Assembly (NCBI GenBank): GCA_044892505.1 | Contig: CM097883.1 | Location: 217,620,001 to 217,684,000 of the forward strand | DNA from: Schmidtea nova | Lineage: Eukaryota | DNA: 64,000 bases | Reading direction: 5' to 3' | Part shown: piece after piece, positions 1 through 64,000 of the stretch | How the letters are laid out: every line of letters begins with the position of its first letter | Position numbering within the stretch: position 1 is the first letter of the stretch | Notes under the pieces: generated by a model | Databases searched by the model: none | Told to the model about the DNA's origin: nothing | What the model saw: only the letters and a program-made list of their open reading frames with translations | Translations under genes and position numbers: made by a program

Positions 1-13228: not shown

Positions 13229-13460
13229 TTAATATCAATAATTCCTATAATGGTAAGACTATAGATCAAAATTTCTTTAAATAAGTACACAATATTTCGG
13301 CACCGCATTTATCAAGTATGTATAAAGGCTGTGTCGAAATATTGTGTACTTATTTAAAGAAATTTTGATCTATAGTCTTACCATTATGGGAATTATTGAT
13401 ATTAATAATAAAAAAGATCAAAGGGGAAACCAAAAGATAATTATGATATTAAGAAAATTA
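13229..13460. repeat. Second palindromic Penelope-type pseudo-LTR pair
   Basis: Arms about 13229-13312 / 13322-13405, followed by the family tail aaagatcaaaggggaaaccaaaagataattatg. Confidence 0.8.
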
Positions 13461-13689
13461 TTAATAAAAAATTTTGAATTTTTATGTTTACTTAATTATT
13501 TTACGAGTTTTTGTTAAATTGTTCTGTATGTGTTTTTATCGTGTTTACTTCTTGCAATTTGTTCAATTTAATTTTTGTTTTAATTAATTTTTACATATGT
13601 GTTGTTGATTATTTTTCTTTACTTGGTGTTTTTCTCAAATATTTGAATACACTTCTTGCATAGTCACTTTATGCTATTTATGGGATTTT

Positions 13690-15660
13690 GTTTTTGCCCA
13701 ACACATGGTAGAGGATTTGTTGGAAGCAGCCGTTATTAAAGAGAGCAACTCACCATGAGATTTTTTAATAGTAGTGGTAAAGAAAAAGAATGGTGAAATA
13801 AGTAATTTGTCGATTATCGAGTATTAAACACTTATGCATCAAGGCCAATATACCCTATTCCAACATCAAATGATTTATTCAATACCATTGGTGGAACAAA
13901 GTATTTTTCAAATTTAAATTTATCTAGTGGATAATATCATGTGAAGGTTTAATACAAAATATGGACAGCATGAATTTGTAATAATGCCTTTCGAATTGCG
14001 TGAAGTACCAGCACATTTTTAAAAATTTATAAATGTAGAACTAAGAAGAAAAAATAGGAAAGTTTGTGTAACTTACTTAGATGATATACTTATTTTTGGA
14101 AAGTCAATTGATAAACACAATTATGGACTGAATAAAGTCCTTGAGATAGAGTCGAGATTTAAATTTTCAGCAAGTAAATGCAAATTTTTAAAAACAGAAG
14201 TTAACTATTTGGGCAACGAATTAAATCAAGAGGGATTATAGACTGACCCAGAGAAGATTGAACATATAAAAAAATGAGAAATACTTTACTGTAAAAAAGA
14301 ATTACAATTTTTTCTAGGATTTTGTAATTATGCTAAAATAACGGAGAAATTGAGTAATTTTGTTTGAAATGTTGAAAGAAGACTCGCCTTTCAAGAACTA
14401 AAAATCAAATTAGCAAAACCATCAGTCTTGGCTTTACCGGTTTATAAAGGCAGGCACATTTTCGATACCAATGCATTTCATAACAGTATTGGTGCTGTAT
14501 TATTTCAAGTATAAAATGGAATAGAAAGAGTTATTCATATGCTTTAAAAACAATGACAAAATGTCAGAGACAGTATTTTATGTTGAGGTTCGTCTAAAGT
14601 TGTGCAACATGAGACGAGAGTGAGCGGAGATTGGGGCAAAACAATAAAAAAAGGCTGAAAAATTTTAAAGTTACAATTGATAAATAAGTACAAAATATTA
14701 ATTAAAATTTAAGAAAATTGACAAATCATGTTGGAAATTGGTATGTTCAGGCGGCAAATGAGGAGACGAGTACAAATATGATAATAAAATATCAATGAGA
14801 AATTCCTAGAAAAAGATTTTTAATAAATAAAGATTAATTAAAAATTTATGAATAATTTTTTAGTTACGTAAAAAACCCGAGTACATGGGAAACTCGAACT
14901 AATGAAAAACCCGAAAAAATGAAAATTCGACATAAATCAAATTATCTGAGTCATAGGCTGAAATGATTAAATTATAAAAAACAGCAATCATCTCAATTCT
15001 GCGAAAATTCAATTATAAAAAAGATAATTACACAAATTCTAGAAATCTAATTGATAAGTTGACGCAATAAAATTACAATAAAACGAATAGCAAAACGACA
15101 GTAGATCGCCATACTAGTCGAAGTAAAATTATTCGTCTGGAGTATTATACATTTGGTAAGTGGGAAGAGTGTGATTGTCAGAAATCTAACATTGGTAAAT
15201 CAAAAGCGTACCAGAAAAGGCAATCTACCCTTGGTAGACCTACATTTATCGTACGAATAAAGAAGAGTGCTGAGTGTTTTAATGAAAATATAAATTGTAT
15301 TGATTTATCGTTTTTAAATTGTGGAATTCAATAAAATTTGTTGTGTTGTCTTTGGTGATTTTCAATTATATGAGCACTAGGAGCCAGGTAATAAGCCGAC
15401 AAATAACCCAACAGCATAACACTGAAAGGAATTTTGGCTATATTTAAATTTGTACTTAAATTCAAATATTATTTATTTTGTACCAAGTTTCTAGTTAGAA
15501 CTGATCACCAAGAACTCACGTGGCTGTTTAAATGGGATAATCCGAACATTTCTTAATATTGCATCTGGAGAGCAGAACTAGAAGGTTTTACATGATCGTC
15601 GAATATCAAAAAAGAGACGAGCACATTGATGCATACGCAATGTGGTGAATTTATATTTTT
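13690..15660 (+). mobile_element. Degenerate Ty3/Gypsy RT-RNase H remnant, interrupted
   Basis: Frameshifted motifs VVVKKKNGEI, YLDDILIFG, FFLGFCNY, DTNA...SIGAVLFQ, RTDHQ; homologous to 30100-30825. Confidence 0.8.
14581..15413. mobile_element. 833-bp TG...CA element (solo-LTR-like) inserted in the Gypsy RNase H
   Basis: Starts TGTTGAGG, ends CCCAACA; RNase H coding resumes at 15414 (gcataac...). No clean TSD. Confidence 0.6.
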
Positions 15661-16198
15661 AATGATTTTCCAATTTCAAAATCACCAAAATATTTAATTT
15701 TAAAGTAATTATTATTATTTTCTTTTATAAGTGGTCACTTATCATTAAATCTCCTTAACGTCTCACAATAGCCTCTTAGCCCGCTACCACCCCTAGAAAG
15801 CTTCAGCGTCCACTTTGGGAACCACTAGGTTAAAGGAATACGAAAATATTTTGAAAATATTAATTTATTTCATCCTTCTATGACTTCTAGATAGCGTTAT
15901 CACCACTAAGAGATTTTTCAGAATTACCTCTACCTAATTATAAATCATCGAGTTGACTTGGGGTCTGTGTTTTTTCTTTTACGAGACACGGTCTATGTTT
16001 GTTCTACACGGCTCACATCGGCTTTCTGACATTAACAATTAAATACTTTTCGAAAAATCCCATAAATCCCTGAATTGTTTTCCCCACTTAAATATAGATA
16101 AATAGAAAATATATTTAATAAAAATATATAGAGTAAATCTCGAGAATTTTAGAAAATCAAAATATCTACTATTTCAGCAGTAGGCGTTCAGAATTATT

Positions 16199-19100
16199 TT
16201 AACAACTCATTGAAAATGGAAATCCTTTCGTGAGTCTTTCTGGGATCTGATGCTTACACGTTGGACTGTCTCTTTTTGAATTGTAAACAGTTCTAAAATT
16301 TATATCTTTGCGATTAATAGGAATATAATTTACAGACAAATTCTTATTAATTTCAGGACCAACTGTGAAAGAAAAACTTTGTGGTTCGTCAATCGACAAA
16401 ACATTTAGTGATGGAATGTCATTAATATCTCCATATTTTCTCACAATGACATTGACAATATCCAATTTGTCTTTCCTTAATCCATGCAATTTGAATATCT
16501 GGTTAGAACTCTTAGGACCACTTGCTGTCAATTCGCTTTGCGTCAGCAAACGATGGACATTAAATTTCGGATTCGAAACGCAGACCTTACTTTTCCAATC
16601 GCTATATTCCATTTGACGCTTAAACTTTTCATCTTGTTTATGAATGAAATAACTCGGCATTATTGAAACGGAATTCCTTTCCAACAGATTCAATGGACGA
16701 ATATAGTTGTCGAATTTCCTATCGGGTTTGTCTCTCTCCGGCAAAGTCGGTCGCATGGAATTGGCGTGGAGTTCATTTTCTATCCAAGGTTCCTTTAAGT
16801 CTTCAATTCTCTGAGTAGTTAAATTGCTTATCGAACAGTCTTCGACTTCTGTTTTACAAGTTTTCGTTGTCCATTTCGATTCGGATCTCGATTTTCGTTC
16901 TTCATCGGCGTAGAATTCATCGAGATCAATCGGATCAACGGAACCAGAAAATAAATAATCTTGAGAATACGTATATCGTCTTTTAGGATCCATTGAATTT
17001 CGAATTCCTTTCAAAGCTGACGCGACGCTATTTTTGCTTTGACAACTGTATGAAAATTCCCGACCGATTTCCGGGTAAATAAATTTTATTGACATCTGAG
17101 TTTTCGTTCTAGTCGAATTGTCATTTTGGATTAATTTTCTCTCGCTTTTCACAGGCGCCGTTTTTATTAGTTTTCTTTCAGTTTTCGCTTTAATTACATT
17201 TTGACTAGAAAAATTTTCGGTTTTCGATTTCACATGTGAACATAAATATTGAGATAAATCTTCGATCATTTGATTGGTTGGAATTAGATTATTGCGAATC
17301 ACTACTTGCATCGATTCTGCCAATAAAAGATTTTTCAATCGACAAATTCCTTCCACACAATTCTTTGGCACAATGTCTCTGACATAGAGAAGCGGCTGAG
17401 AAGCAAAAAAATCGATATCTTTAGATAAAATCAAAGGAATCATTGTGAGAATAGATGGATATTCTTTCTCTTTGAACTTTAATGTATCATTATAAAGAAC
17501 TTTTACATTTATTGAGTCGTTGGTTTTTTGATAAAAATTTAATAGTTCGCTTATTTTTTCGTAAATAATTTTGACACTTTTTTCAGGGCTTTCAATGCAC
17601 AATATTTCCGATTTACTGTCGATTAAATAAAATCCCGTCAGGATATCCGTGAGCTCATTCGGAGAATTTCTAAGACTATAAAGAAAGGTTTGCATTTTCG
17701 AATTGTCTCGGTCAATGAAATCCAATTTCTCACAATTATATTTTAGAATATTTTCAGACATTTTTTCTCTTAGAAAACCGCAATTAATATCGTTGTTAAT
17801 TACAATAATTTTCGTAAAATATTCACAATTATCTTTTTTGTTTAAATCTATGTTAAGCGATTCAGATAATTGGAAAGATATTTTAATTGTTGTTCCGGCA
17901 TCAATGAAATTATTCTGGTCTTCTTCATAAAGTTTCGTTCCATTTTCATTGTCATCTTTCACAGTCAACATTGGAACAGGAACAATCGGGACAGTCAGTT
18001 CGAGAAATTTGAGATTTTTATTTATTATGTCTGATAAATTTATTTTAGACTCACCCTGAGGTTTCGGTGCCGTGATAGAGGTTACCATTTTGCAAGAACT
18101 CGTTAGGTTAACGTTGCCAATATCTTGTCCACTCTTAATGTTTGATATGATTTCATCGGTCTCGATATTCAAATTCGGTTCTTGTTTGATTCTATTGAAA
18201 AATTCTATAACGAAAAATGAATTCAGAAATTGTTCCCTAATTTTAATTTCCTTCATATCCCCTAAAAGGATAATGTTGACATCATCAAAATGCATTTTTC
18301 TGTTACTTAGCCGACTCAATGTTCGATATTTGCTGAAATCCGAGAATCGGTATTCAAAAAATGCCGGCTGGTATTTTTCATTTATTTCCCTGATTTTGTC
18401 CTTGGAAATAGGAAGGTTGTTGAGTCTTTTTAGTTTTATTACTAGTGGATTCAAACGTTTTCTTTGGGCCGGAGAAAGAACATCCGATTCTATGGAAACT
18501 TGACTAAACATATCTTCAATACTACTAAATGAGTTTCCGATTCGACTAAGAGTGCGAGAATTTTGAAACAGGTCTGCCAAATTAATTTCTAAACTTGTTC
18601 GTCCAGTTTTAATGTAGTTATCATTTTCGGATAGAAGAATGATGCTTTTTCTTGATTGACTGAGAATTTTTGATTCCGAAGGTGGAATTAGATTCGTTTC
18701 TAGAAGCTTTAACGGGGAAAGATTGGATTTTGTGTTGGAGATAAAATGCGCCGAAGATCCTTTAACGGCGCTCGCTACATGGGATGGCTCTAATAACTTT
18801 TCCAGTTGACCATAGGACTCCATTCTTGAATTCGAATCTAACTTCGGTTCAGCATACAATACCATAGATTCAGTTTCTTTAATTTTTAATTCCGGAGAAC
18901 TTACACTGGATTTTGTTGTCGAACTGTGTTTTGGAGACCTAGTATTTTTTTCATCAGTCTTTTTTAAATTTTGTGACTCAACTATTTGATGTGGCAAAAT
19001 CCGATCGCTATTTTCTTTGTATGAAGATGTTAATGAAAAATCTTTTGAAATCATCAAGACAGTTTGCTTAATCCAACTCAAATTTTCATTGGTGGATTTT

Positions 19101-19681
19101 GACTTACTAGCTGATCTAGGAGGTTTAGGTCTATCGAATCGCACTTTTGGTAGACACTTATCTTTCGTATCCCACACTGTAACTTTCATTTTATGAGAAC
19201 ACAAATCTCTTATGTGACTATCAACGATCCAAACTCTATATTGCTGAATCCAACTAATCCAGGTATCCTCTCCATCAGTCCATGTTGGAATAACTTTCGA
19301 TTCGGATTTGTCGGGGTAGATTTTAGCATATGTTCCGTAAAATCCGATATCAGTTTTGTATGGTTCTTTAACAATATCTTGAGAAAATAGATTGAATTCT
19401 AAATGATAAAACTGCTGAACGTTTCGGGTAGTTTGATCAGAAAAACTCGTACGAGTGGAAAATGATTCACGAAATTTTGAACTTGTAAAAACCCCGGGAA
19501 CTGCAATAGCGAATGTGACATTAAAAATTACTTCGTGACCACTTTGATCATTCAAATAATTCTTTTTTTGATGGACTTTCATGGTGAAAATGGAATTATT
19601 AGTTCCTGAGAAAATTTCACTTTCTCTATTCCCATCGTCAACATCGTCGTTATTACTCCCTTGGAAACTAACAGAAATCAT
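16199..19681 (-). CDS. CFAP92: CFAP92/KIAA1257-like (DUF4550) cilia-associated protein, single exon, about 1160 aa
   Basis: Uninterrupted 3.5-kb ORF; N-terminal HEVIFNVTFAIAVP...FYHLEFNLF...TWTDGEDTWISWIQQY...HKMKVTVWDTKDK resembles the DUF4550 region; first ATG at 19681 (track starts at GTG 19711). Confidence 0.75.
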   Translation of the reverse strand: MISVSFQGSNNDDVDDGNRESEIFSGTNNSIFTMKVHQKKNYLNDQSGHEVIFNVTFAIAVPGVFTSSKFRESFSTRTSFSDQTTRNVQQFYHLEFNLFSQDIVKEPYKTDIGFYGTYAKIYPDKSESKVIPTWTDGEDTWISWIQQYRVWIVDSHIRDLCSHKMKVTVWDTKDKCLPKVRFDRPKPPRSASKSKSTNENLSWIKQTVLMISKDFSLTSSYKENSDRILPHQIVESQNLKKTDEKNTRSPKHSSTTKSSVSSPELKIKETESMVLYAEPKLDSNSRMESYGQLEKLLEPSHVASAVKGSSAHFISNTKSNLSPLKLLETNLIPPSESKILSQSRKSIILLSENDNYIKTGRTSLEINLADLFQNSRTLSRIGNSFSSIEDMFSQVSIESDVLSPAQRKRLNPLVIKLKRLNNLPISKDKIREINEKYQPAFFEYRFSDFSKYRTLSRLSNRKMHFDDVNIILLGDMKEIKIREQFLNSFFVIEFFNRIKQEPNLNIETDEIISNIKSGQDIGNVNLTSSCKMVTSITAPKPQGESKINLSDIINKNLKFLELTVPIVPVPMLTVKDDNENGTKLYEEDQNNFIDAGTTIKISFQLSESLNIDLNKKDNCEYFTKIIVINNDINCGFLREKMSENILKYNCEKLDFIDRDNSKMQTFLYSLRNSPNELTDILTGFYLIDSKSEILCIESPEKSVKIIYEKISELLNFYQKTNDSINVKVLYNDTLKFKEKEYPSILTMIPLILSKDIDFFASQPLLYVRDIVPKNCVEGICRLKNLLLAESMQVVIRNNLIPTNQMIEDLSQYLCSHVKSKTENFSSQNVIKAKTERKLIKTAPVKSERKLIQNDNSTRTKTQMSIKFIYPEIGREFSYSCQSKNSVASALKGIRNSMDPKRRYTYSQDYLFSGSVDPIDLDEFYADEERKSRSESKWTTKTCKTEVEDCSISNLTTQRIEDLKEPWIENELHANSMRPTLPERDKPDRKFDNYIRPLNLLERNSVSIMPSYFIHKQDEKFKRQMEYSDWKSKVCVSNPKFNVHRLLTQSELTASGPKSSNQIFKLHGLRKDKLDIVNVIVRKYGDINDIPSLNVLSIDEPQSFSFTVGPEINKNLSVNYIPINRKDINFRTVYNSKRDSPTCKHQIPERLTKGFPFSMSC

Positions 19682-20554
19682 TTTACTGATTTTGTAGATA
19701 AAAATCCACACTGATAATTGATATGGCGTGTTGCTAAGATATTTTCACTTGACAGCAAATGCTAATTTAATATATTCATAAAATAATAATAATAGCAAAA
19801 AAAAGTTTAGTAGTATGCGTGCATGACTAATTTTGATTGGTTAGTATTTATGTGTGTATAACTGTCAAAAGTGTGTATAGATTCAATCATTAATTTCATT
19901 ACTAGACATCGTAATAGAATTAATTAAATCATTTTGTGTATAGTATCTACACGCAGTTGAAAGTTACAAAATTTAATTAGTAAATTTCTGTTTGTTTCAT
20001 TGTTTTAAAGCATTGTAGAGTTGTAAATATTTTGTTAAAAACATTTTTTAGATTCCTATCAGAGTTATCTGCACAATTCTACATTTTAATAAAAGAAATC
20101 CGAATAAATTGATTGGAGTTTTCCTGATCTGTAAATGGTAATTAGAAAACTTGAGAAAAAATATGATGCATTTTTTGTGTGTGTGTGCGGTCATTGTTTT
20201 TACATTATTTTTTATATGATTTAATAGTAAAAGACTTGCCTGATGAAAGAAATTGGTTCAGTTATAGAAAGAAATAATGAAGTAAATGAGGTTAAAATAA
20301 AACACTAAACATGAATTTATTCTTATAACAGGAAAAATTATTTATCCAAATCACATTTTCTTGCTTTCATTTCAACAAATGAATCTAGCAAGTATTCACT
20401 ATTTAAGATCATATTGTTGGGGTTGTTAAAATTAACAGAAAATAAATTTATAGTTGCACAAATCAATAAAAATACGAAAATTGGAAAAATAATAATTAAT
20501 GGGCAAACACTAATTAAAAATTTATAAAATTCAAAATAAAGTTTGAAAAGGGGA

Positions 20555-21199
20555 AACTGGTATGGGAGGATGCCAAATGATAAGACGAATTCGAATATGG
20601 GTATATAAAAATAAAAAGGGGTCCCCAAAAAGAAATATTCAAAAAATACAAATTAATTAAAATTATTAATTACCATATATGAAACCCAAGCTAATGGGAA
20701 ACCCGAGCGATGTGCGAAACCCGGGGCATCAACAAAACGATTAATTAAAATAAATTGAATAAATGAAAGGTGCCCCGGGGAAAGAAGCCACAAACCCACT
20801 TAGCGGTAACTCCCAATTTGCTTTTAATTGACAGATCCATTAAGGTGTGACAGGAACAATCGAAAAAATCACTTTAAAAGGGCAAGTCAAAATTGCAGTA
20901 CTCGCCATTTGGTCGAAGAAAAATTCAAAGAGTTGAAAAACAAACCGGAACGTAGAAAAGTCAACCGAAGCAGTAATTAAAAGTTAGATCTATCAATTTC
21001 CTGTGTACCAGAAAGGGAGATATCTCATTGGGTGTTCTACCCTAACGCAGAAGAGTGCAGACAACTATTGTAATTTTCTGTGAATTAAATTGCTGTGATA
21101 TTGTTGAAAATAAAGATTACTGTGTTGGGTCTACTTTATTTTTTGAACGAAAGAACACCGGAGTCAGATACCAACTGATTTCTCATAAATAACCCAACA
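20555..21199 (+). mobile_element. Solo-LTR-like repeat family C, copy 1
   Basis: Homologous to reverse complement of 27243-27812 (ggggtcccca, aatgggaaacccgagcgatg, terminal tgttgggt...acccaaca). Confidence 0.7.
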
Positions 21200-21569
21200 A
21201 TATTCCCAACTTTATACGGATAAAGAGGACAAATATTAAACAATATTTATGATTTTTAATTTCAAAAGACTTCTCTCACTGCTAACTGTTGTTACTGATA
21301 ACTTGGCTAAAAGTCTTGGTGCTATATTCTTGGCAAGATCTAGCATTAGTAGTGCCTCAATGTGAAACTCATTTTAGACGCCCATTTTATAGAAATATTA
21401 TTTTATTGTCTTTTTTGGACTTAACATAATTCAATTGGCAATGTTAAATTTGTAATAAAAGCATATTAAAAAATTAATAATTCTTTTTTCAACTGAAATA
21501 CAGGTTTTTTTTGTTTATGTACTGCCTCTGATTTAGAATATATTGTATATTGATAATATTATATATAAA

Positions 21570-22359
21570 AACGATCCAGCCATCCATTACTACACTGAAA
21601 ATTTGGAAACCCCATGATACCAGCGAGCTGCTCCGCCTTTTTTCATAAGATCATCAGAGATAGGGACATTTGGGCCACAAACTTCAGTAAACCATTGCAG
21701 CAAGGCCTCCTACACGTCTTTTAATTTTGCAGTTCGGTTTTTTTACGATTTGGGTTCATTGAAATGGAAGAACCTTCCAAGCTGGAGCTATTCTTTTTCC
21801 ATGTAGAAAGGGTGCTCAGAGGGACTCCAAACTGGTGTGCGACATCAGACATCTTCTTCCCATCATCTAACTCATGCAACGCTTTAATCTTTGTCTCTAC
21901 GTCTTTATTGTTATACTTCGTCATGATGATGAAATTATGAAGTGTGCGATTATCACGCTCACACCAATATATAGGCAGCGTGCTAACTTTGCATGATGAC
22001 TCATCCATTTACTAAAAATAATTTCAATTGACATGCACGTTTATAATGTTAATAATAACCTTTATTACATAGCTCATTTAATGATTGGGACCTTCCAGAA
22101 AATGCAGAAAAACTCATCCTTTTAAAATTTAATTTGCATTTGTTTGATTCATGAACTTTTTTACTTCGAATTTAAAATGTAAATATGTACATGGAACTGA
22201 CTGAAACTGTTCGAATTAACAGAGTTTTCAAATTATCCGATTACGATTTATCAAAGTTTCTTGTCATTATAAAATACCAGAAACGGTTGGTACTTAAATA
22301 TTTTTTCGAATTAACAGAGTTTCCGAATTAACCTAGTTCGAATTAACGAGATTCTACTG
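21570..22359 (-). mobile_element. pogo/Tigger DNA transposon 5' fragment
   Basis: TA + TIR CAGTAGAATCTCGTTAATTCGAAC; CENP-B HTH ETKIKALHELDDGKKMSDVAHQFGVPLSTLSTWKKN, then EALLQWF...SNGWLDRF. Confidence 0.88.
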
Positions 22360-22539
22360 TATATTAAATTAAAATATTTTTATTTATAAAAAACATGGTT
22401 GTTTAAATAATATTTTCTTTAAACTCAGCAAATAACTTTTATAAAATATCAATTTCCAACGCAATAAATAATGAAAACTCGAAAATCTCTTTTTTTGATA
22501 TAACATCAACGTCTATTTCAACATCAACATCATCCGGGT

Positions 22540-23140
22540 TTACACTTAGACAATTACCGAGCGCAAAAATCGAATCACTTGCGCCATCCAAGAAAATACG
22601 ATTTCAACGAATCCAACGGAAACATCGAAAACTTGATCAAATGAATCAACACCTTTTACGTTTTCAGTGGAAAAGCAATCAGATGCAATCGTTTCTTCAA
22701 TATCAACACCATCGTCATCAATGGCGTTTCCGTCGGGGCAAATATCTTCTATAAAATTACATGTTGTATCGAGCTCAATTTCATCAAATCCAATGATATT
22801 GGTTAAATATCTACCAGTGATTCAATACCAACAGCTGCAAGTGTCGTTTCGATTTTTTCTATCAAACCTTTCACACTATCTAGCACTGGAACTTTATCGT
22901 CTAAAGATCTTCTATCAAATTCCGAGACAAGGAAACCATTCACATTTGGAATTCTATCATCAACCAGGCAGTTAATTTCAAGGCTAAACTCTAACATGGA
23001 CATAGGCAATCATGAATCACTGGAACTTCTTAAGTGTTCGGAAATCGATTTCGATCATCTAGAATTGTTTGCAGAGTTGTTTCTAACAACCGGGCTGGTA
23101 ATGAATGAAAATCTTACTTGGATTGGATTTGATTGCAACT
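22540..23140 (-). pseudogene. Unidentified decayed acidic protein-coding segment
   Basis: Frameshift-linked frames MPMSMLEFSLEINCLVDDRIP... and NIIGFDEIELDTTCNFIEDICPDGNAIDDDGVDIEETIASDC..., with in-frame stops upstream. Confidence 0.35.
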
Positions 23141-23349
23141 GCGAGTGATATTTTAAATATATTTTTTATTATATTATTTTACATAATATTTTATATTTAT
23201 TAATATTATTTGCATTTATATTTACCTATAAATTTTCACACAAATTCACCTTTCTCAAATTTTTTACCCCGTCGTTTTTCCACATCCAGACTACAAATTA
23301 CTCCCGCTACCCTACCGGATTATCTACCCCAACCTCTGTCTTGATGCAC

Positions 23350-25430
23350 TTTAATCACAAAATAGGAGAAGTCACCGTCAACACGGATTTACGCACAGGC
23401 ATCAGCGCCTCTCTTCACATAGACGAGACATCCTTTTACATATCATGCAACGGCTTCCGGGTTTCGTCAATCACTGAGGTCTACCTAATTCAATATTAGA
23501 AATCCATTGTCGCATCCTATGGGGTGTTTGTCCTGCAGCAGAATCTTCTTCCTCGACGTGGTTTCGCATTTTTGAAGTTTGTACGTCCTCCTTCGCGAAA
23601 TTACGCGCAGATCATCTCCTCGACTGCTTACCCACTGGATTGATATCCGAAACTGCCCCAAAAATCGTCGACTCTCTAGACGCAGAGAATCAATACGAAA
23701 GCCTGAAACCCTTATAATTTCCAAATACACATCTTCACAGACCCAAGCTCTGCAACCTACCACCTTCAATGCAGAAATACCCTGCACCTCCTCCGCCGTT
23801 GCCGCGAACCGTACACATACCGCTATCCGATACAAAGACAGTCCAATTTTGCCTTCCAGGTTTTCTTAAACTCATTTTACATCGCCGATACCTCCTTCCC
23901 CATACTAGGCCTCGACTTCCTAAAAAAACCAAGCAGTGCACATTGAGTTTAAAAACAGACTTATATATCAAGTTACTCAACCAGTTTCAACAATAATTCC
24001 GTTAACAGTCAACAACGTAGATTTCGTCATTGCCACACATTTTAAGAATTTCCAAGCCAAATCCATCACACTCACCCCTAGAAAAGAATTCGTTCATTTC
24101 ATCACAACCGTTCCCTGTCCACCATAACACGGTCTCTCTAAACTCGAAGAGAAGGTAATTATTCGACGCACTTCCTCCCCATGAATTTCTCCAATCCACG
24201 TAGTTACAAAGAAAGACGGCTTCTTTCGTCCATGCGGTGATTTCCGTGCACTGAACAGCGTTACCGTACACGATGCTTACCCGATGTCCCTTATCAAGAA
24301 CCTAATTTCACCTTTTCCCGGTAACAAGGCTTTTTCCACAATCGACCTAGCCAAAGCATTCCACTAGTTTCTCGTCATCCAATACGATATCCCAAAAACA
24401 GCAGTCACTACCTCCTTTGGCAACTTCGAATACCTCTTCATGCCATTTGTTCTCAGGAACGCAACAAACACTTTAATGCTTCATGGATACCACCTTCCGG
24501 CACCTGAGTCACACTTTCGCCTACCTAGATGATATAATTGTCGCCTCTCCTGACCACTCCTCACGTGCAAAGGACCTACTTCAATTATTCGATATTCTGA
24601 ACAAGAACAACCTCCCGATCAGCTCCGATAAGTGCCAGCTTTTCAAGCCACGAGTCCGCTTTCTAGGCCATATACTAACAGCCGACGATGGGAACCATTC
24701 CCCGAAAGATTAGACATCACCCGCTCATTCCCAAAGACAACCACAGTCGCGGAACTCCGCAGCTTTATCGGAACAGTAAACTTCTGCCATAGATTTATTC
24801 CAAATTCATCTCGCATAACCTCACAGATGTCCGCTCTCAATCATGGTCCAAAGAAAGCTATCATCAAATGGTGCGATAAGACAGACTTGGCATTCACCAC
24901 CGTCAAAAGGGCCTTGACAAATATCGCAACGCTATATTACCCGCAGAATGACCTTCCATTCACCCTCACCACAGACGCATCAGGCATAGCAGCAGGTTCT
25001 GTTCTTCATCAAATCAAAGATAGCATTCACCGCCCGATCGATTTTCCCCCGCAAATTCTCACAAACAGAAACAAAATACAGCGCCTTCGACAGAGAGTTA
25101 CTAGCCATGTTACTTTTCATTAAACATTTCAGGCACTTCCTTGAAAGCAGACACTTCACCGTTTTCACCGACCGAAAACCATTTATACACTGTCTTACCA
25201 TGAAGGACCCGTCAAATAGAATTTTCCGTCAGTTAGAATTTTTATCTTCTTTCGACTTCAAGATCAAACACATCGCAGGAAGAGATAACGTCATCGCAGA
25301 CTGTTTTTCGCTCGCAGTCGTAAATTCAATATCCTTCTCTTCCCTCTTTTCATTTGATATTCTCTCATCGAGACTTACATCTCCAAATTCAAAGAATCCT
25401 ACAAACTCATCAACGGCGTACAAAACGACA
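23350..25430 (+). mobile_element. Degenerate Ty3/Gypsy pol (RT, RNase H)
   Basis: DAYPMSLIK, FSTIDLAKAFH, AYLDDIIVAS, LRSFIGTVNFCHRFIP, LTTDASGIAAGSVLHQ, FRHFLESRHFTVFTDRKP; many frameshifts. Confidence 0.92.
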
Positions 25431-26329
25431 CATCTTTTAACAAATCACTACGCCCCATATAATTTTTTATTTTATTGAAACAATATTAGTTTGTAACATA
25501 ACGTACAATGAATAAACTTGTACATGTATAAATGATTTTTTTTGAAATAACTAAAAAATTCATAAACACTTTGAAGACTAGTAGGCGCAGTATTTCAAGG
25601 AAATTTTATTTAAAATAAGTTTCTTTTAAAAAGATTTCTTAAAAAATGTTTTTTAATGGTTTTCTTTGACATTTAATAGAGACTAAAATTCTATTTTTAA
25701 GAGCCTTTTACAAAAGGCGCCGGAATCTTTGCATCCACTGTTTCTAGTTAAAGTCGGCCTGGCTATATGCCAGAAAATAAAAATGGCTTCACTCGAAACA
25801 TTTAATAGGTGTAGTATTTTCATTAATATCTGACTATTTTTTGTATTTTATGGAGCAATCGTAAATATTTTATATACTTTTTCAATTTTCAAATCTTTTT
25901 TCTATATATTAAATTTTAATATTTTAATAATTAGAATCCTTGGTTTAAAATAGGAAGATAATATTCTTTACGATATAATAATTTTTGATTAGAAATAGTT
26001 TTATATGTTCATTTATAATCAAATTATAGTCATTTTTAAATTTTGTTTCTATATCATTATCATTATCATTAACAAAAATTAAATTAATAAATAATAAAAA
26101 TTATTTAAATTAATAAAATAATTAAATTTAAATTCAATTAGCCACAAATGACTTCGATTAACCTTTATTTGATGACGTTAACATACTTTTAACAATATTT
26201 TGATAAACTTGAAGGATAATTTGAGTTCAAAGTGCGTTGGAATACTATTATTATCGTTTTAATGAAAATTCTGTGCATTTCAAACTCATGTTGGGCTGGT
26301 AGAAGTGAAATCAAATTTTTGTTTCAATG

Positions 26330-26760
26330 CATCGAAAAATAAATACTCACAGAAAGAGGTGAATTTTAAGCTCACAATAACACATAAGAGCATTAAGCAA
26401 AAAAATAGTACGAAAGTATATAGAATATTAAAGTACAAATGGTAGACATGCGAACCGCATTTCATACAAAAGAGGCATCTCAAAGGAGAGCACACAGTTT
26501 GGATGCAGGTCAAATTTATATACGAAAGACCGCATAAAAATTGAATGGGAAAGATCATTGCTCTTATTTTAAATGCAAAAAAGCATGATCAAAGATAAAT
26601 TTTGTATCGAAATAAAGAAAATAATTTATAAAAAATTTTAAAAGAAATCCCCATTAAAATATCGTTAAAATAACAGAGATATGGACAAAAATAGGAAATG
26701 TTGGTTATTTAATCAATTAACTCGCGAAAAATGACACCATATCGAACAGACACAAAAAGT
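26330..26760 (+). repeat. Dispersed repeat family A, copy 2
   Basis: Similarity to 7570-7950. Confidence 0.75.
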
Positions 26761-27242
26761 ATTAGTATTAAAAAAGAATCGGAATGGGTTCTTAGAATTA
26801 CATTCTCAATAAATTACATAGATCGATAAGCTGAAAGGAAAATAGGGTGTAAACGAGAATCAGCATATTAAATATAGGTGTATGCTGTTCAGAATTGTTA
26901 GGGAATAAATATGAGTAGATAGTAGACGACATAAAGTGAGGTTATTGGAAGTCGCGAATTGATAAATTAGGAATACTGTTGGGCAAAAACTTAACTCAAC
27001 AAGCTTTTGTTTTTGAAGCGGTAACATAGCACGTAAAGACTGCGCACGAAGTGAATTTAAAATTTGTAATGAGAAAACACCAAGTAAACAAGATAAGGGC
27101 AAAACACATGAAAAAAATAAATAAAGCACGTTAAAAAATAAAATGACCAAAAGCGCACCAAGTAAATATCGAAATGTTCATGCCATAGACACAATGCCAA
27201 CGACAAGCACAGCGAGAATGTCAACCGCTCTCCTTCTCGAAG

Positions 27243-27812
27243 TGTTGGGTAATTATTCAGTTTAAGATCGGTTTAATGACCTAACTCCTCGTGTCCTTTA
27301 TATTATCGAAAATCAATGAAACCCAACACAGAACAATTTATTTGACGATCACCACAAATTACAACTTCTTTTAATCGAATTCCGCAGAATCTCTCTTTGT
27401 TGCTTTTCAATAAATTTTAATACTTTCTGTTTTTAAGCTCTCAGTTTCTCCTCCCGTCCTTTACTTTGCGCTGTCTTTTATACCTCTCTCAAATGATAAT
27501 TAAATTTTATCAACAACTAAAAGTTACCCAATATTTGGCTTAGTTGGTCCATCAACAAATTATTATGATTGCGCTCGGGTAAGTTTTCCATAATTGCCCT
27601 GCGCAATCTCCCGACTTTGATCTCCCGGGTCTCTACTGCGTTCGCGTTTCTTTCATCGCTCGGGTTTCCCATTGTCTCGGGTTTTCCATTGAGCGATTAA
27701 TTAATTTTAATTAGTTTGTTTTTACTCTATAACTTTTTCTGGGGACCCCTTACTAAATTTCTATTATTAATTTTGGGGTTGCTTTTGATTTGGCTTTCAA
27801 CCATACCCATTA
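27243..27812 (-). mobile_element. Solo-LTR-like repeat family C, copy 2
   Basis: Inverse homologue of 20555-21199. Confidence 0.7.
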
Positions 27813-27936
27813 TCAGGTGGCTGGATTATTAAAAATGTATGCAATTAGTAATATTGCACACTCGGCAAAACGATGGTACTTCCACAAGAATGATACATTG
27901 CCCATTTTCGACAACGAGGAGCAATTCATTCGAAAT

Positions 27937-28056
27937 AACAACAACTAAACGAGCCTGAATTCAACCGATATCGTTCGATCGCGGAAGTTAAGCAGGTTAA
28001 GACCTCGTTAGTACTTGGATGGGTGCCCGCCTGGAAATACGAGGTGTTGTGAAACT
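27937..28056 (+). rRNA. 5S rRNA gene or pseudogene (single dispersed copy)
   Basis: cctgaa...ccgat.tcgttcgatc.cggaagttaagcagg...gttagtacttggatggg...cgcctggaaatac..ggtgttgtg; box A (AGTTAAGC), box C (GTACTTGGATGGG), T4 terminator; first 4 nt do not pair in helix I. Confidence 0.85.
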
Positions 28057-28899
28057 TTTCAAACCTTTTTTTAAAAATTTATTTCCTTTTCCTTTTTTAA
28101 CTTTTGATAACAATTACTTTACTTTGTTAAATATTTATTTATTTTTTTAATTTAAATTAAAAGTTTGAAATATCATAACATTGTTTAAATAATCTCTTTT
28201 AATTCTTCTCTTTTCAAAAATGATTGCAACTCAAACTCAAATGCCTAATGGTGAATGTAAATTTGGAGATGAACAATGTGTTCTCTCCTCTCGTGTGGAT
28301 GAGCTTGTTATTTTTGGAGAGTTTTTTTTCTTGATTCACTTTTATTTACTTTTTTTCTTTCCTTTCTTAATTATTTCTTATTTACTACTTCATTTTGTTT
28401 ATAAATTTCTATATTTGACCTGAAAACATCTCAATTAAAAACTCTTTTACCCCTTTTTTGACGTTTTGCTCTGGTGACTAAACACTGTTTAGGTCAATCA
28501 AAAGGCAATTTTAGTCTTTAAAAAAAACATCCAGATAATTATTATCCAGATAATTATTGTACACCTGATAAATTTTAATTAATTTTTGCAATTTTATTTA
28601 TTTTGATATTTCTTTGCTTTTACCCTTCTTTCTTGTTACTTTTGTGATTTTTATACTAACCCCAGCAGAAGGAATTGGGAAAATGTCAGAGCAAATCGAT
28701 CTTACGGAGGACATTGAAATTTATTTTGAAATTCCAAATTTGAACATAAAATGGGCAACGGAAAATTATTTAAAGCCAATTGAAGATAATGTTGAGGTAA
28801 TAGCTGGTAATAAAGGCAGAAGACAAAGGTATGACAACGATGGAAAAAGGACATTAGCTCAGGAAGTTCAGTGCCTCGGATCAAGGAACAATAGTCGCA

Positions 28900-30825
28900 T
28901 TACAGAAAGGATTACAGAGATTAGAAAAGATTATAGAAAGTTTGAGGTCACAGGGAACACGACCTAGAAACAGTGTGACTCGCACAAGAATGGTGGATCT
29001 TAAATGTTACAAATGTAATGAACCAGACCACATAGCCCAATTTTGTAAAAAACAAGAATGGATGAAACCAAAAAAAGAACGAATTTGTTATCAGTGCGGA
29101 AAGAAAGGTCACATTTCAGCTAATTGCCGAAGTAATATGAGCGGTGCAAAAAATGGAACGGAATGTTTCGAGTGTGGTGGAGCACACCAAGCTAGATTTT
29201 GCGATAAAAGAAACAAGTTTAGGTATTTACAAGAAGAATGCGAGGAGGATATAAGAACTGAAATCACAGATACAGTAGTTTCCGAAGAACAGGAAAATAA
29301 CTGTGTCGCAATGACAAAGGATAGCTGGGGCGAGCAAAGAACGGTAAAGATGATAAAAAGTCTTGCAACAAAACCAACATTGGAAGAGAAATATGTTAAC
29401 TTTGTCAATGGGTAAGGTAAAACACCAAAGACGCAATTGAGGAAATACGAACCAACGCTGATTTCTTTTAACAAACCTGAGAAGGCCCGATATAAACCAA
29501 TTACAGAATGTGTGATTATAAATCTACCGGTGAAAGTCGTGTTTGATTCAGGAGCAGATCTGAATGTTATAAGTCAAGAGTTTGCGGAAGATATTGTCAA
29601 AGATAACCCAGCAATAAAAGTTTACAATTCAACAACAAACGTAACATGTGCTAATGGAAGTACAGATTTTTCCCAATACCAGCTGCAGAGGATTAAGTTA
29701 AATATTTCAATCTGACCTATATTAACGAGTCATGTTTTTGATATTATGCCTAATATATTTCCACATATTTTTTTAGGACTTAAAAGCATGAAGATACACG
29801 CAAAATATATTGATGCAGCAAATGAAGGACTTTAATTGCAAAGGATTAAATTCCATCTTTATCTAAGACAATCCCTATTTCTTCTTTAAATGAATGACAA
29901 CCGTATGTGGGGGGTCGGAGTGCGGTTGTGAGGAGAGAGGAGGCTCAGCGAGATTATTATTATAGAGTTATTTTATCGAATAATATAGAAATGAGTAATG
30001 CTGGGATGTTGGTTAATGATCGTAGGGAGAAAATTGATGATTTTAATGAGATTTATATATTTGATGGAGAAAGATCGAGGGTGGCAGATCGTGAAATTGT
30101 GATAAGTGACTACGTAGTATAAGGCAAGAAATGGTATTTATTAGTAAAGAATGCATGTAAGAGGGAGGTTCGAAGACTCTGCATACAGAGACCGGCTTGG
30201 GATATTTAGAAAAAAGGAACGAGTTTTTTAATGAATCAAAGGGCACATTGAATAAACTCACGAAAGATGAAAAAATAAAGGACAAGAAAGCAATAGAGAC
30301 AATATGTTTTTTTAAATAGAGGTTAGCTATCTAAGACATATCATAAATAAGTAAGGTGTTAAAACAAATCCACAGTAAATCAAAAGTTTCAGTTCATGGG
30401 AAATTCCAGCACGTAAAAAGAGTTGCAGTCATTTTTGGGATTTTGCAATTACTACAGACTTTTTATTAAAATGTATGCAGAGACTTTAGAGAAATTGAGT
30501 GCGAAGCTAAAAAATGAAAGATGTTTCCAGTGGAATGAGGACAGAAAAGTAGCGTTCTATGAGCTAAAGCGGTTATTGTCAACCCTACCATTGTTGGAAT
30601 TACCATGCAAGAAAGGACAATAATTTTTTAGACAAAGATGCATCACATAATAGCATTGGGGCTATCTTGTCACAAATGCAAGAAGGCAAGTTAAGAGTAC
30701 TATGTTATGTGTCAAAACTATGAGTAAGTGTCAAAGACGGTATTTCATAACAAGGAAAGAACTACTAGCAATTTATACATAAGTGTTAAGATTCTAGCAT
30801 TATCTCCTCGGATCCAAATTTATAG
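28900..30825 (+). mobile_element. Degenerate Ty3/Gypsy gag-pol (zinc knuckles, protease, RT, RNase H)
   Basis: CYKCNEPDHIAQFC, CYQCGKKGHISANC, CFECGGAHQARFC; VVFDSGADLNVIS; LQSFLGFCNYYRLFI; DASHNSIGAILSQ; truncated at HYLLGSKFIV. Confidence 0.9.
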
Positions 30826-30862
30826 TGTTGGGTGGTATGGGTGTGTTATAAAAATTATTAAC
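30826..30862 (-). mobile_element. Left stub of family-B LTR split by the Polinton
   Basis: Reverse complement (gttaat aatttttataacacacccataccacccaaca) matches 10815-10845. Confidence 0.7.
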
Positions 30863-31360
30863 AGTAAGAGGGTGTGAGCCCCCCAGCACAGGATGAGTTA
30901 TCGCGCACCGCCGATTGAAACAAAATATTCAAACCCCCCGGGGGGAGTGGGGGGGTAATTTTTTTGTTTTAATTTTTGATTTTTGATTTTTCGTTTTTTT
31001 CACGTTTTTGCACAGTGCAAATCGATTTTTTCAAATTTTCTCTACGCAGTATGGTGGTGCACAATGTGCTGCACATTTCTATATCTAAAACTTTTTCATT
31101 GGATGCGCCAAGTAACCGATTATTGATTTTTTCAGTTTTTTTTACATTTTAGCACAGTGAGAATAAAAATTTTTAAGTTTTCTCAACGTTGTTGGGTAGA
31201 TCACAATGAGCTGCACATTTTTTGTTTTGGAAACTTTTTTATAGGATGTGCGGAAGGCACCTAAAAACACGTGTGAGCCCCCCAGCACAGGATGAGTTAT
31301 CGCGCACCGCCGATTAAAACAAAGAAATTTTAACCCCCCCGGTGGGGAGAGGGGGGTAAA
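30863..31360 (+). repeat. Polinton terminal/subterminal repeat: two tandem copies of TGTGAGCCCCCCAGCACAGGATGAGTTATCGCGCACCGCCG plus C/G-rich tract
   Basis: Copies at 30873 and 31272 (about 400 bp apart); CCCCCCGGGGGG palindrome and G-runs; mirrored at 48450-48945; independent copy at 49796-49874. Confidence 0.9.
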
Positions 31361-31439
31361 AATGTTTTTGTTTTAATCGTCGAATATTGATTTTGAAAAT
31401 TTTTTTTGTTTAAATGAGCACAGAAGGAGAAATAATAAA

Positions 31440-32600
31440 GTTAAGAGAAAACTTCCAAGACAAAAGTTGTAGATCATATCGAGGCGCACATTTTAGTTTA
31501 AAAGACCTTTTATTTTTCTTAATCCTATGTTCCAAACTCGTGTTCCAATGTCTCGTTTAAAGAAATATACGACTTCTAAAAAAGATGTGAGAAAACTTCC
31601 AAGACAAAAGTCGTAGACAATGACGAGACACATTTTATATTTGCAAAATACTTTCATTTTGGTCAACCCAATGTATCGAAATCTTGTTCAAAGTTTCGTT
31701 TAAAAATACATGTAAAACTCATATTGACTTTAAAGTGCAAATAAAGTGCAAACAAATAATTACGTATAACTTTTTATTAAAAGGTGCTACTATATATTTT
31801 CAAGTGCCAATATCTTTTAAAAAGTTCTGCACATTATTTTAAAGTGCAACTATTGATTTCTAAGTGCTAAAATGTGCAAGATTGTCATTTTTGTGCAGAA
31901 ATCAGAGTTTTTCAATGGGTTACTCAGTTTTTTAGGAGACTTTTGTTGCATCAACTTATGGGGGCAATGTGCCCGGTTATTCCCGTCACATTTTTTGTCT
32001 AAAAAATTTAATTTTTTCTAGATTTTTCAAGATTTTTCTTCAAAAAAAAATTACCATAAAATTTTTTCATGGAAATGAGTTTACGAGTCGATTATCGATC
32101 TCCATTAAACTCAAATTCCTAGTAAACTACTTGACCAATTTCAAGATGATGCATATCATTAGACTCTAAAACATGTGCCTCATCTTTTGATCAAAAAATA
32201 TTTTGTAAAAATATCAATTATAAATAGTTTGTTTTTTCCCAGTGACAGAAACATTATATCAAAATAATTTTTACATCGTTAGACTCATAATCAAATGAGC
32301 TTTGAGCTGATATAAAAACTTTGCAAAATTCTATTGATTTTTATTTTTTCACACACTACACTTTTAGTTTTTCATAGGTGCTCTAAACTATTTTCGTGAA
32401 TATTATACATCATTAGACTCGTAAATAAATTCTTTACAAGAATCTATATATATTTTTTGTGTAAATATTGATTTTTCAGTTTTGCACATTTTGCACCTTG
32501 ACTTTTTTACAAGTTTTATAAATAATTTTCAACATATTTTTACATCATTCAACTCGTAATCGTCTATTCTACAAAATCATGTCATTACTTTTATGAAACT
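31440..32600 (+). repeat. Degenerate subterminal direct repeats
   Basis: gagaaaacttccaagacaaaagt x2; aagtgc motif cluster 31730-31880; catcattagactc-type unit x4 at 32114-32560. Confidence 0.75.
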
Positions 32601-32719
32601 ATTTATTTTCAAAATTTTCAATTTTCATTTACTAATTTTAATTATTTTCAAAATATTTTTACATCAATGTATTCAACAATTAAATAATTTGTAAACATGT
32701 ATTGAAACAAACACAATAA

Positions 32720-33074
32720 TTAGTCGAAACACATGTGATTATAGAGTTCATTAACTAAAGTATTAATAGTCTGTTTTCGTTTGTATTCAATGCATTCTTG
32801 ACAATTGAAAGGACAAACAAGTGTCTTGAGTATTTTGGCTTGCTTTTTGTATCCATATAACATTAATTTATAATGATATATAATACGTTCGACATTGATT
32901 CCAGTGGCTTGATAGATTTTGGTACTAGCAAGTTCTGGAGCACAATTTAATATTTCATCCTTAATCTCAGGATAAATCTGAGCAATTTTATTAATAAGGA
33001 CTTCAATCTGAAATGCTAGACAAAATTAAAATAATGAAGTAAAATTTTTTACCAATATCTGAAACTTGAGACAT
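32720..33074 (-). CDS. Hypothetical 105-aa protein, two exons (37-nt intron 33016-33052); left-arm copy
   Basis: ATG TCT CAA GTT TCA GAT ATT G|gt..ag|CA TTT CAG... splices in frame to MSQVSDIAFQIEVLINKIAQIYPEIKDEILNCAPE...CPFNCQECIEYKRK...HMCFD*. Confidence 0.7.
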
Positions 33075-33112
33075 TGTAAAAAAAATGAAAAGCGTGAAAT
33101 ATTTCTCTGTAT

Positions 33113-33562
33113 TTATAGTTTTTGGGAACTAATCAAATTCTTTATATCTTGAACAATTTTATTTACCATCCAATCAAAGTTGAGAGTTTTTATACCAAGT
33201 ATAACTATTTTTCCACTGGAAAATAAATTTATACATAATGGTTTATAATTACAAAGTCTTAAAGCAGGAAATATTTCTGGTTCATATATGCAATTCGCTT
33301 TCTTTGATAGATAATGTAAATTAATTTTTTCTCCAATATCCACATTAACTGTACATGATTGAAGACGAACATCTTTAATATCATAGTGTATGCTTTCGAG
33401 GGGTTTCTTGCAACTCATTATCCTACATTTACCAGATTTAAAAAATATAATTGTATATTTTTCATTTTTATCTATAATCTGTTGGAGTTTCAATTTTGGA
33501 AATCTCATGTTTTGTACAACTTTCATTGGAACTTGTCCTCTATAATTAATATTAACCAACAT
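33113..33562 (-). CDS. Divergent TATA-binding protein (TBP)-like, 149 aa; left-arm copy
   Basis: Two TBP repeats: LVNINYR, MRFP, IIFFKSGKCRIMSCK; LQSCTVN, YEPEIFPALRL, NLFSSGKIVILGIK. Confidence 0.85.
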   Translation of the reverse strand: MLVNINYRGQVPMKVVQNMRFPKLKLQQIIDKNEKYTIIFFKSGKCRIMSCKKPLESIHYDIKDVRLQSCTVNVDIGEKINLHYLSKKANCIYEPEIFPALRLCNYKPLCINLFSSGKIVILGIKTLNFDWMVNKIVQDIKNLISSQKL

Positions 33563-33718
33563 TTATGAAACTTGTTATTATTTAATTGATATGTTTAAAC
33601 AAATATTTTATTAATTATGTTGTTGTTATGCTTTTGGTTTCTATATCATTTATTAAAAACTAAAGACAATAAATTAAAGACACATCTTTTAAAAATTATA
33701 ATTATTATAACAATACAA

Positions 33719-34237
33719 CTAATTATTAACTCTACCGCTTAAGATCTTGCAAACAGGTAAGATGGCAGAGCTTGGAGCTATCTTGTAACCTTGAATACGG
33801 ACGACCAAGTTCCATTTATAGTTTTCTTTGAAATGTATCTGAGTATTTCCTTCAAAAAGCTTTGTTGATGGACCACCGATAAATGCACCATCTTCACCTA
33901 ATAATAGTTGTTTGTTTATTCTACTAAATAATGTTCTAATTGCCTCTCGATCTTCTAGCTCAAAATCTTCTATCCAGTAATTGTAGCTAGTCTTCACTAA
34001 GGGAACCGGATTTACTAGAATAAAATCTATTGGATTTTTTAATAAGATCATCTTGAAATCGTGGTAAACATATTCGGGTTTGAAGATTGAAATTTCTTCT
34101 TCCTTCTTCAAGGTTTCTTCATTAAACTTCATCTTTTTCTTCATCGAATGTTCACTTGTTTCCTTCATCATCAGCTGAAATAATGAAAAAATATATTTGG
34201 CAAACACATACTTTCTCAAATACATACACATCTGCAT
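33719..34237 (-). CDS. Hypothetical protein (up to 172 aa); left-arm copy
   Basis: Open frame with globular beta-rich C-terminal half; candidate 37-nt GT-AG intron near the 5' end; no family recognised. Confidence 0.65.
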   Translation of the reverse strand: MQMCMYLRKYVFAKYIFSLFQLMMKETSEHSMKKKMKFNEETLKKEEEISIFKPEYVYHDFKMILLKNPIDFILVNPVPLVKTSYNYWIEDFELEDREAIRTLFSRINKQLLLGEDGAFIGGPSTKLFEGNTQIHFKENYKWNLVVRIQGYKIAPSSAILPVCKILSGRVNN

Positions 34238-34661
34238 TTTGATTTGTCTATTTTATTCTATCAACCATTCACATGCATGTTATGTGATCAGTTATTGATA
34301 TGTTATTGATCAGTTTGTTCCGCCTGACTTTATGTGATTTAATAACTTAGATGATGACTTTAAATTTTGAGTCAATTTCCTAAGAAACAATAATAAATCT
34401 ACATTAAAAAGAATAATAGAATTTAAATTAAAAAATTAAGATAAATAAGAAAATTTATGACAATAAAATCTTAATTTTATGATAATAAAGACTTTTATGT
34501 ATTTTTTAGGAAAATTGAACTTTTTTAGGAATTTTTGATTTGTTTAAAATTGTTAATTCTTTAATTTGAGATCCTTGTAAACTTTTTGAAATTTGATTAA
34601 AAATACAATGATGTTTAAATAATTACTGTCATTGAAAAGATAAGTTAACAATAAAATTGAA

Positions 34662-35675
34662 ATGAATCCAGATTTAATCTCTAAGTACTTTAAAAAGTTT
34701 GTCAGTTATATTCCAACGGTTTTTGAATCATATGATACATCAAGAGTTATCATTTTGCAATTTGCTCTATCTGGTCTCGATTTGTTAAATCGCATTGATG
34801 ATCTCTCGCAATCAGATAAAAATGAAATAGTTGACTGGATTTATGAGCTGCAAATATTAAATTATCAATCTGGCCGTTTAGAGGGATTTCGAGGTGGATT
34901 TTTCCCGAGTAATTGTCATCTCACAAACCAGATTTACATGTCTGGTCATGTAACGATGAATTATTCGTGTTTAGTTTGTTTGATGATTTTGGGTGATAAT
35001 CTTAGTCGAGTCGATAAAACTGGCATTTTAAAATGTTTTAAAAATTTGCAAAATTCTGAAGATGGCTGTTTTTGTGCGGCTCTTGACTGCCCAGAAGCAG
35101 ACGTGAGATTTATATTTTCTGCTTTAGCTTCATGTGCAATTATAAACGATTTCAGCATAGTAGATGTTAATGCTGTTGTGTCGTTTATTTTGAAATGTCA
35201 AGATTATGATGGTGGGTTTGGTCAGAGACCTCGTGAAGAAAGTCACAGTGGCTCCACCTATTGTGCAATAGCAAGTTTAAAGATTCTGTCAAAATTAGAT
35301 GTTTTGTTCCCTGAAAATTCTAGTAAAAGGAATTTAATGCTTCGGTGGTTAATAAATCGTCAGTACGAAGGACTTCATGGAAGACCGCATAAGGACGACG
35401 ATAGTTGTTATACATTTTGGATAGGAGCCTCATTGAAAATGCTTGGCTATGGACATTTAATAAATTTCCCTTCTTTGTTCGATTTCATTGAGTCTACTTA
35501 TGAAAATCTGGCCGGTGGATTTTGTAAATTGAAGAACTTGGGACATTCATTTGGTGATATCTATGAGATCGTTGTGAAAAATGCCGAAACTCTAGACAAT
35601 GCTATTGATTATTCCGGATTTGAAACGTTGAAAAGGTCTTATCCTTTAAGAATTGCTGACAAGGTCGTAGAATGA
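34662..35675 (+). CDS. PGGT1B: Geranylgeranyltransferase type I beta subunit-like, C-terminally replaced by RNR alpha-derived sequence; left-arm copy
   Basis: YDTSRVIILQFALSGLDLL, GHVTMNYSCL..L.ILGDNLSRVD, EADVRFIFSA, CQDYDGGFGQ...ESHSGSTYCAIASL, GRPHKDDDSCYTFWIGASLKMLG, GGFCK; afterwards DIYEIVVKNAETLDNAIDYSGFETLKRSYPLRIADKVVE (RRM1-like). Confidence 0.9.
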   Translation: MNPDLISKYFKKFVSYIPTVFESYDTSRVIILQFALSGLDLLNRIDDLSQSDKNEIVDWIYELQILNYQSGRLEGFRGGFFPSNCHLTNQIYMSGHVTMNYSCLVCLMILGDNLSRVDKTGILKCFKNLQNSEDGCFCAALDCPEADVRFIFSALASCAIINDFSIVDVNAVVSFILKCQDYDGGFGQRPREESHSGSTYCAIASLKILSKLDVLFPENSSKRNLMLRWLINRQYEGLHGRPHKDDDSCYTFWIGASLKMLGYGHLINFPSLFDFIESTYENLAGGFCKLKNLGHSFGDIYEIVVKNAETLDNAIDYSGFETLKRSYPLRIADKVVE

Positions 35676-35891
35676 CCACAACACAGGTTCGTGAGAGCAG
35701 CTGTTGGAATATACAAGGATGATATTGAAAGTGCAATTGAGACTTTTAACTTAATGTCAGAAAAATGGTTCATACACGCTTCACCCATAGTGTTTAATGC
35801 AGAATTGAGATATGGACAACCTTCCAGTTGTTTTCTACTGATAATGAAAGATGACTGCCTTTCTAAATCGAAGCAACAACATGCATGTTAG
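35532..35891 (+). pseudogene. RRM1: Ribonucleotide reductase large subunit fragment; left-arm copy
   Basis: Same frame across one TGA (35673-35675): [46 protein letters not shown]...[12 protein letters not shown]; truncated both sides. Confidence 0.9.
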
Positions 35892-35955
35892 TATATTACA
35901 ACATCCAATCAGTATTATACATAAACATGTGTGTATTTCATAATATTTTGCATTA

Positions 35956-36408
35956 ATGTCTTTTATGGAAGATTATATAGCAACAATTATTCATGAATTG
36001 CTTTTTGGAAGCGAAGATAAAGTAGTTCAATGTTTGAATTGTATGTTACTTGAAGCTGAGTATCATTGTACTATTGATTTCTCTCCAATATTAAAACCAA
36101 GAACAGATATTGAAAAGGAGAAAGCATTCAAAAATGTCTTTGACTCATTATTTGAAGATGGTATCCGTTGGTCTAAAGTTATTACAATTTTTTTGTACAT
36201 TCGAAAAATTCTTATTTTATGTCCAACTGAACATCAGAAATATTTGAAATGGTCAGTACAAGAAATTCTCAAAATTTATCCATGGATCAAAGAAAACGGA
36301 GACTGGGAATATGTTATTAAATTACAATTAAAATATGGTTTTAATTTGATTATTAAATGTTTAAGTATTTGTATTATATATTTAATAAAATTTTATCAAC
36401 TTTATTAA
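35956..36408 (+). CDS. Bcl-2 family protein, 150 aa; left-arm copy
   Basis: BH1-like FKNVFDSLFEDGIRWSKVITIFLY, BH2-like PWIKENGDWEYV, hydrophobic C-terminal tail. Confidence 0.82.
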   Translation: MSFMEDYIATIIHELLFGSEDKVVQCLNCMLLEAEYHCTIDFSPILKPRTDIEKEKAFKNVFDSLFEDGIRWSKVITIFLYIRKILILCPTEHQKYLKWSVQEILKIYPWIKENGDWEYVIKLQLKYGFNLIIKCLSICIIYLIKFYQLY

Positions 36409-36411
36409 TAA

Positions 36412-36885
36412 TTTTTAAACACAAAACATTTATTTAACAATTTACCAAACTTTATTCTTGTAATATTTCAATCGGAAGCTCAATATAATAGTTCATATGC
36501 AGAAACGAGTTCAAAATTTAACCATTTTAGTATAACTTCAATAACTTTGTCGAAACACTCTGATTATCGTGAAACATATACGCAAGATTTTGACAAAGAT
36601 AATTATGCTGTAACTTATATGCAATCTATTGTACGAAATATGGGTTATTTAGACAAGAATTTAAATTGTGGAATAGATCTTGTAGACTTTAAAAGTAAAT
36701 ACCCCTTCTTTACATTTGTGTTGGCTCCCAACTGTGATTGGAATCAATCACAGTTACCTCAAAATGGAAATTTAAGACTTGATATTAAATTCAACAAGGC
36801 TCTTACATCTCCTGCATATGTAATAATTTATGGTGTTTTTGAGAGTGAAATCCAGATCTCCTCAAATCGAACTATTTTAGTGTAA
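36412..36885 (+). pseudogene. 3' part of Polinton major capsid protein (double jelly-roll), 5'-truncated at the duplication junction
   Basis: LFNNLPNFILVIFQSEAQYNSSY...KFNHFSI...YPFFTFVLAP...QNGNLRLDIKFNKALTSPAYVIIYGVFESEIQISSNRTILV; no start codon. Confidence 0.8.
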
Positions 36886-36916
36886 ACAAAGTTGTTGATT
36901 AATATTATTTCGAAAT

Positions 36917-37302
36917 ATGGAGTAAGTTCGTTTTGTTACTATTAATTTTACTAATGTAGTTCTATTCAGCTTAATAGAATTGCAACAAATTTATTTGAAT
37001 ATAATTTTTTGGGAGTTTATCCATTAGATAAAATTCCTTTTCTAAACGATAACAAAGCCATCATTGTCAATACACAATCATCAAGTCTTGAAGGAGAACA
37101 TTGGCTAGCCATCTATATGACCAGAGGAAAGATTCATGTGTTTGACCCTATGGGTTATTATTATCCATCATTCTTGGTATCGAAGCTCTCAAAATTATCA
37201 AAACCAATTGTTTACAACAGAAATAGATATCAAGATCTATTTACAATTATTTGCGGACAATATTGTATTGTTTGGTTATATTATATGTTTAATAAATGTT
37301 AA
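36917..37302 (+). CDS. Adenain-like cysteine protease (Polinton PRO), join(36917..36921,36960..37302), 115 aa
   Basis: ATG GA|gtaagt...taatgtag|T TCT gives MDSIQLNRIATNLFEYNFLGVYPLDKIP...GEHWLA...FDPMG...QDLFTIICGQYC (His, Asp, Gln, Cys catalytic set). Confidence 0.9.
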
Positions 37303-37425
37303 TTATTTGGTGTATGACTTTTATTTTCAAAAATAACTAAAATAACTCGTTTGTTTTTATAACTTTTAATAAAATAACATTTAAACAACTTTAGCAATAA
37401 CAACAACAACAAGAATGTAAAATTG

Positions 37426-40400
37426 TTATTCCGATAAATATTGGTCTGAATCGCTTGATACAAAACTTGGGGAATGCTCCGTTGATGATTGTTGTTGTTG
37501 TTGGTCAGGAAAGTCACTTTTAGTATTAATATTATTATTTATAACACTTTCCTCAGAAATTACTACAGAATAATGCCCATAAGCTAGACTCTTGTTCCTC
37601 CCCACCCAAACCCTTTTATCATCGTTGTTAGTTAATGCGACTTTATTTGTTTTAAATGTTAACAGCTGATGATTTTTAGTACCGATTCTAATTTGTGGGA
37701 CTTTTGGAATTATCATTCCATTATAACAGTCCAAATATGACTGATGATTTATTATAGTCTGTCCCAACCGAATACCTTTTGCTTTTAACGTTTGTTTCTT
37801 TGGACCTCCCAAGAGACTATATAACTTTGGACGAAGGAAAACCCATTCTTTATATTTGATTCCTTTACTTTCGTCCTTAAATTTTCCCACAACTGATGCC
37901 AAATCTCTATTGAATAATGGATGGGAGGAATCATAGTTTGAAGTGTCCAAGAGTTTGTCCTTTATCATTTCTCTTAATAAAACTTCCAGGTTTAAATTCT
38001 TTACCTCCAAAAAGAATGAGTCAGTGTCTCCAGCTACAATATTAATTTCACAATTGAATTGTTCCCTATACTTTCGCAAATCATTATATTGCAGTTGGTA
38101 CATTCTTAGTTTGGATAAATCCAAGACTGTTTGACCAATATATGTTGGTCTATCCAAACATACAATTTCCTGATTCAACAGAGCAGCTATTAGGTTGTCA
38201 GCAATTTTGAAGCTTTTCTTGAACCCAGGTATAGATGCATATGTCACCATTTTCTTCTGGGTATTACATAGACGTAAATTTATTCGTTTCTTCAAATTTT
38301 CCACCGTTTTGCCATAGAAGCTATTGTTGATTAGCTTATAATAATCTTTATCTAATTCTGTCAAGGAAGCAGCTCGTAATTTTGTATTGTTGTCGATATA
38401 ATTTTTAAATATTTGTCCTTGTTTGAATTTAATTGCTCTATGAACCTTTGTTACTTGAACACCCAACATCAGGAAAAACTTCAACAATCTCCAATGAATC
38501 ACATAATTCTTCTTTGAATAATGTGTTAATAAAAGTTTAGGAACCTTTGATTCAGAGGGGCACATTTTCTCAGCTGATGCAGGCAAATCATCTATTAAAT
38601 CGTGAATCTCATCAGGAATTTCCAAATCCACCTCCATTGTAAATCCGTAATTGAGTTTTTCCAGCTCCAATGTTTGACAATCTTCCAAGACTTTATCTAG
38701 ATTGTCATGAACCCATTTGAATTCTCCGCATGGCAGACTTTGACAGAGTGCCCAACCATATAGATTATTTATGTCTATATAAAGCAAATCAGTATTTTCA
38801 TCAGTTTTCACATGATGTTTGTTGACAAATGTAAGTCCCCCTCTAATTCCACCTTCATAATAATTGTACATTTCATAATCTGTCAACAATTCAATAGGAC
38901 TATCCAGTGTTAAAAGTCCAGAAGCCCAAGACATTCCCGGTATTCCAAAGAAATTCAAAGGTTCCAAACCATTATGTGCTAATGATTTGGCTCGAAATTG
39001 TTCAAAATAGTCTGCCAATAGATATACGTCTAACTTCATGTATATCATCATGTAATCCAACAATGTCTCGCAGCTATTCTCTCTCCATATATTCTTGGCT
39101 TTTTCATATTCGTCTTCAGTCACTCCAGTCCATATTGGAGGCAATTCAAAAGTTTCTTGAAGTATTTCCAAACTCTTTGCGAAGTCAAATGGAAATATAC
39201 CCTTTGAGTCTACAATTGATGCTTGGAATACCGAATTTGTTATGGGTAAGCTTATCAAAGTCTTCACTGCTCCAGCTAAAGATTCATTTATAAACTGGTA
39301 TGAATCTATGAATTTTATTGTCATTTTCTTGTAATGAGCGATAAGTGTGAGAAATTTCTCACATGTTGTAGGAATACAACTTATGCTCCAATTACGAAAT
39401 TTATTTATTCCGTATTTTAAAATATGATGCATATCATAACCCTTGAGGTTATGAAATACAACTGGTAGGGTTCTTCTAATTCTTCGTGAGAGATTGCATC
39501 TATTGCAAGCTGCTCCTAAGTACTTTCCACTAAAATGGTTGTGATCTCGAACCAAATTATTAGGGGTTTTGTGACATATGTAACAGGAAGTTGCTCTATT
39601 AAATGAAATCTGTTGATCACGATTAATCACCATTAATGTATTACTATGTTCCACGTAATATTGTAATACTTTAGTCTGTGAAATTTCCTCCACTTTCTTA
39701 AGAAAATCAAAGACACAGTCATGTCCAATAAATTGATGATATTCTTTACTTCCTGAATAGTTATTTACCAATAAAAGTCCAGCTGAAATTGGTAAATGTT
39801 TTTGGTAGTGTTGCTCATCCTCTGGTAAGACTGATTCAAAATCCGCATAGATGACATATGGCGGTAATCAATTTTGACCAATCTATATTTGTTTGTAGGA
39901 GTTATGTATAATGTGGTTCCTATTTGATTTTTTTACATAGATCTACATGTCTGTCAAATGCTAATGGTCTTCGAAAACCGTTAAGACAATTAGGGCACCA
40001 TTTGCATTGAATTCTCGTCGGACAATCTTCGTTTTCATGAAAATTCATCAGCCTATTTAGATTTGGAACAGCTGTGTAGTGATAATTTCCATTTTCTTCC
40101 AACAAAAGCAAATATATTGGGTTAATATCTTTTACTTTTGTTTTATGAATAATATCTAGATGTGGATGTTTCATAAGCACATCATCTTCCACCGAGAAAT
40201 TATCTGCCTCGTACGATAATACGTTAATAGCTATCCCGGGATTTTGGGCTTCAAATTTCCGAATATCTTTCAGTTTTGTAGGCACTTTTTCCCTATCGAA
40301 CCTTAGTTCTGATAAGTATTGTGTATATTGTGACGGTCTATTTCTGTTGCTGTTTATTACATCATATTTTAATAATGATAAAACACTATAAATAAAACAT

Positions 40401-41569
40401 AGGTTATCATTATTCCTTACATTGATCAGTTTGCCTTTGAGATTTATTGGAGTATTAATAAATCTATGTCCTGGCAATCTACTTATCTCTGCATACTTTG
40501 TTACTTTAAAGTTGATTTCCAATATACGGTTCAAATGCCAACTACTTCCCATCGTAGTTCTTATTGTTATTTTTTCATTTAGGGATTGTATACCCTCCTC
40601 CAGAAAGTTTGGTGACATCTCCACAGCACGATTTGAGAGTCTTGCAGTCCTGATCTCTCCATCTTTAACGAATTCTGCGTTTATACCAAATTGTACCTTA
40701 CCTTTTTTCAATTCGGATAGACAAACTTTTAGTTTTGTTTTTAAAGAAACAGGAATAATTATTTCTTGTACATTATAACCTGAAATGTCCAAGGAAATAA
40801 TTTGATGTGATCTATATAAGTCACATTCAATTTCGGGTTCCTTATCTATTCCTGTTCCAGTTTGAATAAATGTTTCATCCATTAAAGAGTAGCTATCTGC
40901 ATACTCTGTAGATTCACTTTCGGTATAAAAATCTGTTATCTCATCCACTAATTCAAAATTTAGCCAATCTTCTAGAATTGGTTCCTCTTGATTTCCAACA
41001 TTTTCTTCTTCTTCTTCTTCTTCTTGTCCATCTTGTCCATCTTCTGCTTCGGAATCTGTGATTAAAATACAATCTTCTCCTCGGTTTCCTGAATTGTCCA
41101 TTTCTTGAATCACCTCTTCAGAATCTTCTTCTTCTTCGGAATCGATGATTAAAATATAATCTTGTTGTTGTTGTTGGTGAATTTCTTCTCCTTGGTGTCC
41201 CATATCCTCCATTTCTTGAATCGCCTCTTCAGAATGTTGTTTGGAATTGGCAACATCATTTGTTTCTTGAATCGATACTTCTTCTTGTTGTTGTTGTTGT
41301 CATTGTTGTTGATTTGTTTCTTCACAAACGTTGATCTGATCCAAATCAACGTTGACATTATTTTCTAAACGCCGACATATTTTATTATTATTATATATAA
41401 TAATTGGAGCTTTTCTTTTAAAAAGCTTCTTTTTACTTTCATTAAATAGGGTTAAGTGTCGCATATGATTTTTATAAAAGGTAAGGTATGGGTCGGAACT
41501 TAGAGTCTGGCAAAATGGACATATATAGTATATTTCCTGGAAATATGTTATTTTATAATAAAGTTCCAT
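37426..41569 (-). pseudogene. polB: Protein-primed family B DNA polymerase (pPolB) with endonuclease VII-like insert, disrupted
   Basis: YADFES, RDHNHFSGKYLGAACNRCNL, VFHNLKGYD, FIDSY, KGIFP, GIRGG, YIDINNLYGWAL, KLINNSFYGK, GDTDS, GKFKDE, LRPKLYS; ORFs 41300-41569 and 39920-41212 are in frame across one TGA; frameshifts between 39920 and 39867. Confidence 0.95.
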
Positions 41570-42103
41570 TATTTGGTGACAGTTGGAACTGTGTATTGCA
41601 TTGTTATAATACCTCGGATATAATAAACCTTAATGTTATTTTAAAATTAATTTAATTTATATTCTAAATATTTATATATATTTTTTTATGAGAGAACATT
41701 AGTAATATAAACTTCCTAGAAAAAAAAATAATAGTTATTTTGTGTATCTATTAAAAGTTTTTAATCTAAAGATTACTGTAATAATTACTTAAAATAACTA
41801 TTATTTTGGATCTATTTTTCATATTTATATGAATATATAATTCCTTGTTGTTAGTGTACATAAATGAATAAAAATTTTATGAATTTACATAGGTATTCAC
41901 GTTGTTAGTATACATAGCAATAAAAATTTATTTATAATTTTTTTTAAATTAGCAATTTTATTTTTGTTAAAAACAATATTTTCCATACTTGTATGATTTT
42001 AATGTTTAAAAAAAAATAAAACAATAATTTTTTTTAAAATTTGATATTCTAATTAATAATATAATATTTTAAAATAATTTTTGTGTCAAAAAACAATAAT
42101 TTT

Positions 42104-42545
42104 TGTTGTTAGTGTTCCTAACAACAAATTTTATACATTAAATATTAATAATTCCCATAATGTTAAGACTATAGATCAAATTATCTTTAAATAAGTACAC
42201 AATATTTCGGCCCAGCTTTTATCATAGATGAAACAAAAGATTATTATGACATTAAAATTATAAAAATAATTTTTTATATATTACTAAAGGTGAATAAATT
42301 TGTTGTTAGGTACTATTGTTGTTAGTGTTCCTAACAACTAATTTTATACATTAAATATTAATAATTTCCCATAATGTTAAGACTAGATCAAATTATTTTT
42401 AAATAAGTACACAATATTTTGACATAGCCTTTATCATGGGTGAAACAAAAGATTATAATGACATTAAATATTATAAAAATAATTTTTAAAAATTACTGAA
42501 GATGAATAAATTTTGTTGTTAGTGTCCCTAACAACAAATTTTATT
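42104..42545 (-). repeat. About 200-bp tandem repeat (2 units plus start of a third) containing Penelope-type pseudo-LTR with degenerate hammerhead core
   Basis: ttgttgttagtgt(t/c)cctaacaac hairpin at 42104, 42317, 42514; each unit carries ataattcccataatgttaagactatagatc...gtacacaatattt. Confidence 0.8.
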
Positions 42546-43123
42546 CAACTATTATTAAATTAAAAATAATATAAAAATAATTTACTATTTTAGATGATTA
42601 TATTTTGTTAACTTCACTATCAACACTGATAGTTAACTTCAACAAAATACAATCATCTAAAATCTGAAATCTTAAATAAAAAAAAATTTACATTTATCCT
42701 TTGAATTAAAATTTCAAGCATTCTGAAATTTTTAAAAAAAAAGTAATAAAAACTTATATTTGGTTAATATATTAATATTACCATTTGTTTCGTAGTATTA
42801 TCTTTTGAATTGACTTGCTTCTTTTGTCTCTGCATCATTTCTGTAAAGAATAATTATAAAAAATGAAATAAAAATATAAAATAAACCTTACTTCTTTGAA
42901 TAAATTTCTTATTATAAATTTAAATAGATTTTTAAAATTAAATTTAAATAGTGAATTAAAACAAACAGTTTATAATTAGTTATCGTTAATAGGCAACTAA
43001 ACAATTATTGTTATTAAGCAACTAGAATATTCTAGAATATTCTAGAATGAATTTATGTAACTAAGATTTCATAAACAACTATAAACGATAACTCATTGTC
43101 GATAATTATTATTTATATAGATC

Positions 43124-43341
43124 ATGGATGATATAGATGGTAACCTTTGAATATTTGAAACAAAATTTATTATAAAGATTTGTTTTTAGAAATTATATAC
43201 AAAGAGGAACAAATAGAACCTGAAGAAAGTATAATTGATGATTCTAATGATATATTTGAGTTATCAAGTCAAGAACCAATTATAATTTTGCCGAGTAAAA
43301 ATACGGAAACTTTGTTCCAAGATATTAAGAATTTAAAGTAG
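43124..43341 (+). CDS. Small acidic 55-aa protein, join(43124..43139,43190..43341)
   Basis: ATG GAT GAT ATA GAT G|gtaacc...ttttag|AA ATT (50-nt intron) gives MDDIDEIIYKEEQIEPEESIIDDSNDIFELSSQEPIIILPSKNTETLFQDIKNLK*. Confidence 0.55.
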
Positions 43342-43400
43342 AAAACTGCATGTTTTTGTCAAGATTATTTGTTAAATAAATGTTTTGTGTTTAAAAATTA

Positions 43401-43853
43401 TTAATAAAGTTGATAAAATTTTATTAAATATATAATACAAATACTTAAACATTTAATAATCAAATTAAAACCATATTTTAATTGTAATTTAATAACATAT
43501 TCCCAGTCTCCGTTTTCTTTGATCCATGGATAAATTTTGAGAATTTCTTGTACTGACCATTTCAAATATTTCTGATGTTCAGTTGGACATAAAATAAGAA
43601 TTTTTCGAATGTACAAAAAAATTGTAATAACTTTAGACCAACGGATACCATCTTCAAATAATGAGTCAAAGACATTTTTGAATGCTTTCTCCTTTTCAAT
43701 ATCTGTTCTTGGTTTTAATATTGGAGAGAAATCAATAGTACAATGATACTCAGCTTCAAGTAACATACAATTCAAACATTGAACTACTTTATCTTCGCTT
43801 CCAAAAAGCAATTCATGAATAATTGTTGCTATATAATCTTCCATAAAAGACAT
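43401..43853 (-). CDS. Bcl-2 family protein; right-arm copy
   Basis: Identical translation to 35956-36408. Confidence 0.82.
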   Translation of the reverse strand: MSFMEDYIATIIHELLFGSEDKVVQCLNCMLLEAEYHCTIDFSPILKPRTDIEKEKAFKNVFDSLFEDGIRWSKVITIFLYIRKILILCPTEHQKYLKWSVQEILKIYPWIKENGDWEYVIKLQLKYGFNLIIKCLSICIIYLIKFYQLY

Positions 43854-43917
43854 TAATGCAAAATATTATGAAATACACACATGTTTATGTATAATACTGA
43901 TTGGATGTTGTAATATA

Positions 43918-44277
43918 CTAACATGCATGTTGTTGCTTCGATTTAGAAAGGCAGTCATCTTTCATTATCAGTAGAAAACAACTGGAAGGTTGTCCATATC
44001 TCAATTCTGCATTAAACACTATGGGTGAAGCGTGTATGAACCATTTTTCTGACATTAAGTTAAAAGTCTCAATTGCACTTTCAATATCATCCTTGTATAT
44101 TCCAACAGCTGCTCTCACGAACCTGTGTTGTGGTCATTCTACGACCTTGTCAGCAATTCTTAAAGGATAAGACCTTTTCAACGTTTCAAATCCGGAATAA
44201 TCAATAGCATTGTCTAGAGTTTCGGCATTTTTCACAACGATCTCATAGATATCACCAAATGAATGTCCCAAGTTCTT
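43918..44277 (-). pseudogene. RRM1: RNR large subunit fragment; right-arm copy
   Basis: Mirror of 35532-35891. Confidence 0.9.
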
Positions 44278-45147
44278 CAATTTACAAAATCCACCGGCCA
44301 GATTTTCATAAGTAGACTCAATGAAATCGAACAAAGAAGGGAAATTTAATAAATGTCCATAGCCAAGCATTTTCAATGAGGCTCCTATCCAAAATGTATA
44401 ACAACTATCGTCGTCCTTATGCGGTCTTCCATGAAGTCCTTCGTACTGACGATTTATTAACCACCGAAGCATTAAATTCCTTTTACTAGAATTTTCAGGG
44501 AACAAAACATCTAATTTTGACAGAATCTTTAAACTTGCTATTGCACAATAGGTGGAGCCACTGTGACTTTCTTCACGAGGTCTCTGACCAAACCCACCAT
44601 CATAATCTTGACATTTCAAAATAAACGACACAACAGCATTAACATCTACTATGCTGAAATCGTTTATAATTGCACATGAAGCTAAAGCAGAAAATATAAA
44701 TCTCACGTCTGCTTCTGGGCAGTCAAGAGCCGCACAAAAACAGCCATCTTCAGAATTTTGCAAATTTTTAAAACATTTTAAAATGCCAGTTTTATCGACT
44801 CGACTAAGATTATCACCCAAAATCATCAAACAAACTAAACACGAATAATTCATCGTTACATGACCAGACATGTAAATCTGGTTTGTGAGATGACAATTAC
44901 TCGGGAAAAATCCACCTCGAAATCCCTCTAAACGGCCAGATTGATAATTTAATATTTGCAGCTCATAAATCCAGTCAACTATTTCATTTTTATCTGATTG
45001 CGAGAGATCATCAATGCGATTTAACAAATCGAGACCAGATAGAGCAAATTGCAAAATGATAACTCTTGATGTATCATATGATTCAAAAACCGTTGGAATA
45101 TAACTGACAAACTTTTTAAAGTACTTAGAGATTAAATCTGGATTCAT
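44134..45147 (-). CDS. PGGT1B: GGTase-I beta/RNR chimera; right-arm copy
   Basis: Mirror of 34662-35675 with one I/L difference. Confidence 0.9.
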   Translation of the reverse strand: MNPDLISKYFKKFVSYIPTVFESYDTSRVIILQFALSGLDLLNRIDDLSQSDKNEIVDWIYELQILNYQSGRLEGFRGGFFPSNCHLTNQIYMSGHVTMNYSCLVCLMILGDNLSRVDKTGILKCFKNLQNSEDGCFCAALDCPEADVRFIFSALASCAIINDFSIVDVNAVVSFILKCQDYDGGFGQRPREESHSGSTYCAIASLKILSKLDVLFPENSSKRNLMLRWLINRQYEGLHGRPHKDDDSCYTFWIGASLKMLGYGHLLNFPSLFDFIESTYENLAGGFCKLKNLGHSFGDIYEIVVKNAETLDNAIDYSGFETLKRSYPLRIADKVVE

Positions 45148-45571
45148 TTCAATTTTATTGTTAACTTATCTTTTCAATGACAGTAATTATTTAAACATCA
45201 TTGTATTTTTAATCAAATTTCAAAAAGTTTACAAGGATCTCAAATTAAAGAATTAACAATTTTAAACAAATCAAAAATTCCTAAAAAAGTTCAATTTTCC
45301 TAAAAAATACATAAAAGTCTTTATTATCATAAAATTAAGATTTTATTGTCATAAATTTTCTTATTTATCTTAATTTTTTAATTTAAATTCTATTATTCTT
45401 TTTAATGTAGATTTATTATTGTTTCTTAGGAAATTGACTCAAAATTTAAAGTCATCATCTAAGTTATTAAATCACATAAAGTCAGGCGGAACAAACTGAT
45501 CAATAACATATCAATAACTGATCACATAACATGCATGTGAATGGTTGATAGAATAAAATAGACAAATCAAA

Positions 45572-46090
45572 ATGCAGATGTGTATGTATTTGAGAAAGTA
45601 TGTGTTTGCCAAATATATTTTTTCATTATTTCAGCTGATGATGAAGGAAACAAGTGAACATTCGATGAAGAAAAAGATGAAGTTTAATGAAGAAACCTTG
45701 AAGAAGGAAGAAGAAATTTCAATCTTCAAACCCGAATATGTTTACCACGATTTCAAGATGATCTTATTAAAAAATCCAATAGATTTTATTCTAGTAAATC
45801 CGGTTCCCTTAGTGAAGACTAGCTACAATTACTGGATAGAAGATTTTGAGCTAGAAGATCGAGAGGCAATTAGAACATTATTTAGTAGAATAAACAAACA
45901 ACTATTATTAGGTGAAGATGGTGCATTTATCGGTGGTCCATCAACAAAGCTTTTTGAAGGAAATACTCAGATACATTTCAAAGAAAACTATAAATGGAAC
46001 TTGGTCGTCCGTATTCAAGGTTACAAGATAGCTCCAAGCTCTGCCATCTTACCTGTTTGCAAGATCTTAAGCGGTAGAGTTAATAATTAG
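45572..46090 (+). CDS. Hypothetical protein; right-arm copy
   Basis: Mirror of 33719-34237; candidate intron 45598-45634. Confidence 0.65.
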   Translation: MQMCMYLRKYVFAKYIFSLFQLMMKETSEHSMKKKMKFNEETLKKEEEISIFKPEYVYHDFKMILLKNPIDFILVNPVPLVKTSYNYWIEDFELEDREAIRTLFSRINKQLLLGEDGAFIGGPSTKLFEGNTQIHFKENYKWNLVVRIQGYKIAPSSAILPVCKILSGRVNN

Positions 46091-46246
46091 TTGTATTGTT
46101 ATAATAATTATAATTTTTAAAAGATGTGTCTTTAATTTATTGTCTTTAGTTTTTAATAAATGATATAGAAACCAAAAGCATAACAACAACATAATTAATA
46201 AAATATTTGTTTAAACATATCAATTAAATAATAACAAGTTTCATAA

Positions 46247-46696
46247 ATGTTGGTTAATATTAATTATAGAGGACAAGTTCCAATGAAAGTTGTACAAAAC
46301 ATGAGATTTCCAAAATTGAAACTCCAACAGATTATAGATAAAAATGAAAAATATACAATTATATTTTTTAAATCTGGTAAATGTAGGATAATGAGTTGCA
46401 AGAAACCCCTCGAAAGCATACACTATGATATTAAAGATGTTCGTCTTCAATCATGTACAGTTAATGTGGATATTGGAGAAAAAATTAATTTACATTATCT
46501 ATCAAAGAAAGCGAATTGCATATATGAACCAGAAATATTTCCTGCTTTAAGACTTTGTAATTATAAACCATTATGTATAAATTTATTTTCCAGTGGAAAA
46601 ATAGTTATACTTGGTATAAAAACTCTCAACTTTGATTGGATGGTAAATAAAATTGTTCAAGATATAAAGAATTTGATTAGTTCCCAAAAACTATAA
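46247..46696 (+). CDS. Divergent TBP-like protein; right-arm copy
   Basis: Mirror of 33113-33562. Confidence 0.85.
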   Translation: MLVNINYRGQVPMKVVQNMRFPKLKLQQIIDKNEKYTIIFFKSGKCRIMSCKKPLESIHYDIKDVRLQSCTVNVDIGEKINLHYLSKKANCIYEPEIFPALRLCNYKPLCINLFSSGKIVILGIKTLNFDWMVNKIVQDIKNLISSQKL

Positions 46697-46734
46697 ATAC
46701 AGAGAAATATTTCACGCTTTTCATTTTTTTTACA

Positions 46735-47089
46735 ATGTCTCAAGTTTCAGATATTGGTAAAAAATTTTACTTCATTATTTTAATTTTGTCTAGCATTTCA
46801 GATTGAAGTCCTTATTAATAAAATTGCTCAGATTTATCCTGAGATTAAGGATGAAATATTAAATTGTGCTCCAGAACTTGCTAGTACCAAAATCTATCAA
46901 GCCACTGGAATCAATGTCGAACGTATTATATATCATTATAAATTAATGTTATATGGATACAAAAAGCAAGCCAAAATACTCAAGACACTTGTTTGTCCTT
47001 TCAATTGTCAAGAATGCATTGAATACAAACGAAAACAGACTATTAATACTTTAGTTAATGAACTCTATAATCACATGTGTTTCGACTAA
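46735..47089 (+). CDS. Hypothetical 105-aa spliced protein; right-arm copy, join(46735..46756,46794..47089)
   Basis: 37-nt GT-AG intron; 318 nt coding, in frame. Confidence 0.7.
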
Positions 47090-49795
47090 TTATTGTGTTT
47101 GTTTCAATACATGTTTACAAATTATTTAATTGTTGAATACATTGATGTAAAAATATTTTGAAAATAATTAAAATTAGTAAATGAAAATTGAAAATTTTGA
47201 AAATAAATAGTTTCATAAAAGTAATGACATGATTTTGTAGAATAGACGATTACGAGTTGAATGATGTAAAAATATGTTGAAAATTATTTATAAAACTTGT
47301 AAAAAAGTCAAGGTGCAAAATGTGCAAAACTGAAAAATCAATATTTACACAAAAAATATATATAGATTCTTGTAAAGAATTTATTTACGAGTCTAATGAT
47401 GTATAATATTCACGAAAATAGTTTAGAGCACCTATGAAAAACTAAAAGTGTAGTGTGTGAAAAAATAAAAATCAATAGAATTTTGCAAAGTTTTTATATC
47501 AGCTCAAAGCTCATTTGATTATGAGTCTAACGATGTAAAAATTATTTTGATATAATGTTTCTGTCACTGGGAAAAAACAAACTATTTATAATTGATATTT
47601 TTACAAAATATTTTTTGATCAAAAGATGAGGCACATGTTTTAGAGTCTAATGATATGCATCATCTTGAAATTGGTCAAGTAGTTTACTAGGAATTTGAGT
47701 TTAATGGAGATCGATAATCGACTCGTAAACTCATTTCCATGAAAAAATTTTATGGTAATTTTTTTTTGAAGAAAAATCTTGAAAAATCTAGAAAAAATTA
47801 AATTTTTTAGACAAAAAATGTGACGGGAATAACCGGGCACATTGCCCCCATAAGTTGATGCAACAAAAGTCTCCTAAAAAACTGAGTAACCCATTGAAAA
47901 ACTCTGATTTCTGCACAAAAATGACAATCTTGCACATTTTAGCACTTAGAAATCAATAGTTGCACTTTAAAATAATGTGCAGAACTTTTTAAAACATATT
48001 GGCACTTGAAAATATATAGTAGCACCTTTTAATAAAAAGTTATACGTAATTATTTGTTTGCACTTTATTTGCACTTTAAAGTCAATATGAGTTTTACATG
48101 TATTTTTAAACGAAACTTTGAACAAGATTTCGATACATTGGGTTGACCAAAATGAAAGTATTTTGCAAATATAAAATGTGTCTCGTCATTGTCTACGACT
48201 TTTGTCTTGGAAGTTTTCTCACATCTTTTTTAGAAGTCGTATATTTCTTTAAACGAGACATTGGAACACGAGTTTGGAACATAGGATTAAGAAAAATAAA
48301 AGGTCTTTTAAACTAAAATGTGCGCCTCGATATGATCTACAACTTTTGTCTTGGAAGTTTTCTCTTAACTTTATTATTTCTCCTTCTGTGCTCATTTAAA
48401 CAAAAAAAATTTTCAAAATCAATATTCGACGATTAAAACAAAAACATTTTTACCCCCCTCTCCCCACCGGGGGGGTTAAAATTTCTTTGTTTTAATCGGC
48501 GGTGCGCGATAACTCATCCTGTGCTGGGGGGCTCACACGTGTTTTTAGGTGCCTTCCGCACATCCTATAAAAAAGTTTCCAAAACAAAAAATGTGCAGCT
48601 CATTGTGATCTACCCAACAACGTTGAGAAAACTTAAAAATTTTTATTCTCACTGTGCTAAAATGTAAAAAAAACTGAAAAAATCAATAATCGGTTACTTG
48701 GCGCATCCAATGAAAAAGTTTTAGATATAGAAATGTGCAGCACATTGTGCACCACCATACTGCGTAGAGAAAATTTGAAAAAATCGATTTGCACTGTGCA
48801 AAAACGTGAAAAAAACGAAAAATCAAAAATCAAAAATTAAAACAAAAAAATTACCCCCCACTCCCCCCGGGGGGTTTGAATATTTTGTTTCAATCGGCGG
48901 TGCGCGATAACTCATCCTGTGCTGGGGGGCTCACACCCTCTTACTGTTAATAATTTTTATAACACACCCATACCACCCAACACTATAAATTTGGATCCGA
49001 GGAGATAATGCTAGAATCTTAACACTTATGTATAAATTGCTAGTAGTTCTTTCCTTGTTATGAAATACCGTCTTTGACACTTACTCATAGTTTTGACACA
49101 TAACATAGTACTCTTAACTTGCCTTCTTGCATTTGTGACAAGATAGCCCCAATGCTATTATGTGATGCATCTTTGTCTAAAAAATTATTGTCCTTTCTTG
49201 CATGGTAATTCCAACAATGGTAGGGTTGACAATAACCGCTTTAGCTCATAGAACGCTACTTTTCTGTCCTCATTCCACTGGAAACATCTTTCATTTTTTA
49301 GCTTCGCACTCAATTTCTCTAAAGTCTCTGCATACATTTTAATAAAAAGTCTGTAGTAATTGCAAAATCCCAAAAATGACTGCAACTCTTTTTACGTGCT
49401 GGAATTTCCCATGAACTGAAACTTTTGATTTACTGTGGATTTATTTTAACACCTTACTTATTTATGATATGTCTTAGATAGCTAACCTCTATTTAAAAAA
49501 ACATATTGTCTCTATTGCTTTCTTGTCCTTTATTTTTTCATCTTTCGTGAGTTTATTCAATGTGCCCTTTGATTCATTAAAAAACTCGTTCCTTTTTTCT
49601 AAATATCCCAAGCCGGTCTCTGTATGCAGAGTCTTCGAACCTCCCTCTTACATGCATTCTTTACTAATAAATACCATTTCTTGCCTTATACTACGTAGTC
49701 ACTTATCACAATTTCACGATCTGCCACCCTCGATCTTTCTCCATCAAATATATAAATCTCATTAAAATCATCAATTTTCTCCCTACGATCATTAA

Positions 49796-49874
49796 CCGGG
49801 GGGTTTGAATATTTTGTTTTAATCGGCGGTACGCGATAACTCATCCTGTGCTGGGGGGCTCACATCCCCCTACT
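49796..49874 (-). repeat. True right terminal inverted repeat of the Polinton (last 79 bp)
   Basis: Differs from left TIR at several positions (e.g. ggcggtacgcg vs ggcggtgcgcg), ends in TACT followed by TSD. Confidence 0.85.
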
Positions 49875-50738
49875 ATTAACGATTTCTAGGGGTGAATACC
49901 ATCCACTCCACAACATAAATATCAATCTGCCGCACAGGTGTACCCATAGTTATTCCCCAAGTAACTATGTTTTTACTATACAGTGGCAAGAATCTAGTGA
50001 GCAGGTGAGCTCAGTTGCCGAAACTACTCCTCACTACATTCTCTCTTTCAGGTTCTTGTTACCGATAGAATGACTTATGTAACAGCTTACTTTTCGGTCC
50101 TATCACATGACTACATCTCAATTATCGATCACCCTTCGTCATCAAGCATCTACCTTTATTCATTCCGAAAAACTATATTTCAATTTATAAAATATTTCTA
50201 TCTACTTTTATTCACCTAAAAGAATTCGCCAAAATGATGAATACTCATTTGTAATCCCCTTTCCTCCCGCCCAAATTTGGTTCAAAGTCGCCGCATCGCC
50301 CAACTCCCGAAGGAGTCAGGGCTAGAGGTCAATCCGCCCCGTGGTCGTAACACCACCAGATCGCACCTTAATGATTTTACCCCCAGATATTAGGAAGGTT
50401 TACCGCAAATGCATAGAACAACATTTTACTTCAAAAATCTTATTATAAACTACAAAATTAATTACAACAAAACTACGATTAACCTAATCAAATCAAATAG
50501 CTTTTAAAAATGAACATGACAAAAATCAAATAACCATTATAAACTAACAATGAAAAACATGACAAAACAAAATATACTCATCCACGCGACCGATTGACGA
50601 AAACGAAATTAATGAATAATCAATTCTATCTAACTTTAACTAACTAACTAACTACTACCCAATTGTGATTTTTAGCGTCTATTTATACTAAATGTACTGA
50701 CGCTCACATATGTTATTATTTAAATAATTATTTTAACA
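49875..50738 (-). mobile_element. Remainder of family-B LTR split by the Polinton
   Basis: Reverse complement aligns with 9163-9240 and 10330-10815. Confidence 0.7.
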
Positions 50739-50959
50739 ATTAAATTTTTTTATTAACTTTTAATAAAAAAGTATTATTTATTTTTTGTAAATTTAATTTT
50801 ATAATTCGATTTATTTATTTCTAAAATATTTGTTTTAATTCCGTTAAATGTGTGTAGCCATTGTTTTTGTACATTATATGATTGATTAAAACAATCAAAT
50901 TTAATTTAATTCTATTTTTATTCCTATCTCAGTTATTTTTCCAATATTTCAATGGGGAT

Positions 50960-53900
50960 TTTTTCTATAATTTTCAATAAATTAAATTCTTTATCCTGAT
51001 ATCAATTTTATTTTTTGATCATGCTTTTCGTTATTTTCTACAAGGAATTATCTTCCCCATTCAACTCTCGTGCGGTCCTTCGTATGTAAATGCGACCTGC
51101 ACTCGAATTGTTAGCTCTTTTCTGAGATGCTCTTTTCCTTCGTTTCAACCCTATTTCGACCGACTTTCGGTTTGTATGACTATTGTACTTTACTGTTTCT
51201 TTTATGTCATTTTACTGCGTAATGTTTAATCTTGCGTTTTTAAACTTGCTCTCTTTTGTATATATTTAATGTTTGATAAATTTAAACAAAATTTATTTTT
51301 AGATTTCGCCAGTCCAACAACACTCCGGGGCCCGTTTAAATTGCGTCCCGCAATATCATTAAATATACATTTAACACTTGCTCCGTGCATACCCATGCTT
51401 ACAACACACACAAAAAATTATTCAGATCAATGTATATCAAAACAAGAAAGAATCATATAAGGTCATTGATTCATACAAATAAATAACCATAACTATCACA
51501 CCGGTAATGCCAATGTTATTTTCAGTTCATTTGTTGAATTTTTTGACTCGATGTGGTTTTGTTCCCATGTGATGGGTTGATTTCATTGATTGTCTCTGAT
51601 TCATGTCGAACTTGATTCTTGAGTTCGGATTGTATTTATTCAGGGTTTCTCGTTTCTCTGGTGTAACGAATTATAGATTGACTGGAATGATTTCGGGGTT
51701 TCCTTTTACTTGGTTGGACGAATTGTTGGATTGTTGATTGTTTTCTCTTTAATATTTTTCCTTGGGATTTTGTCTAGGTGATTAAGGCGATGATTATCAG
51801 GATACTGAGGGTGATGATTATGGCAATGATCCTTCTTTTTAGATTGGCTTCTTTGATTTTGGTAGCTCTTTTTATAATCTCTATGTTCTTTTTAATAATC
51901 TTTGGATTTCTTGGATTTCTTGGATTTAGATTTGATCGTCTTTGTCTGGGATTGATCCCTCTTAGGCTTTTCTGATTGGTTAGGCAAGTTTTCGTTTTAT
52001 TTGTGATGGGGCTCTTCTTTTGATTGAGTTGGATTCGGTGTTTTTACCATTAATTCTATATTCAGGATTGTTGGGATAACGAGTCCATTATCTATGATTT
52101 CTATTTAATACATATATATTGATATACTGTCCATTCATTCACCATTACATAAGCGATTTTCTCATTTTTTTACATCGATGTCCCCGCACCTAGTCTTTAA
52201 GCATTCTATTCGTTGAATACCAATTTCACCTTCTTGCTTTAATTTTCCTGTTTTGTTCTTTGATGAATTTCTGTCTATTCTGATCCCATTTCTTGACTAA
52301 AGCTTCTTGTCGCTTTTTTCTTCTCTTCGTTTTATTTTCCCATTTTCCGTAAAGTTCACCTGGTTTTTGTAGTTTTCATTGATTTTCTGATCTCTTGCTG
52401 TACTTCATACTGTCTTTCTTTATGTTTTAAAGTTAATATGGTTATGCATAATATGGTTATGCATTTGATTTACACTATCTATATATTGTCATTTCCCGAC
52501 CTCTATACCTCGACTGTCTTTTCACTTCGAATTGTCCTGCGTTTCTTAATTCTTTTCATTTTTTTCGTAAAAAAAATTTTGTTTTGACTATTTTTAAATT
52601 AGCTTGATTGTTCTACCATTTCCAATACTTTCATTTTATTTGTCATAATGGCTTTTCGCTTCGTAACCCGTTGTGGGTATCTTTATTAATTTGAAATCTT
52701 TGTATTGCTTGATTCAATATAGTTGAATTTCATGTTCTCTTTTCTGGATCTCTTTTCTGGCTTGAATTATCCATTTGCTGCTCTGACTTTCTTTGTGGCG
52801 TGGTTCCATTTCTCGTGTTCTGGGTTTTACAGTGGACGAGCTTGATGATTTCTTGATTTTTTTTCTGTTTTTTGTTTTTGAAATACATATACATAGGGTT
52901 TTCATATACCTGTTTTATTTCTGTCATATACATTTTTGTGACTTCTTCTACAAATAATAATACCATATAATACAATTCATCCACTTTGTTTCTTTCTATA
53001 CTTCACTCTTCACCATCTTATCGTTTAGAGTGAGAGCTTTTACGGTTTTCGCAACCTCGACGTATTCTGATGTCGATTCTTGATACTTTTGATCTTCCTT
53101 TTTTCAATCAAGTTATTTCTTGTAGTGCTAATAATAGTTGTGTTTGAAATCTGGTTATTATTTCTCTTTGTATAATGATTTCTTGTTGATAAGTGTGAAT
53201 TAACGGCCACATTTTGGTTAATTGTGTTTCTTTGCTTTAATTTTCTGTCTTTAATTTTCTGCTTTCTGTCTGTATTCTCCGTGATAAGTTGATTTATCGT
53301 TATATTATCCATTTCCTCGATTGTTTTGCTTTCAATTATTGTTTTTCTGTTTTGTTCTGTTTGGTTGCTAATTTCCATTTTTCTTAGCATTTTGATCCTT
53401 GGTTTATTCTTTTTTTGTTGTTTCCATAGTTCTTCTATCTTTTGCCATTCTTACTTTCATTCGCCAGTTTCAACATATCTGTTTTTAATAATTCTTCTTT
53501 TATCTTTTTCCAATGTTTCTCGTTGGCACAGGCCTGCAATCCTCCCAATTTGCTCCATCTGAATTTTCTTCACGGGCTTCTATGATTCTAAGCTTTGGTG
53601 GTTCTGATTGGCAACATGCCATCCTGTTGATTCCTCCTGCGTTTCTCGTTAGTTTCGTTCCATTTTCCGTTGATTTCCCGATCTCGTCTTTTTCGCTTGT
53701 AATTGTTATCTACTTGAGTACTCTCTCAAATTGTTCTTTTAGTTCTGGAATCTTCCTTATGATATTTTAGCTTCGTCTCCTTTTAGTTTGAGACTACGTT
53801 CTTCTCCTATTCTCGCTTCATCTAATTACAGCTCTAGCCATTCTCTACGTTGTTTCGTTTGCGGTGTTTCCTCTGTTGATTTTGTTTCTACGGATGTCAG

Positions 53901-55304
53901 TTTGTTTTCTTGGCTGCTGTTGACTTCTCTTTGGTTGCAATATAGCTTCTGTTAGTGTAGACATGCTTTTTGTATATAGTCTGTTCCGATCTGAGATTGT
54001 TTGTTTCTTTAGTTTTCGTTGTTTCCTTGGCAGTTATTTTTATATATCCATATTGACCACACTTGTAGCATTTCTTCAAAAACCTACATGAATTTCTGAT
54101 GTGCTTTTACTTTTGCAGTTCCAACACTAGCGTTACCTGTGACAGTTGTAACGATCGTGCCCTTCTCGACCGCAACATTCACAGTATATTACTAGATCTT
54201 TTGAATTTGTGAATTGATTATGTGTCGCGCTGTGGTTGTTCATATTTTCTCCTTGTCTTGGGTATTGTTCTTGCTGGTTGCTGTGGTCGTTGTTATGTTT
54301 TCTTGTATCACTGTAGTTTATATTATTGGTTCATGGGTATTCTCACAATCGTTGACCATCTCCGCTGTGTCATCTGTGATCTCATAGTCTTTAACTATCA
54401 TCGCTTGTCTTGCGTTATTCAATTATGTTCCTTTTGTAACTTGACTGATAATTTGTCTCTCTCCATACTTTTCCACAAATAATGCTTTAGCAGATTGTCC
54501 TAATACACTTGTTTCGTTATCCAATCCTATCGTTGTATTCACTTTACCGATTTTTTGGATTTCTTTTGGGTTGAATTCTAATTTGGGCCTTCCTCAATCT
54601 CGTTTTTCTTTCCTTGGTTTGATTTGTTCTTGATCTTCACTTTCTTTTCTTTATTTGTTTGTACTTTAACCTTTTTTGAATTATTTTCCCTTCTCTTTTT
54701 TAACTTCTGTGGATGTGAGGTTTTCGGATTTCGTTCTCCTCTTCATCTTTCTTATTGGTTTTTCACTTTTGGTGTTTGGCGTCTGCTTGATTGCATCAAT
54801 TTTATTTTGTACTACTTCACTCTCATAGTTATGGCAGTGCTGTTCTTTTGTTTCTTTGACCATTTTCATCATGTTTATTCTTGGTGTGTTTGTTTGCTGC
54901 TGCTTCCACCTTTCTTGTTTAATTTTTCATCTTCTCGTTGTAATCTTGTCCTTTCTTGTGCATATCTTTGTTTGTTTCCTTGATTGACTTGGTATTTTCG
55001 TTTTCTATTTTTTGCATCATACTGATTTTGTGTTGATTTGATTTTAGCGTTATCCTTATCATCCCTTCGATTGCCTCATTTAGTCTTGAGATTTCTTGGA
55101 TTAGTTTTATTTCTTGGTTGTACGGTTATTCGATTTACTGTTGACTTCATTTCGACCTCGGTTTGTCCTCTTGAATGGTGTTTAACTTGTTCGGTATCTG
55201 TAATTTTTTGTTCTTTTGATTTGTTGGTTGTTGCTGACCTGGATTGGCTTCTTGGTTCATTTCTTGTTGAAATCTACAATGTAAAATACACGATTAACCA
55301 TTTT
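50960..55304 (-). mobile_element. Decayed LTR-retroelement leader/gag region (K/N/Q/R-rich) incl. family A copy 3
   Basis: Zinc knuckles YCECCGREGHDRYNC and KKCYKCGQYG at 54050-54190; many short low-complexity ORF shards. Confidence 0.7.
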
Positions 55305-55636
55305 TGTGGCTGTCACCGCTCACCCAATTCCATTAACTATTAATCAATAAATTTTATAGATCGGGCATCTTTCCCTCTTGATTTTAATCTATTATCCTGT
55401 CAAAATTTTCTATTAATTGTCCTTTATATCGTCGTAATTCGTCTTAACTTTATTTATTTGTATTTTTCGATGTTTTGTCCGTTCTATTATTATGTTTGTG
55501 TGGCCCTTGCCCCTTAATTATCTAAAACGATTTATTTAGTTATTCTATATCTTCGTTTATTGCAATTTCTATGCTTTTTCTTTATGATCTCTCGGATTCT
55601 CCTGAAGGGAGGATTCTCGGCGAAGGGGATGTTATA
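55305..55636 (-). mobile_element. Putative 5' LTR of the upstream gag remnant
   Basis: Minus strand TATAACATCCCC...GCCACA followed by aaaa-TGG (PBS-like). Confidence 0.45.
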
Positions 55637-57199
55637 TGGATTGAATTAATATTTAATTCATATATTATAATTTTAAGTTAATACAATTTTAAATTAAATT
55701 AATTAATAAATAAGTAACAAAATAAGCCTTTGTTACTTATTTATTAATTAATTTAATACTTAATGCTGCTACCAAGGAATTACCATTTTATACAATTTTA
55801 AATTGTTTTTAATAATAGTGATATATTAATATATTTTATTTGAATCTTGATTATTTTATATTTTATAATTCTAGAGAATATACCTTGATGCTGGTGTATT
55901 GGGGAATGGTTTCAATCTGAGTTATAATTGTTTACTAGGATTAACTACACCAAAATATAAATGATTATTCCCTCCGCTATGATACCCGTGGAACGTCCCT
56001 AGCCTAATCCCACTTTGTTGTTGTACCATACGGTGTATGTCAAGAGGACAGGTGATCTATCTAGGCGACCACTACTCCCCTTTTCACATACTCGGATTCT
56101 CGGGCGATATAAGATCATAAATTACTTACCCTCGCTGGTCCCCGTTTTAGAGACATTTACTACTCTGCTGTGCGATATTATCCACATAAGGGTTAAACTT
56201 TGATTAATTAAACCAACATCCACTACTCTGACTGAATGAAATCAACAATACAATTTTTATTTCAATCCTTAAATACACTGAGATCAATAGTGTCAATCAA
56301 TTGGTGTTCGCTCAACCCACTGATGCAATCGGTCTGAATATTCAATTTCTCGGCGTAGGCCCTTCTTTCTCTTCAGCGTCTCGCTCCCATCCAATACCTT
56401 CGATTTGGCTTGGCCACTCCTTTCGCTGACGCAGTCTTTTGGATTACTGGTTTAATCTCGGTTAAATTGACGAGTGCATGTGAGCCCATTTGGGTCTCCC
56501 TGGTGGTAGAGTTTTGTGTGACCCACTTTCTAGCGTAATTGGCGTATCTGATCTTTAAGCTGCGTGAGTATGGACTCTTTCGTCACCGAGCGGAGGCACG
56601 CTTTTAGTTTACAATTGGTGGTCGTTAATTCCACCGACTGCTCAGCGATGGTTCGTTGCAGGAACTCGATTCTTTGGTAATTGGAGCGGGCGCGAACCAA
56701 GATTTTCGGAGGCTCTCTATCTCCTGTGCCTGTTTCACGACTCGCCCCTTAAATTATTTATTCTCTTGCTTTATCAACTGGATTTCGTGTCAGATCTTGA
56801 GCTTCCCCTTAGTCATTCTAAATCATAATATAAGACGTTATTTAGTTACAACGGAAAATGTCTGGTCATCTATCGTCCCCTTCGACGTCTTAGCTCTGTT
56901 TAATCGCTTCAACCTCTCCCGGATTACTATTACATGACCTCGGTTCACTCTCGTCTGATCTCAGTGGCTGTGAAACTCCCTTGCGAATCGTTCTTTTCCC
57001 GTAACCAGGTTGTTATGGCCATGATTAGGTTATTCCCAAAAACAAAACTTCATAACGGAGTAACAAACGCAAACAATCCCTCGCGCAATTTAATTAATTA
57101 ACACATTTATAAATAATTAGAAAGAAAATTGGAATGAGTAATAACTAAATTAATTGTGTTTCAATATACATGAACAAATCAAAATAGGTAATAACACTA

Positions 57200-57680
57200 G
57201 ATATTCGCCATGAAATCTTGCGTGTCATCTCCGGAGCGTAGGCGGATTCCATCTGCTGAGCAAATTGTGGAGTCCGCTCTCCAACATAGTCTTCTATGCA
57301 TATTTCTCAGTGCCATTTGGTTCTCTTGTGCATGTTTTGCTGTAGTCGAATGGTAAATTTCGGAAGTCTAAAGCTTCTCCCGTTTTGATATTCATTGGTT
57401 TATCAAGGAGAATCATTCCTAGATCGTTAAAATGATGAGTGAGGATTGAACCAAAATACATAATCCACTAGGGAAGATGTGATTTAGCACGAAACAACAT
57501 GAACCACAGCGGTGTCGAGCTGGATGAAGGTTCCGATTGCGAAGAGGGCCACCTTTCCACTAAATTTTCTCATAGGAACTCAGTTCCCAAATTTCAAACG
57601 GAGCTCGGCGCTTAAACTCCCGTCGCCACTTCCACATGTGGGCTTTGAGTTCTCGGCTGACTTACTGAGGAAGCTTTTTG
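57200..57680 (-). pseudogene. Possible decayed trypsin-like (S1) serine protease
   Basis: Ordered but degenerate motifs: PTCG, FAIGTFIQLDTAVVHVVSC, FNDLGMILLDKP, NLPFDYSKTC, TICSADG...SGD; frameshifts and stops. Confidence 0.35.
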
Positions 57681-59155
57681 AGTGGGCAAAGAGCTGGCAC
57701 ATTGACTTGATTGTTCCTGAGGTTTCGCCCCATGGGCTGGTACGCTCTTGATTTTCGGTTCATTTGGAAAAGACAAGTATGATTGCTTCTAATGAAAAAT
57801 TTAGTAAATCGATTTTACTTCAGCAGTCTTCATATGTGGAATGCGATTACCGACTCTCGGCGTATTATATCAGCAGACAGGCATCGCGCTGTGCACTTAG
57901 CTTTGCTTATTTATAATCATCGTCTCGCAATTCATTTACACTAGTTGATCTCTTAGTGAATGAGACTGAACTTCATCCTATCTTAGTGAATCTTATTATA
58001 CAATGAAAATTGACGATATTGGTAGGCACTTGTTACTAGCGAGTGGAGGGGGGTTGTCAATTTAATTCAAAATCTTCCCACCTCCGGTTGGATTTTGTGA
58101 CTAGAGATCAATAATGCAGGATTCGACTGGTCATTCCTTGGATGTTACTAAACGAGATGGATTTAATTTCGTTACTCTACGATTTTGAATCTTCTGGTAC
58201 ACTGCATGGCCACAATCTTATTCCCAGGGTACTAACACGGGCTTCCTTTGAGGACCTTTATTAAAAGTCGTTTATGGAATACTGGTTCTAGGATTATCTC
58301 AATGCATTCGTTGTGGAATAGTTTACTCTGAGTTTACTGTAAATAAATTTCGGGTATGGATCATGACAATTTGTCTGGGAAACTAATGTACCCCATGTAA
58401 TTAAAATCGGTCGACTGGCATTATCATTTAGTTTCTTTACATGGCGTAAATTTGATAACATAAACAACTTGTCCTATGTGGCGAAAATTGATTTTACGAT
58501 AATAATATTTAAATTGCGTTCTGTGACTAACATTAATATATAAATGACATACATGAATTGCCTATGAGACAAAGTTTTTATTAAATAACAATACCCCTAG
58601 ATTGCCCTATGTGGCTAAATTTGATTAATTAATGATATCCCCGAATTGTCCTGAGTGCAAACTCTCCCCCACTCGACTTTTTGGACCGTCACCGTACCGA
58701 ATCAACCCTCAAAAGAGTCGTGACCGAGAGTCCGTTAACCCCATGGTCGAAAACTACCTAGGCTTCGCTTAATTACTTTATTCAAAAAAAATTATGAGGG
58801 GTTACCCTAATCAAAAATCAAGTATCAAAATATCAATATGTTAAGTTCAATGGGGAATTGTTGAAAATAACAGAAAAAAGAATCTGTGAGAGAATAAATT
58901 ATTAATTATTTGATTATTTANNNNNNNNNNNNNNNNNNNNNNNNNNNNNNNNNNNNNNNNNNNNNNNNNNNNNNNNNNNNNNNNNNNNNNNNNNNNNNNN
59001 NNNNNNNNNNNNNNNNNNNNNNNNNNNNNNNNNNNNNNNNNNNNNNNNNNNNNNNNNNNNNNNNNNTATCGAATGATTTAAATAAAACAAAACTCTTTCT
59101 CTTTATAACCTTTATTTATTTAACACTAATATAAATATTTATAAAAGAAAAAGTA

Positions 59156-59430
59156 CGTGATCAATTGATCGATTTCCTCACTTGTCAGCAAGCTACGCTA
59201 TGCCTTCTAATGGCAGGACACCCTTGAATAATATAAATGTAATAGGATAAGAAGCAATAATATGTGGGCTACCCAGGTATACTAAAGCAGATTATTACTT
59301 TGTATACGAATTTTTTAAAGGAAATTAAATTATTGAAGTCGAACGCACAAGATGACTTTATTACAAATTCATAAAAATGGCAATAACGTTTATGACATTA
59401 TTCAAACAAAAATAATAATCAATTATCACA
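59156..59430 (-). mobile_element. 3' LTR of Gypsy element
   Basis: Minus strand starts TGTGATAATTGAT directly after purine tract GGGAGAA; opposite end CGTGATCAATTGAT is a short inverted repeat. Confidence 0.6.
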
Positions 59431-62250
59431 TTCTCCCGTGATGTCAACATCATCGTCAAGCGGGTCGTCGCCGAGAATATAATCTTGTAGGTACGCTGGT
59501 ACATATCGGTTTCTTTGTTGCCTATTGGTTGACATTTCAGTCGTAAGTTGACCATTATTTTCAATAGTTCGCTCTTCTCCCGTCGTGTTAGTCGGCTCAA
59601 CCTGTCTGATATCAACTTTGTGCCTGGGGACACCATCTACCTCGATATTCGTGGACGAGTGAACGTTTGTGACTGTACCCTCCGTCCAAACACTTGTACA
59701 TCTTGCATTCGGTGGTTTAAAGAATACCTTGACTCCTCTAGCATAACGACTCAGAATTTCGTCATTCCCGATTTCCACTTCTTGCATTTCCTTCCATTCG
59801 TATGTAAATAGTTGTCGCCAAGGCGCTTTAAAGTCACTGTTTGAGCTCATGTTGAAACAGTAAACCATGTCATTGGGTCCCCTTCCGTCCGGGCCGCCAC
59901 TCTCTTCGCGGTCTTGTGGTTCCTCTCAACAATTCCGTTTCCCGATGGTCGGTAAGCGCATCGAAAAATACGACCAACACCCCACTTTGCACATAATTCC
60001 TCTAATTGACGAAACCTAAATGAACTGCTATTATCCATTTGTTCACATATTCTAGCAATGGTTACAGCATCCTCTTTACAAATCTCTCTCCATATTGCGA
60101 ATCTACTCGGTCCGCAGTCGATACACGTCAAATAACGCTTATTCCGGTAGTGAGCCACGTCTAACGCCAATCAGGTCCAATTACACTTCACCGCCAAATT
60201 TCCATGTTTCCAATTTACAAGTGCGGGATCTATCGTTCGACACTTAATACAGTTTGATATCACACCTTGTACCGCTCCATGAGATACGTTAGGAAGCAAC
60301 TTCCTTACGAAATACAGAGTTCGATCCACTCCGAAGTGATGCGCTACGTGGCACTTCCTTATTCTGTCAGATAACGATATAGTAAAACAACTTACTTGTT
60401 TAACTCATGTAAGCCAAGCTTTCTTAACTCTAGTTAAAACGTCGGCCTTGTTTTTCTCGGTCGGGACAAACTCCACGACTATCTTTAAGTTGTATGCCAG
60501 TTGAAGTTCATGAACAATTTGTAGACGCCTACGAATTAGCATCTCGGAAGATCCGTGAGTTTTTACTCGATGATTATCTGTAAGTAATGACCCCAGCCAA
60601 CTTTGGACCACCGCAGAATCTGATTTCACGATTATCCACGACAGATCCCACTTAATCGCGAGGTTAATTCCTTTAATTACAGCATCGAGTTCAGCCACGT
60701 TAATATGCTCTGCATCGTCTGTCTTTCTCAGCCAAGCGGCATCCTCCACGATCTCTCCGTTGATTTTGAGACAAACTCCAAGAGCCAGATTGCTTGCATC
60801 ACACCATACAACTCCATCCTTTGTCGGTGAAACATGCCAAACTCCACGAACTGGATCATCTTTCTTAACGAGTTCGATAATTTCAGCTATTATCATGGAA
60901 GCATAATCTCCAATTGTATTTTCCCACGTTGAACCGGTACCCTGGCGTTTAACAAAACTACATGCAATCCACAACCAGCCAGCAACCGGGTAGTCACCAA
61001 CCAGCTGATCGCACAAGGAAAACAGCTCCCTCCTCGTCATCGCTTCATATGGTCCCATCTCATTGATTTTATTTCCTCTCCTCCAAGATCTGCCTTCCTT
61101 CCATCTAGAGATCTGAAATCCCAAAACTTTAGAAATATCGAATTTTTCCGGAGTTTTAACTGCTAGCCCGTATCTTGCCAGATGACGCACAATTTCGTCT
61201 AATTGTACTTTTTACGTGTTTACAATGATATCGTCAATATAACTGTCGGTTGCCTCTATAATATCTTTGCGTAAACCTAACACTCTTCACACTATGGCAG
61301 ACATTATTTTCGGTGCTACATTGAGGCCGAAACCCAATCTCGTCAAAGCATATACCTTTCCTTTAAACCTGACTTTTTGAAAATCCCACAGATCGGGATT
61401 TACATGTATTTGTAGATAGGCTTTCTTCAGATCGAGCATCTTCGCCAACACCGCAAAGATTCGTCGCAAGCTTCACTCTGACCCTAGTGGCTCGTTACAT
61501 ATTTATTCAGTTCGCGATAGTCGAGTACTGGTCGTATTTTTCCTTTGTTAGACTGATTAACTGCCATTATTAGTAGTATACCATCAGAGTTTCCTTCATA
61601 AGGCATTAACCAACTGTTCCTAATCCATTCTGTGATTTCTGCGTCGAATCCATTGCGTAGCTCAGGTTTAATTCCATAGTTGGCACATGTATTACCAAGT
61701 TCAGGAGGTTGATTTTTCCATTTCCAGCTCATTGTCCAATTGCCGGAAAGGAAATCGACTTGAAAGTCTTCATCTTTAATTTTCAGAGACTCGGTATGTC
61801 GTTCGTCTGCCCTCAGAAAATTGGACTTTCTCCCCACGGCGCTGGCCAAAGGAAACGATACCTCTTTCCGTGATATATTCACCCCACCGAGCATTCCAAT
61901 AACATCCATTCCCAAAATTACACCAAAATCTCTTGGAAGGTTTTCCATCACCAGACAGACCACTCGCAGAGTTGTCTTTCTAATAACAATGTTAAACTTG
62001 ATGGTTCCCAAACTCTTGGCCACCAGCACACTCTCGCTCTTCCCATACGGTCCGCTGTCGAACGAGGACAAAATAATAGATTGGGTACAACCTGAACCTA
62101 TTAAAGCTTTGGAAGTCCTTCCGTTGACAGTTACAACGACAGTCTGCAGCGCCATTATTTATTTTCCGGAGTGAACACTAGCGCACGTGTTACTCATATA
62201 GCGTTTCCCGTCTGTTTCTTTGGGCACGATCGCGCGAGGTGGGCTTTATA
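59431..62250 (-). mobile_element. Ty3/Gypsy pol remnant (PR-RT-RNase H-integrase)
   Basis: ALIGSGCTQS (mutated DSG), RPVLDYRELN, LDLKKAYLQI, RLGFGLNVAPKIM, VWCDASNLALGV, HINVAELDAV, YLTCIDCGPSRF, GNGIVERNHK; frameshifted. Confidence 0.93.
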
Positions 62251-63397
62251 ACCACATATCCAACATTGTTTGTTTTTTCGGAAACATGAATCTTCATTGT
62301 ACCCTTTATTTTCGCAAACCGAACACATGCTCCTTCAGCCAATCAGCTTGCATTTATCACTGATCATTCATAAGTTTATTTATTTATTTTCCTTTATTTT
62401 AATTTTTTTTATTTCAGTAATTTTTGGCTGCTGTACCAGTGTCTACCCAATAAAAAATTACTTGTACTTTTATTTTAATGTATTTTCATGTAATTTGTTT
62501 GATTTTTCTGTTTTTAGATGTATTTGTGTTCTTCCAGCACTTTATTCCTAATGTTATGGGTATTATATTTTAATTTTACTTATTTTCGTTAACATGTTAT
62601 TTTAATTCAGGAGTTTCCTCTTGTTATTGCAATTATTTTTATTCTAAATGTTATCTTTTAATTTTCATCATTATTAATTCTTTTACTTCTAGACTCTGTT
62701 TGGCTGTCCCAACATTGACTATGATTTTCCCCCATCAATTTGTCCTTAGGATAACAATTTGATCTGTAATCCAATTGTGCTCTTCTTTCATGATATTTTA
62801 TTTTTATTGCTTCCCTATCATGTAAGTCTTATAAAATGCGGTTTTTATGTTCATACTTGTTCCTACTCGTGCTTGCACCCTCTTGCATTTTTATATTTTT
62901 ATTCATGTTTAATGAACTTCATATGTTATGTACTTAGTTTGAATTAAAAAATTCTTGCGGTTTGTAAAACAATGACGCGTTTAAACAAAAATCAAAATTT
63001 CACTTCCGTTAGCCAACACTAGGACTAGACACAAATCAAGTCATAATATCCAAAATAATTATTTACTTTTAATAATACTTTTCAAGATCTTCTAAGTCCT
63101 AACACAAAATTTTCTACTAATAACTTTTAATTATATTAATTTGTTAATAATTTAATATAAAAAGTTAAAACTTTATAAATTAACAATCATTATAATTTTA
63201 ATTAAAGTCGATTTAATATTAATCTTTCAAATATTTTAATTACTTCATTTTATATGTTTAATGGAAAAAATTTAAGTGTAATTTATATTTATTAAGATCT
63301 AACAGTTTATCGGCAGTCAAATTATCAAAGTTTTGGTAATTTTCAAAATATTATTGAAATATCTTTTGATTTAAATTGATATTTTAGGATATTCAAA

Positions 63398-64000
63398 ATG
63401 CAAATTGTAATTGTTATATTATTCTCAATCTATAATTTGTTAGACGCTTGTGTACGTTCAAATATTCGACCTGAGATATCTAAATTCACTGCAGTAATTC
63501 CATTGGCATCAAAATTCCAATTCAATGCAACATTTCCACTGGAAGAGTTAGCTGATTATAAATTCAATATATCTTTCACAGAATCATCCATCAAAGTTAA
63601 AGAAATAGATCGCGTCGTTCTATTTCTAGTTTTCAATAAAGAAATAAAATCACTGATATTCTTATCGAAACGGAATTACAAAGAAATTAACTATGCCACT
63701 CCAAAATTATTTTCCATTTCCGATTATACATTTCAGTCTATGTCGGTAAGCGGAAAATTAAGATTTCCTGAAATTGCTGCGAATAAACAATTCAATGTAA
63801 TGACATTTACTTATGATCACAACGCAATTGAAGGACTTTATAATCAATTTGATCAGAAATGGAAAATCTTAAATCAATCTGTCATTTATCGATCAACTCT
63901 TCTAGTAAATAGGCAGTCACATTTAAAATCCTTTGTGGATATTTTTTCAGACCATTTGTGGATTGTGATCATTGTCAGTTTGCCAGCAATAGTTTTAATT
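63398..64000 (+). CDS. Signal-peptide membrane protein, 5' 201 codons, open to window edge; possibly divergent ionotropic receptor
   Basis: MQIVIVILFSIYNLLDAC... no stop for 603 nt; ends FVDIFSDHLWIVIIVSLPAIVLI, resembling the pre-M1/M1 (F..PFS..LW) of iGluR/IR proteins. Not in the ORF track because it lacks a stop. Confidence 0.6.
   Translation, partial: MQIVIVILFSIYNLLDACVRSNIRPEISKFTAVIPLASKFQFNATFPLEELADYKFNISFTESSIKVKEIDRVVLFLVFNKEIKSLIFLSKRNYKEINYATPKLFSISDYTFQSMSVSGKLRFPEIAANKQFNVMTFTYDHNAIEGLYNQFDQKWKILNQSVIYRSTLLVNRQSHLKSFVDIFSDHLWIVIIVSLPAIVLI

Follow-up and report, generated by a model that had tools for sequence, protein, structure and literature searches.

Does a block of accessory genes lying beside one end of a Polinton/Maverick-like element represent a working viral cassette for host manipulation, or the cargo of a defective copy? 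This question is raised by a 19,012-bp element identified within a 64,000-nt stretch of Schmidtea nova contig CM097883.1, referred to below as the window. The first-pass annotation had described it as a mid-size DNA virus lineage that assembled transcription (TBP), prenylation (GGTase-I beta), dNTP (RNR) and apoptosis (Bcl-2) modules, a combination not known in Polintons. Our analysis suggests that an adintovirus-like Polinton/Maverick inserted long ago into an LTR retrotransposon, itself now decayed, of an AT-rich animal genome, that this endogenous copy is defective, and that its block is a cargo region of mixed origin. We consider this explanation as a whole probable. Features of the locus are summarized in Table 1.

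Table 1. Features of the element and its surroundings, with positions counted from the first letter of the window.
Feature	Position	Strand	Second copy (strand)	Basis
Paralogous flanking-repeat copy with uninterrupted insertion site	10431-11028	-		Aligns to both flanks
Left flank, decayed LTR retrotransposon split by the element	28942-30862	+		Pfam, translation
Left (original) arm: 852 nt of host flank and left 5.6 kb of element	30011-36440	+		Self-alignment
Target-site duplication, left copy (ATTAAC)	30857-30862			Read directly; identical to right copy
Whole Polinton/Maverick-like element	30863-49874			AGTA/TACT ends, terminal repeat, target-site duplication, uninterrupted paralogous site
Left terminal repeat unit	30863-30941	+		93% identical to right terminal remnant over 84 nt
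Subterminal second copy of terminal repeat unit	31271-31394	+		85% identical to 30872-30990
Open frame, 101 codons	32720-33025	-	46784-47089 (+)	Translation
Short TBP-like gene, 149 codons, intact	33113-33562	-	46247-46696 (+)	Pfam TBP 2e-15
ORF, 172 codons	33719-34237	-	45572-46090 (+)	Translation
GGTase-I beta/RNR chimeric gene	34662-35891	+	43918-45147 (-)	Pfam, relatives
GGTase-I beta part, without C-terminal part	34662-35558	+		Pfam prenyltransferase 7e-79
RNR large-subunit fragment, fused in frame, one in-frame stop	about 35559-35861	+		Pfam RNR large-subunit N domain 8e-9
Bcl-2-like gene, 150 codons, intact, hydrophobic C-terminal tail	35956-36408	+	43401-43853 (-)	Pfam Bcl-2 1.4e-7
Open frame, formerly "capsid C-terminus"	36412-36885	+		No match in Pfam, NCBIfam or fold search
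Adenain-like (Peptidase C5) cysteine protease	36955-37302	+		Pfam PF00770 4e-5
pPolB gene, broken: one in-frame stop, at least one frameshift	37426-41569	-		Relatives, three collinear pieces
AT-rich non-coding stretch, 19% GC	41570-43368			Composition, repeat alignment
Host MITE-like repeat, tandem pair inside the element	42103-42522			Repeat alignment
Right (derived) arm: second copies of all cassette genes and flank fragment	43369-49797	-		Self-alignment
Right terminal repeat remnant, 77 nt, severed by inverted duplication	49798-49874	-		Terminus reading, self-alignment
Target-site duplication, right copy (ATTAAC)	49875-49880			Read directly

The AGTA (30863) and TACT (49874) termini and the 6-bp target-site duplication reported in the first-pass annotation were read directly at both ends, and a 6/6 match of the duplicated sequences is expected by chance with a probability of ~5e-4 at the local base composition. 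The terminal repeat comprises ~78-84 nt, with 93% identity between the ends, and its left unit holds a 12-nt palindrome, CCCCCCGGGGGG. Within the left flank there are a zinc-knuckle gag, an aspartic protease and an RNase-H-like end, features of the LTR retrotransposon. In the paralogous flanking repeat, the match to the left flank extends to position 10817 and that to the right flank starts at 10809; since the flanks are contiguous in this empty site, the element arrived by a single insertion.

Self-alignment also revealed an inverted duplication of 6430 nt (99.94% identity), whose arms differ by three substitutions and one homopolymer indel, and which places an inverted second copy of the accessory block, overlooked in the first-pass annotation, at 43401-47089. 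The derived arm stands where the right part of the element would have been, and about one third of the element (6,429 bp) is secondary duplication that includes host flank. Because the left arm reaches 852 nt beyond the left terminus into the flank, the duplication either postdates integration or is an assembly artefact. In the former case an inverted copy of the left 5.6 kb and the adjoining host flank would have overwritten the element's right-hand part, leaving the accessory block present twice. The flank carried in the copy, and arms that resemble each other far more closely than the two true termini do (7% different), favour such a secondary event. At the junctions 0-2 nt are shared (GG between the right terminus and the duplicated flank), consistent with a replication template switch or end-joining.

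If the duplication is instead a false inverted join, or a collapsed or duplicated haplotype, the true locus would carry a single cassette and a different, maybe more complete, right half. Such an error could explain why almost nothing distinguishes the 6.4-kb arms although the true termini have diverged by 7%, and one of the four arm differences is a homopolymer length, typical of consensus error. N gaps in the window point to a scaffolded assembly, and AT-rich, repeat-rich genomes are difficult to assemble. However, a simple fold-back read predicts one junction and no spacer, whereas here there are two different junctions, the arms enclose a unique spacer of 6.9 kb, and three substitutions are scattered along them. 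The 77-nt right terminus and target-site duplication are also still in place. We regard an artefact as a serious but unlikely possibility.

The core genes testify to the lineage of the element and to its decay. A single pPolB gene was distinguished in the window. Its ORFs gave no direct Pfam match to PF03175, but the identification made in the first-pass annotation is upheld by family membership: 561 relatives were found, of ~1100-1300 aa and up to 63% identical, and PF03175 and/or PF02945 is present in most of them; they form a large PF03175 plus endonuclease-VII family. Residues 1-1228 of a 1242-aa relative are covered by three collinear matches, which fall in two frames. The adenain-like protease, also correctly recognised, scores 23.8 bits against PF00770 in its longer open frame (cut-off 21.3). 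It is shorter than the family profile, covering profile positions 1-56 of 179, and aligns weakly with adenovirus protease chains across the His, acidic and Cys motif regions. The capsid C-terminus, in turn, could not be substantiated: Pfam, NCBIfam and fold searches with the ORF at 36547-36885 returned no match, the last with a poor single-sequence model (pLDDT 48). ORF-wise Pfam and NCBIfam searches, which badly decayed remnants could escape, detected neither integrase nor ATPase nor a recognisable capsid gene; these genes may have been lost since insertion or never kept. The host MITE-like repeats have landed in the element. Given these absences, the broken pPolB and the duplicated third with its host flank, no working virus lineage can be deduced from this copy.

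We propose that the genes lying between the left terminus and the core set form a cargo region of the Maverick style. Its TBP-like gene, predicted in the first-pass annotation, proved to be real and belongs to a family with 748 matches, the top ~90 of which are collinear ~150-aa proteins from JGI/ENA metagenomes and Logan. The collinear relatives of ~140-175 aa number 97 cluster representatives at a threshold of E<1e-10, the best of them with 49% identity, and the window copy retains all 10 invariant family columns. The C-terminal ~85 residues match the TBP repeat (family profile against solved TBPs, E ~1e-21), a single repeat shared with cellular TBPs and TBP-like proteins of large DNA viruses. 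The HMMER profile detects only this repeat, preceded by a ~60-aa N-terminal part that repeats just an F-x-SGK-type motif, whereas the cellular TBP core comprises two full repeats. Cellular two-repeat TBPs score far below the metagenome relatives. These comparisons place the ORF in a widespread family of non-cellular type, and it is plausibly a viral accessory gene.

The predicted Bcl-2 gene was likewise confirmed, although its Pfam score of 32.4 bits lies only 1 bit above the cut-off (31.4). The ORF matches TIGR00865 (2e-6) and, across the BH1-BH2 region, PDB chains of Bcl-2 (6v4m) and Bcl-xL (1e-6 to 1e-4), and a word-based homologue search returned no close relative. It appears divergent yet complete and, judged from its sequence, is plausibly a viral accessory gene too. 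Two further ORFs lie in the same proposed cargo region. The 172-codon ORF has no Pfam or NCBIfam match; its sole PDB match is a kinesin-associated protein (E=0.1), and its AF2 model (pLDDT 31) is unusable. The 101-codon frame gave no match in Pfam and PDB searches; its first in-frame start codon comes only at the last 47 codons, and inspection by eye suggested that a short GT..AG intron may lie upstream of it.

The prenyltransferase and RNR domains reported in the first-pass annotation are genuine, but they are not separate genes or working modules. Over 209 shared columns, the GGTase part has 77% identity with P0001 and 89% with P0002, and its best matches include a Macrostomum protein (46%); together with base composition, these matches point to a flatworm host, most likely a triclad. 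Homologue searches with this ORF returned only cellular-type GGTase-I beta proteins. The copy, derived from a flatworm gene, is intronless and lacks the 52-aa insert carried by P0002, and its similarity stops at the same residue as that of P0002. The rat GGTase-I beta chain (377 aa) aligns with it over residues 27-312; the absent ~65 C-terminal residues were found nowhere in the window, and in the rat enzyme this end holds the part with the third zinc ligand. The RNR piece comprises ~100 of roughly 800 residues (~62 well aligned, matching human RRM1 residues about 167-228) and has no catalytic part. With the GGTase copy truncated, the RNR piece short and stop-interrupted, and the two fused in one frame, neither sequence works as a prenylation or dNTP module. 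The GGTase part has not changed more than a cellular homologue (8 unique changes against 10, with one change at otherwise invariant columns), so it could still be constrained, or be very recent.

Pack-MULEs and Helitrons capture gene fragments, and DNA viruses capture spliced host genes. In such captures, as in the window chimera, intronless partial sequences of two host genes may share one chimeric frame. No poly(A) tract or flanking direct repeats were seen around the chimera. It looks, from its sequence, to have been made of host gene fragments derived from spliced RNA, and would be a passenger in which the two messages were joined at an apparent exon edge, able neither to prenylate nor to reduce ribonucleotides.

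Could the entire block be non-viral, composed of host genes or pseudogenes that entered the element after integration through recombination or nested insertions? The clearly host-derived chimera and the location in a recombining, repeat-rich region, rearranged at least once, would agree with this. Moreover, the giant Gypsy-like planarian retroelements named Burro carry BIR and BCL2-like motifs (Grohme et al. 2018, reviewed in PMC6431247, where Pack-MULEs are also mentioned), so such domains circulate among host repeats. By description, Burro resembles the window element as a planarian selfish element with apoptosis-regulator motifs, but it is an LTR retrotransposon with the motifs inside a giant polyprotein, whereas in the window a DNA element encodes the Bcl-2-like protein in a small gene of its own. 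A host source also fits poorly with the non-cellular type of the TBP-like ORF, the lack of a close cellular relative of the Bcl-2-like ORF, and the compact arrangement of intronless ORFs where Maverick cargo sits. We find this origin improbable.

The virus lineage with a working four-module cassette, as originally proposed, is very improbable. All four domain matches are real, the ORFs are closely packed within the termini, the prenyltransferase frame is open and as conserved as a cellular homologue, and the TBP-like family is widespread. Yet the copy is defective, the GGTase and RNR sequences form one non-working chimera with signs of spliced RNA, and searches with the prenyltransferase and Bcl-2-like ORFs gave only cellular-type proteins and nothing, respectively. 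Native poxvirus-type terminal repeats of 5.6 kb with the cassette at both ends, although long repeats are known in linear dsDNA viruses and plasmids and replication homogenisation would make them nearly identical, are contradicted by the 852 nt of left-end host flank between two terminal-unit copies in the right arm and by the target-site duplication and empty-site paralogue, which fit the outer 77-nt terminus and not the inner one, and are thus extremely unlikely.

The reading of the element as a defective Polinton with a cargo region agrees with known relatives, and its Polinton/Maverick-type (adintovirus-like) identity with accessory genes beside one terminus is supported. Mavericks are abundant in low-GC planarian genomes. 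With adintoviruses and animal Polintons (PMC8502044) the element shares a protein-primed PolB, an adenain-like protease, terminal inverted repeats and short target duplications; it differs in its missing and broken core genes and its duplicated third. In nematode Mavericks a 2-5 kb host-derived cargo region, differing between elements, lies beside the left terminal repeat (Widen et al., 10.1101/2022.07.12.499685), and the window block occupies the same kind of position between one repeat and the core genes. Nematode cargo consists of intron-bearing genes for WASP proteases or KRMA kinases. By contrast, the ORFs of the window block lack introns, and the one derived from the host is a truncated chimera of two genes; the element showed no fusogen.

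According to Starrett et al. 2021 (PMC8502044), the accessory genes of adintoviruses include homologues of Bcl2 and IAP, and genes annotated as TBP-like are carried by midsize linear dsDNA viruses related to them. With these precedents and that of the repeat-proximal cargo, the accessory combination is less unprecedented than stated in the first-pass annotation. By analogy, the block would be a cargo region typical of its lineage. As far as family membership can tell, its TBP-like protein would act in transcription initiation at TATA-like promoters, and its compact, membrane-anchored Bcl-2-fold protein would delay apoptosis of the infected cell.

The extremities of the element at 30863-49874 are those of a Polinton/Maverick, comprising TIRs with 5′-AG…CT-3′ ends and a 6-bp TSD. 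In agreement with the first-pass annotation, AGTA is found at 30863 and again on the opposite strand from 49874, and the TSD, ATTAAC, is located immediately outside both ends (30857-30862 and 49875-49880). Compared in inverted orientation, the two ends share 93% identity over their outermost ~80 nt. The window also contains a paralogous, uninterrupted copy of the repeat that flanks the element. When the two flanks were compared separately with this copy, the left flank could be aligned up to position 10817 and the right flank from position 10809. The flanks are therefore adjacent in the paralogue, and the 19,012 bp of the element constitute a single genuine insertion. The same empty site rules out the alternative that the right flank is an unrelated sequence carrying a TSD by chance. 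The positions of the element, its components and other features of the window are summarized in the table.

Features of the Polinton-like element and of the surrounding window
Feature	Position	Strand	Evidence or remarks
Repeats of a palindromic MITE-like family	2711-2957, 3965-4120, 5436-5515, 13228-13413		four sites besides the pair within the element
Paralogous copy of the flanking repeat, uninterrupted	10431-11028	minus	flank-by-flank alignment
1170-codon ORF, uninterrupted	16199-19711	minus	DUF4550 domain, PF15084, 7e-22
5S rRNA gene, complete	27937-28055	plus	Rfam RF00001, 63 bits, E 6e-11
Decayed LTR retrotransposon	left flank		zinc-knuckle gag, aspartic protease, RNase-H-like end
Left arm of inverted duplication	30011-36440		
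Polinton/Maverick-like element	30863-49874		
Palindrome, 12 nt, perfect	30934-30945		CCCCCCGGGGGG
Accessory cassette	32720-36408		
GGTase-I beta/RNR chimera	34662-35891	plus	
Supposed capsid fragment	36412-36885		
Adenain-like cysteine protease, short ORF	36955-37302		PF00770 profile positions 1-56 of 179
pPolB, broken	37426-41569	minus	homologue search and alignment to full-length relatives
Spacer, non-coding	41570-43368		19% GC; tandem pair of the MITE-like repeat
MITE-like tandem pair	42103-42522		212-nt period, copies 90% identical
Right arm of inverted duplication	43369-49797		
Second copy of the cassette, inverted	43401-47089		
T-rich segment	52000-56000		plus-strand T excess over A, AT skew -0.38 to -0.44
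Zinc-knuckle ORF	53897-54079	minus	within the T-rich segment
ORF without matches	59419-59868		neighbour of 60405-61190
ORF with DUF7047 and RVT_3 (RNase-H-like) domain	60405-61190	minus	
ORF without matches	61484-62155		neighbour of 60405-61190

The element resides in Gypsy-rich surroundings, within an AT-rich window (21-42% GC in 2-kb windows) that contains four N runs. The retroelement hosting the Polinton has a gag-like ORF, and the 5S rRNA gene is situated ~0.9 kb upstream of this ORF.

The ORF list of the element is mirror-symmetric. The two arms are inverted copies of one another: they align over 6430 bases and differ by three substitutions and one homopolymer-length difference, so that each ORF of the cassette is present in two copies. 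This doubling of the cassette by an inverted duplication had been missed in the first-pass annotation. The left arm starts 852 nt outside the left terminus, within the retrotransposon flank. Proceeding inwards from the right end, the first 77 nt belong to the original right terminal repeat; behind them come the host flank as an inverted copy, a second terminal unit of full length and the remainder of the left arm. Since host flank is contained within the right arm, this arm is a secondary copy generated after integration, and it replaced whatever stood to the right of position 43368. Native giant TIRs are rejected as an explanation of the arms because of the host flank inside the right one.

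The duplication junctions have 0-2 bases in common. The true termini have diverged by 7%, as against 0.05% for the arms, so either the inverted duplication took place far later than the insertion or it is an assembly artefact. As to the latter, we reject a simple fold-back artefact, which is opposed by the existence of two junctions, by a unique spacer of 6.9 kb and by the scattering of the substitutions over the arms. The inner end of the duplication (36412-36440) falls ~30 nt past the stop codon of the Bcl-2-like gene, within the open frame leading into the supposed capsid fragment. The 12-nt palindrome is repeated within each terminal repeat unit, and the sole indel between the arms, a difference in the length of a G-run, is placed right behind it.

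The core genes of the element are only partly preserved. A search with the largest piece of pPolB revealed 561 homologues in ENA, JGI and Logan assemblies, the best of them 63% identical and ~1100-1300 aa long; most contain PF03175 and/or PF02945. Three pieces, which lie in two reading frames within 37564-41569, are collinear with full-length relatives; the gene is therefore interrupted by one in-frame stop and by one frameshift or more. The pieces themselves gave no match to PF03175 in Pfam (E ≤ 10), where only an endonuclease-VII-like motif was recognized, and a PDB sequence search with both large pieces was blank; family membership was therefore taken from the homologue search, through which the original assignment to pPolB holds, albeit for a broken gene. 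The predicted adenain was likewise retained: the short protease frame matched PF00770 with 23.8 bits (cut-off 21.3), the match being confined to the profile's N-terminal third, and it aligns weakly to adenain chains across the regions of the catalytic motifs.

Polintons typically encode double and single jelly-roll capsid proteins and a packaging ATPase. The description of one frame as a capsid C-terminus is unconfirmed: Pfam, NCBIfam and a fold search with a poor model gave no match to it. Its single-sequence AlphaFold model was unusable (pLDDT 48), and Foldseek against BFVD yielded only noise (E > 0.3). Neither an ATPase domain nor a retrovirus-like (rve) integrase was found in any element ORF searched, the integrase search being an ORF-wise Pfam search that decayed remnants may escape, with the right part of the element overwritten by the duplication. 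NCBIfam gave no match to the element ORFs beyond TBP and Bcl-2, and an exact-sequence look-up of the window proteins in the protein collection found none of them present.

The cassette includes an intact TBP-like ORF of 149 codons (PF00352, 2e-15; 56.6 bits, cut-off 22.9), which also matched solved TBPs in PDB, down to 3e-14 as a single sequence and 2e-21 with a family profile. One TBP repeat was recognized (residues ~62-145), and the family profile matched solved TBPs only with its positions ~62-150, again a single repeat. The second tandem repeat of the TBP saddle was not found, the N-terminal ~60 aa giving no repeat alignment. A HMMER scan of 1.84 billion representatives returned 748 TBP-like matches, including 97 below 1e-10. 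The top ~90 are ~140-175 aa long and align end to end with 40-50% identity; they originate from JGI and ENA metagenomes and from Logan, and are annotated as TBP by JGI. All 10 invariant columns in an alignment of 31 members are kept by the window copy. The ORF therefore belongs to a distinct short TBP-like family. Its membership in a collinear family of ~150 aa rules out a fragment of the host TBP. One TBP-like relative is carried by a contig of 16,200 nt, and a cluster of pPolB relatives by contigs of ~10.9-16.3 kb; these lengths are suggestive, but they do not amount to evidence of linkage.

The Bcl-2-like ORF (150 codons) is also intact. It passed the PF00452 cut-off by a thin margin (32.4 versus 31.4 bits) and matched TIGR00865 (2e-6), as well as Bcl-2/Bcl-xL chains in PDB (1e-6 to 1e-4) over residues 52-123, i.e. 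the BH1-BH2 region. A hydrophobic C-terminal tail was noted by eye. A word-based homologue search revealed no close homologue. For the 172-codon ORF the best similarity was a weak one to a kinesin-associated protein (E = 0.1), and its single-sequence AlphaFold model was unusable (pLDDT 31). A 101-codon open frame, searched on its own, gave no similarity; upstream of it, a putative short GT..AG intron preceded by ATG was distinguished by eye, with no tool prediction.

The remaining cargo gene is a chimera. Its first part contains an alpha-alpha toroid prenyltransferase domain (PF00432, 7e-79) and is closest to GGTase-I beta in PDB (6e-66, versus 1e-38 for GGTase-II beta). The closest matches are transcript or UniParc entries. 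Over 209 shared columns the identity is 89% to the relative P0002 (UniParc UPI000605E308) and 80% to a second relative, P0001 (77% over the first 300 residues of the latter); the best named match, from the flatworm Macrostomum, reaches 46%. P0002 contains a 52-residue insert (residues ~31-82) lacking in both the cargo and P0001, and its similarity to the cargo ends exactly at the residue where the cargo turns RNR-like. The head and tail of P0002 are unrelated to the GGTase-I beta family. Together with the insert they form the pattern expected of a gene model read through introns, and these borders are likely exon edges of a cellular gene. The insert and the matching end of similarity are most simply read as exon edges, in which case the cargo would derive from spliced RNA and its joints would correspond to such edges.

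The rat chain is 377 aa long, and the GGTase copy can be aligned to it only as far as residue 312. In the alignment of the family (A1) the copy lacks the conserved H-[TSA]-Y column block, and the missing C-terminal part is nowhere in the window. In the rat enzyme, the third zinc ligand is situated in the lost region. The copy is not a complete GGTase-I beta catalytic subunit. Behind it, in frame, lies a piece of the RNR all-alpha domain (PF00317 positions 32-75), in which ~62 residues correspond to human RRM1 ~167-228 with roughly 61% identity and one stop. A large subunit comprises an ATP cone, an all-alpha domain and a ten-stranded barrel with catalytic cysteines, and of these the fragment retains no more than a portion of the all-alpha N domain. 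Neither part can be functional as an enzyme, and the prenylation and dNTP modules proposed in the first-pass annotation are not supported. The GGTase part has accumulated 8 lineage-specific changes, compared with 10 in P0002, and one change at otherwise invariant columns. It is therefore either recent or still constrained.

Three further regions of the window deserve mention. Intronless frames as long as the 1170-codon ORF are unusual in such AT-rich sequence, and the protein collection contains no exact match to it. The T-rich segment is probably a minus-strand retroelement rich in A, and the region of the DUF7047/RVT_3 ORF may be another mobile element.

Homologues of Bcl2 and IAP have been reported in adintoviruses, and TBP-like genes have been annotated in midsize linear dsDNA viruses related to them (PMC8502044). 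BIR and BCL2-like motifs are also known from planarian Burro retroelements (PMC6431247). In the light of these precedents the accessory block, a combination that the first-pass annotation did not know from Polintons, adds one more case to an arrangement already described. Its distinguishing features are the chimera, in which fragments of two host genes are joined, and the secondary inverted duplication. The earlier observations are confirmed in part and their interpretation, a host-manipulation cassette, is supported in part: we regard the element as a Maverick that is defective and rearranged and whose cargo region is mixed.

Mavericks/Polintons are abundant and piRNA-targeted in triclad planarian genomes (PMC8532177; 10.64898/2025.12.11.693146; 10.1101/2025.04.19.649669), and the low GC, the Gypsy-rich surroundings and the Maverick content of the window suggest a genome of this kind. 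The element described here is another decayed Maverick from a group of genomes in which many are known. Its post-integration inverted duplication provides a clean example of the mimicry of giant TIRs, which can mislead annotation. A more speculative reading, to which we give little credence, is that the short TBP-like protein (~150 aa, one and a half repeats) and the compact Bcl-2-like protein are conserved together as accessory genes in an adintovirus-like lineage that infects flatworms, and that the still-open, truncated GGTase-I beta would be kept as a catalytically dead decoy tying up the shared prenyltransferase alpha subunit. If the decoy reading were true, it would imply viral interference with Rho-family prenylation by an undescribed route.

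The TIR-proximal cargo region, hitherto described in nematode Mavericks, is present in a flatworm-type element too, and here genes of virus type, held for a long time, stand beside a chimera recently made from host messages. The element also draws attention to TBP-like proteins of ~150 aa in metagenomes, a sizeable and barely characterized family that may represent an accessory gene common among Polinton-like viruses.

Follow-up and report, generated by a model that had tools for sequence, protein, structure and literature searches.

The 64,000-nucleotide stretch of Schmidtea nova DNA analysed here (contig CM097883.1, positions 217,620,001 to 217,684,000; hereafter the window) contains a defective copy of a Maverick/Polinton element, namely the polymerase-carrying palindromic half ("type A") of its family. 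It is highly probable that the element carries spliceosomal introns inherited in one clade, and that its family spread mainly as two halves that likely arose via template switching and were moved in trans. Sequence comparison also supports the preliminary description of this DNA as a virus-like element with short introns right after the start codon.

The type A copy lies between inner terminal motifs at 30863-30878 and 48930-48945 (30863..48945, no strand assigned), and was recognized by these motifs, its gene content, and the architecture of its sisters. It contains an inverted repeat of 6430 bp, in which the left arm (30011..36440, - strand) mirrors the right arm (43369..49797, + strand) with 99.94% identity and 4 differences; a further terminal motif is located at 49859-49874. 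Terminal inverted repeats with AG..CT ends are present, and the left outer end of the window copy is missing. The near-identity of the arms, together with a target-site duplication that is not evident for the window copy, would fit an assembly artefact. However, identical junctions were found at dispersed loci with different flanks, sisters have target duplications, and sister arms differ by 0.04-1.1%, and an artefact is therefore extremely unlikely. The elements have a pPolB, an rve integrase, a packaging ATPase, an adenain protease, putative major and minor capsid proteins, AG..CT termini, 6-bp target duplications, and a length of 14-18 kb in common with vertebrate and nematode Maverick/Polinton elements (Eupolintoviridae, previously termed adintoviruses). 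Maverick terminal inverted repeats are described as 100-1500 bp long (bioRxiv 2023.08.22.554363), whereas the arms here bear genes and reach 4-7 kb.

The - strand region 37426..42838 was assigned to the polymerase by motif and domain matches (Pol A, B, and C motifs, and Endonuclease_7), and the gene is broken in the window copy by breaks in its frame. It had no PF03175 match and no match among PDB sequences, and thus represents a divergent type. The only capsid or packaging gene in the window is the 3' remnant of a major capsid gene (36441..36885, + strand; approximately residues 274-420), which matches the capsid ORF (420 aa) of a sister element at 94%. The other half of the family had Pox_A32 and weak DJR-like matches, and presumably a minor capsid gene, which was labelled from gene order. 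Because no rve integrase was found in the window copy, it is classed as a non-autonomous derivative and not as a complete Maverick/Polinton member; families 2 and 3, as well as the other half of this family, do contain the integrase. The window copy is broken and may be silent. Accessory genes include a TBP-like gene with no intron seen (46247..46696, + strand, mirror 33113-33562; PF00352, E 2e-15) that has homologues in families 2 and 3, and a Bcl-2-like gene (43401..43865, - strand, mirror 35944-36408; PF00452, E 1e-7) that is also present in sister copies; Bcl-2 accessory genes of Mavericks are likewise described in the available part of PMC8502044. An inserted repeat of 1604 bp (43928..45531, - strand), likely a solo LTR with TGTT..AACA ends and a 4-bp duplication, contains intronless prenyltransferase and ribonucleotide-reductase pieces. 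It is present in both window arms, is absent from sisters, and has 139 matches in the genome, and these pieces were ruled out as Maverick cargo because they belong to this separate dispersed repeat.

The preliminary description had listed four GT..AG segments of 38, 37, 50, and 37 nt, in the protease gene, a 105-aa gene, an acidic gene, and a fourth location, respectively, and all four were recovered at those positions and lengths. Removal of the first three gives an open in-frame coding sequence, and each of these first exons supplies the only nearby start codon. The adenain-type maturation protease gene (36917..37302, + strand) had a Peptidase_C5 match above the cut-off (E 4e-5), with the catalytic motifs H46, D62, and C98 in exon 2. 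Its first exon of 5 nt begins at ATG 36917 and is followed by a phase-2 intron of 38 nt (36922..36959, + strand) and 113 open codons past the acceptor, whereas the unspliced frame reaches a stop at codon 3. Of 44 family copies, 37 preserve the ATG, the GT, and the AG. Comparison with sister elements, the check that had been proposed, placed the intron at an identical position and phase in four families of the S. nova genome (36-42 nt), as well as in 14 of 17 close metagenome contigs that represent about eight distinct lineages (37-47 nt), with the inner sequence differing in both sets. The metagenome relatives L160 and L164 have an intronless protease that starts exactly at the predicted spliced start, and in these two and in P0004, P0006, and P0008 exactly two residues precede the aligned Ser, as in the spliced M-X-S. 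The capsid tree placed all 13 intron-bearing rows, together with one intronless row, in a single clade (100/100), and the six rows outside it were all intronless. A scan of viral contigs with the protease alignment yielded 18 pattern matches, of which none was confirmed. GT-AG segments that are fixed at one spot across distant relatives are likely to be spliced introns, and the comparisons strongly support that the protease intron is real. A single gain near the base of the clade likely accounts for this intron. The claim that ORF callers truncate such genes also held, since the database proteins P0001-P0003 were called through or inside the intron.

The helical 105-aa protein with conserved Cys/His is encoded at 46735..47089 (+ strand, mirror 32720-33074) in the spliced frame, in which a 22-nt first exon from ATG 46735 is joined over a phase-1 intron of 37 nt (46757..46793, + strand) to 97 open codons after the acceptor. 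The aligned site is occupied by phase-1 introns of 49 and 51 nt in two families at approximately 25% amino acid identity, and the homologues L087 and P0130 are intronless with matching N-terminal length. A search of 1.84 billion representatives returned two matches for this protein, one of them useful (P0130). The protein matched no Pfam family, and its model (pLDDT 79.5) matched no fold in Atlas, BFVD, or PDB. Its intron is well supported as real by these alignments. Both this intron and the fourth candidate lie within the inverted repeat and are therefore present twice, with mirrors at 33016-33052 and 34175-34211, respectively.

The acidic 55-aa gene (43124..43341, + strand) has a 16-nt exon 1 from ATG 43124, a phase-1 intron of 50 nt (43140-43189), and 49 open codons after the acceptor. 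Among 20 sister arms fetched, 14 were aligned; the ATG and donor were present in all 14 and the acceptor in 13. No homologue was found outside its own family, and the alignment within that family gives moderate support for a real intron. The fourth candidate (45598..45634, + strand, 37 nt) has GT..AG ends, and its removal did not restore a coding frame. The frame from ATG 45541 was already described as containing a TAG, and this TAG (45559) occurs in 20 of 20 sisters, which rules out an intron behind a coding first exon. A 150-aa gene (45638-46090) starts at ATG 45638, 3 nt beyond the end of the segment, which may be a 5'-UTR intron of that gene, whose family 2 homologue starts at Met with no intron there. 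Atlas matches of the 150-aa protein were all under 0.9 and were dropped.

Three predicted introns on the - strand of the polymerase gene had been overlooked: a 5'-UTR intron of 51 nt (42841..42891), a phase-0 leader intron of 59 nt (42723..42781), and a phase-1 intron of 1063 nt (41629..42691). The 59-nt intron has counterparts of 57-58 nt in four sister arms from three elements, in which the next exon differs by 6 nt only. In four families no Met precedes the conserved N-terminal motif of the polymerase, and a phase-1 AG is found there in all four; two of these families have matching phase-1 donors, at distances of 0.33 kb and 2.1-2.2 kb. The polymerase of L160 has an intronless start, and its residue at the junction is the same as at the spliced polymerase junction. 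Spliced leaders can end in a terminal AUG; trans-splicing of such a leader was ruled out as the source of the polymerase start because the acceptor is in phase 1 and cis donors exist. The polymerase leader of family 2 is interrupted by five introns, of which four measure 44-47 nt and one 333-336 nt, and one of five copies lacks one short intron unit. An intron of 43-44 nt interrupts the integrase in families 2 and 3, and none is present in family 1. Introns other than that of the protease were probably gained or lost family by family. The proposed position just after the start codon applies to the first three candidates, but not all introns are 5': in sister families, the integrase and a 151-aa-like gene are interrupted internally.

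The segments could alternatively remain unspliced, as AT-rich spacers or chance GT-AG pairs, with proteins that start at non-AUG or downstream codons. When rescue was defined as an ATG, an exon of at most 30 nt, and a GT..YAG intron of 30-60 nt, 0.3-0.7% of random positions were rescued if the donor had to be GT[AG]A, and 1.9-3.6% if any GT was allowed. For three of about 12 frames, an approximate count of the element's frames, chance rescue is expected at roughly 7e-5 (GT[AG]A) or 8e-3 (any GT). Rescue by any GT at 2-4% of positions favors the unspliced reading, as do the failure of the fourth candidate as a coding exon and an unspliced in-frame ATG (45578) present in 19 of 20 sisters. On the other hand, GT and AG are fixed at one codon position in proteins that are 45-62% identical, the segments vary in length by non-multiples of three, and presence or absence is precise against intronless homologues. 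Furthermore, the first Met in protease exon 2 occurs only downstream of the catalytic His. Retention of the segments is thus very improbable. Both the first three candidates and the polymerase introns have GT..YAG ends and a frame restored on removal, as in U2-type spliceosomal introns; in the protease intron, the 105-aa gene intron, and the long polymerase intron, position and phase are moreover stable as length and sequence vary, and homologues lack the intron precisely. The GT-AG segments of the protease, the polymerase, and the two small genes are likely excised by the host spliceosome from transcripts made in the nucleus by RNA polymerase II. Because the start codon lies in a tiny first exon, protein would be obtained from spliced messages only. 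The introns could persist because the element would be copied from DNA to DNA.

Adaptation to a host with very short introns had also been suggested, and the comparison supports this in part. Among 38 well-supported short introns of host myosin genes, predicted with our own aligner, lengths peaked at 39-62 nt (median 50.5, minimum 39), with one of 38 at or below 40 nt. The 50-nt intron fits the host mode and element introns of 50-59 nt fall within this range, whereas those of 37-38 nt are at or below its lower edge; they are shorter than all 38 predicted host introns and may therefore splice poorly. The protease intron is old and clade-wide and not a local adaptation to this host. Splicing of the first intron, as had been proposed for expression control, could act as a gate that times or limits the protease and polymerase, with retention leading to a 2-residue product. 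This is suggested by the start codon alone in a micro-exon, by a codon-3 stop in 14 of 14 intron-bearing metagenome contigs, by intron lengths at the low edge of the host, and by adenovirus genes, which are regulated by splicing according to the accessible part of PMC7851563. However, the codon-3 stop comes automatically with a consensus GT[AG]A donor in phase 2, donors are near consensus, the integrase and 151-aa-like gene introns are internal, and intronless relatives (L160, L164, and L087) occur inside the clade. A regulatory gate is therefore rather unlikely. The likeliest use of the introns, at about an even chance, is that they would allow viral transcripts to undergo processing and export, and to be tolerated, in the manner of host mRNA.

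A matching capsid/integrase half was found at approximately 40 other loci; it contains the ATPase, integrase, capsids, and protease, and the window-type half contains the polymerase and accessory genes. Among the matches listed, the 105-aa gene flanked both sides of 48 of 81 family polymerase matches, the ATPase was in ancestral order in eight of the 81, 39 clusters were ATPase pairs without polymerase, and 56 ATPase matches stood alone; halves outnumbered ancestral-order loci by about 10:1. Perfect 6-bp target duplications were identified in seven of nine elements with both ends found (10 tried), in both half types. One internal junction was common to 20 of 45 loci and the junction of the window to five others, in a sample that includes author-chosen loci (L031-L050) and is not random. 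Each palindromic half, with its shared termini, likely originated from template switching during strand-displacement replication, and each would have moved in trans, likely depending on other copies for the genes that it lacks. Linear DNA viruses similarly give rise to defective copy-back or snap-back genomes, palindromic halves whose two ends derive from a single arm; the two halves described here differ in being integrated, heritable, and amplified to dozens of copies. Segmented bidnaviruses, in the part of PMC8502044 consulted, also have segments with shared termini. Even with real introns, the halves may be mere defective passengers that full-length elements copied and integrated, with no mutual complementation. 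This has somewhat better than an even chance: some ancestral-order loci are 97-98% identical, so that the missing functions may have come from full-length copies and not from the opposite half, and families 2 and 3 hold both modules within one element. Against it, the abundant halves complement each other in gene content and cluster tightly around modal sizes of about 14.2 and 14.7 kb, long open frames are retained in many of them, and one type A junction reuses the breakpoint of a type B junction. More doubtfully, the family may have split in this host into a bipartite integrated virus whose replication half and capsid/integration half would maintain each other in trans, in a Maverick clade that would have become fully nuclear and spliced like adenoviruses, with ancient protease and polymerase introns.

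The polymerase and terminal protein of the adenovirus E2B unit start in a small upstream exon. Adenoviruses have a related polymerase and protease, and their polymerase start is joined over a long intron, as here; unlike the element here, they do not integrate, and to our knowledge their protease is not split after codon 1. Flatworm host genes offer an analogy only: liver fluke microintrons are 5'-biased and clustered with a 37-nt peak, and planarian introns peak at 45-85 nt, similar to the host introns measured here (available parts of PMC6530080 and PMC13594981, respectively). Dinoflagellate polinton-like viruses invaded by introners also carry spliceosomal-type introns within integrated elements; as described in the available part of PMC12166617, these are young, transposon-derived, and mostly post-integration, in contrast to the fixed positions across deeply diverged lineages here. 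Maverick core genes are described as intronless in the portions of the literature consulted, a descriptive trait from which this clade likely departs. Literature mostly from outside subscription journals reported neither spliceosomal introns conserved in the core genes of animal Mavericks nor complementary palindromic Maverick halves; the accessible parts of PMC11296320, PMC5718144, and PMC6431247 contain nothing on such introns, and that of PMC12220804 describes group I introns only.

In contrast to the Mavericks described from other animals, this clade likely has introns in its core genes. Because Maverick surveys look for intact ORFs without introns, a spliced clade would be missed or scored as degraded, and proteins of this clade are already mis-started in databases. 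The two amplified halves provide a natural case for how segmented viral genomes could begin, and the presence or absence of introns family by family compactly records how a lineage of DNA viruses gained and lost them. Conserved core-gene introns would imply nuclear transcription and host splicing, which bears on whether animal Mavericks need a cytoplasmic helper virus.

The window element encodes an adenain-type protease, a TBP-like protein, a Bcl-2-like protein, and a polymerase of family B that carries an Endonuclease VII domain, all enclosed by 6430-bp inverted arms (30011-36440 and 43369-49797). ATPase, rve integrase, and capsid genes were found at sister loci, which have AG..CT termini and 6-bp target duplications, and the element belongs to a Maverick/Polinton family. 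Protease matches in the host assembly (1.25 Gb, AT-rich) numbered at least 150. The copy in the window is defective: it lacks integrase and ATPase, retains capsid only as a remnant, and has a polymerase broken in three places. The TBP-like gene (46247-46696) was kept in the window's family (family 1), in two other Maverick families of the assembly (families 2 and 3), and in a distant metagenomic relative (L167). Outside the inner terminal motif, a tract of about 850 bp was mirrored on both sides (30011-30862 and 48946-49797) and may have been picked up as flanking DNA at an earlier insertion site; on the right a second 77-bp terminus follows (49798-49874), and no outer terminus is present on the left. 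The element is flanked by decayed remains of retrotransposons (RT-RNase H, zinc knuckle, and DUF7047; 24632-25478, 28858-29415, and 60405-62158), and a DUF4550 open frame of 1181 codons (16199-19744, minus strand) is likely a host gene exon.

Four GT..AG segments, named as introns in the preliminary description, were present at 36922-36959 (protease), 46757-46793 (105-aa gene), 43140-43189 (acidic gene), and 45598-45634. In the first three, exons of 5, 22, and 16 nt, each with an ATG, precede open frames of 113, 97, and 49 codons, respectively, that have no other usable start. Rescue by an ATG, first exon, and intron had a per-position chance rate of 0.3-0.7% when the donor had to be GT[AG]A and 1.9-3.6% when any GT was allowed; therefore, three rescued cases among about 12 frames would be unlikely by chance. 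The fourth segment did not hold as an intron behind a coding first exon, as TAG at 45559 occurred in 20/20 sister arms and the family-2 homologue begins at Met and has no intron there. It may be a 5'-UTR intron because its acceptor lies 3 nt upstream of the ATG at 45638; alternatively, translation may begin at 45578 without splicing. The original observation was thus confirmed, with its fourth case downgraded, and the finding is wider than first reported.

In family 1, the protease ATG, GT, and AG were all intact in 37 of 44 aligned copies (ATG lost in five, a splice site in two). In three other families of the assembly, a phase-2 intron follows the ATG and the next two bases (36-37, 41-42, and 39 nt); the inner sequences of these introns are unrelated. 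A metagenome scan yielded 41 protease loci, 17 of which aligned from residue 1 at 45-52% identity; 14 of these had an intron of 37-47 nt (about eight distinct lineages, as several contigs are near-copies), two had an in-frame ATG exactly at the spliced position, and one had no upstream sequence. Of the other 24 loci, seven were inspected: six more distant ones begin without an intron, and L171 was ambiguous. Two residues precede the aligned Ser in the database proteins P0004, P0006, and P0008, in agreement with the spliced form, and the N-termini of P0001-P0003 were called from intron-like sequence. In a 20-row capsid tree that omitted near-copies, L067, and L171, all 13 intron-bearing rows grouped with the intronless metagenome locus L160 in one clade (100/100), and the six rows outside it were all intronless. 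L160 may represent either intron loss or a sister of the intron-bearing clade.

Homologues of the 105-aa gene (~25% identity) had phase-1 introns at the aligned site, of 49 nt in three family-2 copies and 51 nt in L063; L087 (family 3) and the database protein P0130 had no intron and a matching N-terminal length. For the acidic gene, 20 sister arms were fetched and six did not align; ATG and donor were present in 14/14 aligned arms and the acceptor in 13/14, with in-frame expansion of exon 2 in many copies. Its putative intron is the weakest of the three because no homologue was found outside its own family.

In four families, no Met lies ahead of the conserved motif at the polymerase N-terminus, and each of the four has a phase-1 AG there. 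Introns of 51 (UTR), 59, and 1063 nt were predicted in the window leader (minus strand). The second measured 57-58 nt in four sister arms (three elements), followed by an open exon differing in length by 6 nt only. The family-2 leader contained five introns, four short (44-47 nt) and one longer (333-336 nt), with one short unit missing from one of five copies, and the family-3 leader a 2.1-2.2-kb intron enclosing opposite-strand genes. In the intronless L160 polymerase, the junction residue was the one predicted from splicing. Six copies belonging to families 2 and 3 had an integrase intron of 43-44 nt, its acceptor being mutated in one of them, and family 1 had no such intron. The element introns therefore lie mostly, though not exclusively, at the 5' end of genes. 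Exon-plus-intron units are duplicated in tandem in the family-2 leader (L069:950-1400 and other copies), a visible route of intron gain. The genes nested in the long family-3 intron (L088:5967-8197) have their own short GT-AG introns, judged by eye at ~44 and ~51 nt. An imperfect 260-bp tandem duplication (42103-42558) lies inside the long window intron and is in part similar to a dispersed palindromic repeat at 13228-13413.

When myosin proteins were aligned to 30 host loci with splicing allowed, 91 introns were predicted, 46 with well-aligned flanks; 38 of the latter were ≤100 nt (39-62 nt, median 50.5, one ≤40 nt). The suggested fit to a short-intron host held for the element's 43-59-nt introns, whereas those of 37-38 nt fall just under this range of 38 predicted myosin introns. 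Published intron lengths peak at 45-85 nt in a planarian (PMC13594981), and a liver fluke has 5'-biased microintrons of 37 nt (PMC6530080); both serve as analogies only.

Match lists indicated that family 1 exists largely as two palindromic halves, a polymerase half (the window copy) and a capsid/integrase/ATPase half. Among the 150 polymerase matches listed, 81 belonged to family 1 (≥84% identity): 48 were flanked on both sides by the 105-aa gene, eight retained the ancestral arrangement with the ATPase (one match falls in both groups), and 26 were partial. The listed matches also included 39 clusters in which ATPase genes form inverted pairs and polymerase is absent, and 56 solitary ATPase matches. 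The two kinds had identical termini and measured 14.7-15.0 and 13.8-14.3 kb, respectively; the 6-bp duplications were perfect in seven of nine elements. One internal junction was common to 20 of 45 protease loci (partly hand-picked), and the window's junction recurred in five others, which argues against assembly error. A 1604-bp LTR-like repeat occurred in both window arms and in no sister examined; therefore, one arm served as the template for the other once the repeat had inserted. This repeat (43928-45531 and its mirror), a likely solo LTR, carries intronless geranylgeranyl-transferase-like and ribonucleotide-reductase pieces; it has at least 139 matches in the assembly, many in same-strand pairs ~6 kb apart, which suggests an LTR retroelement with fragments of host mRNA captured in its LTR. 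Because each half integrated as a unit, we infer that the polymerase half must have taken its integrase from elsewhere and that the other half likely did the same for polymerase, from either the opposite half or full-length copies. The third Maverick family (polymerase matches at 75-77% identity; L086-L094) had at least 69 polymerase matches, many with frames open near 1400 codons; both modules lie within a single element, and minor-capsid-like genes occur as two tandem copies.

Maverick core genes are described as intronless in PMC8097293 and bioRxiv 2022.07.12.499685, in contrast to the introns predicted here; other sources report young introners in dinoflagellate elements (PMC12166617) and group I introns (PMC12220804). 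Neither intron-bearing core genes nor two-half spread was found in the literature searched, which included few subscription papers and no Repbase entries. The intron positions, phases, conservation, and presence or absence, and the element architecture, were observed directly. The element is very probably transcribed in the nucleus, with its introns removed by the host spliceosome, and these would persist because replication proceeds without an RNA step. The halves would have arisen by template switching. That the introns act as a regulated gate is rather doubtful, and that they give no benefit is equally so. There is an even chance that they benefit the element, either because its mRNA is then processed like that of the host or because it escapes the silencing of DNA that lacks introns (by analogy with PMC8770142).

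Follow-up and report, generated by a model that had tools for sequence, protein, structure and literature searches.

The 64,000 nucleotides of Schmidtea nova DNA analysed here (the window) carry, within a Polinton-like element, an intact gene for a 149-residue TATA-binding protein (TBP) which the sequence comparisons place in an old, monophyletic family and which does not appear to be a recent copy of a host TBP. Transcription at TATA boxes is normally initiated by TBP. From what this family has kept and what it has replaced, we propose with moderate confidence that the protein, here called mini-TBP, would act as an element-encoded promoter factor of altered specificity, directed to a sequence other than TATA, using host TFIIB and RNA polymerase II (Pol II) and escaping the regulators to which TBP is normally subject. 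The features on which the argument draws are collected in Table 1.

Table 1. Features of the mini-TBP locus and of the element that carries it (positions in the window)
Feature	Position	Strand	Basis or remark
mini-TBP ORF, 149 aa	33113..33562	-	Pfam, AlphaFold2 model, fold comparison, family alignment
Second mini-TBP ORF, nucleotide-identical to the first	46247..46696	+	Sequence comparison
TATAAATA overlapping the mini-TBP stop codon	33110..33117	-	Mirror copy 46692-46699 (+)
Left arm of 6430-bp inverted duplication, 4 differences	30011..36440		Includes ~810 bp of flanking gypsy DNA
Right arm of inverted duplication	43369..49797		Counterpart of 30011-36440
Putative element end, G/C-rich repeats and hairpin	30824..31411		Interrupts gypsy RNase H frame; precise start uncertain
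ORF172, 172 aa, upstream neighbour of mini-TBP, intact	33719..34237	-	Copy 45572-46090 (+)
Intronless truncated geranylgeranyltransferase-I beta ORF running into N-terminal fragment of ribonucleotide reductase (RNR) large subunit	34662..35891	+	PF00432 E=7e-79; PF00317 E=3e-11
Bcl-2 family ORF, 150 aa, intact	35956..36408	+	PF00452 E=1.4e-7; copy 43401-43853 (-)
Capsid-like fragment, cut at duplication boundary	36441..36885	+	Frame only
Adenain-like cysteine protease frame	36955..37302	+	PF00770 23.8 bits, cut-off 21.3
Protein-primed-type PolB with EndoVII/HNH insert	37426..41569	-	Pieces 41300-41569, 39920-41299, 37426-39867

The identity of the ORF as a TBP is secure, because its Pfam match, its PDB matches and the superposition of its model on solved structures all lead to TBP, with the next fold scoring only 6.8. 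The match to the Pfam TBP family (PF00352) scored 56.6 bits, where the cut-off is 22.9 (E=2.3e-15), but covers the second repeat only; a sequence search of the PDB returned TBPs or TBP fusions in 35 of 35 matches; and the AlphaFold2 model, made for the query alone from an alignment of 11 sequences, has a pLDDT of 91.9 and forms a two-lobed saddle that spans the whole chain. This model superposes on solved TBPs with Z up to 12.8 (rmsd 2.3-2.8 Å, 142-146 residues aligned; Foldseek E=5e-8), after which the next-best folds are rolling-circle Rep proteins at Z 6.6-6.8. The original prediction of a minimal, divergent TBP is upheld by these results, and the failure of a profile search to find TBP, which it had offered as a possible refutation, did not occur, PF00352 being matched above its cut-off. 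Reading of the ORF likewise confirmed that it runs intact from ATG to stop over 149 codons without an N-terminal tail (33113-33562, minus strand). There are two copies of the gene because both sit inside the 6430-bp inverted duplication.

The carrier had been called a Polinton, and what remains of it agrees with that: we file it as a defective Polinton-like element, in which a broken protein-primed polymerase (pPolB) is recognised by its motifs and an adenain frame by PF00770. Motifs ExoI, ExoII, PolA, PolB and PolC are all present in the polymerase, for which 1634 homologues were counted among 8000 candidates scored, the best of them 64% identical; these homologues are 50-64% identical and many carry PF03175, a family whose Pfam model missed the element's own PolB, and the N-terminal PolB pieces matched no Pfam family. 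The adenain frame has no in-frame ATG before its catalytic His motif. The fragment cut at the duplication boundary, whose sequence may resemble the C-terminal part of a major capsid protein of Polintons, gave no match in Pfam, PHROGs or NCBIfam searches. Neither an RVE integrase nor a packaging ATPase was found among the scanned ORFs of this truncated element, no Walker A motif is present in it, and no TFIIB or RNA polymerase gene was seen in what remains; endonuclease VII was the only PHROGs match, and Rfam gave 0 matches in 29000-51000. HNH inserts have been described in Polinton pPolB2 (PMC10748475), and adintoviruses are defined in the text of 10.1101/2024.03.25.586562 by an OTU-like domain at the PolB N-terminus, a recognisable hexon and an rve integrase.

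The element shows one genuine junction only, the other end being a mirror copy that includes flanking DNA; because this mirror end carries ~810 bp of gypsy flank, the 6.4-kb repeat is not a terminal repeat, and it is either a fold-back duplication or an assembly/amplification chimera. At 49796-49888 the right duplication boundary is adjoined by a third fragment, which shares ~90% identity with the end repeat of the element and is apparently the end of a related element. Three ~200-bp repeat units with inverted arms at 42095-42570, which also match 13228-13413 and 3972-4138, are probably a host MITE-like insertion. Decayed remnants of LTR retrotransposons (zinc knuckle, protease, RT, RNase H) lie around the element at 24827-25478, 28683-30823 and 59419-62155, and a single-exon ORF of 1160 aa at 16199-19681, unusually long for a frame without introns and carrying DUF4550 (Pfam E=7e-22), is probably a host gene.

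The neighbours of mini-TBP are varied. ORF172, which may resemble a viral single-strand-binding protein, matched no family in Pfam, PHROGs or NCBIfam; its best atlas score was 0.83, a lead only, and its single-sequence model has a pLDDT of 30.6. The prenyltransferase-beta ORF is 77% identical to P0313 over 300 aa, its best named relative being that of the flatworm Macrostomum lignano (46%), and the RNR large-subunit fragment contains an internal stop; the two pieces are captured cellular fragments that have been joined in the element. The Bcl-2 family ORF ends in a hydrophobic C-terminal tail and is likely anti-apoptotic cargo, and Bcl-2 homologues have been reported in adintoviruses (PMC8502044).

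A single-sequence search with mini-TBP found 10 relatives of 145-170 aa at 43-57% identity, and a profile search run on representatives at 50% identity yielded 53 proteins with E no higher than 1e-30, with the best 150 matches listed. The alignment comprises 161 rows (the query, P0001-P0014 and P0164-P0312, three multi-repeat proteins being left out). From it we set aside 17 reference TBPs (6 canonical eukaryotic-type proteins along with 11 others), which were selected with a two-stirrup pattern, two being added by hand, and which bear type labels that were deduced rather than given. Another 44 rows, mostly fragments, were dropped from the remaining 144 for want of an anchor column, and the 100 that were counted, query included, are identical to the query at a median of 35% (range 23-58%). 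In a tree of 79 rows, 62 of them sampled from the 100 family rows, the family groups as one clade (support 100/100) whose stem measures 1.12 changes per column; within it, the query lies in a 38-row subclade (98/94) where it adjoins P0001. Some relatives (P0177, P0188, P0214, P0261 and P0266) have long low-complexity or basic C-terminal tails or N-lobe loop insertions; the query is without these.

The original prediction had named as a second possible refutation that the gene might be a recent, decayed retrocopy of the host TBP. Mini-TBP is indeed intronless and adjoins intronless captured host fragments, but it is only 23-29% identical to the six canonical eukaryotic-type TBPs and is nested among relatives 44-59% identical to it. 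Forcing it to group with those six cost 141 lnL (p-AU 1e-43) in a test that compared the canonical-type TBPs, with animal TBP and TRF2 outside the tree, and we reject such an origin as next to impossible.

Alternatively, the family might be native to some other kind of DNA virus or element, from which this Polinton-like element merely acquired the gene. The link between the family and Polintons is drawn from this one locus, the same arm carries clearly captured cellular fragments, and mirusvirus-like elements are described as carrying TBPs too (PMC10675990). Those fragments are truncated, however, whereas the mini-TBP ORF is whole; a TBP-like gene already bears a label on a published map of MELD viruses whose PolB is adintovirus-like (PMC8502044); and, as no more than a hint, the relatives of the TBP and those of the pPolB share their ENA/JGI origin and occur on short contigs. 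We consider it quite improbable that the gene is a stranger to this kind of element. In wider searches, 31 pattern matches in GTDB contigs yielded 0 confirmed, phages gave no tblastn match, the fetched TBP-family proteins matched nothing in the window outside the TBP ORFs, and a TBP domain was found in 0 of 120 pPolB homologues.

To compare individual residues, yeast numbering was set through P0302, a canonical TBP whose residues 117-291 match 1rm1_A 64-238 at equal length, and was cross-checked against the range over which the mini-TBP model aligns with 1ytb (1-148/66-240). On this scale F41, F98 and F114 of mini-TBP are F116, F190 and F207, and the predicted correspondence of IIFFKSGK, YEPEIFPAL and NLFSSGK with the motifs around these residues is reproduced by MAFFT. 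Three of the four intercalating phenylalanines are thus kept, and the four-PHENYLALANINE claim fails at the remaining one: F21 of MRFP is not aligned to F99, which in MAFFT falls in a three-residue gap after Q28. Profile-profile alignments of the mini-TBP N-half with the family's own C-half or with reference lobes placed F21 on an intercalating Phe in 0 of 6 cases; according to the register, the first such Phe meets either a gap or the region of residues 25-26. Phe is found in the F99 column of 0 of the 100 family rows as compared to 15 of the 17 reference TBPs, and a Phe anywhere in query columns 25-28 occurs in 6/100 rows. F21 itself, which is Phe in 59/100 rows, could still matter structurally.

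The remainder of the DNA-contact face has also been altered. At the 16 contact positions that PMC12529657 gives in its own Table 1, mini-TBP is identical at 6 (N69, F116, F190, P191, F207 and V213), shows a sole conservative change (L114I), and is changed or deleted at 9; the hydrophobic concave face is not kept, and of the central Asn pair N69 is retained and N159 is lost, being Ser69 in mini-TBP, as had been predicted for the second-repeat Asn. Across the 100 family rows F116 (100), F190 (99), F207 (100) and N69 (95) are kept, and V122R (99), T124M (100), N159S/T (100), V161T/S (99) and L205N (99) are near-fixed, followed by V71N (77), V203C (76) and I194R (73); these substitutions occur in 0-2 of the 17 reference TBPs at each position. 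The five near-fixed changes hold in all 20 of the 20 rows less than 30% identical to the query, whereas V71N, I194R and V203C are seen in only 8, 7 and 9 of these 20; since the profile that selected the rows had been built from close relatives, residues conserved among those relatives are favoured, which brings in some circularity. V71, V122, T124, N159, V161 and L205 are all listed as DNA contacts of TBP (PMC12529657), and I194, V203 and L205 are the three sites that define the altered-specificity mutant TBPm3 (PMC1636458).

Because the contact face is replaced across the family, TATA is unsupported as the likely target. An ordinary TATA-binding substitute for TBP, working with all four phenylalanines, would accord with the six identical contact residues, with a nearby TATAAATA whose 8-mer is somewhat over-represented, and with an F21 that could reach the DNA in three dimensions; it is nevertheless highly improbable, given that F99 is absent from 100/100 rows and that the other contact positions have largely changed. 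The TATAAATA itself is present as predicted and, counted from the sequence, ends 36 nt before the next ATG, but the "next gene" behind it is only a 23-codon ORF. In 32720-33074 this ORF is succeeded by a 101-codon frame, which starts with a codon other than ATG and carries a CPxxCxxC motif; its sole match, to NCBIfam NF033830 at a sub-threshold 15.9 bits against a cut-off of 75, is probably due to chance. When the non-coding DNA of the element is taken in 33-nt windows, 1.7% of these contain an exact TATAAATA (4.6% contain TATAWAWR), and the 8-mer was observed 9 times in 30850-43368 versus 3.4 +/- 1.9 in simulation, an enrichment inseparable from AT-rich repeats. The site is weak, was picked after the fact, and is uninformative on the target of mini-TBP. 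Among ten upstream regions, in some of which the start was displaced by one base, no shared 6- or 7-mer emerged that was not AT-rich.

On its other side mini-TBP has a complete C-terminal lobe and an N-terminal lobe that is 25 residues short. The model has strands at 2-10, 28-32, 37-41 and 45-51, one short helix at 13-17, coil up to residue 62 and the complete second lobe thereafter, so that the S2 strand and H2 helix are absent from the N-lobe, H1 is short, and residues 52-62 form no helix. Alignment gives 7 residues for the H2 region as compared to 20 in the reference TBPs, and the spacing is likewise reduced from N69 to F116 (37 versus 47 residues) and from F116 to Q158 (27 versus 42). Model and spacing together indicate that the N-lobe helix H2 and stirrup have been deleted. 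Longer relatives outside the query's subclade keep, judged by eye, helix-length segments, which suggests that H2 was lost stepwise, and a crude split of the family into short and long members by spacing requires 7-8 changes on the tree. The basic cluster of H2 has been described as the common docking site of TFIIA, TAF1, Mot1/BTAF1, Brf1 and Brf2, and two glutamates of the C-lobe stirrup as contacts of TFIIB, with Brf1 and Brf2 also touching a C-lobe glutamate (PMC7221094). Checked against these contacts, mini-TBP is missing the H2 basic cluster used by TFIIA, by model and by spacing, and has both TFIIB glutamates, as E94 and E96; these correspond to E186 and E188 in yeast, kept in 90/100 and 99/100 family rows.

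The loss of H2, which removes most of the eukaryote-specific transcription contacts, could be taken to mean that mini-TBP is no transcription factor but an architectural protein that bends DNA at the element's terminal repeats or origin, in the service of replication, packaging or integration. The gene does lie ~1.7 kb from the repeat-rich element end, and Rep proteins are the folds that come next after TBP; their Z, however, is far below that of TBP and within the range of common arrangements, and the near-invariance of both TFIIB glutamates argues against a role apart from transcription. We think such a function distinctly unlikely.

Alternatively, kept TFIIB glutamates and a lost regulatory lobe might describe a decoy, in which mini-TBP titrates host TFIIB (or the cyclin folds of Brf) or occupies host promoters and so dampens host transcription, leaving the element's promoters unserved. 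Repression through the sequestration of a general factor has a precedent in TRF2/TLF (PMC3142196). The likely anti-apoptotic Bcl-2 ORF in the same arm would suit this interpretation as well. A decoy, on the other hand, needs no near-fixed new residues on the DNA face, and these are seen even in the rows less than 30% identical to the query. The contact between TBP and TFIIB is, moreover, normally formed on DNA. An action of this sort is unlikely, in our judgement, though it deserves to be kept in mind.

We therefore return to mini-TBP as a promoter factor of altered specificity. Folded as the modelled two-lobed saddle, it would wedge the minor groove with three phenylalanines, namely the full C-lobe pair plus F41, and its polar, charged concave face would probably read a motif other than TATA, as the family-wide substitutions suggest. 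Conservation of the intact YEPE stirrup points to recruitment of host TFIIB and hence, probably, of Pol II; with the N-lobe H2 and stirrup deleted, docking is not expected of TFIIA, TAF1, Mot1/BTAF1 or the Brf anchor. Taken together, this would amount to a one-gene switch of promoter specificity for the element's own genes, probably late or structural ones, which would act when the element replicates in the nucleus. The recruitment of host machinery that had been envisaged is in keeping with the kept glutamates, and redirection of Pol III is less likely than that of Pol II, the basic patch on H2 that serves Brf1 and Brf2 being deleted; of the suggested competition with host TBP, only a contest for TFIIB would survive. 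Binding may be weakened by the loss of F99, since in KSHV ORF24 all four phenylalanines are required (PMC12529657). The YEPE residues could be kept for structure instead, and it is possible that the element formerly encoded a partner, such as a TFIIB-like protein, that has been lost. At columns 26, 50 and 111, all three near-invariant in the family, the Schmidtea copy has a different residue, and its element is broken; for these reasons it may be decaying; in a defective element it may no longer perform the switch.

To our knowledge, how Polintons and related mid-sized DNA viruses, which lack an RNA polymerase, time and select their own genes' expression is unexplained, and the mini-TBP gene represents a testable candidate for both. 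The family is also a natural experiment on whether a TBP can start transcription without helix H2, TFIIA and the F99 wedge, and it provides some 100 divergent natural sequences with the same changes from which to learn about the residues that give TBP its base specificity. If a private motif is read through host TFIIB, the result would be a compact, orthogonal pair of promoter and factor; if our proposal is true, mini-TBP would be the smallest known working TBP and a third viral solution beside the six-protein complex of herpesviruses and the TBP/TFIIB pair of giant viruses. More tentatively, this leads us to speculate that invertebrate Polinton-like viruses might carry a widespread family of natural altered-specificity TBPs, the extreme being a 145-150-aa form without H2, as a single-gene promoter code for a virus of ~20 kb that would use a private motif with host TFIIB and Pol II and be blind to TFIIA, TFIID and Mot1. 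A published account of the mini-TBP family, of its loss of H2 or of its rewired face was not found in a literature search of the running text of mostly open-access papers, and the words TBP and TATA have 0 occurrences in PMC10748475, PMC11161782 and 10.1101/2024.03.25.586562. The novelty is the anatomy and breadth of the family and not the possession of a TBP by a virus, since giant viruses, poxviruses and herpesviruses are all known to have TBPs (PMC7221094) and a MELD-virus map bearing a TBP label is already in print (PMC8502044).

Compared with the canonical TBPs of eukaryotes and archaea, mini-TBP shares the two-lobed saddle, the complete C-lobe, F116, F190, P191, F207, N69 and the TFIIB glutamates. 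Unlike them, it has a first lobe shorter by 25 residues, without S2 and H2 and with a short H1, has neither an N-terminal tail nor F99, carries Ser at N159, and presents polar or bulky residues at V71, V122, T124, V161, I194, V203 and L205. The engineered yeast mutant TBPm3 gained binding to TGTA through changes at I194, V203 and L205 (PMC1636458), where it has hydrophobic or small residues and the mini-TBP family has Arg, Cys and Asn. TRF2/TBPL1 has been described as having lost the intercalating phenylalanines and TATA binding while still binding TFIIB (PMC3142196, PMC10005294); it is a host paralogue that binds TFIIA, and we liken it to mini-TBP by description only.

Among viral proteins, the vTBPs of beta- and gammaherpesviruses (KSHV ORF24, EBV BcRF1) likewise unite a TBP fold and a DNA face of polar character. 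In ORF24, positions V122, T124, V161 and L205 are occupied by polar residues; the protein drives a TATT late promoter and needs its asparagines for late-gene activation (PMC12529657; for the asparagines also 10.64898/2026.06.29.734287). It is, however, a protein of 752 aa with four phenylalanines as compared to the 149 aa and three phenylalanines of mini-TBP, and it is described as being without the TFIIB glutamates that mini-TBP keeps, binding Pol II directly and needing five partner proteins (PMC12529657). Since the residues on the DNA face differ (Arg/Met in mini-TBP, Asn/Asn in ORF24), we infer convergence, and the resemblance would be in working only, on the DNA side. Giant-virus (NCLDV) TBPs, which match the mini-TBP fold in BFVD at E 5e-7 to 1e-3 with 7-19% identity, are reported to have no eukaryotic N-lobe signature, which has been proposed to evade Mot1; their TFIIB glutamates vary (~40% conserved at C.L3.2) and a viral TFIIB is usual (PMC7221094), whereas the glutamates are near-invariant in the mini-TBP family. 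The gene on the MELD-virus map of Starrett et al. (2021) is described by its legend label, "similar to TATA binding proteins" (PMC8502044, Fig. 5), alone. In its combination of features mini-TBP differs from both of the viral kinds described, the giant-virus TBPs and ORF24.

Follow-up and report, generated by a model that had tools for sequence, protein, structure and literature searches.

In-frame GGTase-I beta and ribonucleotide reductase sequences in an inverted duplication beside a putative Maverick/Polinton-type relic of Schmidtea nova

Gene cluster, inverted repeat and element genes

The window, meaning here the whole 64,000-nucleotide stretch of Schmidtea nova DNA that was analysed, contains a fused open reading frame (ORF) at positions 34662-35891 of the forward strand, in which about 299 codons of a GGTase-I beta subunit are followed, in a single frame, by a remnant of the large subunit of ribonucleotide reductase (RNR). 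The fused ORF is one of several virus-style genes, all intronless, that form a tight cluster overlooked in the earlier note. On the reverse strand, a TBP-like ORF of 149 codons at 33113-33562 is matched by the Pfam TBP family (2.7e-15) and by archaeal TBPs in the PDB (3e-14), and an ORF at 33719-34237, here called orf172, belongs to no recognised family and is divergent from the fused ORF. On the forward strand, the fused ORF is followed at 35956-36408 by a Bcl-2-like ORF of 150 codons. Its Pfam Bcl-2 score lies just above the cutoff (E 1.4e-07, 32.4 bits versus a cutoff of 31.4), and its PDB match is 6v4m_A (1e-06).

The entire cluster is present twice, in the two arms of an inverted repeat of 6430 nucleotides. 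The left arm extends from 30011 to 36440 and the right arm from 43369 to 49797, and the arms are 99.94% identical, the right one differing from the left by three substitutions and one indel of 1 nucleotide. The inner 3.3 kb of the left arm is the four-gene cluster, whereas the outer 3 kb or so is non-coding and includes part of a retroelement as well as repeats with a unit length of about 120-135 bp. In the right arm, the mirror copies lie at 46247-46696 (+) for the TBP-like ORF, 45572-46090 (+) for orf172 and 43401-43853 (-) for the Bcl-2-like ORF. The second GGTase-I beta-like copy (44251-45147, -) differs from the first by one amino acid, and the second RNR remnant (43918-44250, -) is identical to the first; the sole difference between the copies inside the fused ORF is thus one that alters an amino acid. 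The duplication of the fused ORF had been overlooked in the earlier note on this DNA.

A degraded LTR-retroelement remnant at 28858-30720 on the forward strand, recognised by a gag zinc knuckle, an aspartyl protease and an RT-RNase H connection, straddles the outer boundary of the left arm. More exactly, the edge has the gag/protease part (28858-29712) on one side and the RT-RNase H fragment (30417-30720) on the other, both on the same strand. The right arm stops abruptly against unrelated repeats, and the flanks of the 6.4-kb inverted repeat show no target-site duplication common to both sides. Because the repeat edge lies inside a retroelement, the inverted repeat would fit a segmental inverted duplication of host DNA rather than a clean viral terminal repeat. 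The locus illustrates well how an inverted duplication of several genes could pass for such a terminal repeat.

The spacer between the arms measures 6928 nucleotides and contains a protease, a polymerase and a stretch of 19% GC with a host-type repeat. An open frame of 157 codons without family assignment (36412-36882, +) begins within the left arm and extends past its inner edge. It is followed at 36955-37299 (+) by an adenain-like cysteine protease frame (PF00770, 4e-05, 23.8 bits versus a cutoff of 21.3), which is short, at 115 codons versus a model of 179 positions. The largest feature of the spacer is a gene for a protein-primed family-B DNA polymerase (pPolB) with an endonuclease-VII-like module at 37426-41569 (-), identified by word search, tblastn and Pfam Endonuclease_7. 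Comparison of the pPolB pieces by sequence with the PDB gave no match; the identity came instead from the word search, which returned 710 relatives from ENA and JGI metagenome assemblies, mostly of 1100-1300 amino acids and up to 63% identical, many of them carrying PF03175 and PF02945. The gene spans nearly the full length of relatives of 1190-1256 amino acids, and its reading frame is broken in at least one place, probably in two. When five relatives were aligned by tblastn, each matched in two to three pieces in two frames.

The combination of pPolB and an adenain-like protease points to an element of the Maverick/Polinton type (adintovirus-like), a context that the earlier note had overlooked. 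A Pfam scan of the gap-free open frames of at least 90 codons and of the shorter frames of the element gave no match to the rve integrase. The same frames gave no Pfam match to packaging ATPase or capsid domains, although for the capsid Pfam may lack the appropriate models. By its gene content, the element is a putative decayed Maverick/Polinton (adintovirus-like) relic in an AT-rich animal genome, because the pPolB frame is interrupted, the protease is short, no integrase, ATPase or capsid match was obtained and a host-type repeat occupies the centre. No short inverted repeats were found around the element core genes, no tRNA genes were found, and no motif common to the upstream regions of the element genes was apparent by eye. 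GC and GC3 did not separate cargo, core and host genes by composition. The host, an animal, has a GC content of about 31%, and the window has four assembly gaps, none within 20 kb of the fused ORF. The flanks hold fragments of retroelements and DNA transposons, as well as an ORF of 1170 codons with a DUF4550 domain, for which the word search returned two matches only, the best named one being from the hemichordate Saccoglossus at 25% identity.

The two parts of the fused ORF

The GGTase-I beta-like part occupies 34662-35558 (+) and was delimited with Pfam, the PDB, an alignment to a full-length relative, AlphaFold2 and Foldseek. The prenyltransferase alpha-alpha toroid family PF00432 matches residues 6-291 of the fused ORF with an E value of 6.9e-79, covering model positions 6-269 of 304. 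The best PDB matches are the GGTase-I beta structures 8rdx_B and 1n4p_B (E 6e-66), and further matches are RabGGTase beta at 1.5e-38 and FTase beta at 3.5e-19. Judging from these scores, the toroid domain matches GGTase-I beta much better than it does RabGGTase beta or FTase beta. Both the Pfam and the PDB results bear out the PGGT1B-like identity proposed in the earlier note, which had named absence of PGGT1B similarity in an HMM search as the observation that would speak against it; the similarity is present. Named animal orthologues are at most about 50% identical, with a best BLASTP value of 46% in the flatworm Macrostomum lignano, and rat GGTase-I beta is 37% identical to the GGTase part in the fold alignment.

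Only two close relatives, P0001 and P0002, were retrieved by word search among 5.8 billion clusters. P0001 is a full-length protein of 367 amino acids from a Logan contig of 1189 nucleotides. It is colinear with the GGTase part over 300 columns with a single 1-residue gap, is 77% identical to it, and the alignment ends at position 35558, so that about 299 of the approximately 367 residues of this full-length relative are covered. This unbroken colinearity implies a GGTase part free of introns, stops and frameshifts, in agreement with what had been claimed before about its intronless state. P0002 (UniParc UPI000605E308) has no contig on record and seems to be a gene model taken from an annotated genome. 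It is about 91% identical to the fused ORF over roughly 208 common columns and carries an in-frame insert of 52 residues.

GGTase-I beta binds zinc through an Asp, a Cys and a C-terminal His, and its alpha subunit is common to GGTase-I and farnesyltransferase. In the fused ORF, the positions of the Asp and Cys zinc ligands of rat GGTase-I beta are taken by D247 and C249, and neither residue varies across an alignment of 17 sequences. The C-terminal His motif common to all full-length relatives has no counterpart in that alignment. The retention of the first two ligands and the loss of the His region had both been read from the DNA earlier, and both readings hold. The toroid itself is incomplete, since Pfam model positions 6-269 are represented versus 6-303 of 304 in P0001, leaving about 35 of 304 positions absent. 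A tblastn search with P0001 at E values up to 10 did not recover the missing C-terminus in any frame of the 64-kb window, which indicates that it was deleted rather than shifted or spliced; a frameshift or a downstream exon as its source was ruled out by the same search. With neither the third zinc ligand nor the segment that closes the alpha-alpha barrel, the predicted product cannot be an active prenyltransferase. Among the open frames of the window scanned with Pfam, none showed a PPTA repeat of the prenyltransferase alpha subunit.

An AlphaFold2 model of the fused ORF, built on the 17-sequence alignment, has a mean pLDDT of 80 and a pTM of 0.81. The model is confident for residues 1-294, where pLDDT is mostly 75-97, whereas the RNR-derived tail scores 30-37 and is not predicted to close the barrel. 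The best Foldseek match of the model in the PDB is rat GGTase-I beta 1n4p_B, with a TM score of 0.79. No prenyltransferase-beta-like protein was detected in the BFVD library of viral structures, in which the best matches were toroids of the glycosidase type (E of at least 2.6e-3, TM of at most 0.45).

From position 35559 to 35891 (+), the ORF continues as a remnant of a eukaryote-type class Ia RNR large subunit, assigned from PDB matches to RRM1 and Rnr1 and from Pfam. It comprises about 110 of some 800 codons, or about 14% of the gene, is truncated at both ends and keeps the reading frame of the GGTase part. Its first piece aligns colinearly with residues 121-165 of yeast Rnr1, a match that is weak when taken alone (E 0.17). 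The second piece matches human RRM1 172-228 in the PDB at 2.9e-19, yeast Rnr1 at 1e-14 and Pfam Ribonuc_red_lgN at 3.2e-11 over model positions 27-75 of 77. The RRM1-like continuation in frame after 35558 is thereby supported as it was originally described. The remnant is itself damaged: a single stop interrupts its frame and, in relation to yeast Rnr1, one short internal stretch has been deleted. It corresponds to part of the all-alpha N-terminal domain (residues 121-228) and includes neither the ATP cone nor the catalytic ten-stranded barrel, and no further RNR domains were found in any frame scanned in the window. The match scores of the GGTase and RNR parts lie far beyond chance. An in-frame junction has a prior chance of 1 in 3 and is unremarkable. 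Both lesions, the stop and the deletion, affect the RNR part and spare the GGTase part, a distribution that is not significant (about 0.27 if counted as one event, about 0.07 if counted as two).

The fused ORF and P0002 leave the family consensus at one and the same residue. The coincidence could reflect an exon boundary that was read through by the gene predictor, or a truncation shared by the two sequences with different sequence downstream. If P0002 does share the truncation, a protein divergence of about 10% would have accumulated while the truncated form survived. The 74-residue tail and the 52-residue insert of P0002 have no match in the window and none to RNR; a resemblance of the tail to RNR noted by eye was supported by no tool and was dropped. 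With P0001 as the outgroup, the fused ORF has 8 unique changes versus 9 in P0002 (p 0.81), that is, no acceleration of rate, and the fused ORF retains the residue at each of the 36 columns that are invariant in P0003-P0016. These relative-rate and invariant-column counts show no decay and have too little power to show constraint. The intact GGTase part fits a very young scar and fits continued constraint equally well.

Origin of the fused ORF

Taken together, the fused ORF is probably a recent deletion scar in a decaying element. Intronless genes of animal type for GGTase-I beta and RNR would once have been accessory cargo of a Maverick/Polinton-type element that became fixed in the genome. 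Deletions would then have removed the 3' end of the GGTase gene and the 5' end of the RNR gene, as well as the RNR sequence beyond about codon 230, leaving 299 GGTase codons joined to about 110 RNR codons, in frame by chance. Later, inverted copying would have doubled the block along with its TBP-like, orf172 and Bcl-2-like neighbours and a piece of the adjacent retroelement. The identities and bounds of the two parts, their losses, the duplication and the element core genes are direct observations at this locus, and we infer that the GGTase and RNR genes were formerly neighbours and that the events took place in this order. The fused product most likely has no function.

The deletion scar is favoured because a full-length relative, P0001, exists and because the surrounding element is decayed. 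The small size of the RNR remnant together with its own damage also counts for a scar, as does the low-confidence tail that, in the model, does not close the barrel. Against it count the pristine state of the GGTase part, with neither stop nor frameshift in 299 codons, and the departure of P0002 at the same residue. The earlier note had offered a choice between a deletion and a catalytically dead decoy. The first of these gained from P0001 and from the state of the element, whereas no positive evidence was obtained for the second, for which the incomplete barrel and a tail with pLDDT below 50 are unfavourable.

A decoy would act through a truncated, catalytically dead beta subunit that binds the alpha subunit shared by FTase and GGTase-I, lowering prenylation of the Rho/Ras type to the benefit of the element. 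We consider this unlikely. The fully open GGTase part with all 36 family-invariant columns kept, the confident modelling of residues 1-294 as a prenyltransferase-beta toroid similar to 1n4p_B, the coincident departure of P0002 and the presence of neighbours of a host-manipulation type, such as the Bcl-2-like ORF, are all in its favour. However, the toroid lacks about 35 positions and the His ligand, the RNR-derived tail is unstructured in the model, and the one difference between the copies of the ORF changes an amino acid. Moreover, core genes of the element are broken or missing, the rate and invariant-column counts are without power to show constraint, and the tail of P0002 is not RNR-like by any tool.

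An origin as a chimeric retrocopy seems similarly improbable. Messages of host GGTase-I beta and RRM1 would in that case have been joined by template switching and inserted without introns, so that the junction would be original. Both halves are indeed intronless and of animal type, a retroelement lies less than 4 kb from the fused ORF, and P0002 leaves the family just where the junction lies, a point that could be an exon boundary. On the other hand, a poly(A) trace and a target-site duplication were looked for around the fused ORF and none was seen, and the RNR piece comes from the interior of its gene and has been damaged further. The gene arrangement, in which a compact cluster that includes divergent TBP-like and Bcl-2-like genes adjoins pPolB and the protease, also resembles a viral gene array and not a set of scattered retrocopies. 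Capture mediated by mRNA is compatible with the missing introns; the 3' end of the gene is gone.

A further reading extends the decoy to a whole lineage, and we regard it as quite doubtful. Here, a Maverick/adintovirus-like lineage would carry a working accessory gene derived from GGTase-I beta, P0001 would be a full-length member of it, and the truncated form, possibly including P0002, would serve as a sponge for the alpha subunit. If this sponge were real, it would represent the first protein-prenyltransferase subunit known in a virus-like element, and with it host Rho/Ras lipidation would be tuned by a novel route. That the junction or the inverted duplication was made by mis-assembly is very unlikely indeed: the near-identity of the arms over 6.4 kb and the four assembly gaps elsewhere in the window would fit such an artefact, but an uninterrupted open frame runs across the junction in each of the two arms, 6.9 kb of unique sequence separates these arms, which are distinguishable at four positions, and the nearest gap is more than 20 kb from the fused ORF.

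If the deletion scar holds, the fused ORF is an ordinary case of a gene caught decaying inside an endogenised virus-like element. The interest of the locus is then in its cargo, that is, in GGTase-I beta, RNR, TBP-like and Bcl-2-like genes beside pPolB and a protease. A viral protein resembling a prenyltransferase beta subunit is on record neither in BFVD nor in the literature searched, and its occurrence here hints that such elements sample host genes for lipid modification.

Relation to known systems

The GGTase part shares with cellular GGTase-I beta (PGGT1B; rat 1n4p_B, and 8rdx_B) the toroid domain, the Asp and Cys ligands and the predicted fold, but differs in that the fused ORF is intronless, ends before the His motif, is without the last part of the barrel and runs into foreign sequence. 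The remnant downstream is colinear with residues 121-228 of the class Ia RNR large subunit (RRM1 3hnc_A; Rnr1 1zyz_A), but only about 14% of that protein is left, with one stop and one short deletion and with no ATP cone or catalytic barrel. The inactive RNR R1 homologues of betaherpesviruses, an example of viral copies of host enzymes that have lost catalysis, are full-length and expressed, and are conserved across virus species. Only under the decoy reading would the fused ORF, which is truncated, resemble them, as a host-derived subunit kept for binding.

Mavericks/Polintons and adintoviruses share with this locus the protein-primed PolB and the adenain-like protease. The locus differs from them in that no integrase, ATPase or capsid was found here and in its 6.4-kb inverted repeat, which includes four genes and retroelement sequence. 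Bcl2 homologues have been reported in animal adintoviruses (PMC8502044), and nematode Mavericks contain host-derived cargo regions of 2-5 kb (bioRxiv 10.1101/2022.07.12.499685). Neither of these two papers mentions GGTase-beta, RNR or TBP-like cargo, and the word 'ribonucleotide' occurs zero times in PMC8502044. For an endogenous Maverick/adintovirus-like relic with host-derived cargo, what is unusual here is the cargo itself, with its GGTase-I beta, RNR and TBP-like genes.

The inverted repeat and its edges

At the locus of the element, a decayed Maverick/Polinton relic, there is an inverted repeat of 6.43 kb with four genes per arm (30011-36440 and 43369-49797), and the two arms differ by three substitutions and one indel. 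Because the outer edge of the left arm falls within a degraded LTR retroelement, the repeat appears to be a segmental inverted duplication instead of a viral terminal repeat. Towards their outer ends, in non-coding sequence, the arms contain repeated units of ~120-135 bp (30849-31704, mirrored at 48105-48959), which are mutually 75-85% alike, and an additional unit is found immediately beyond the right arm at 49796-49888.

The centre and two frames of the element

Between the arms, the non-coding part of the centre (41570-43368) has a GC content of only 19% and encloses two tandem copies of a 212-bp sequence (42103-42522) to which repeats elsewhere in the window, at ~2.8, 4.0, and 13.2 kb, are related. 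No family match was obtained for two open frames of the element, one of 172 codons on the minus strand (33719-34237) and one of 157 codons on the plus strand (36412-36882). The latter extends across the left arm's inner edge and sits just upstream of the protease, a place where one might expect capsid genes.

The flanking sequence

An uninterrupted ORF of 1170 codons with a DUF4550 domain (16199-19711, minus strand) probably belongs to the host; the best match with a name comes from Saccoglossus kowalevskii, at 25% identity, and the ORF is 54% identical to the Logan protein P0143. Other mobile elements are represented by a CENP-B_N/HTH_Tnp_1 transposase fragment (21724-22008), RT-RNase H fragments (24632-25478), and an ORF with DUF7047 and RVT_3 (60405-61190). 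A strong AT skew of -0.38 to -0.44, with T exceeding A on the plus strand, extends across the 4 kb of 52000-56000, a stretch in which neither tandem repeats nor a family match among the open frames were found.

Relatives of the GGTase part and of the TBP-like ORF

P0002 (UniParc UPI000605E308) is the protein most closely related to the GGTase part of the fused ORF (34662-35558). It departs from the family consensus at the residue where the window's ORF does so too, and runs on from there into unrelated sequence. P0002 also carries an in-frame insert of 52 residues. The common departure residue could mark an exon boundary or reflect a truncation that both proteins share. In a comparison with solved structures, the 149-codon TBP-like ORF (33113-33562, minus strand, mirrored at 46247-46696, plus strand) matched archaeal TBPs (3e-14) better than eukaryotic TBPs (1e-9 to 1e-7).
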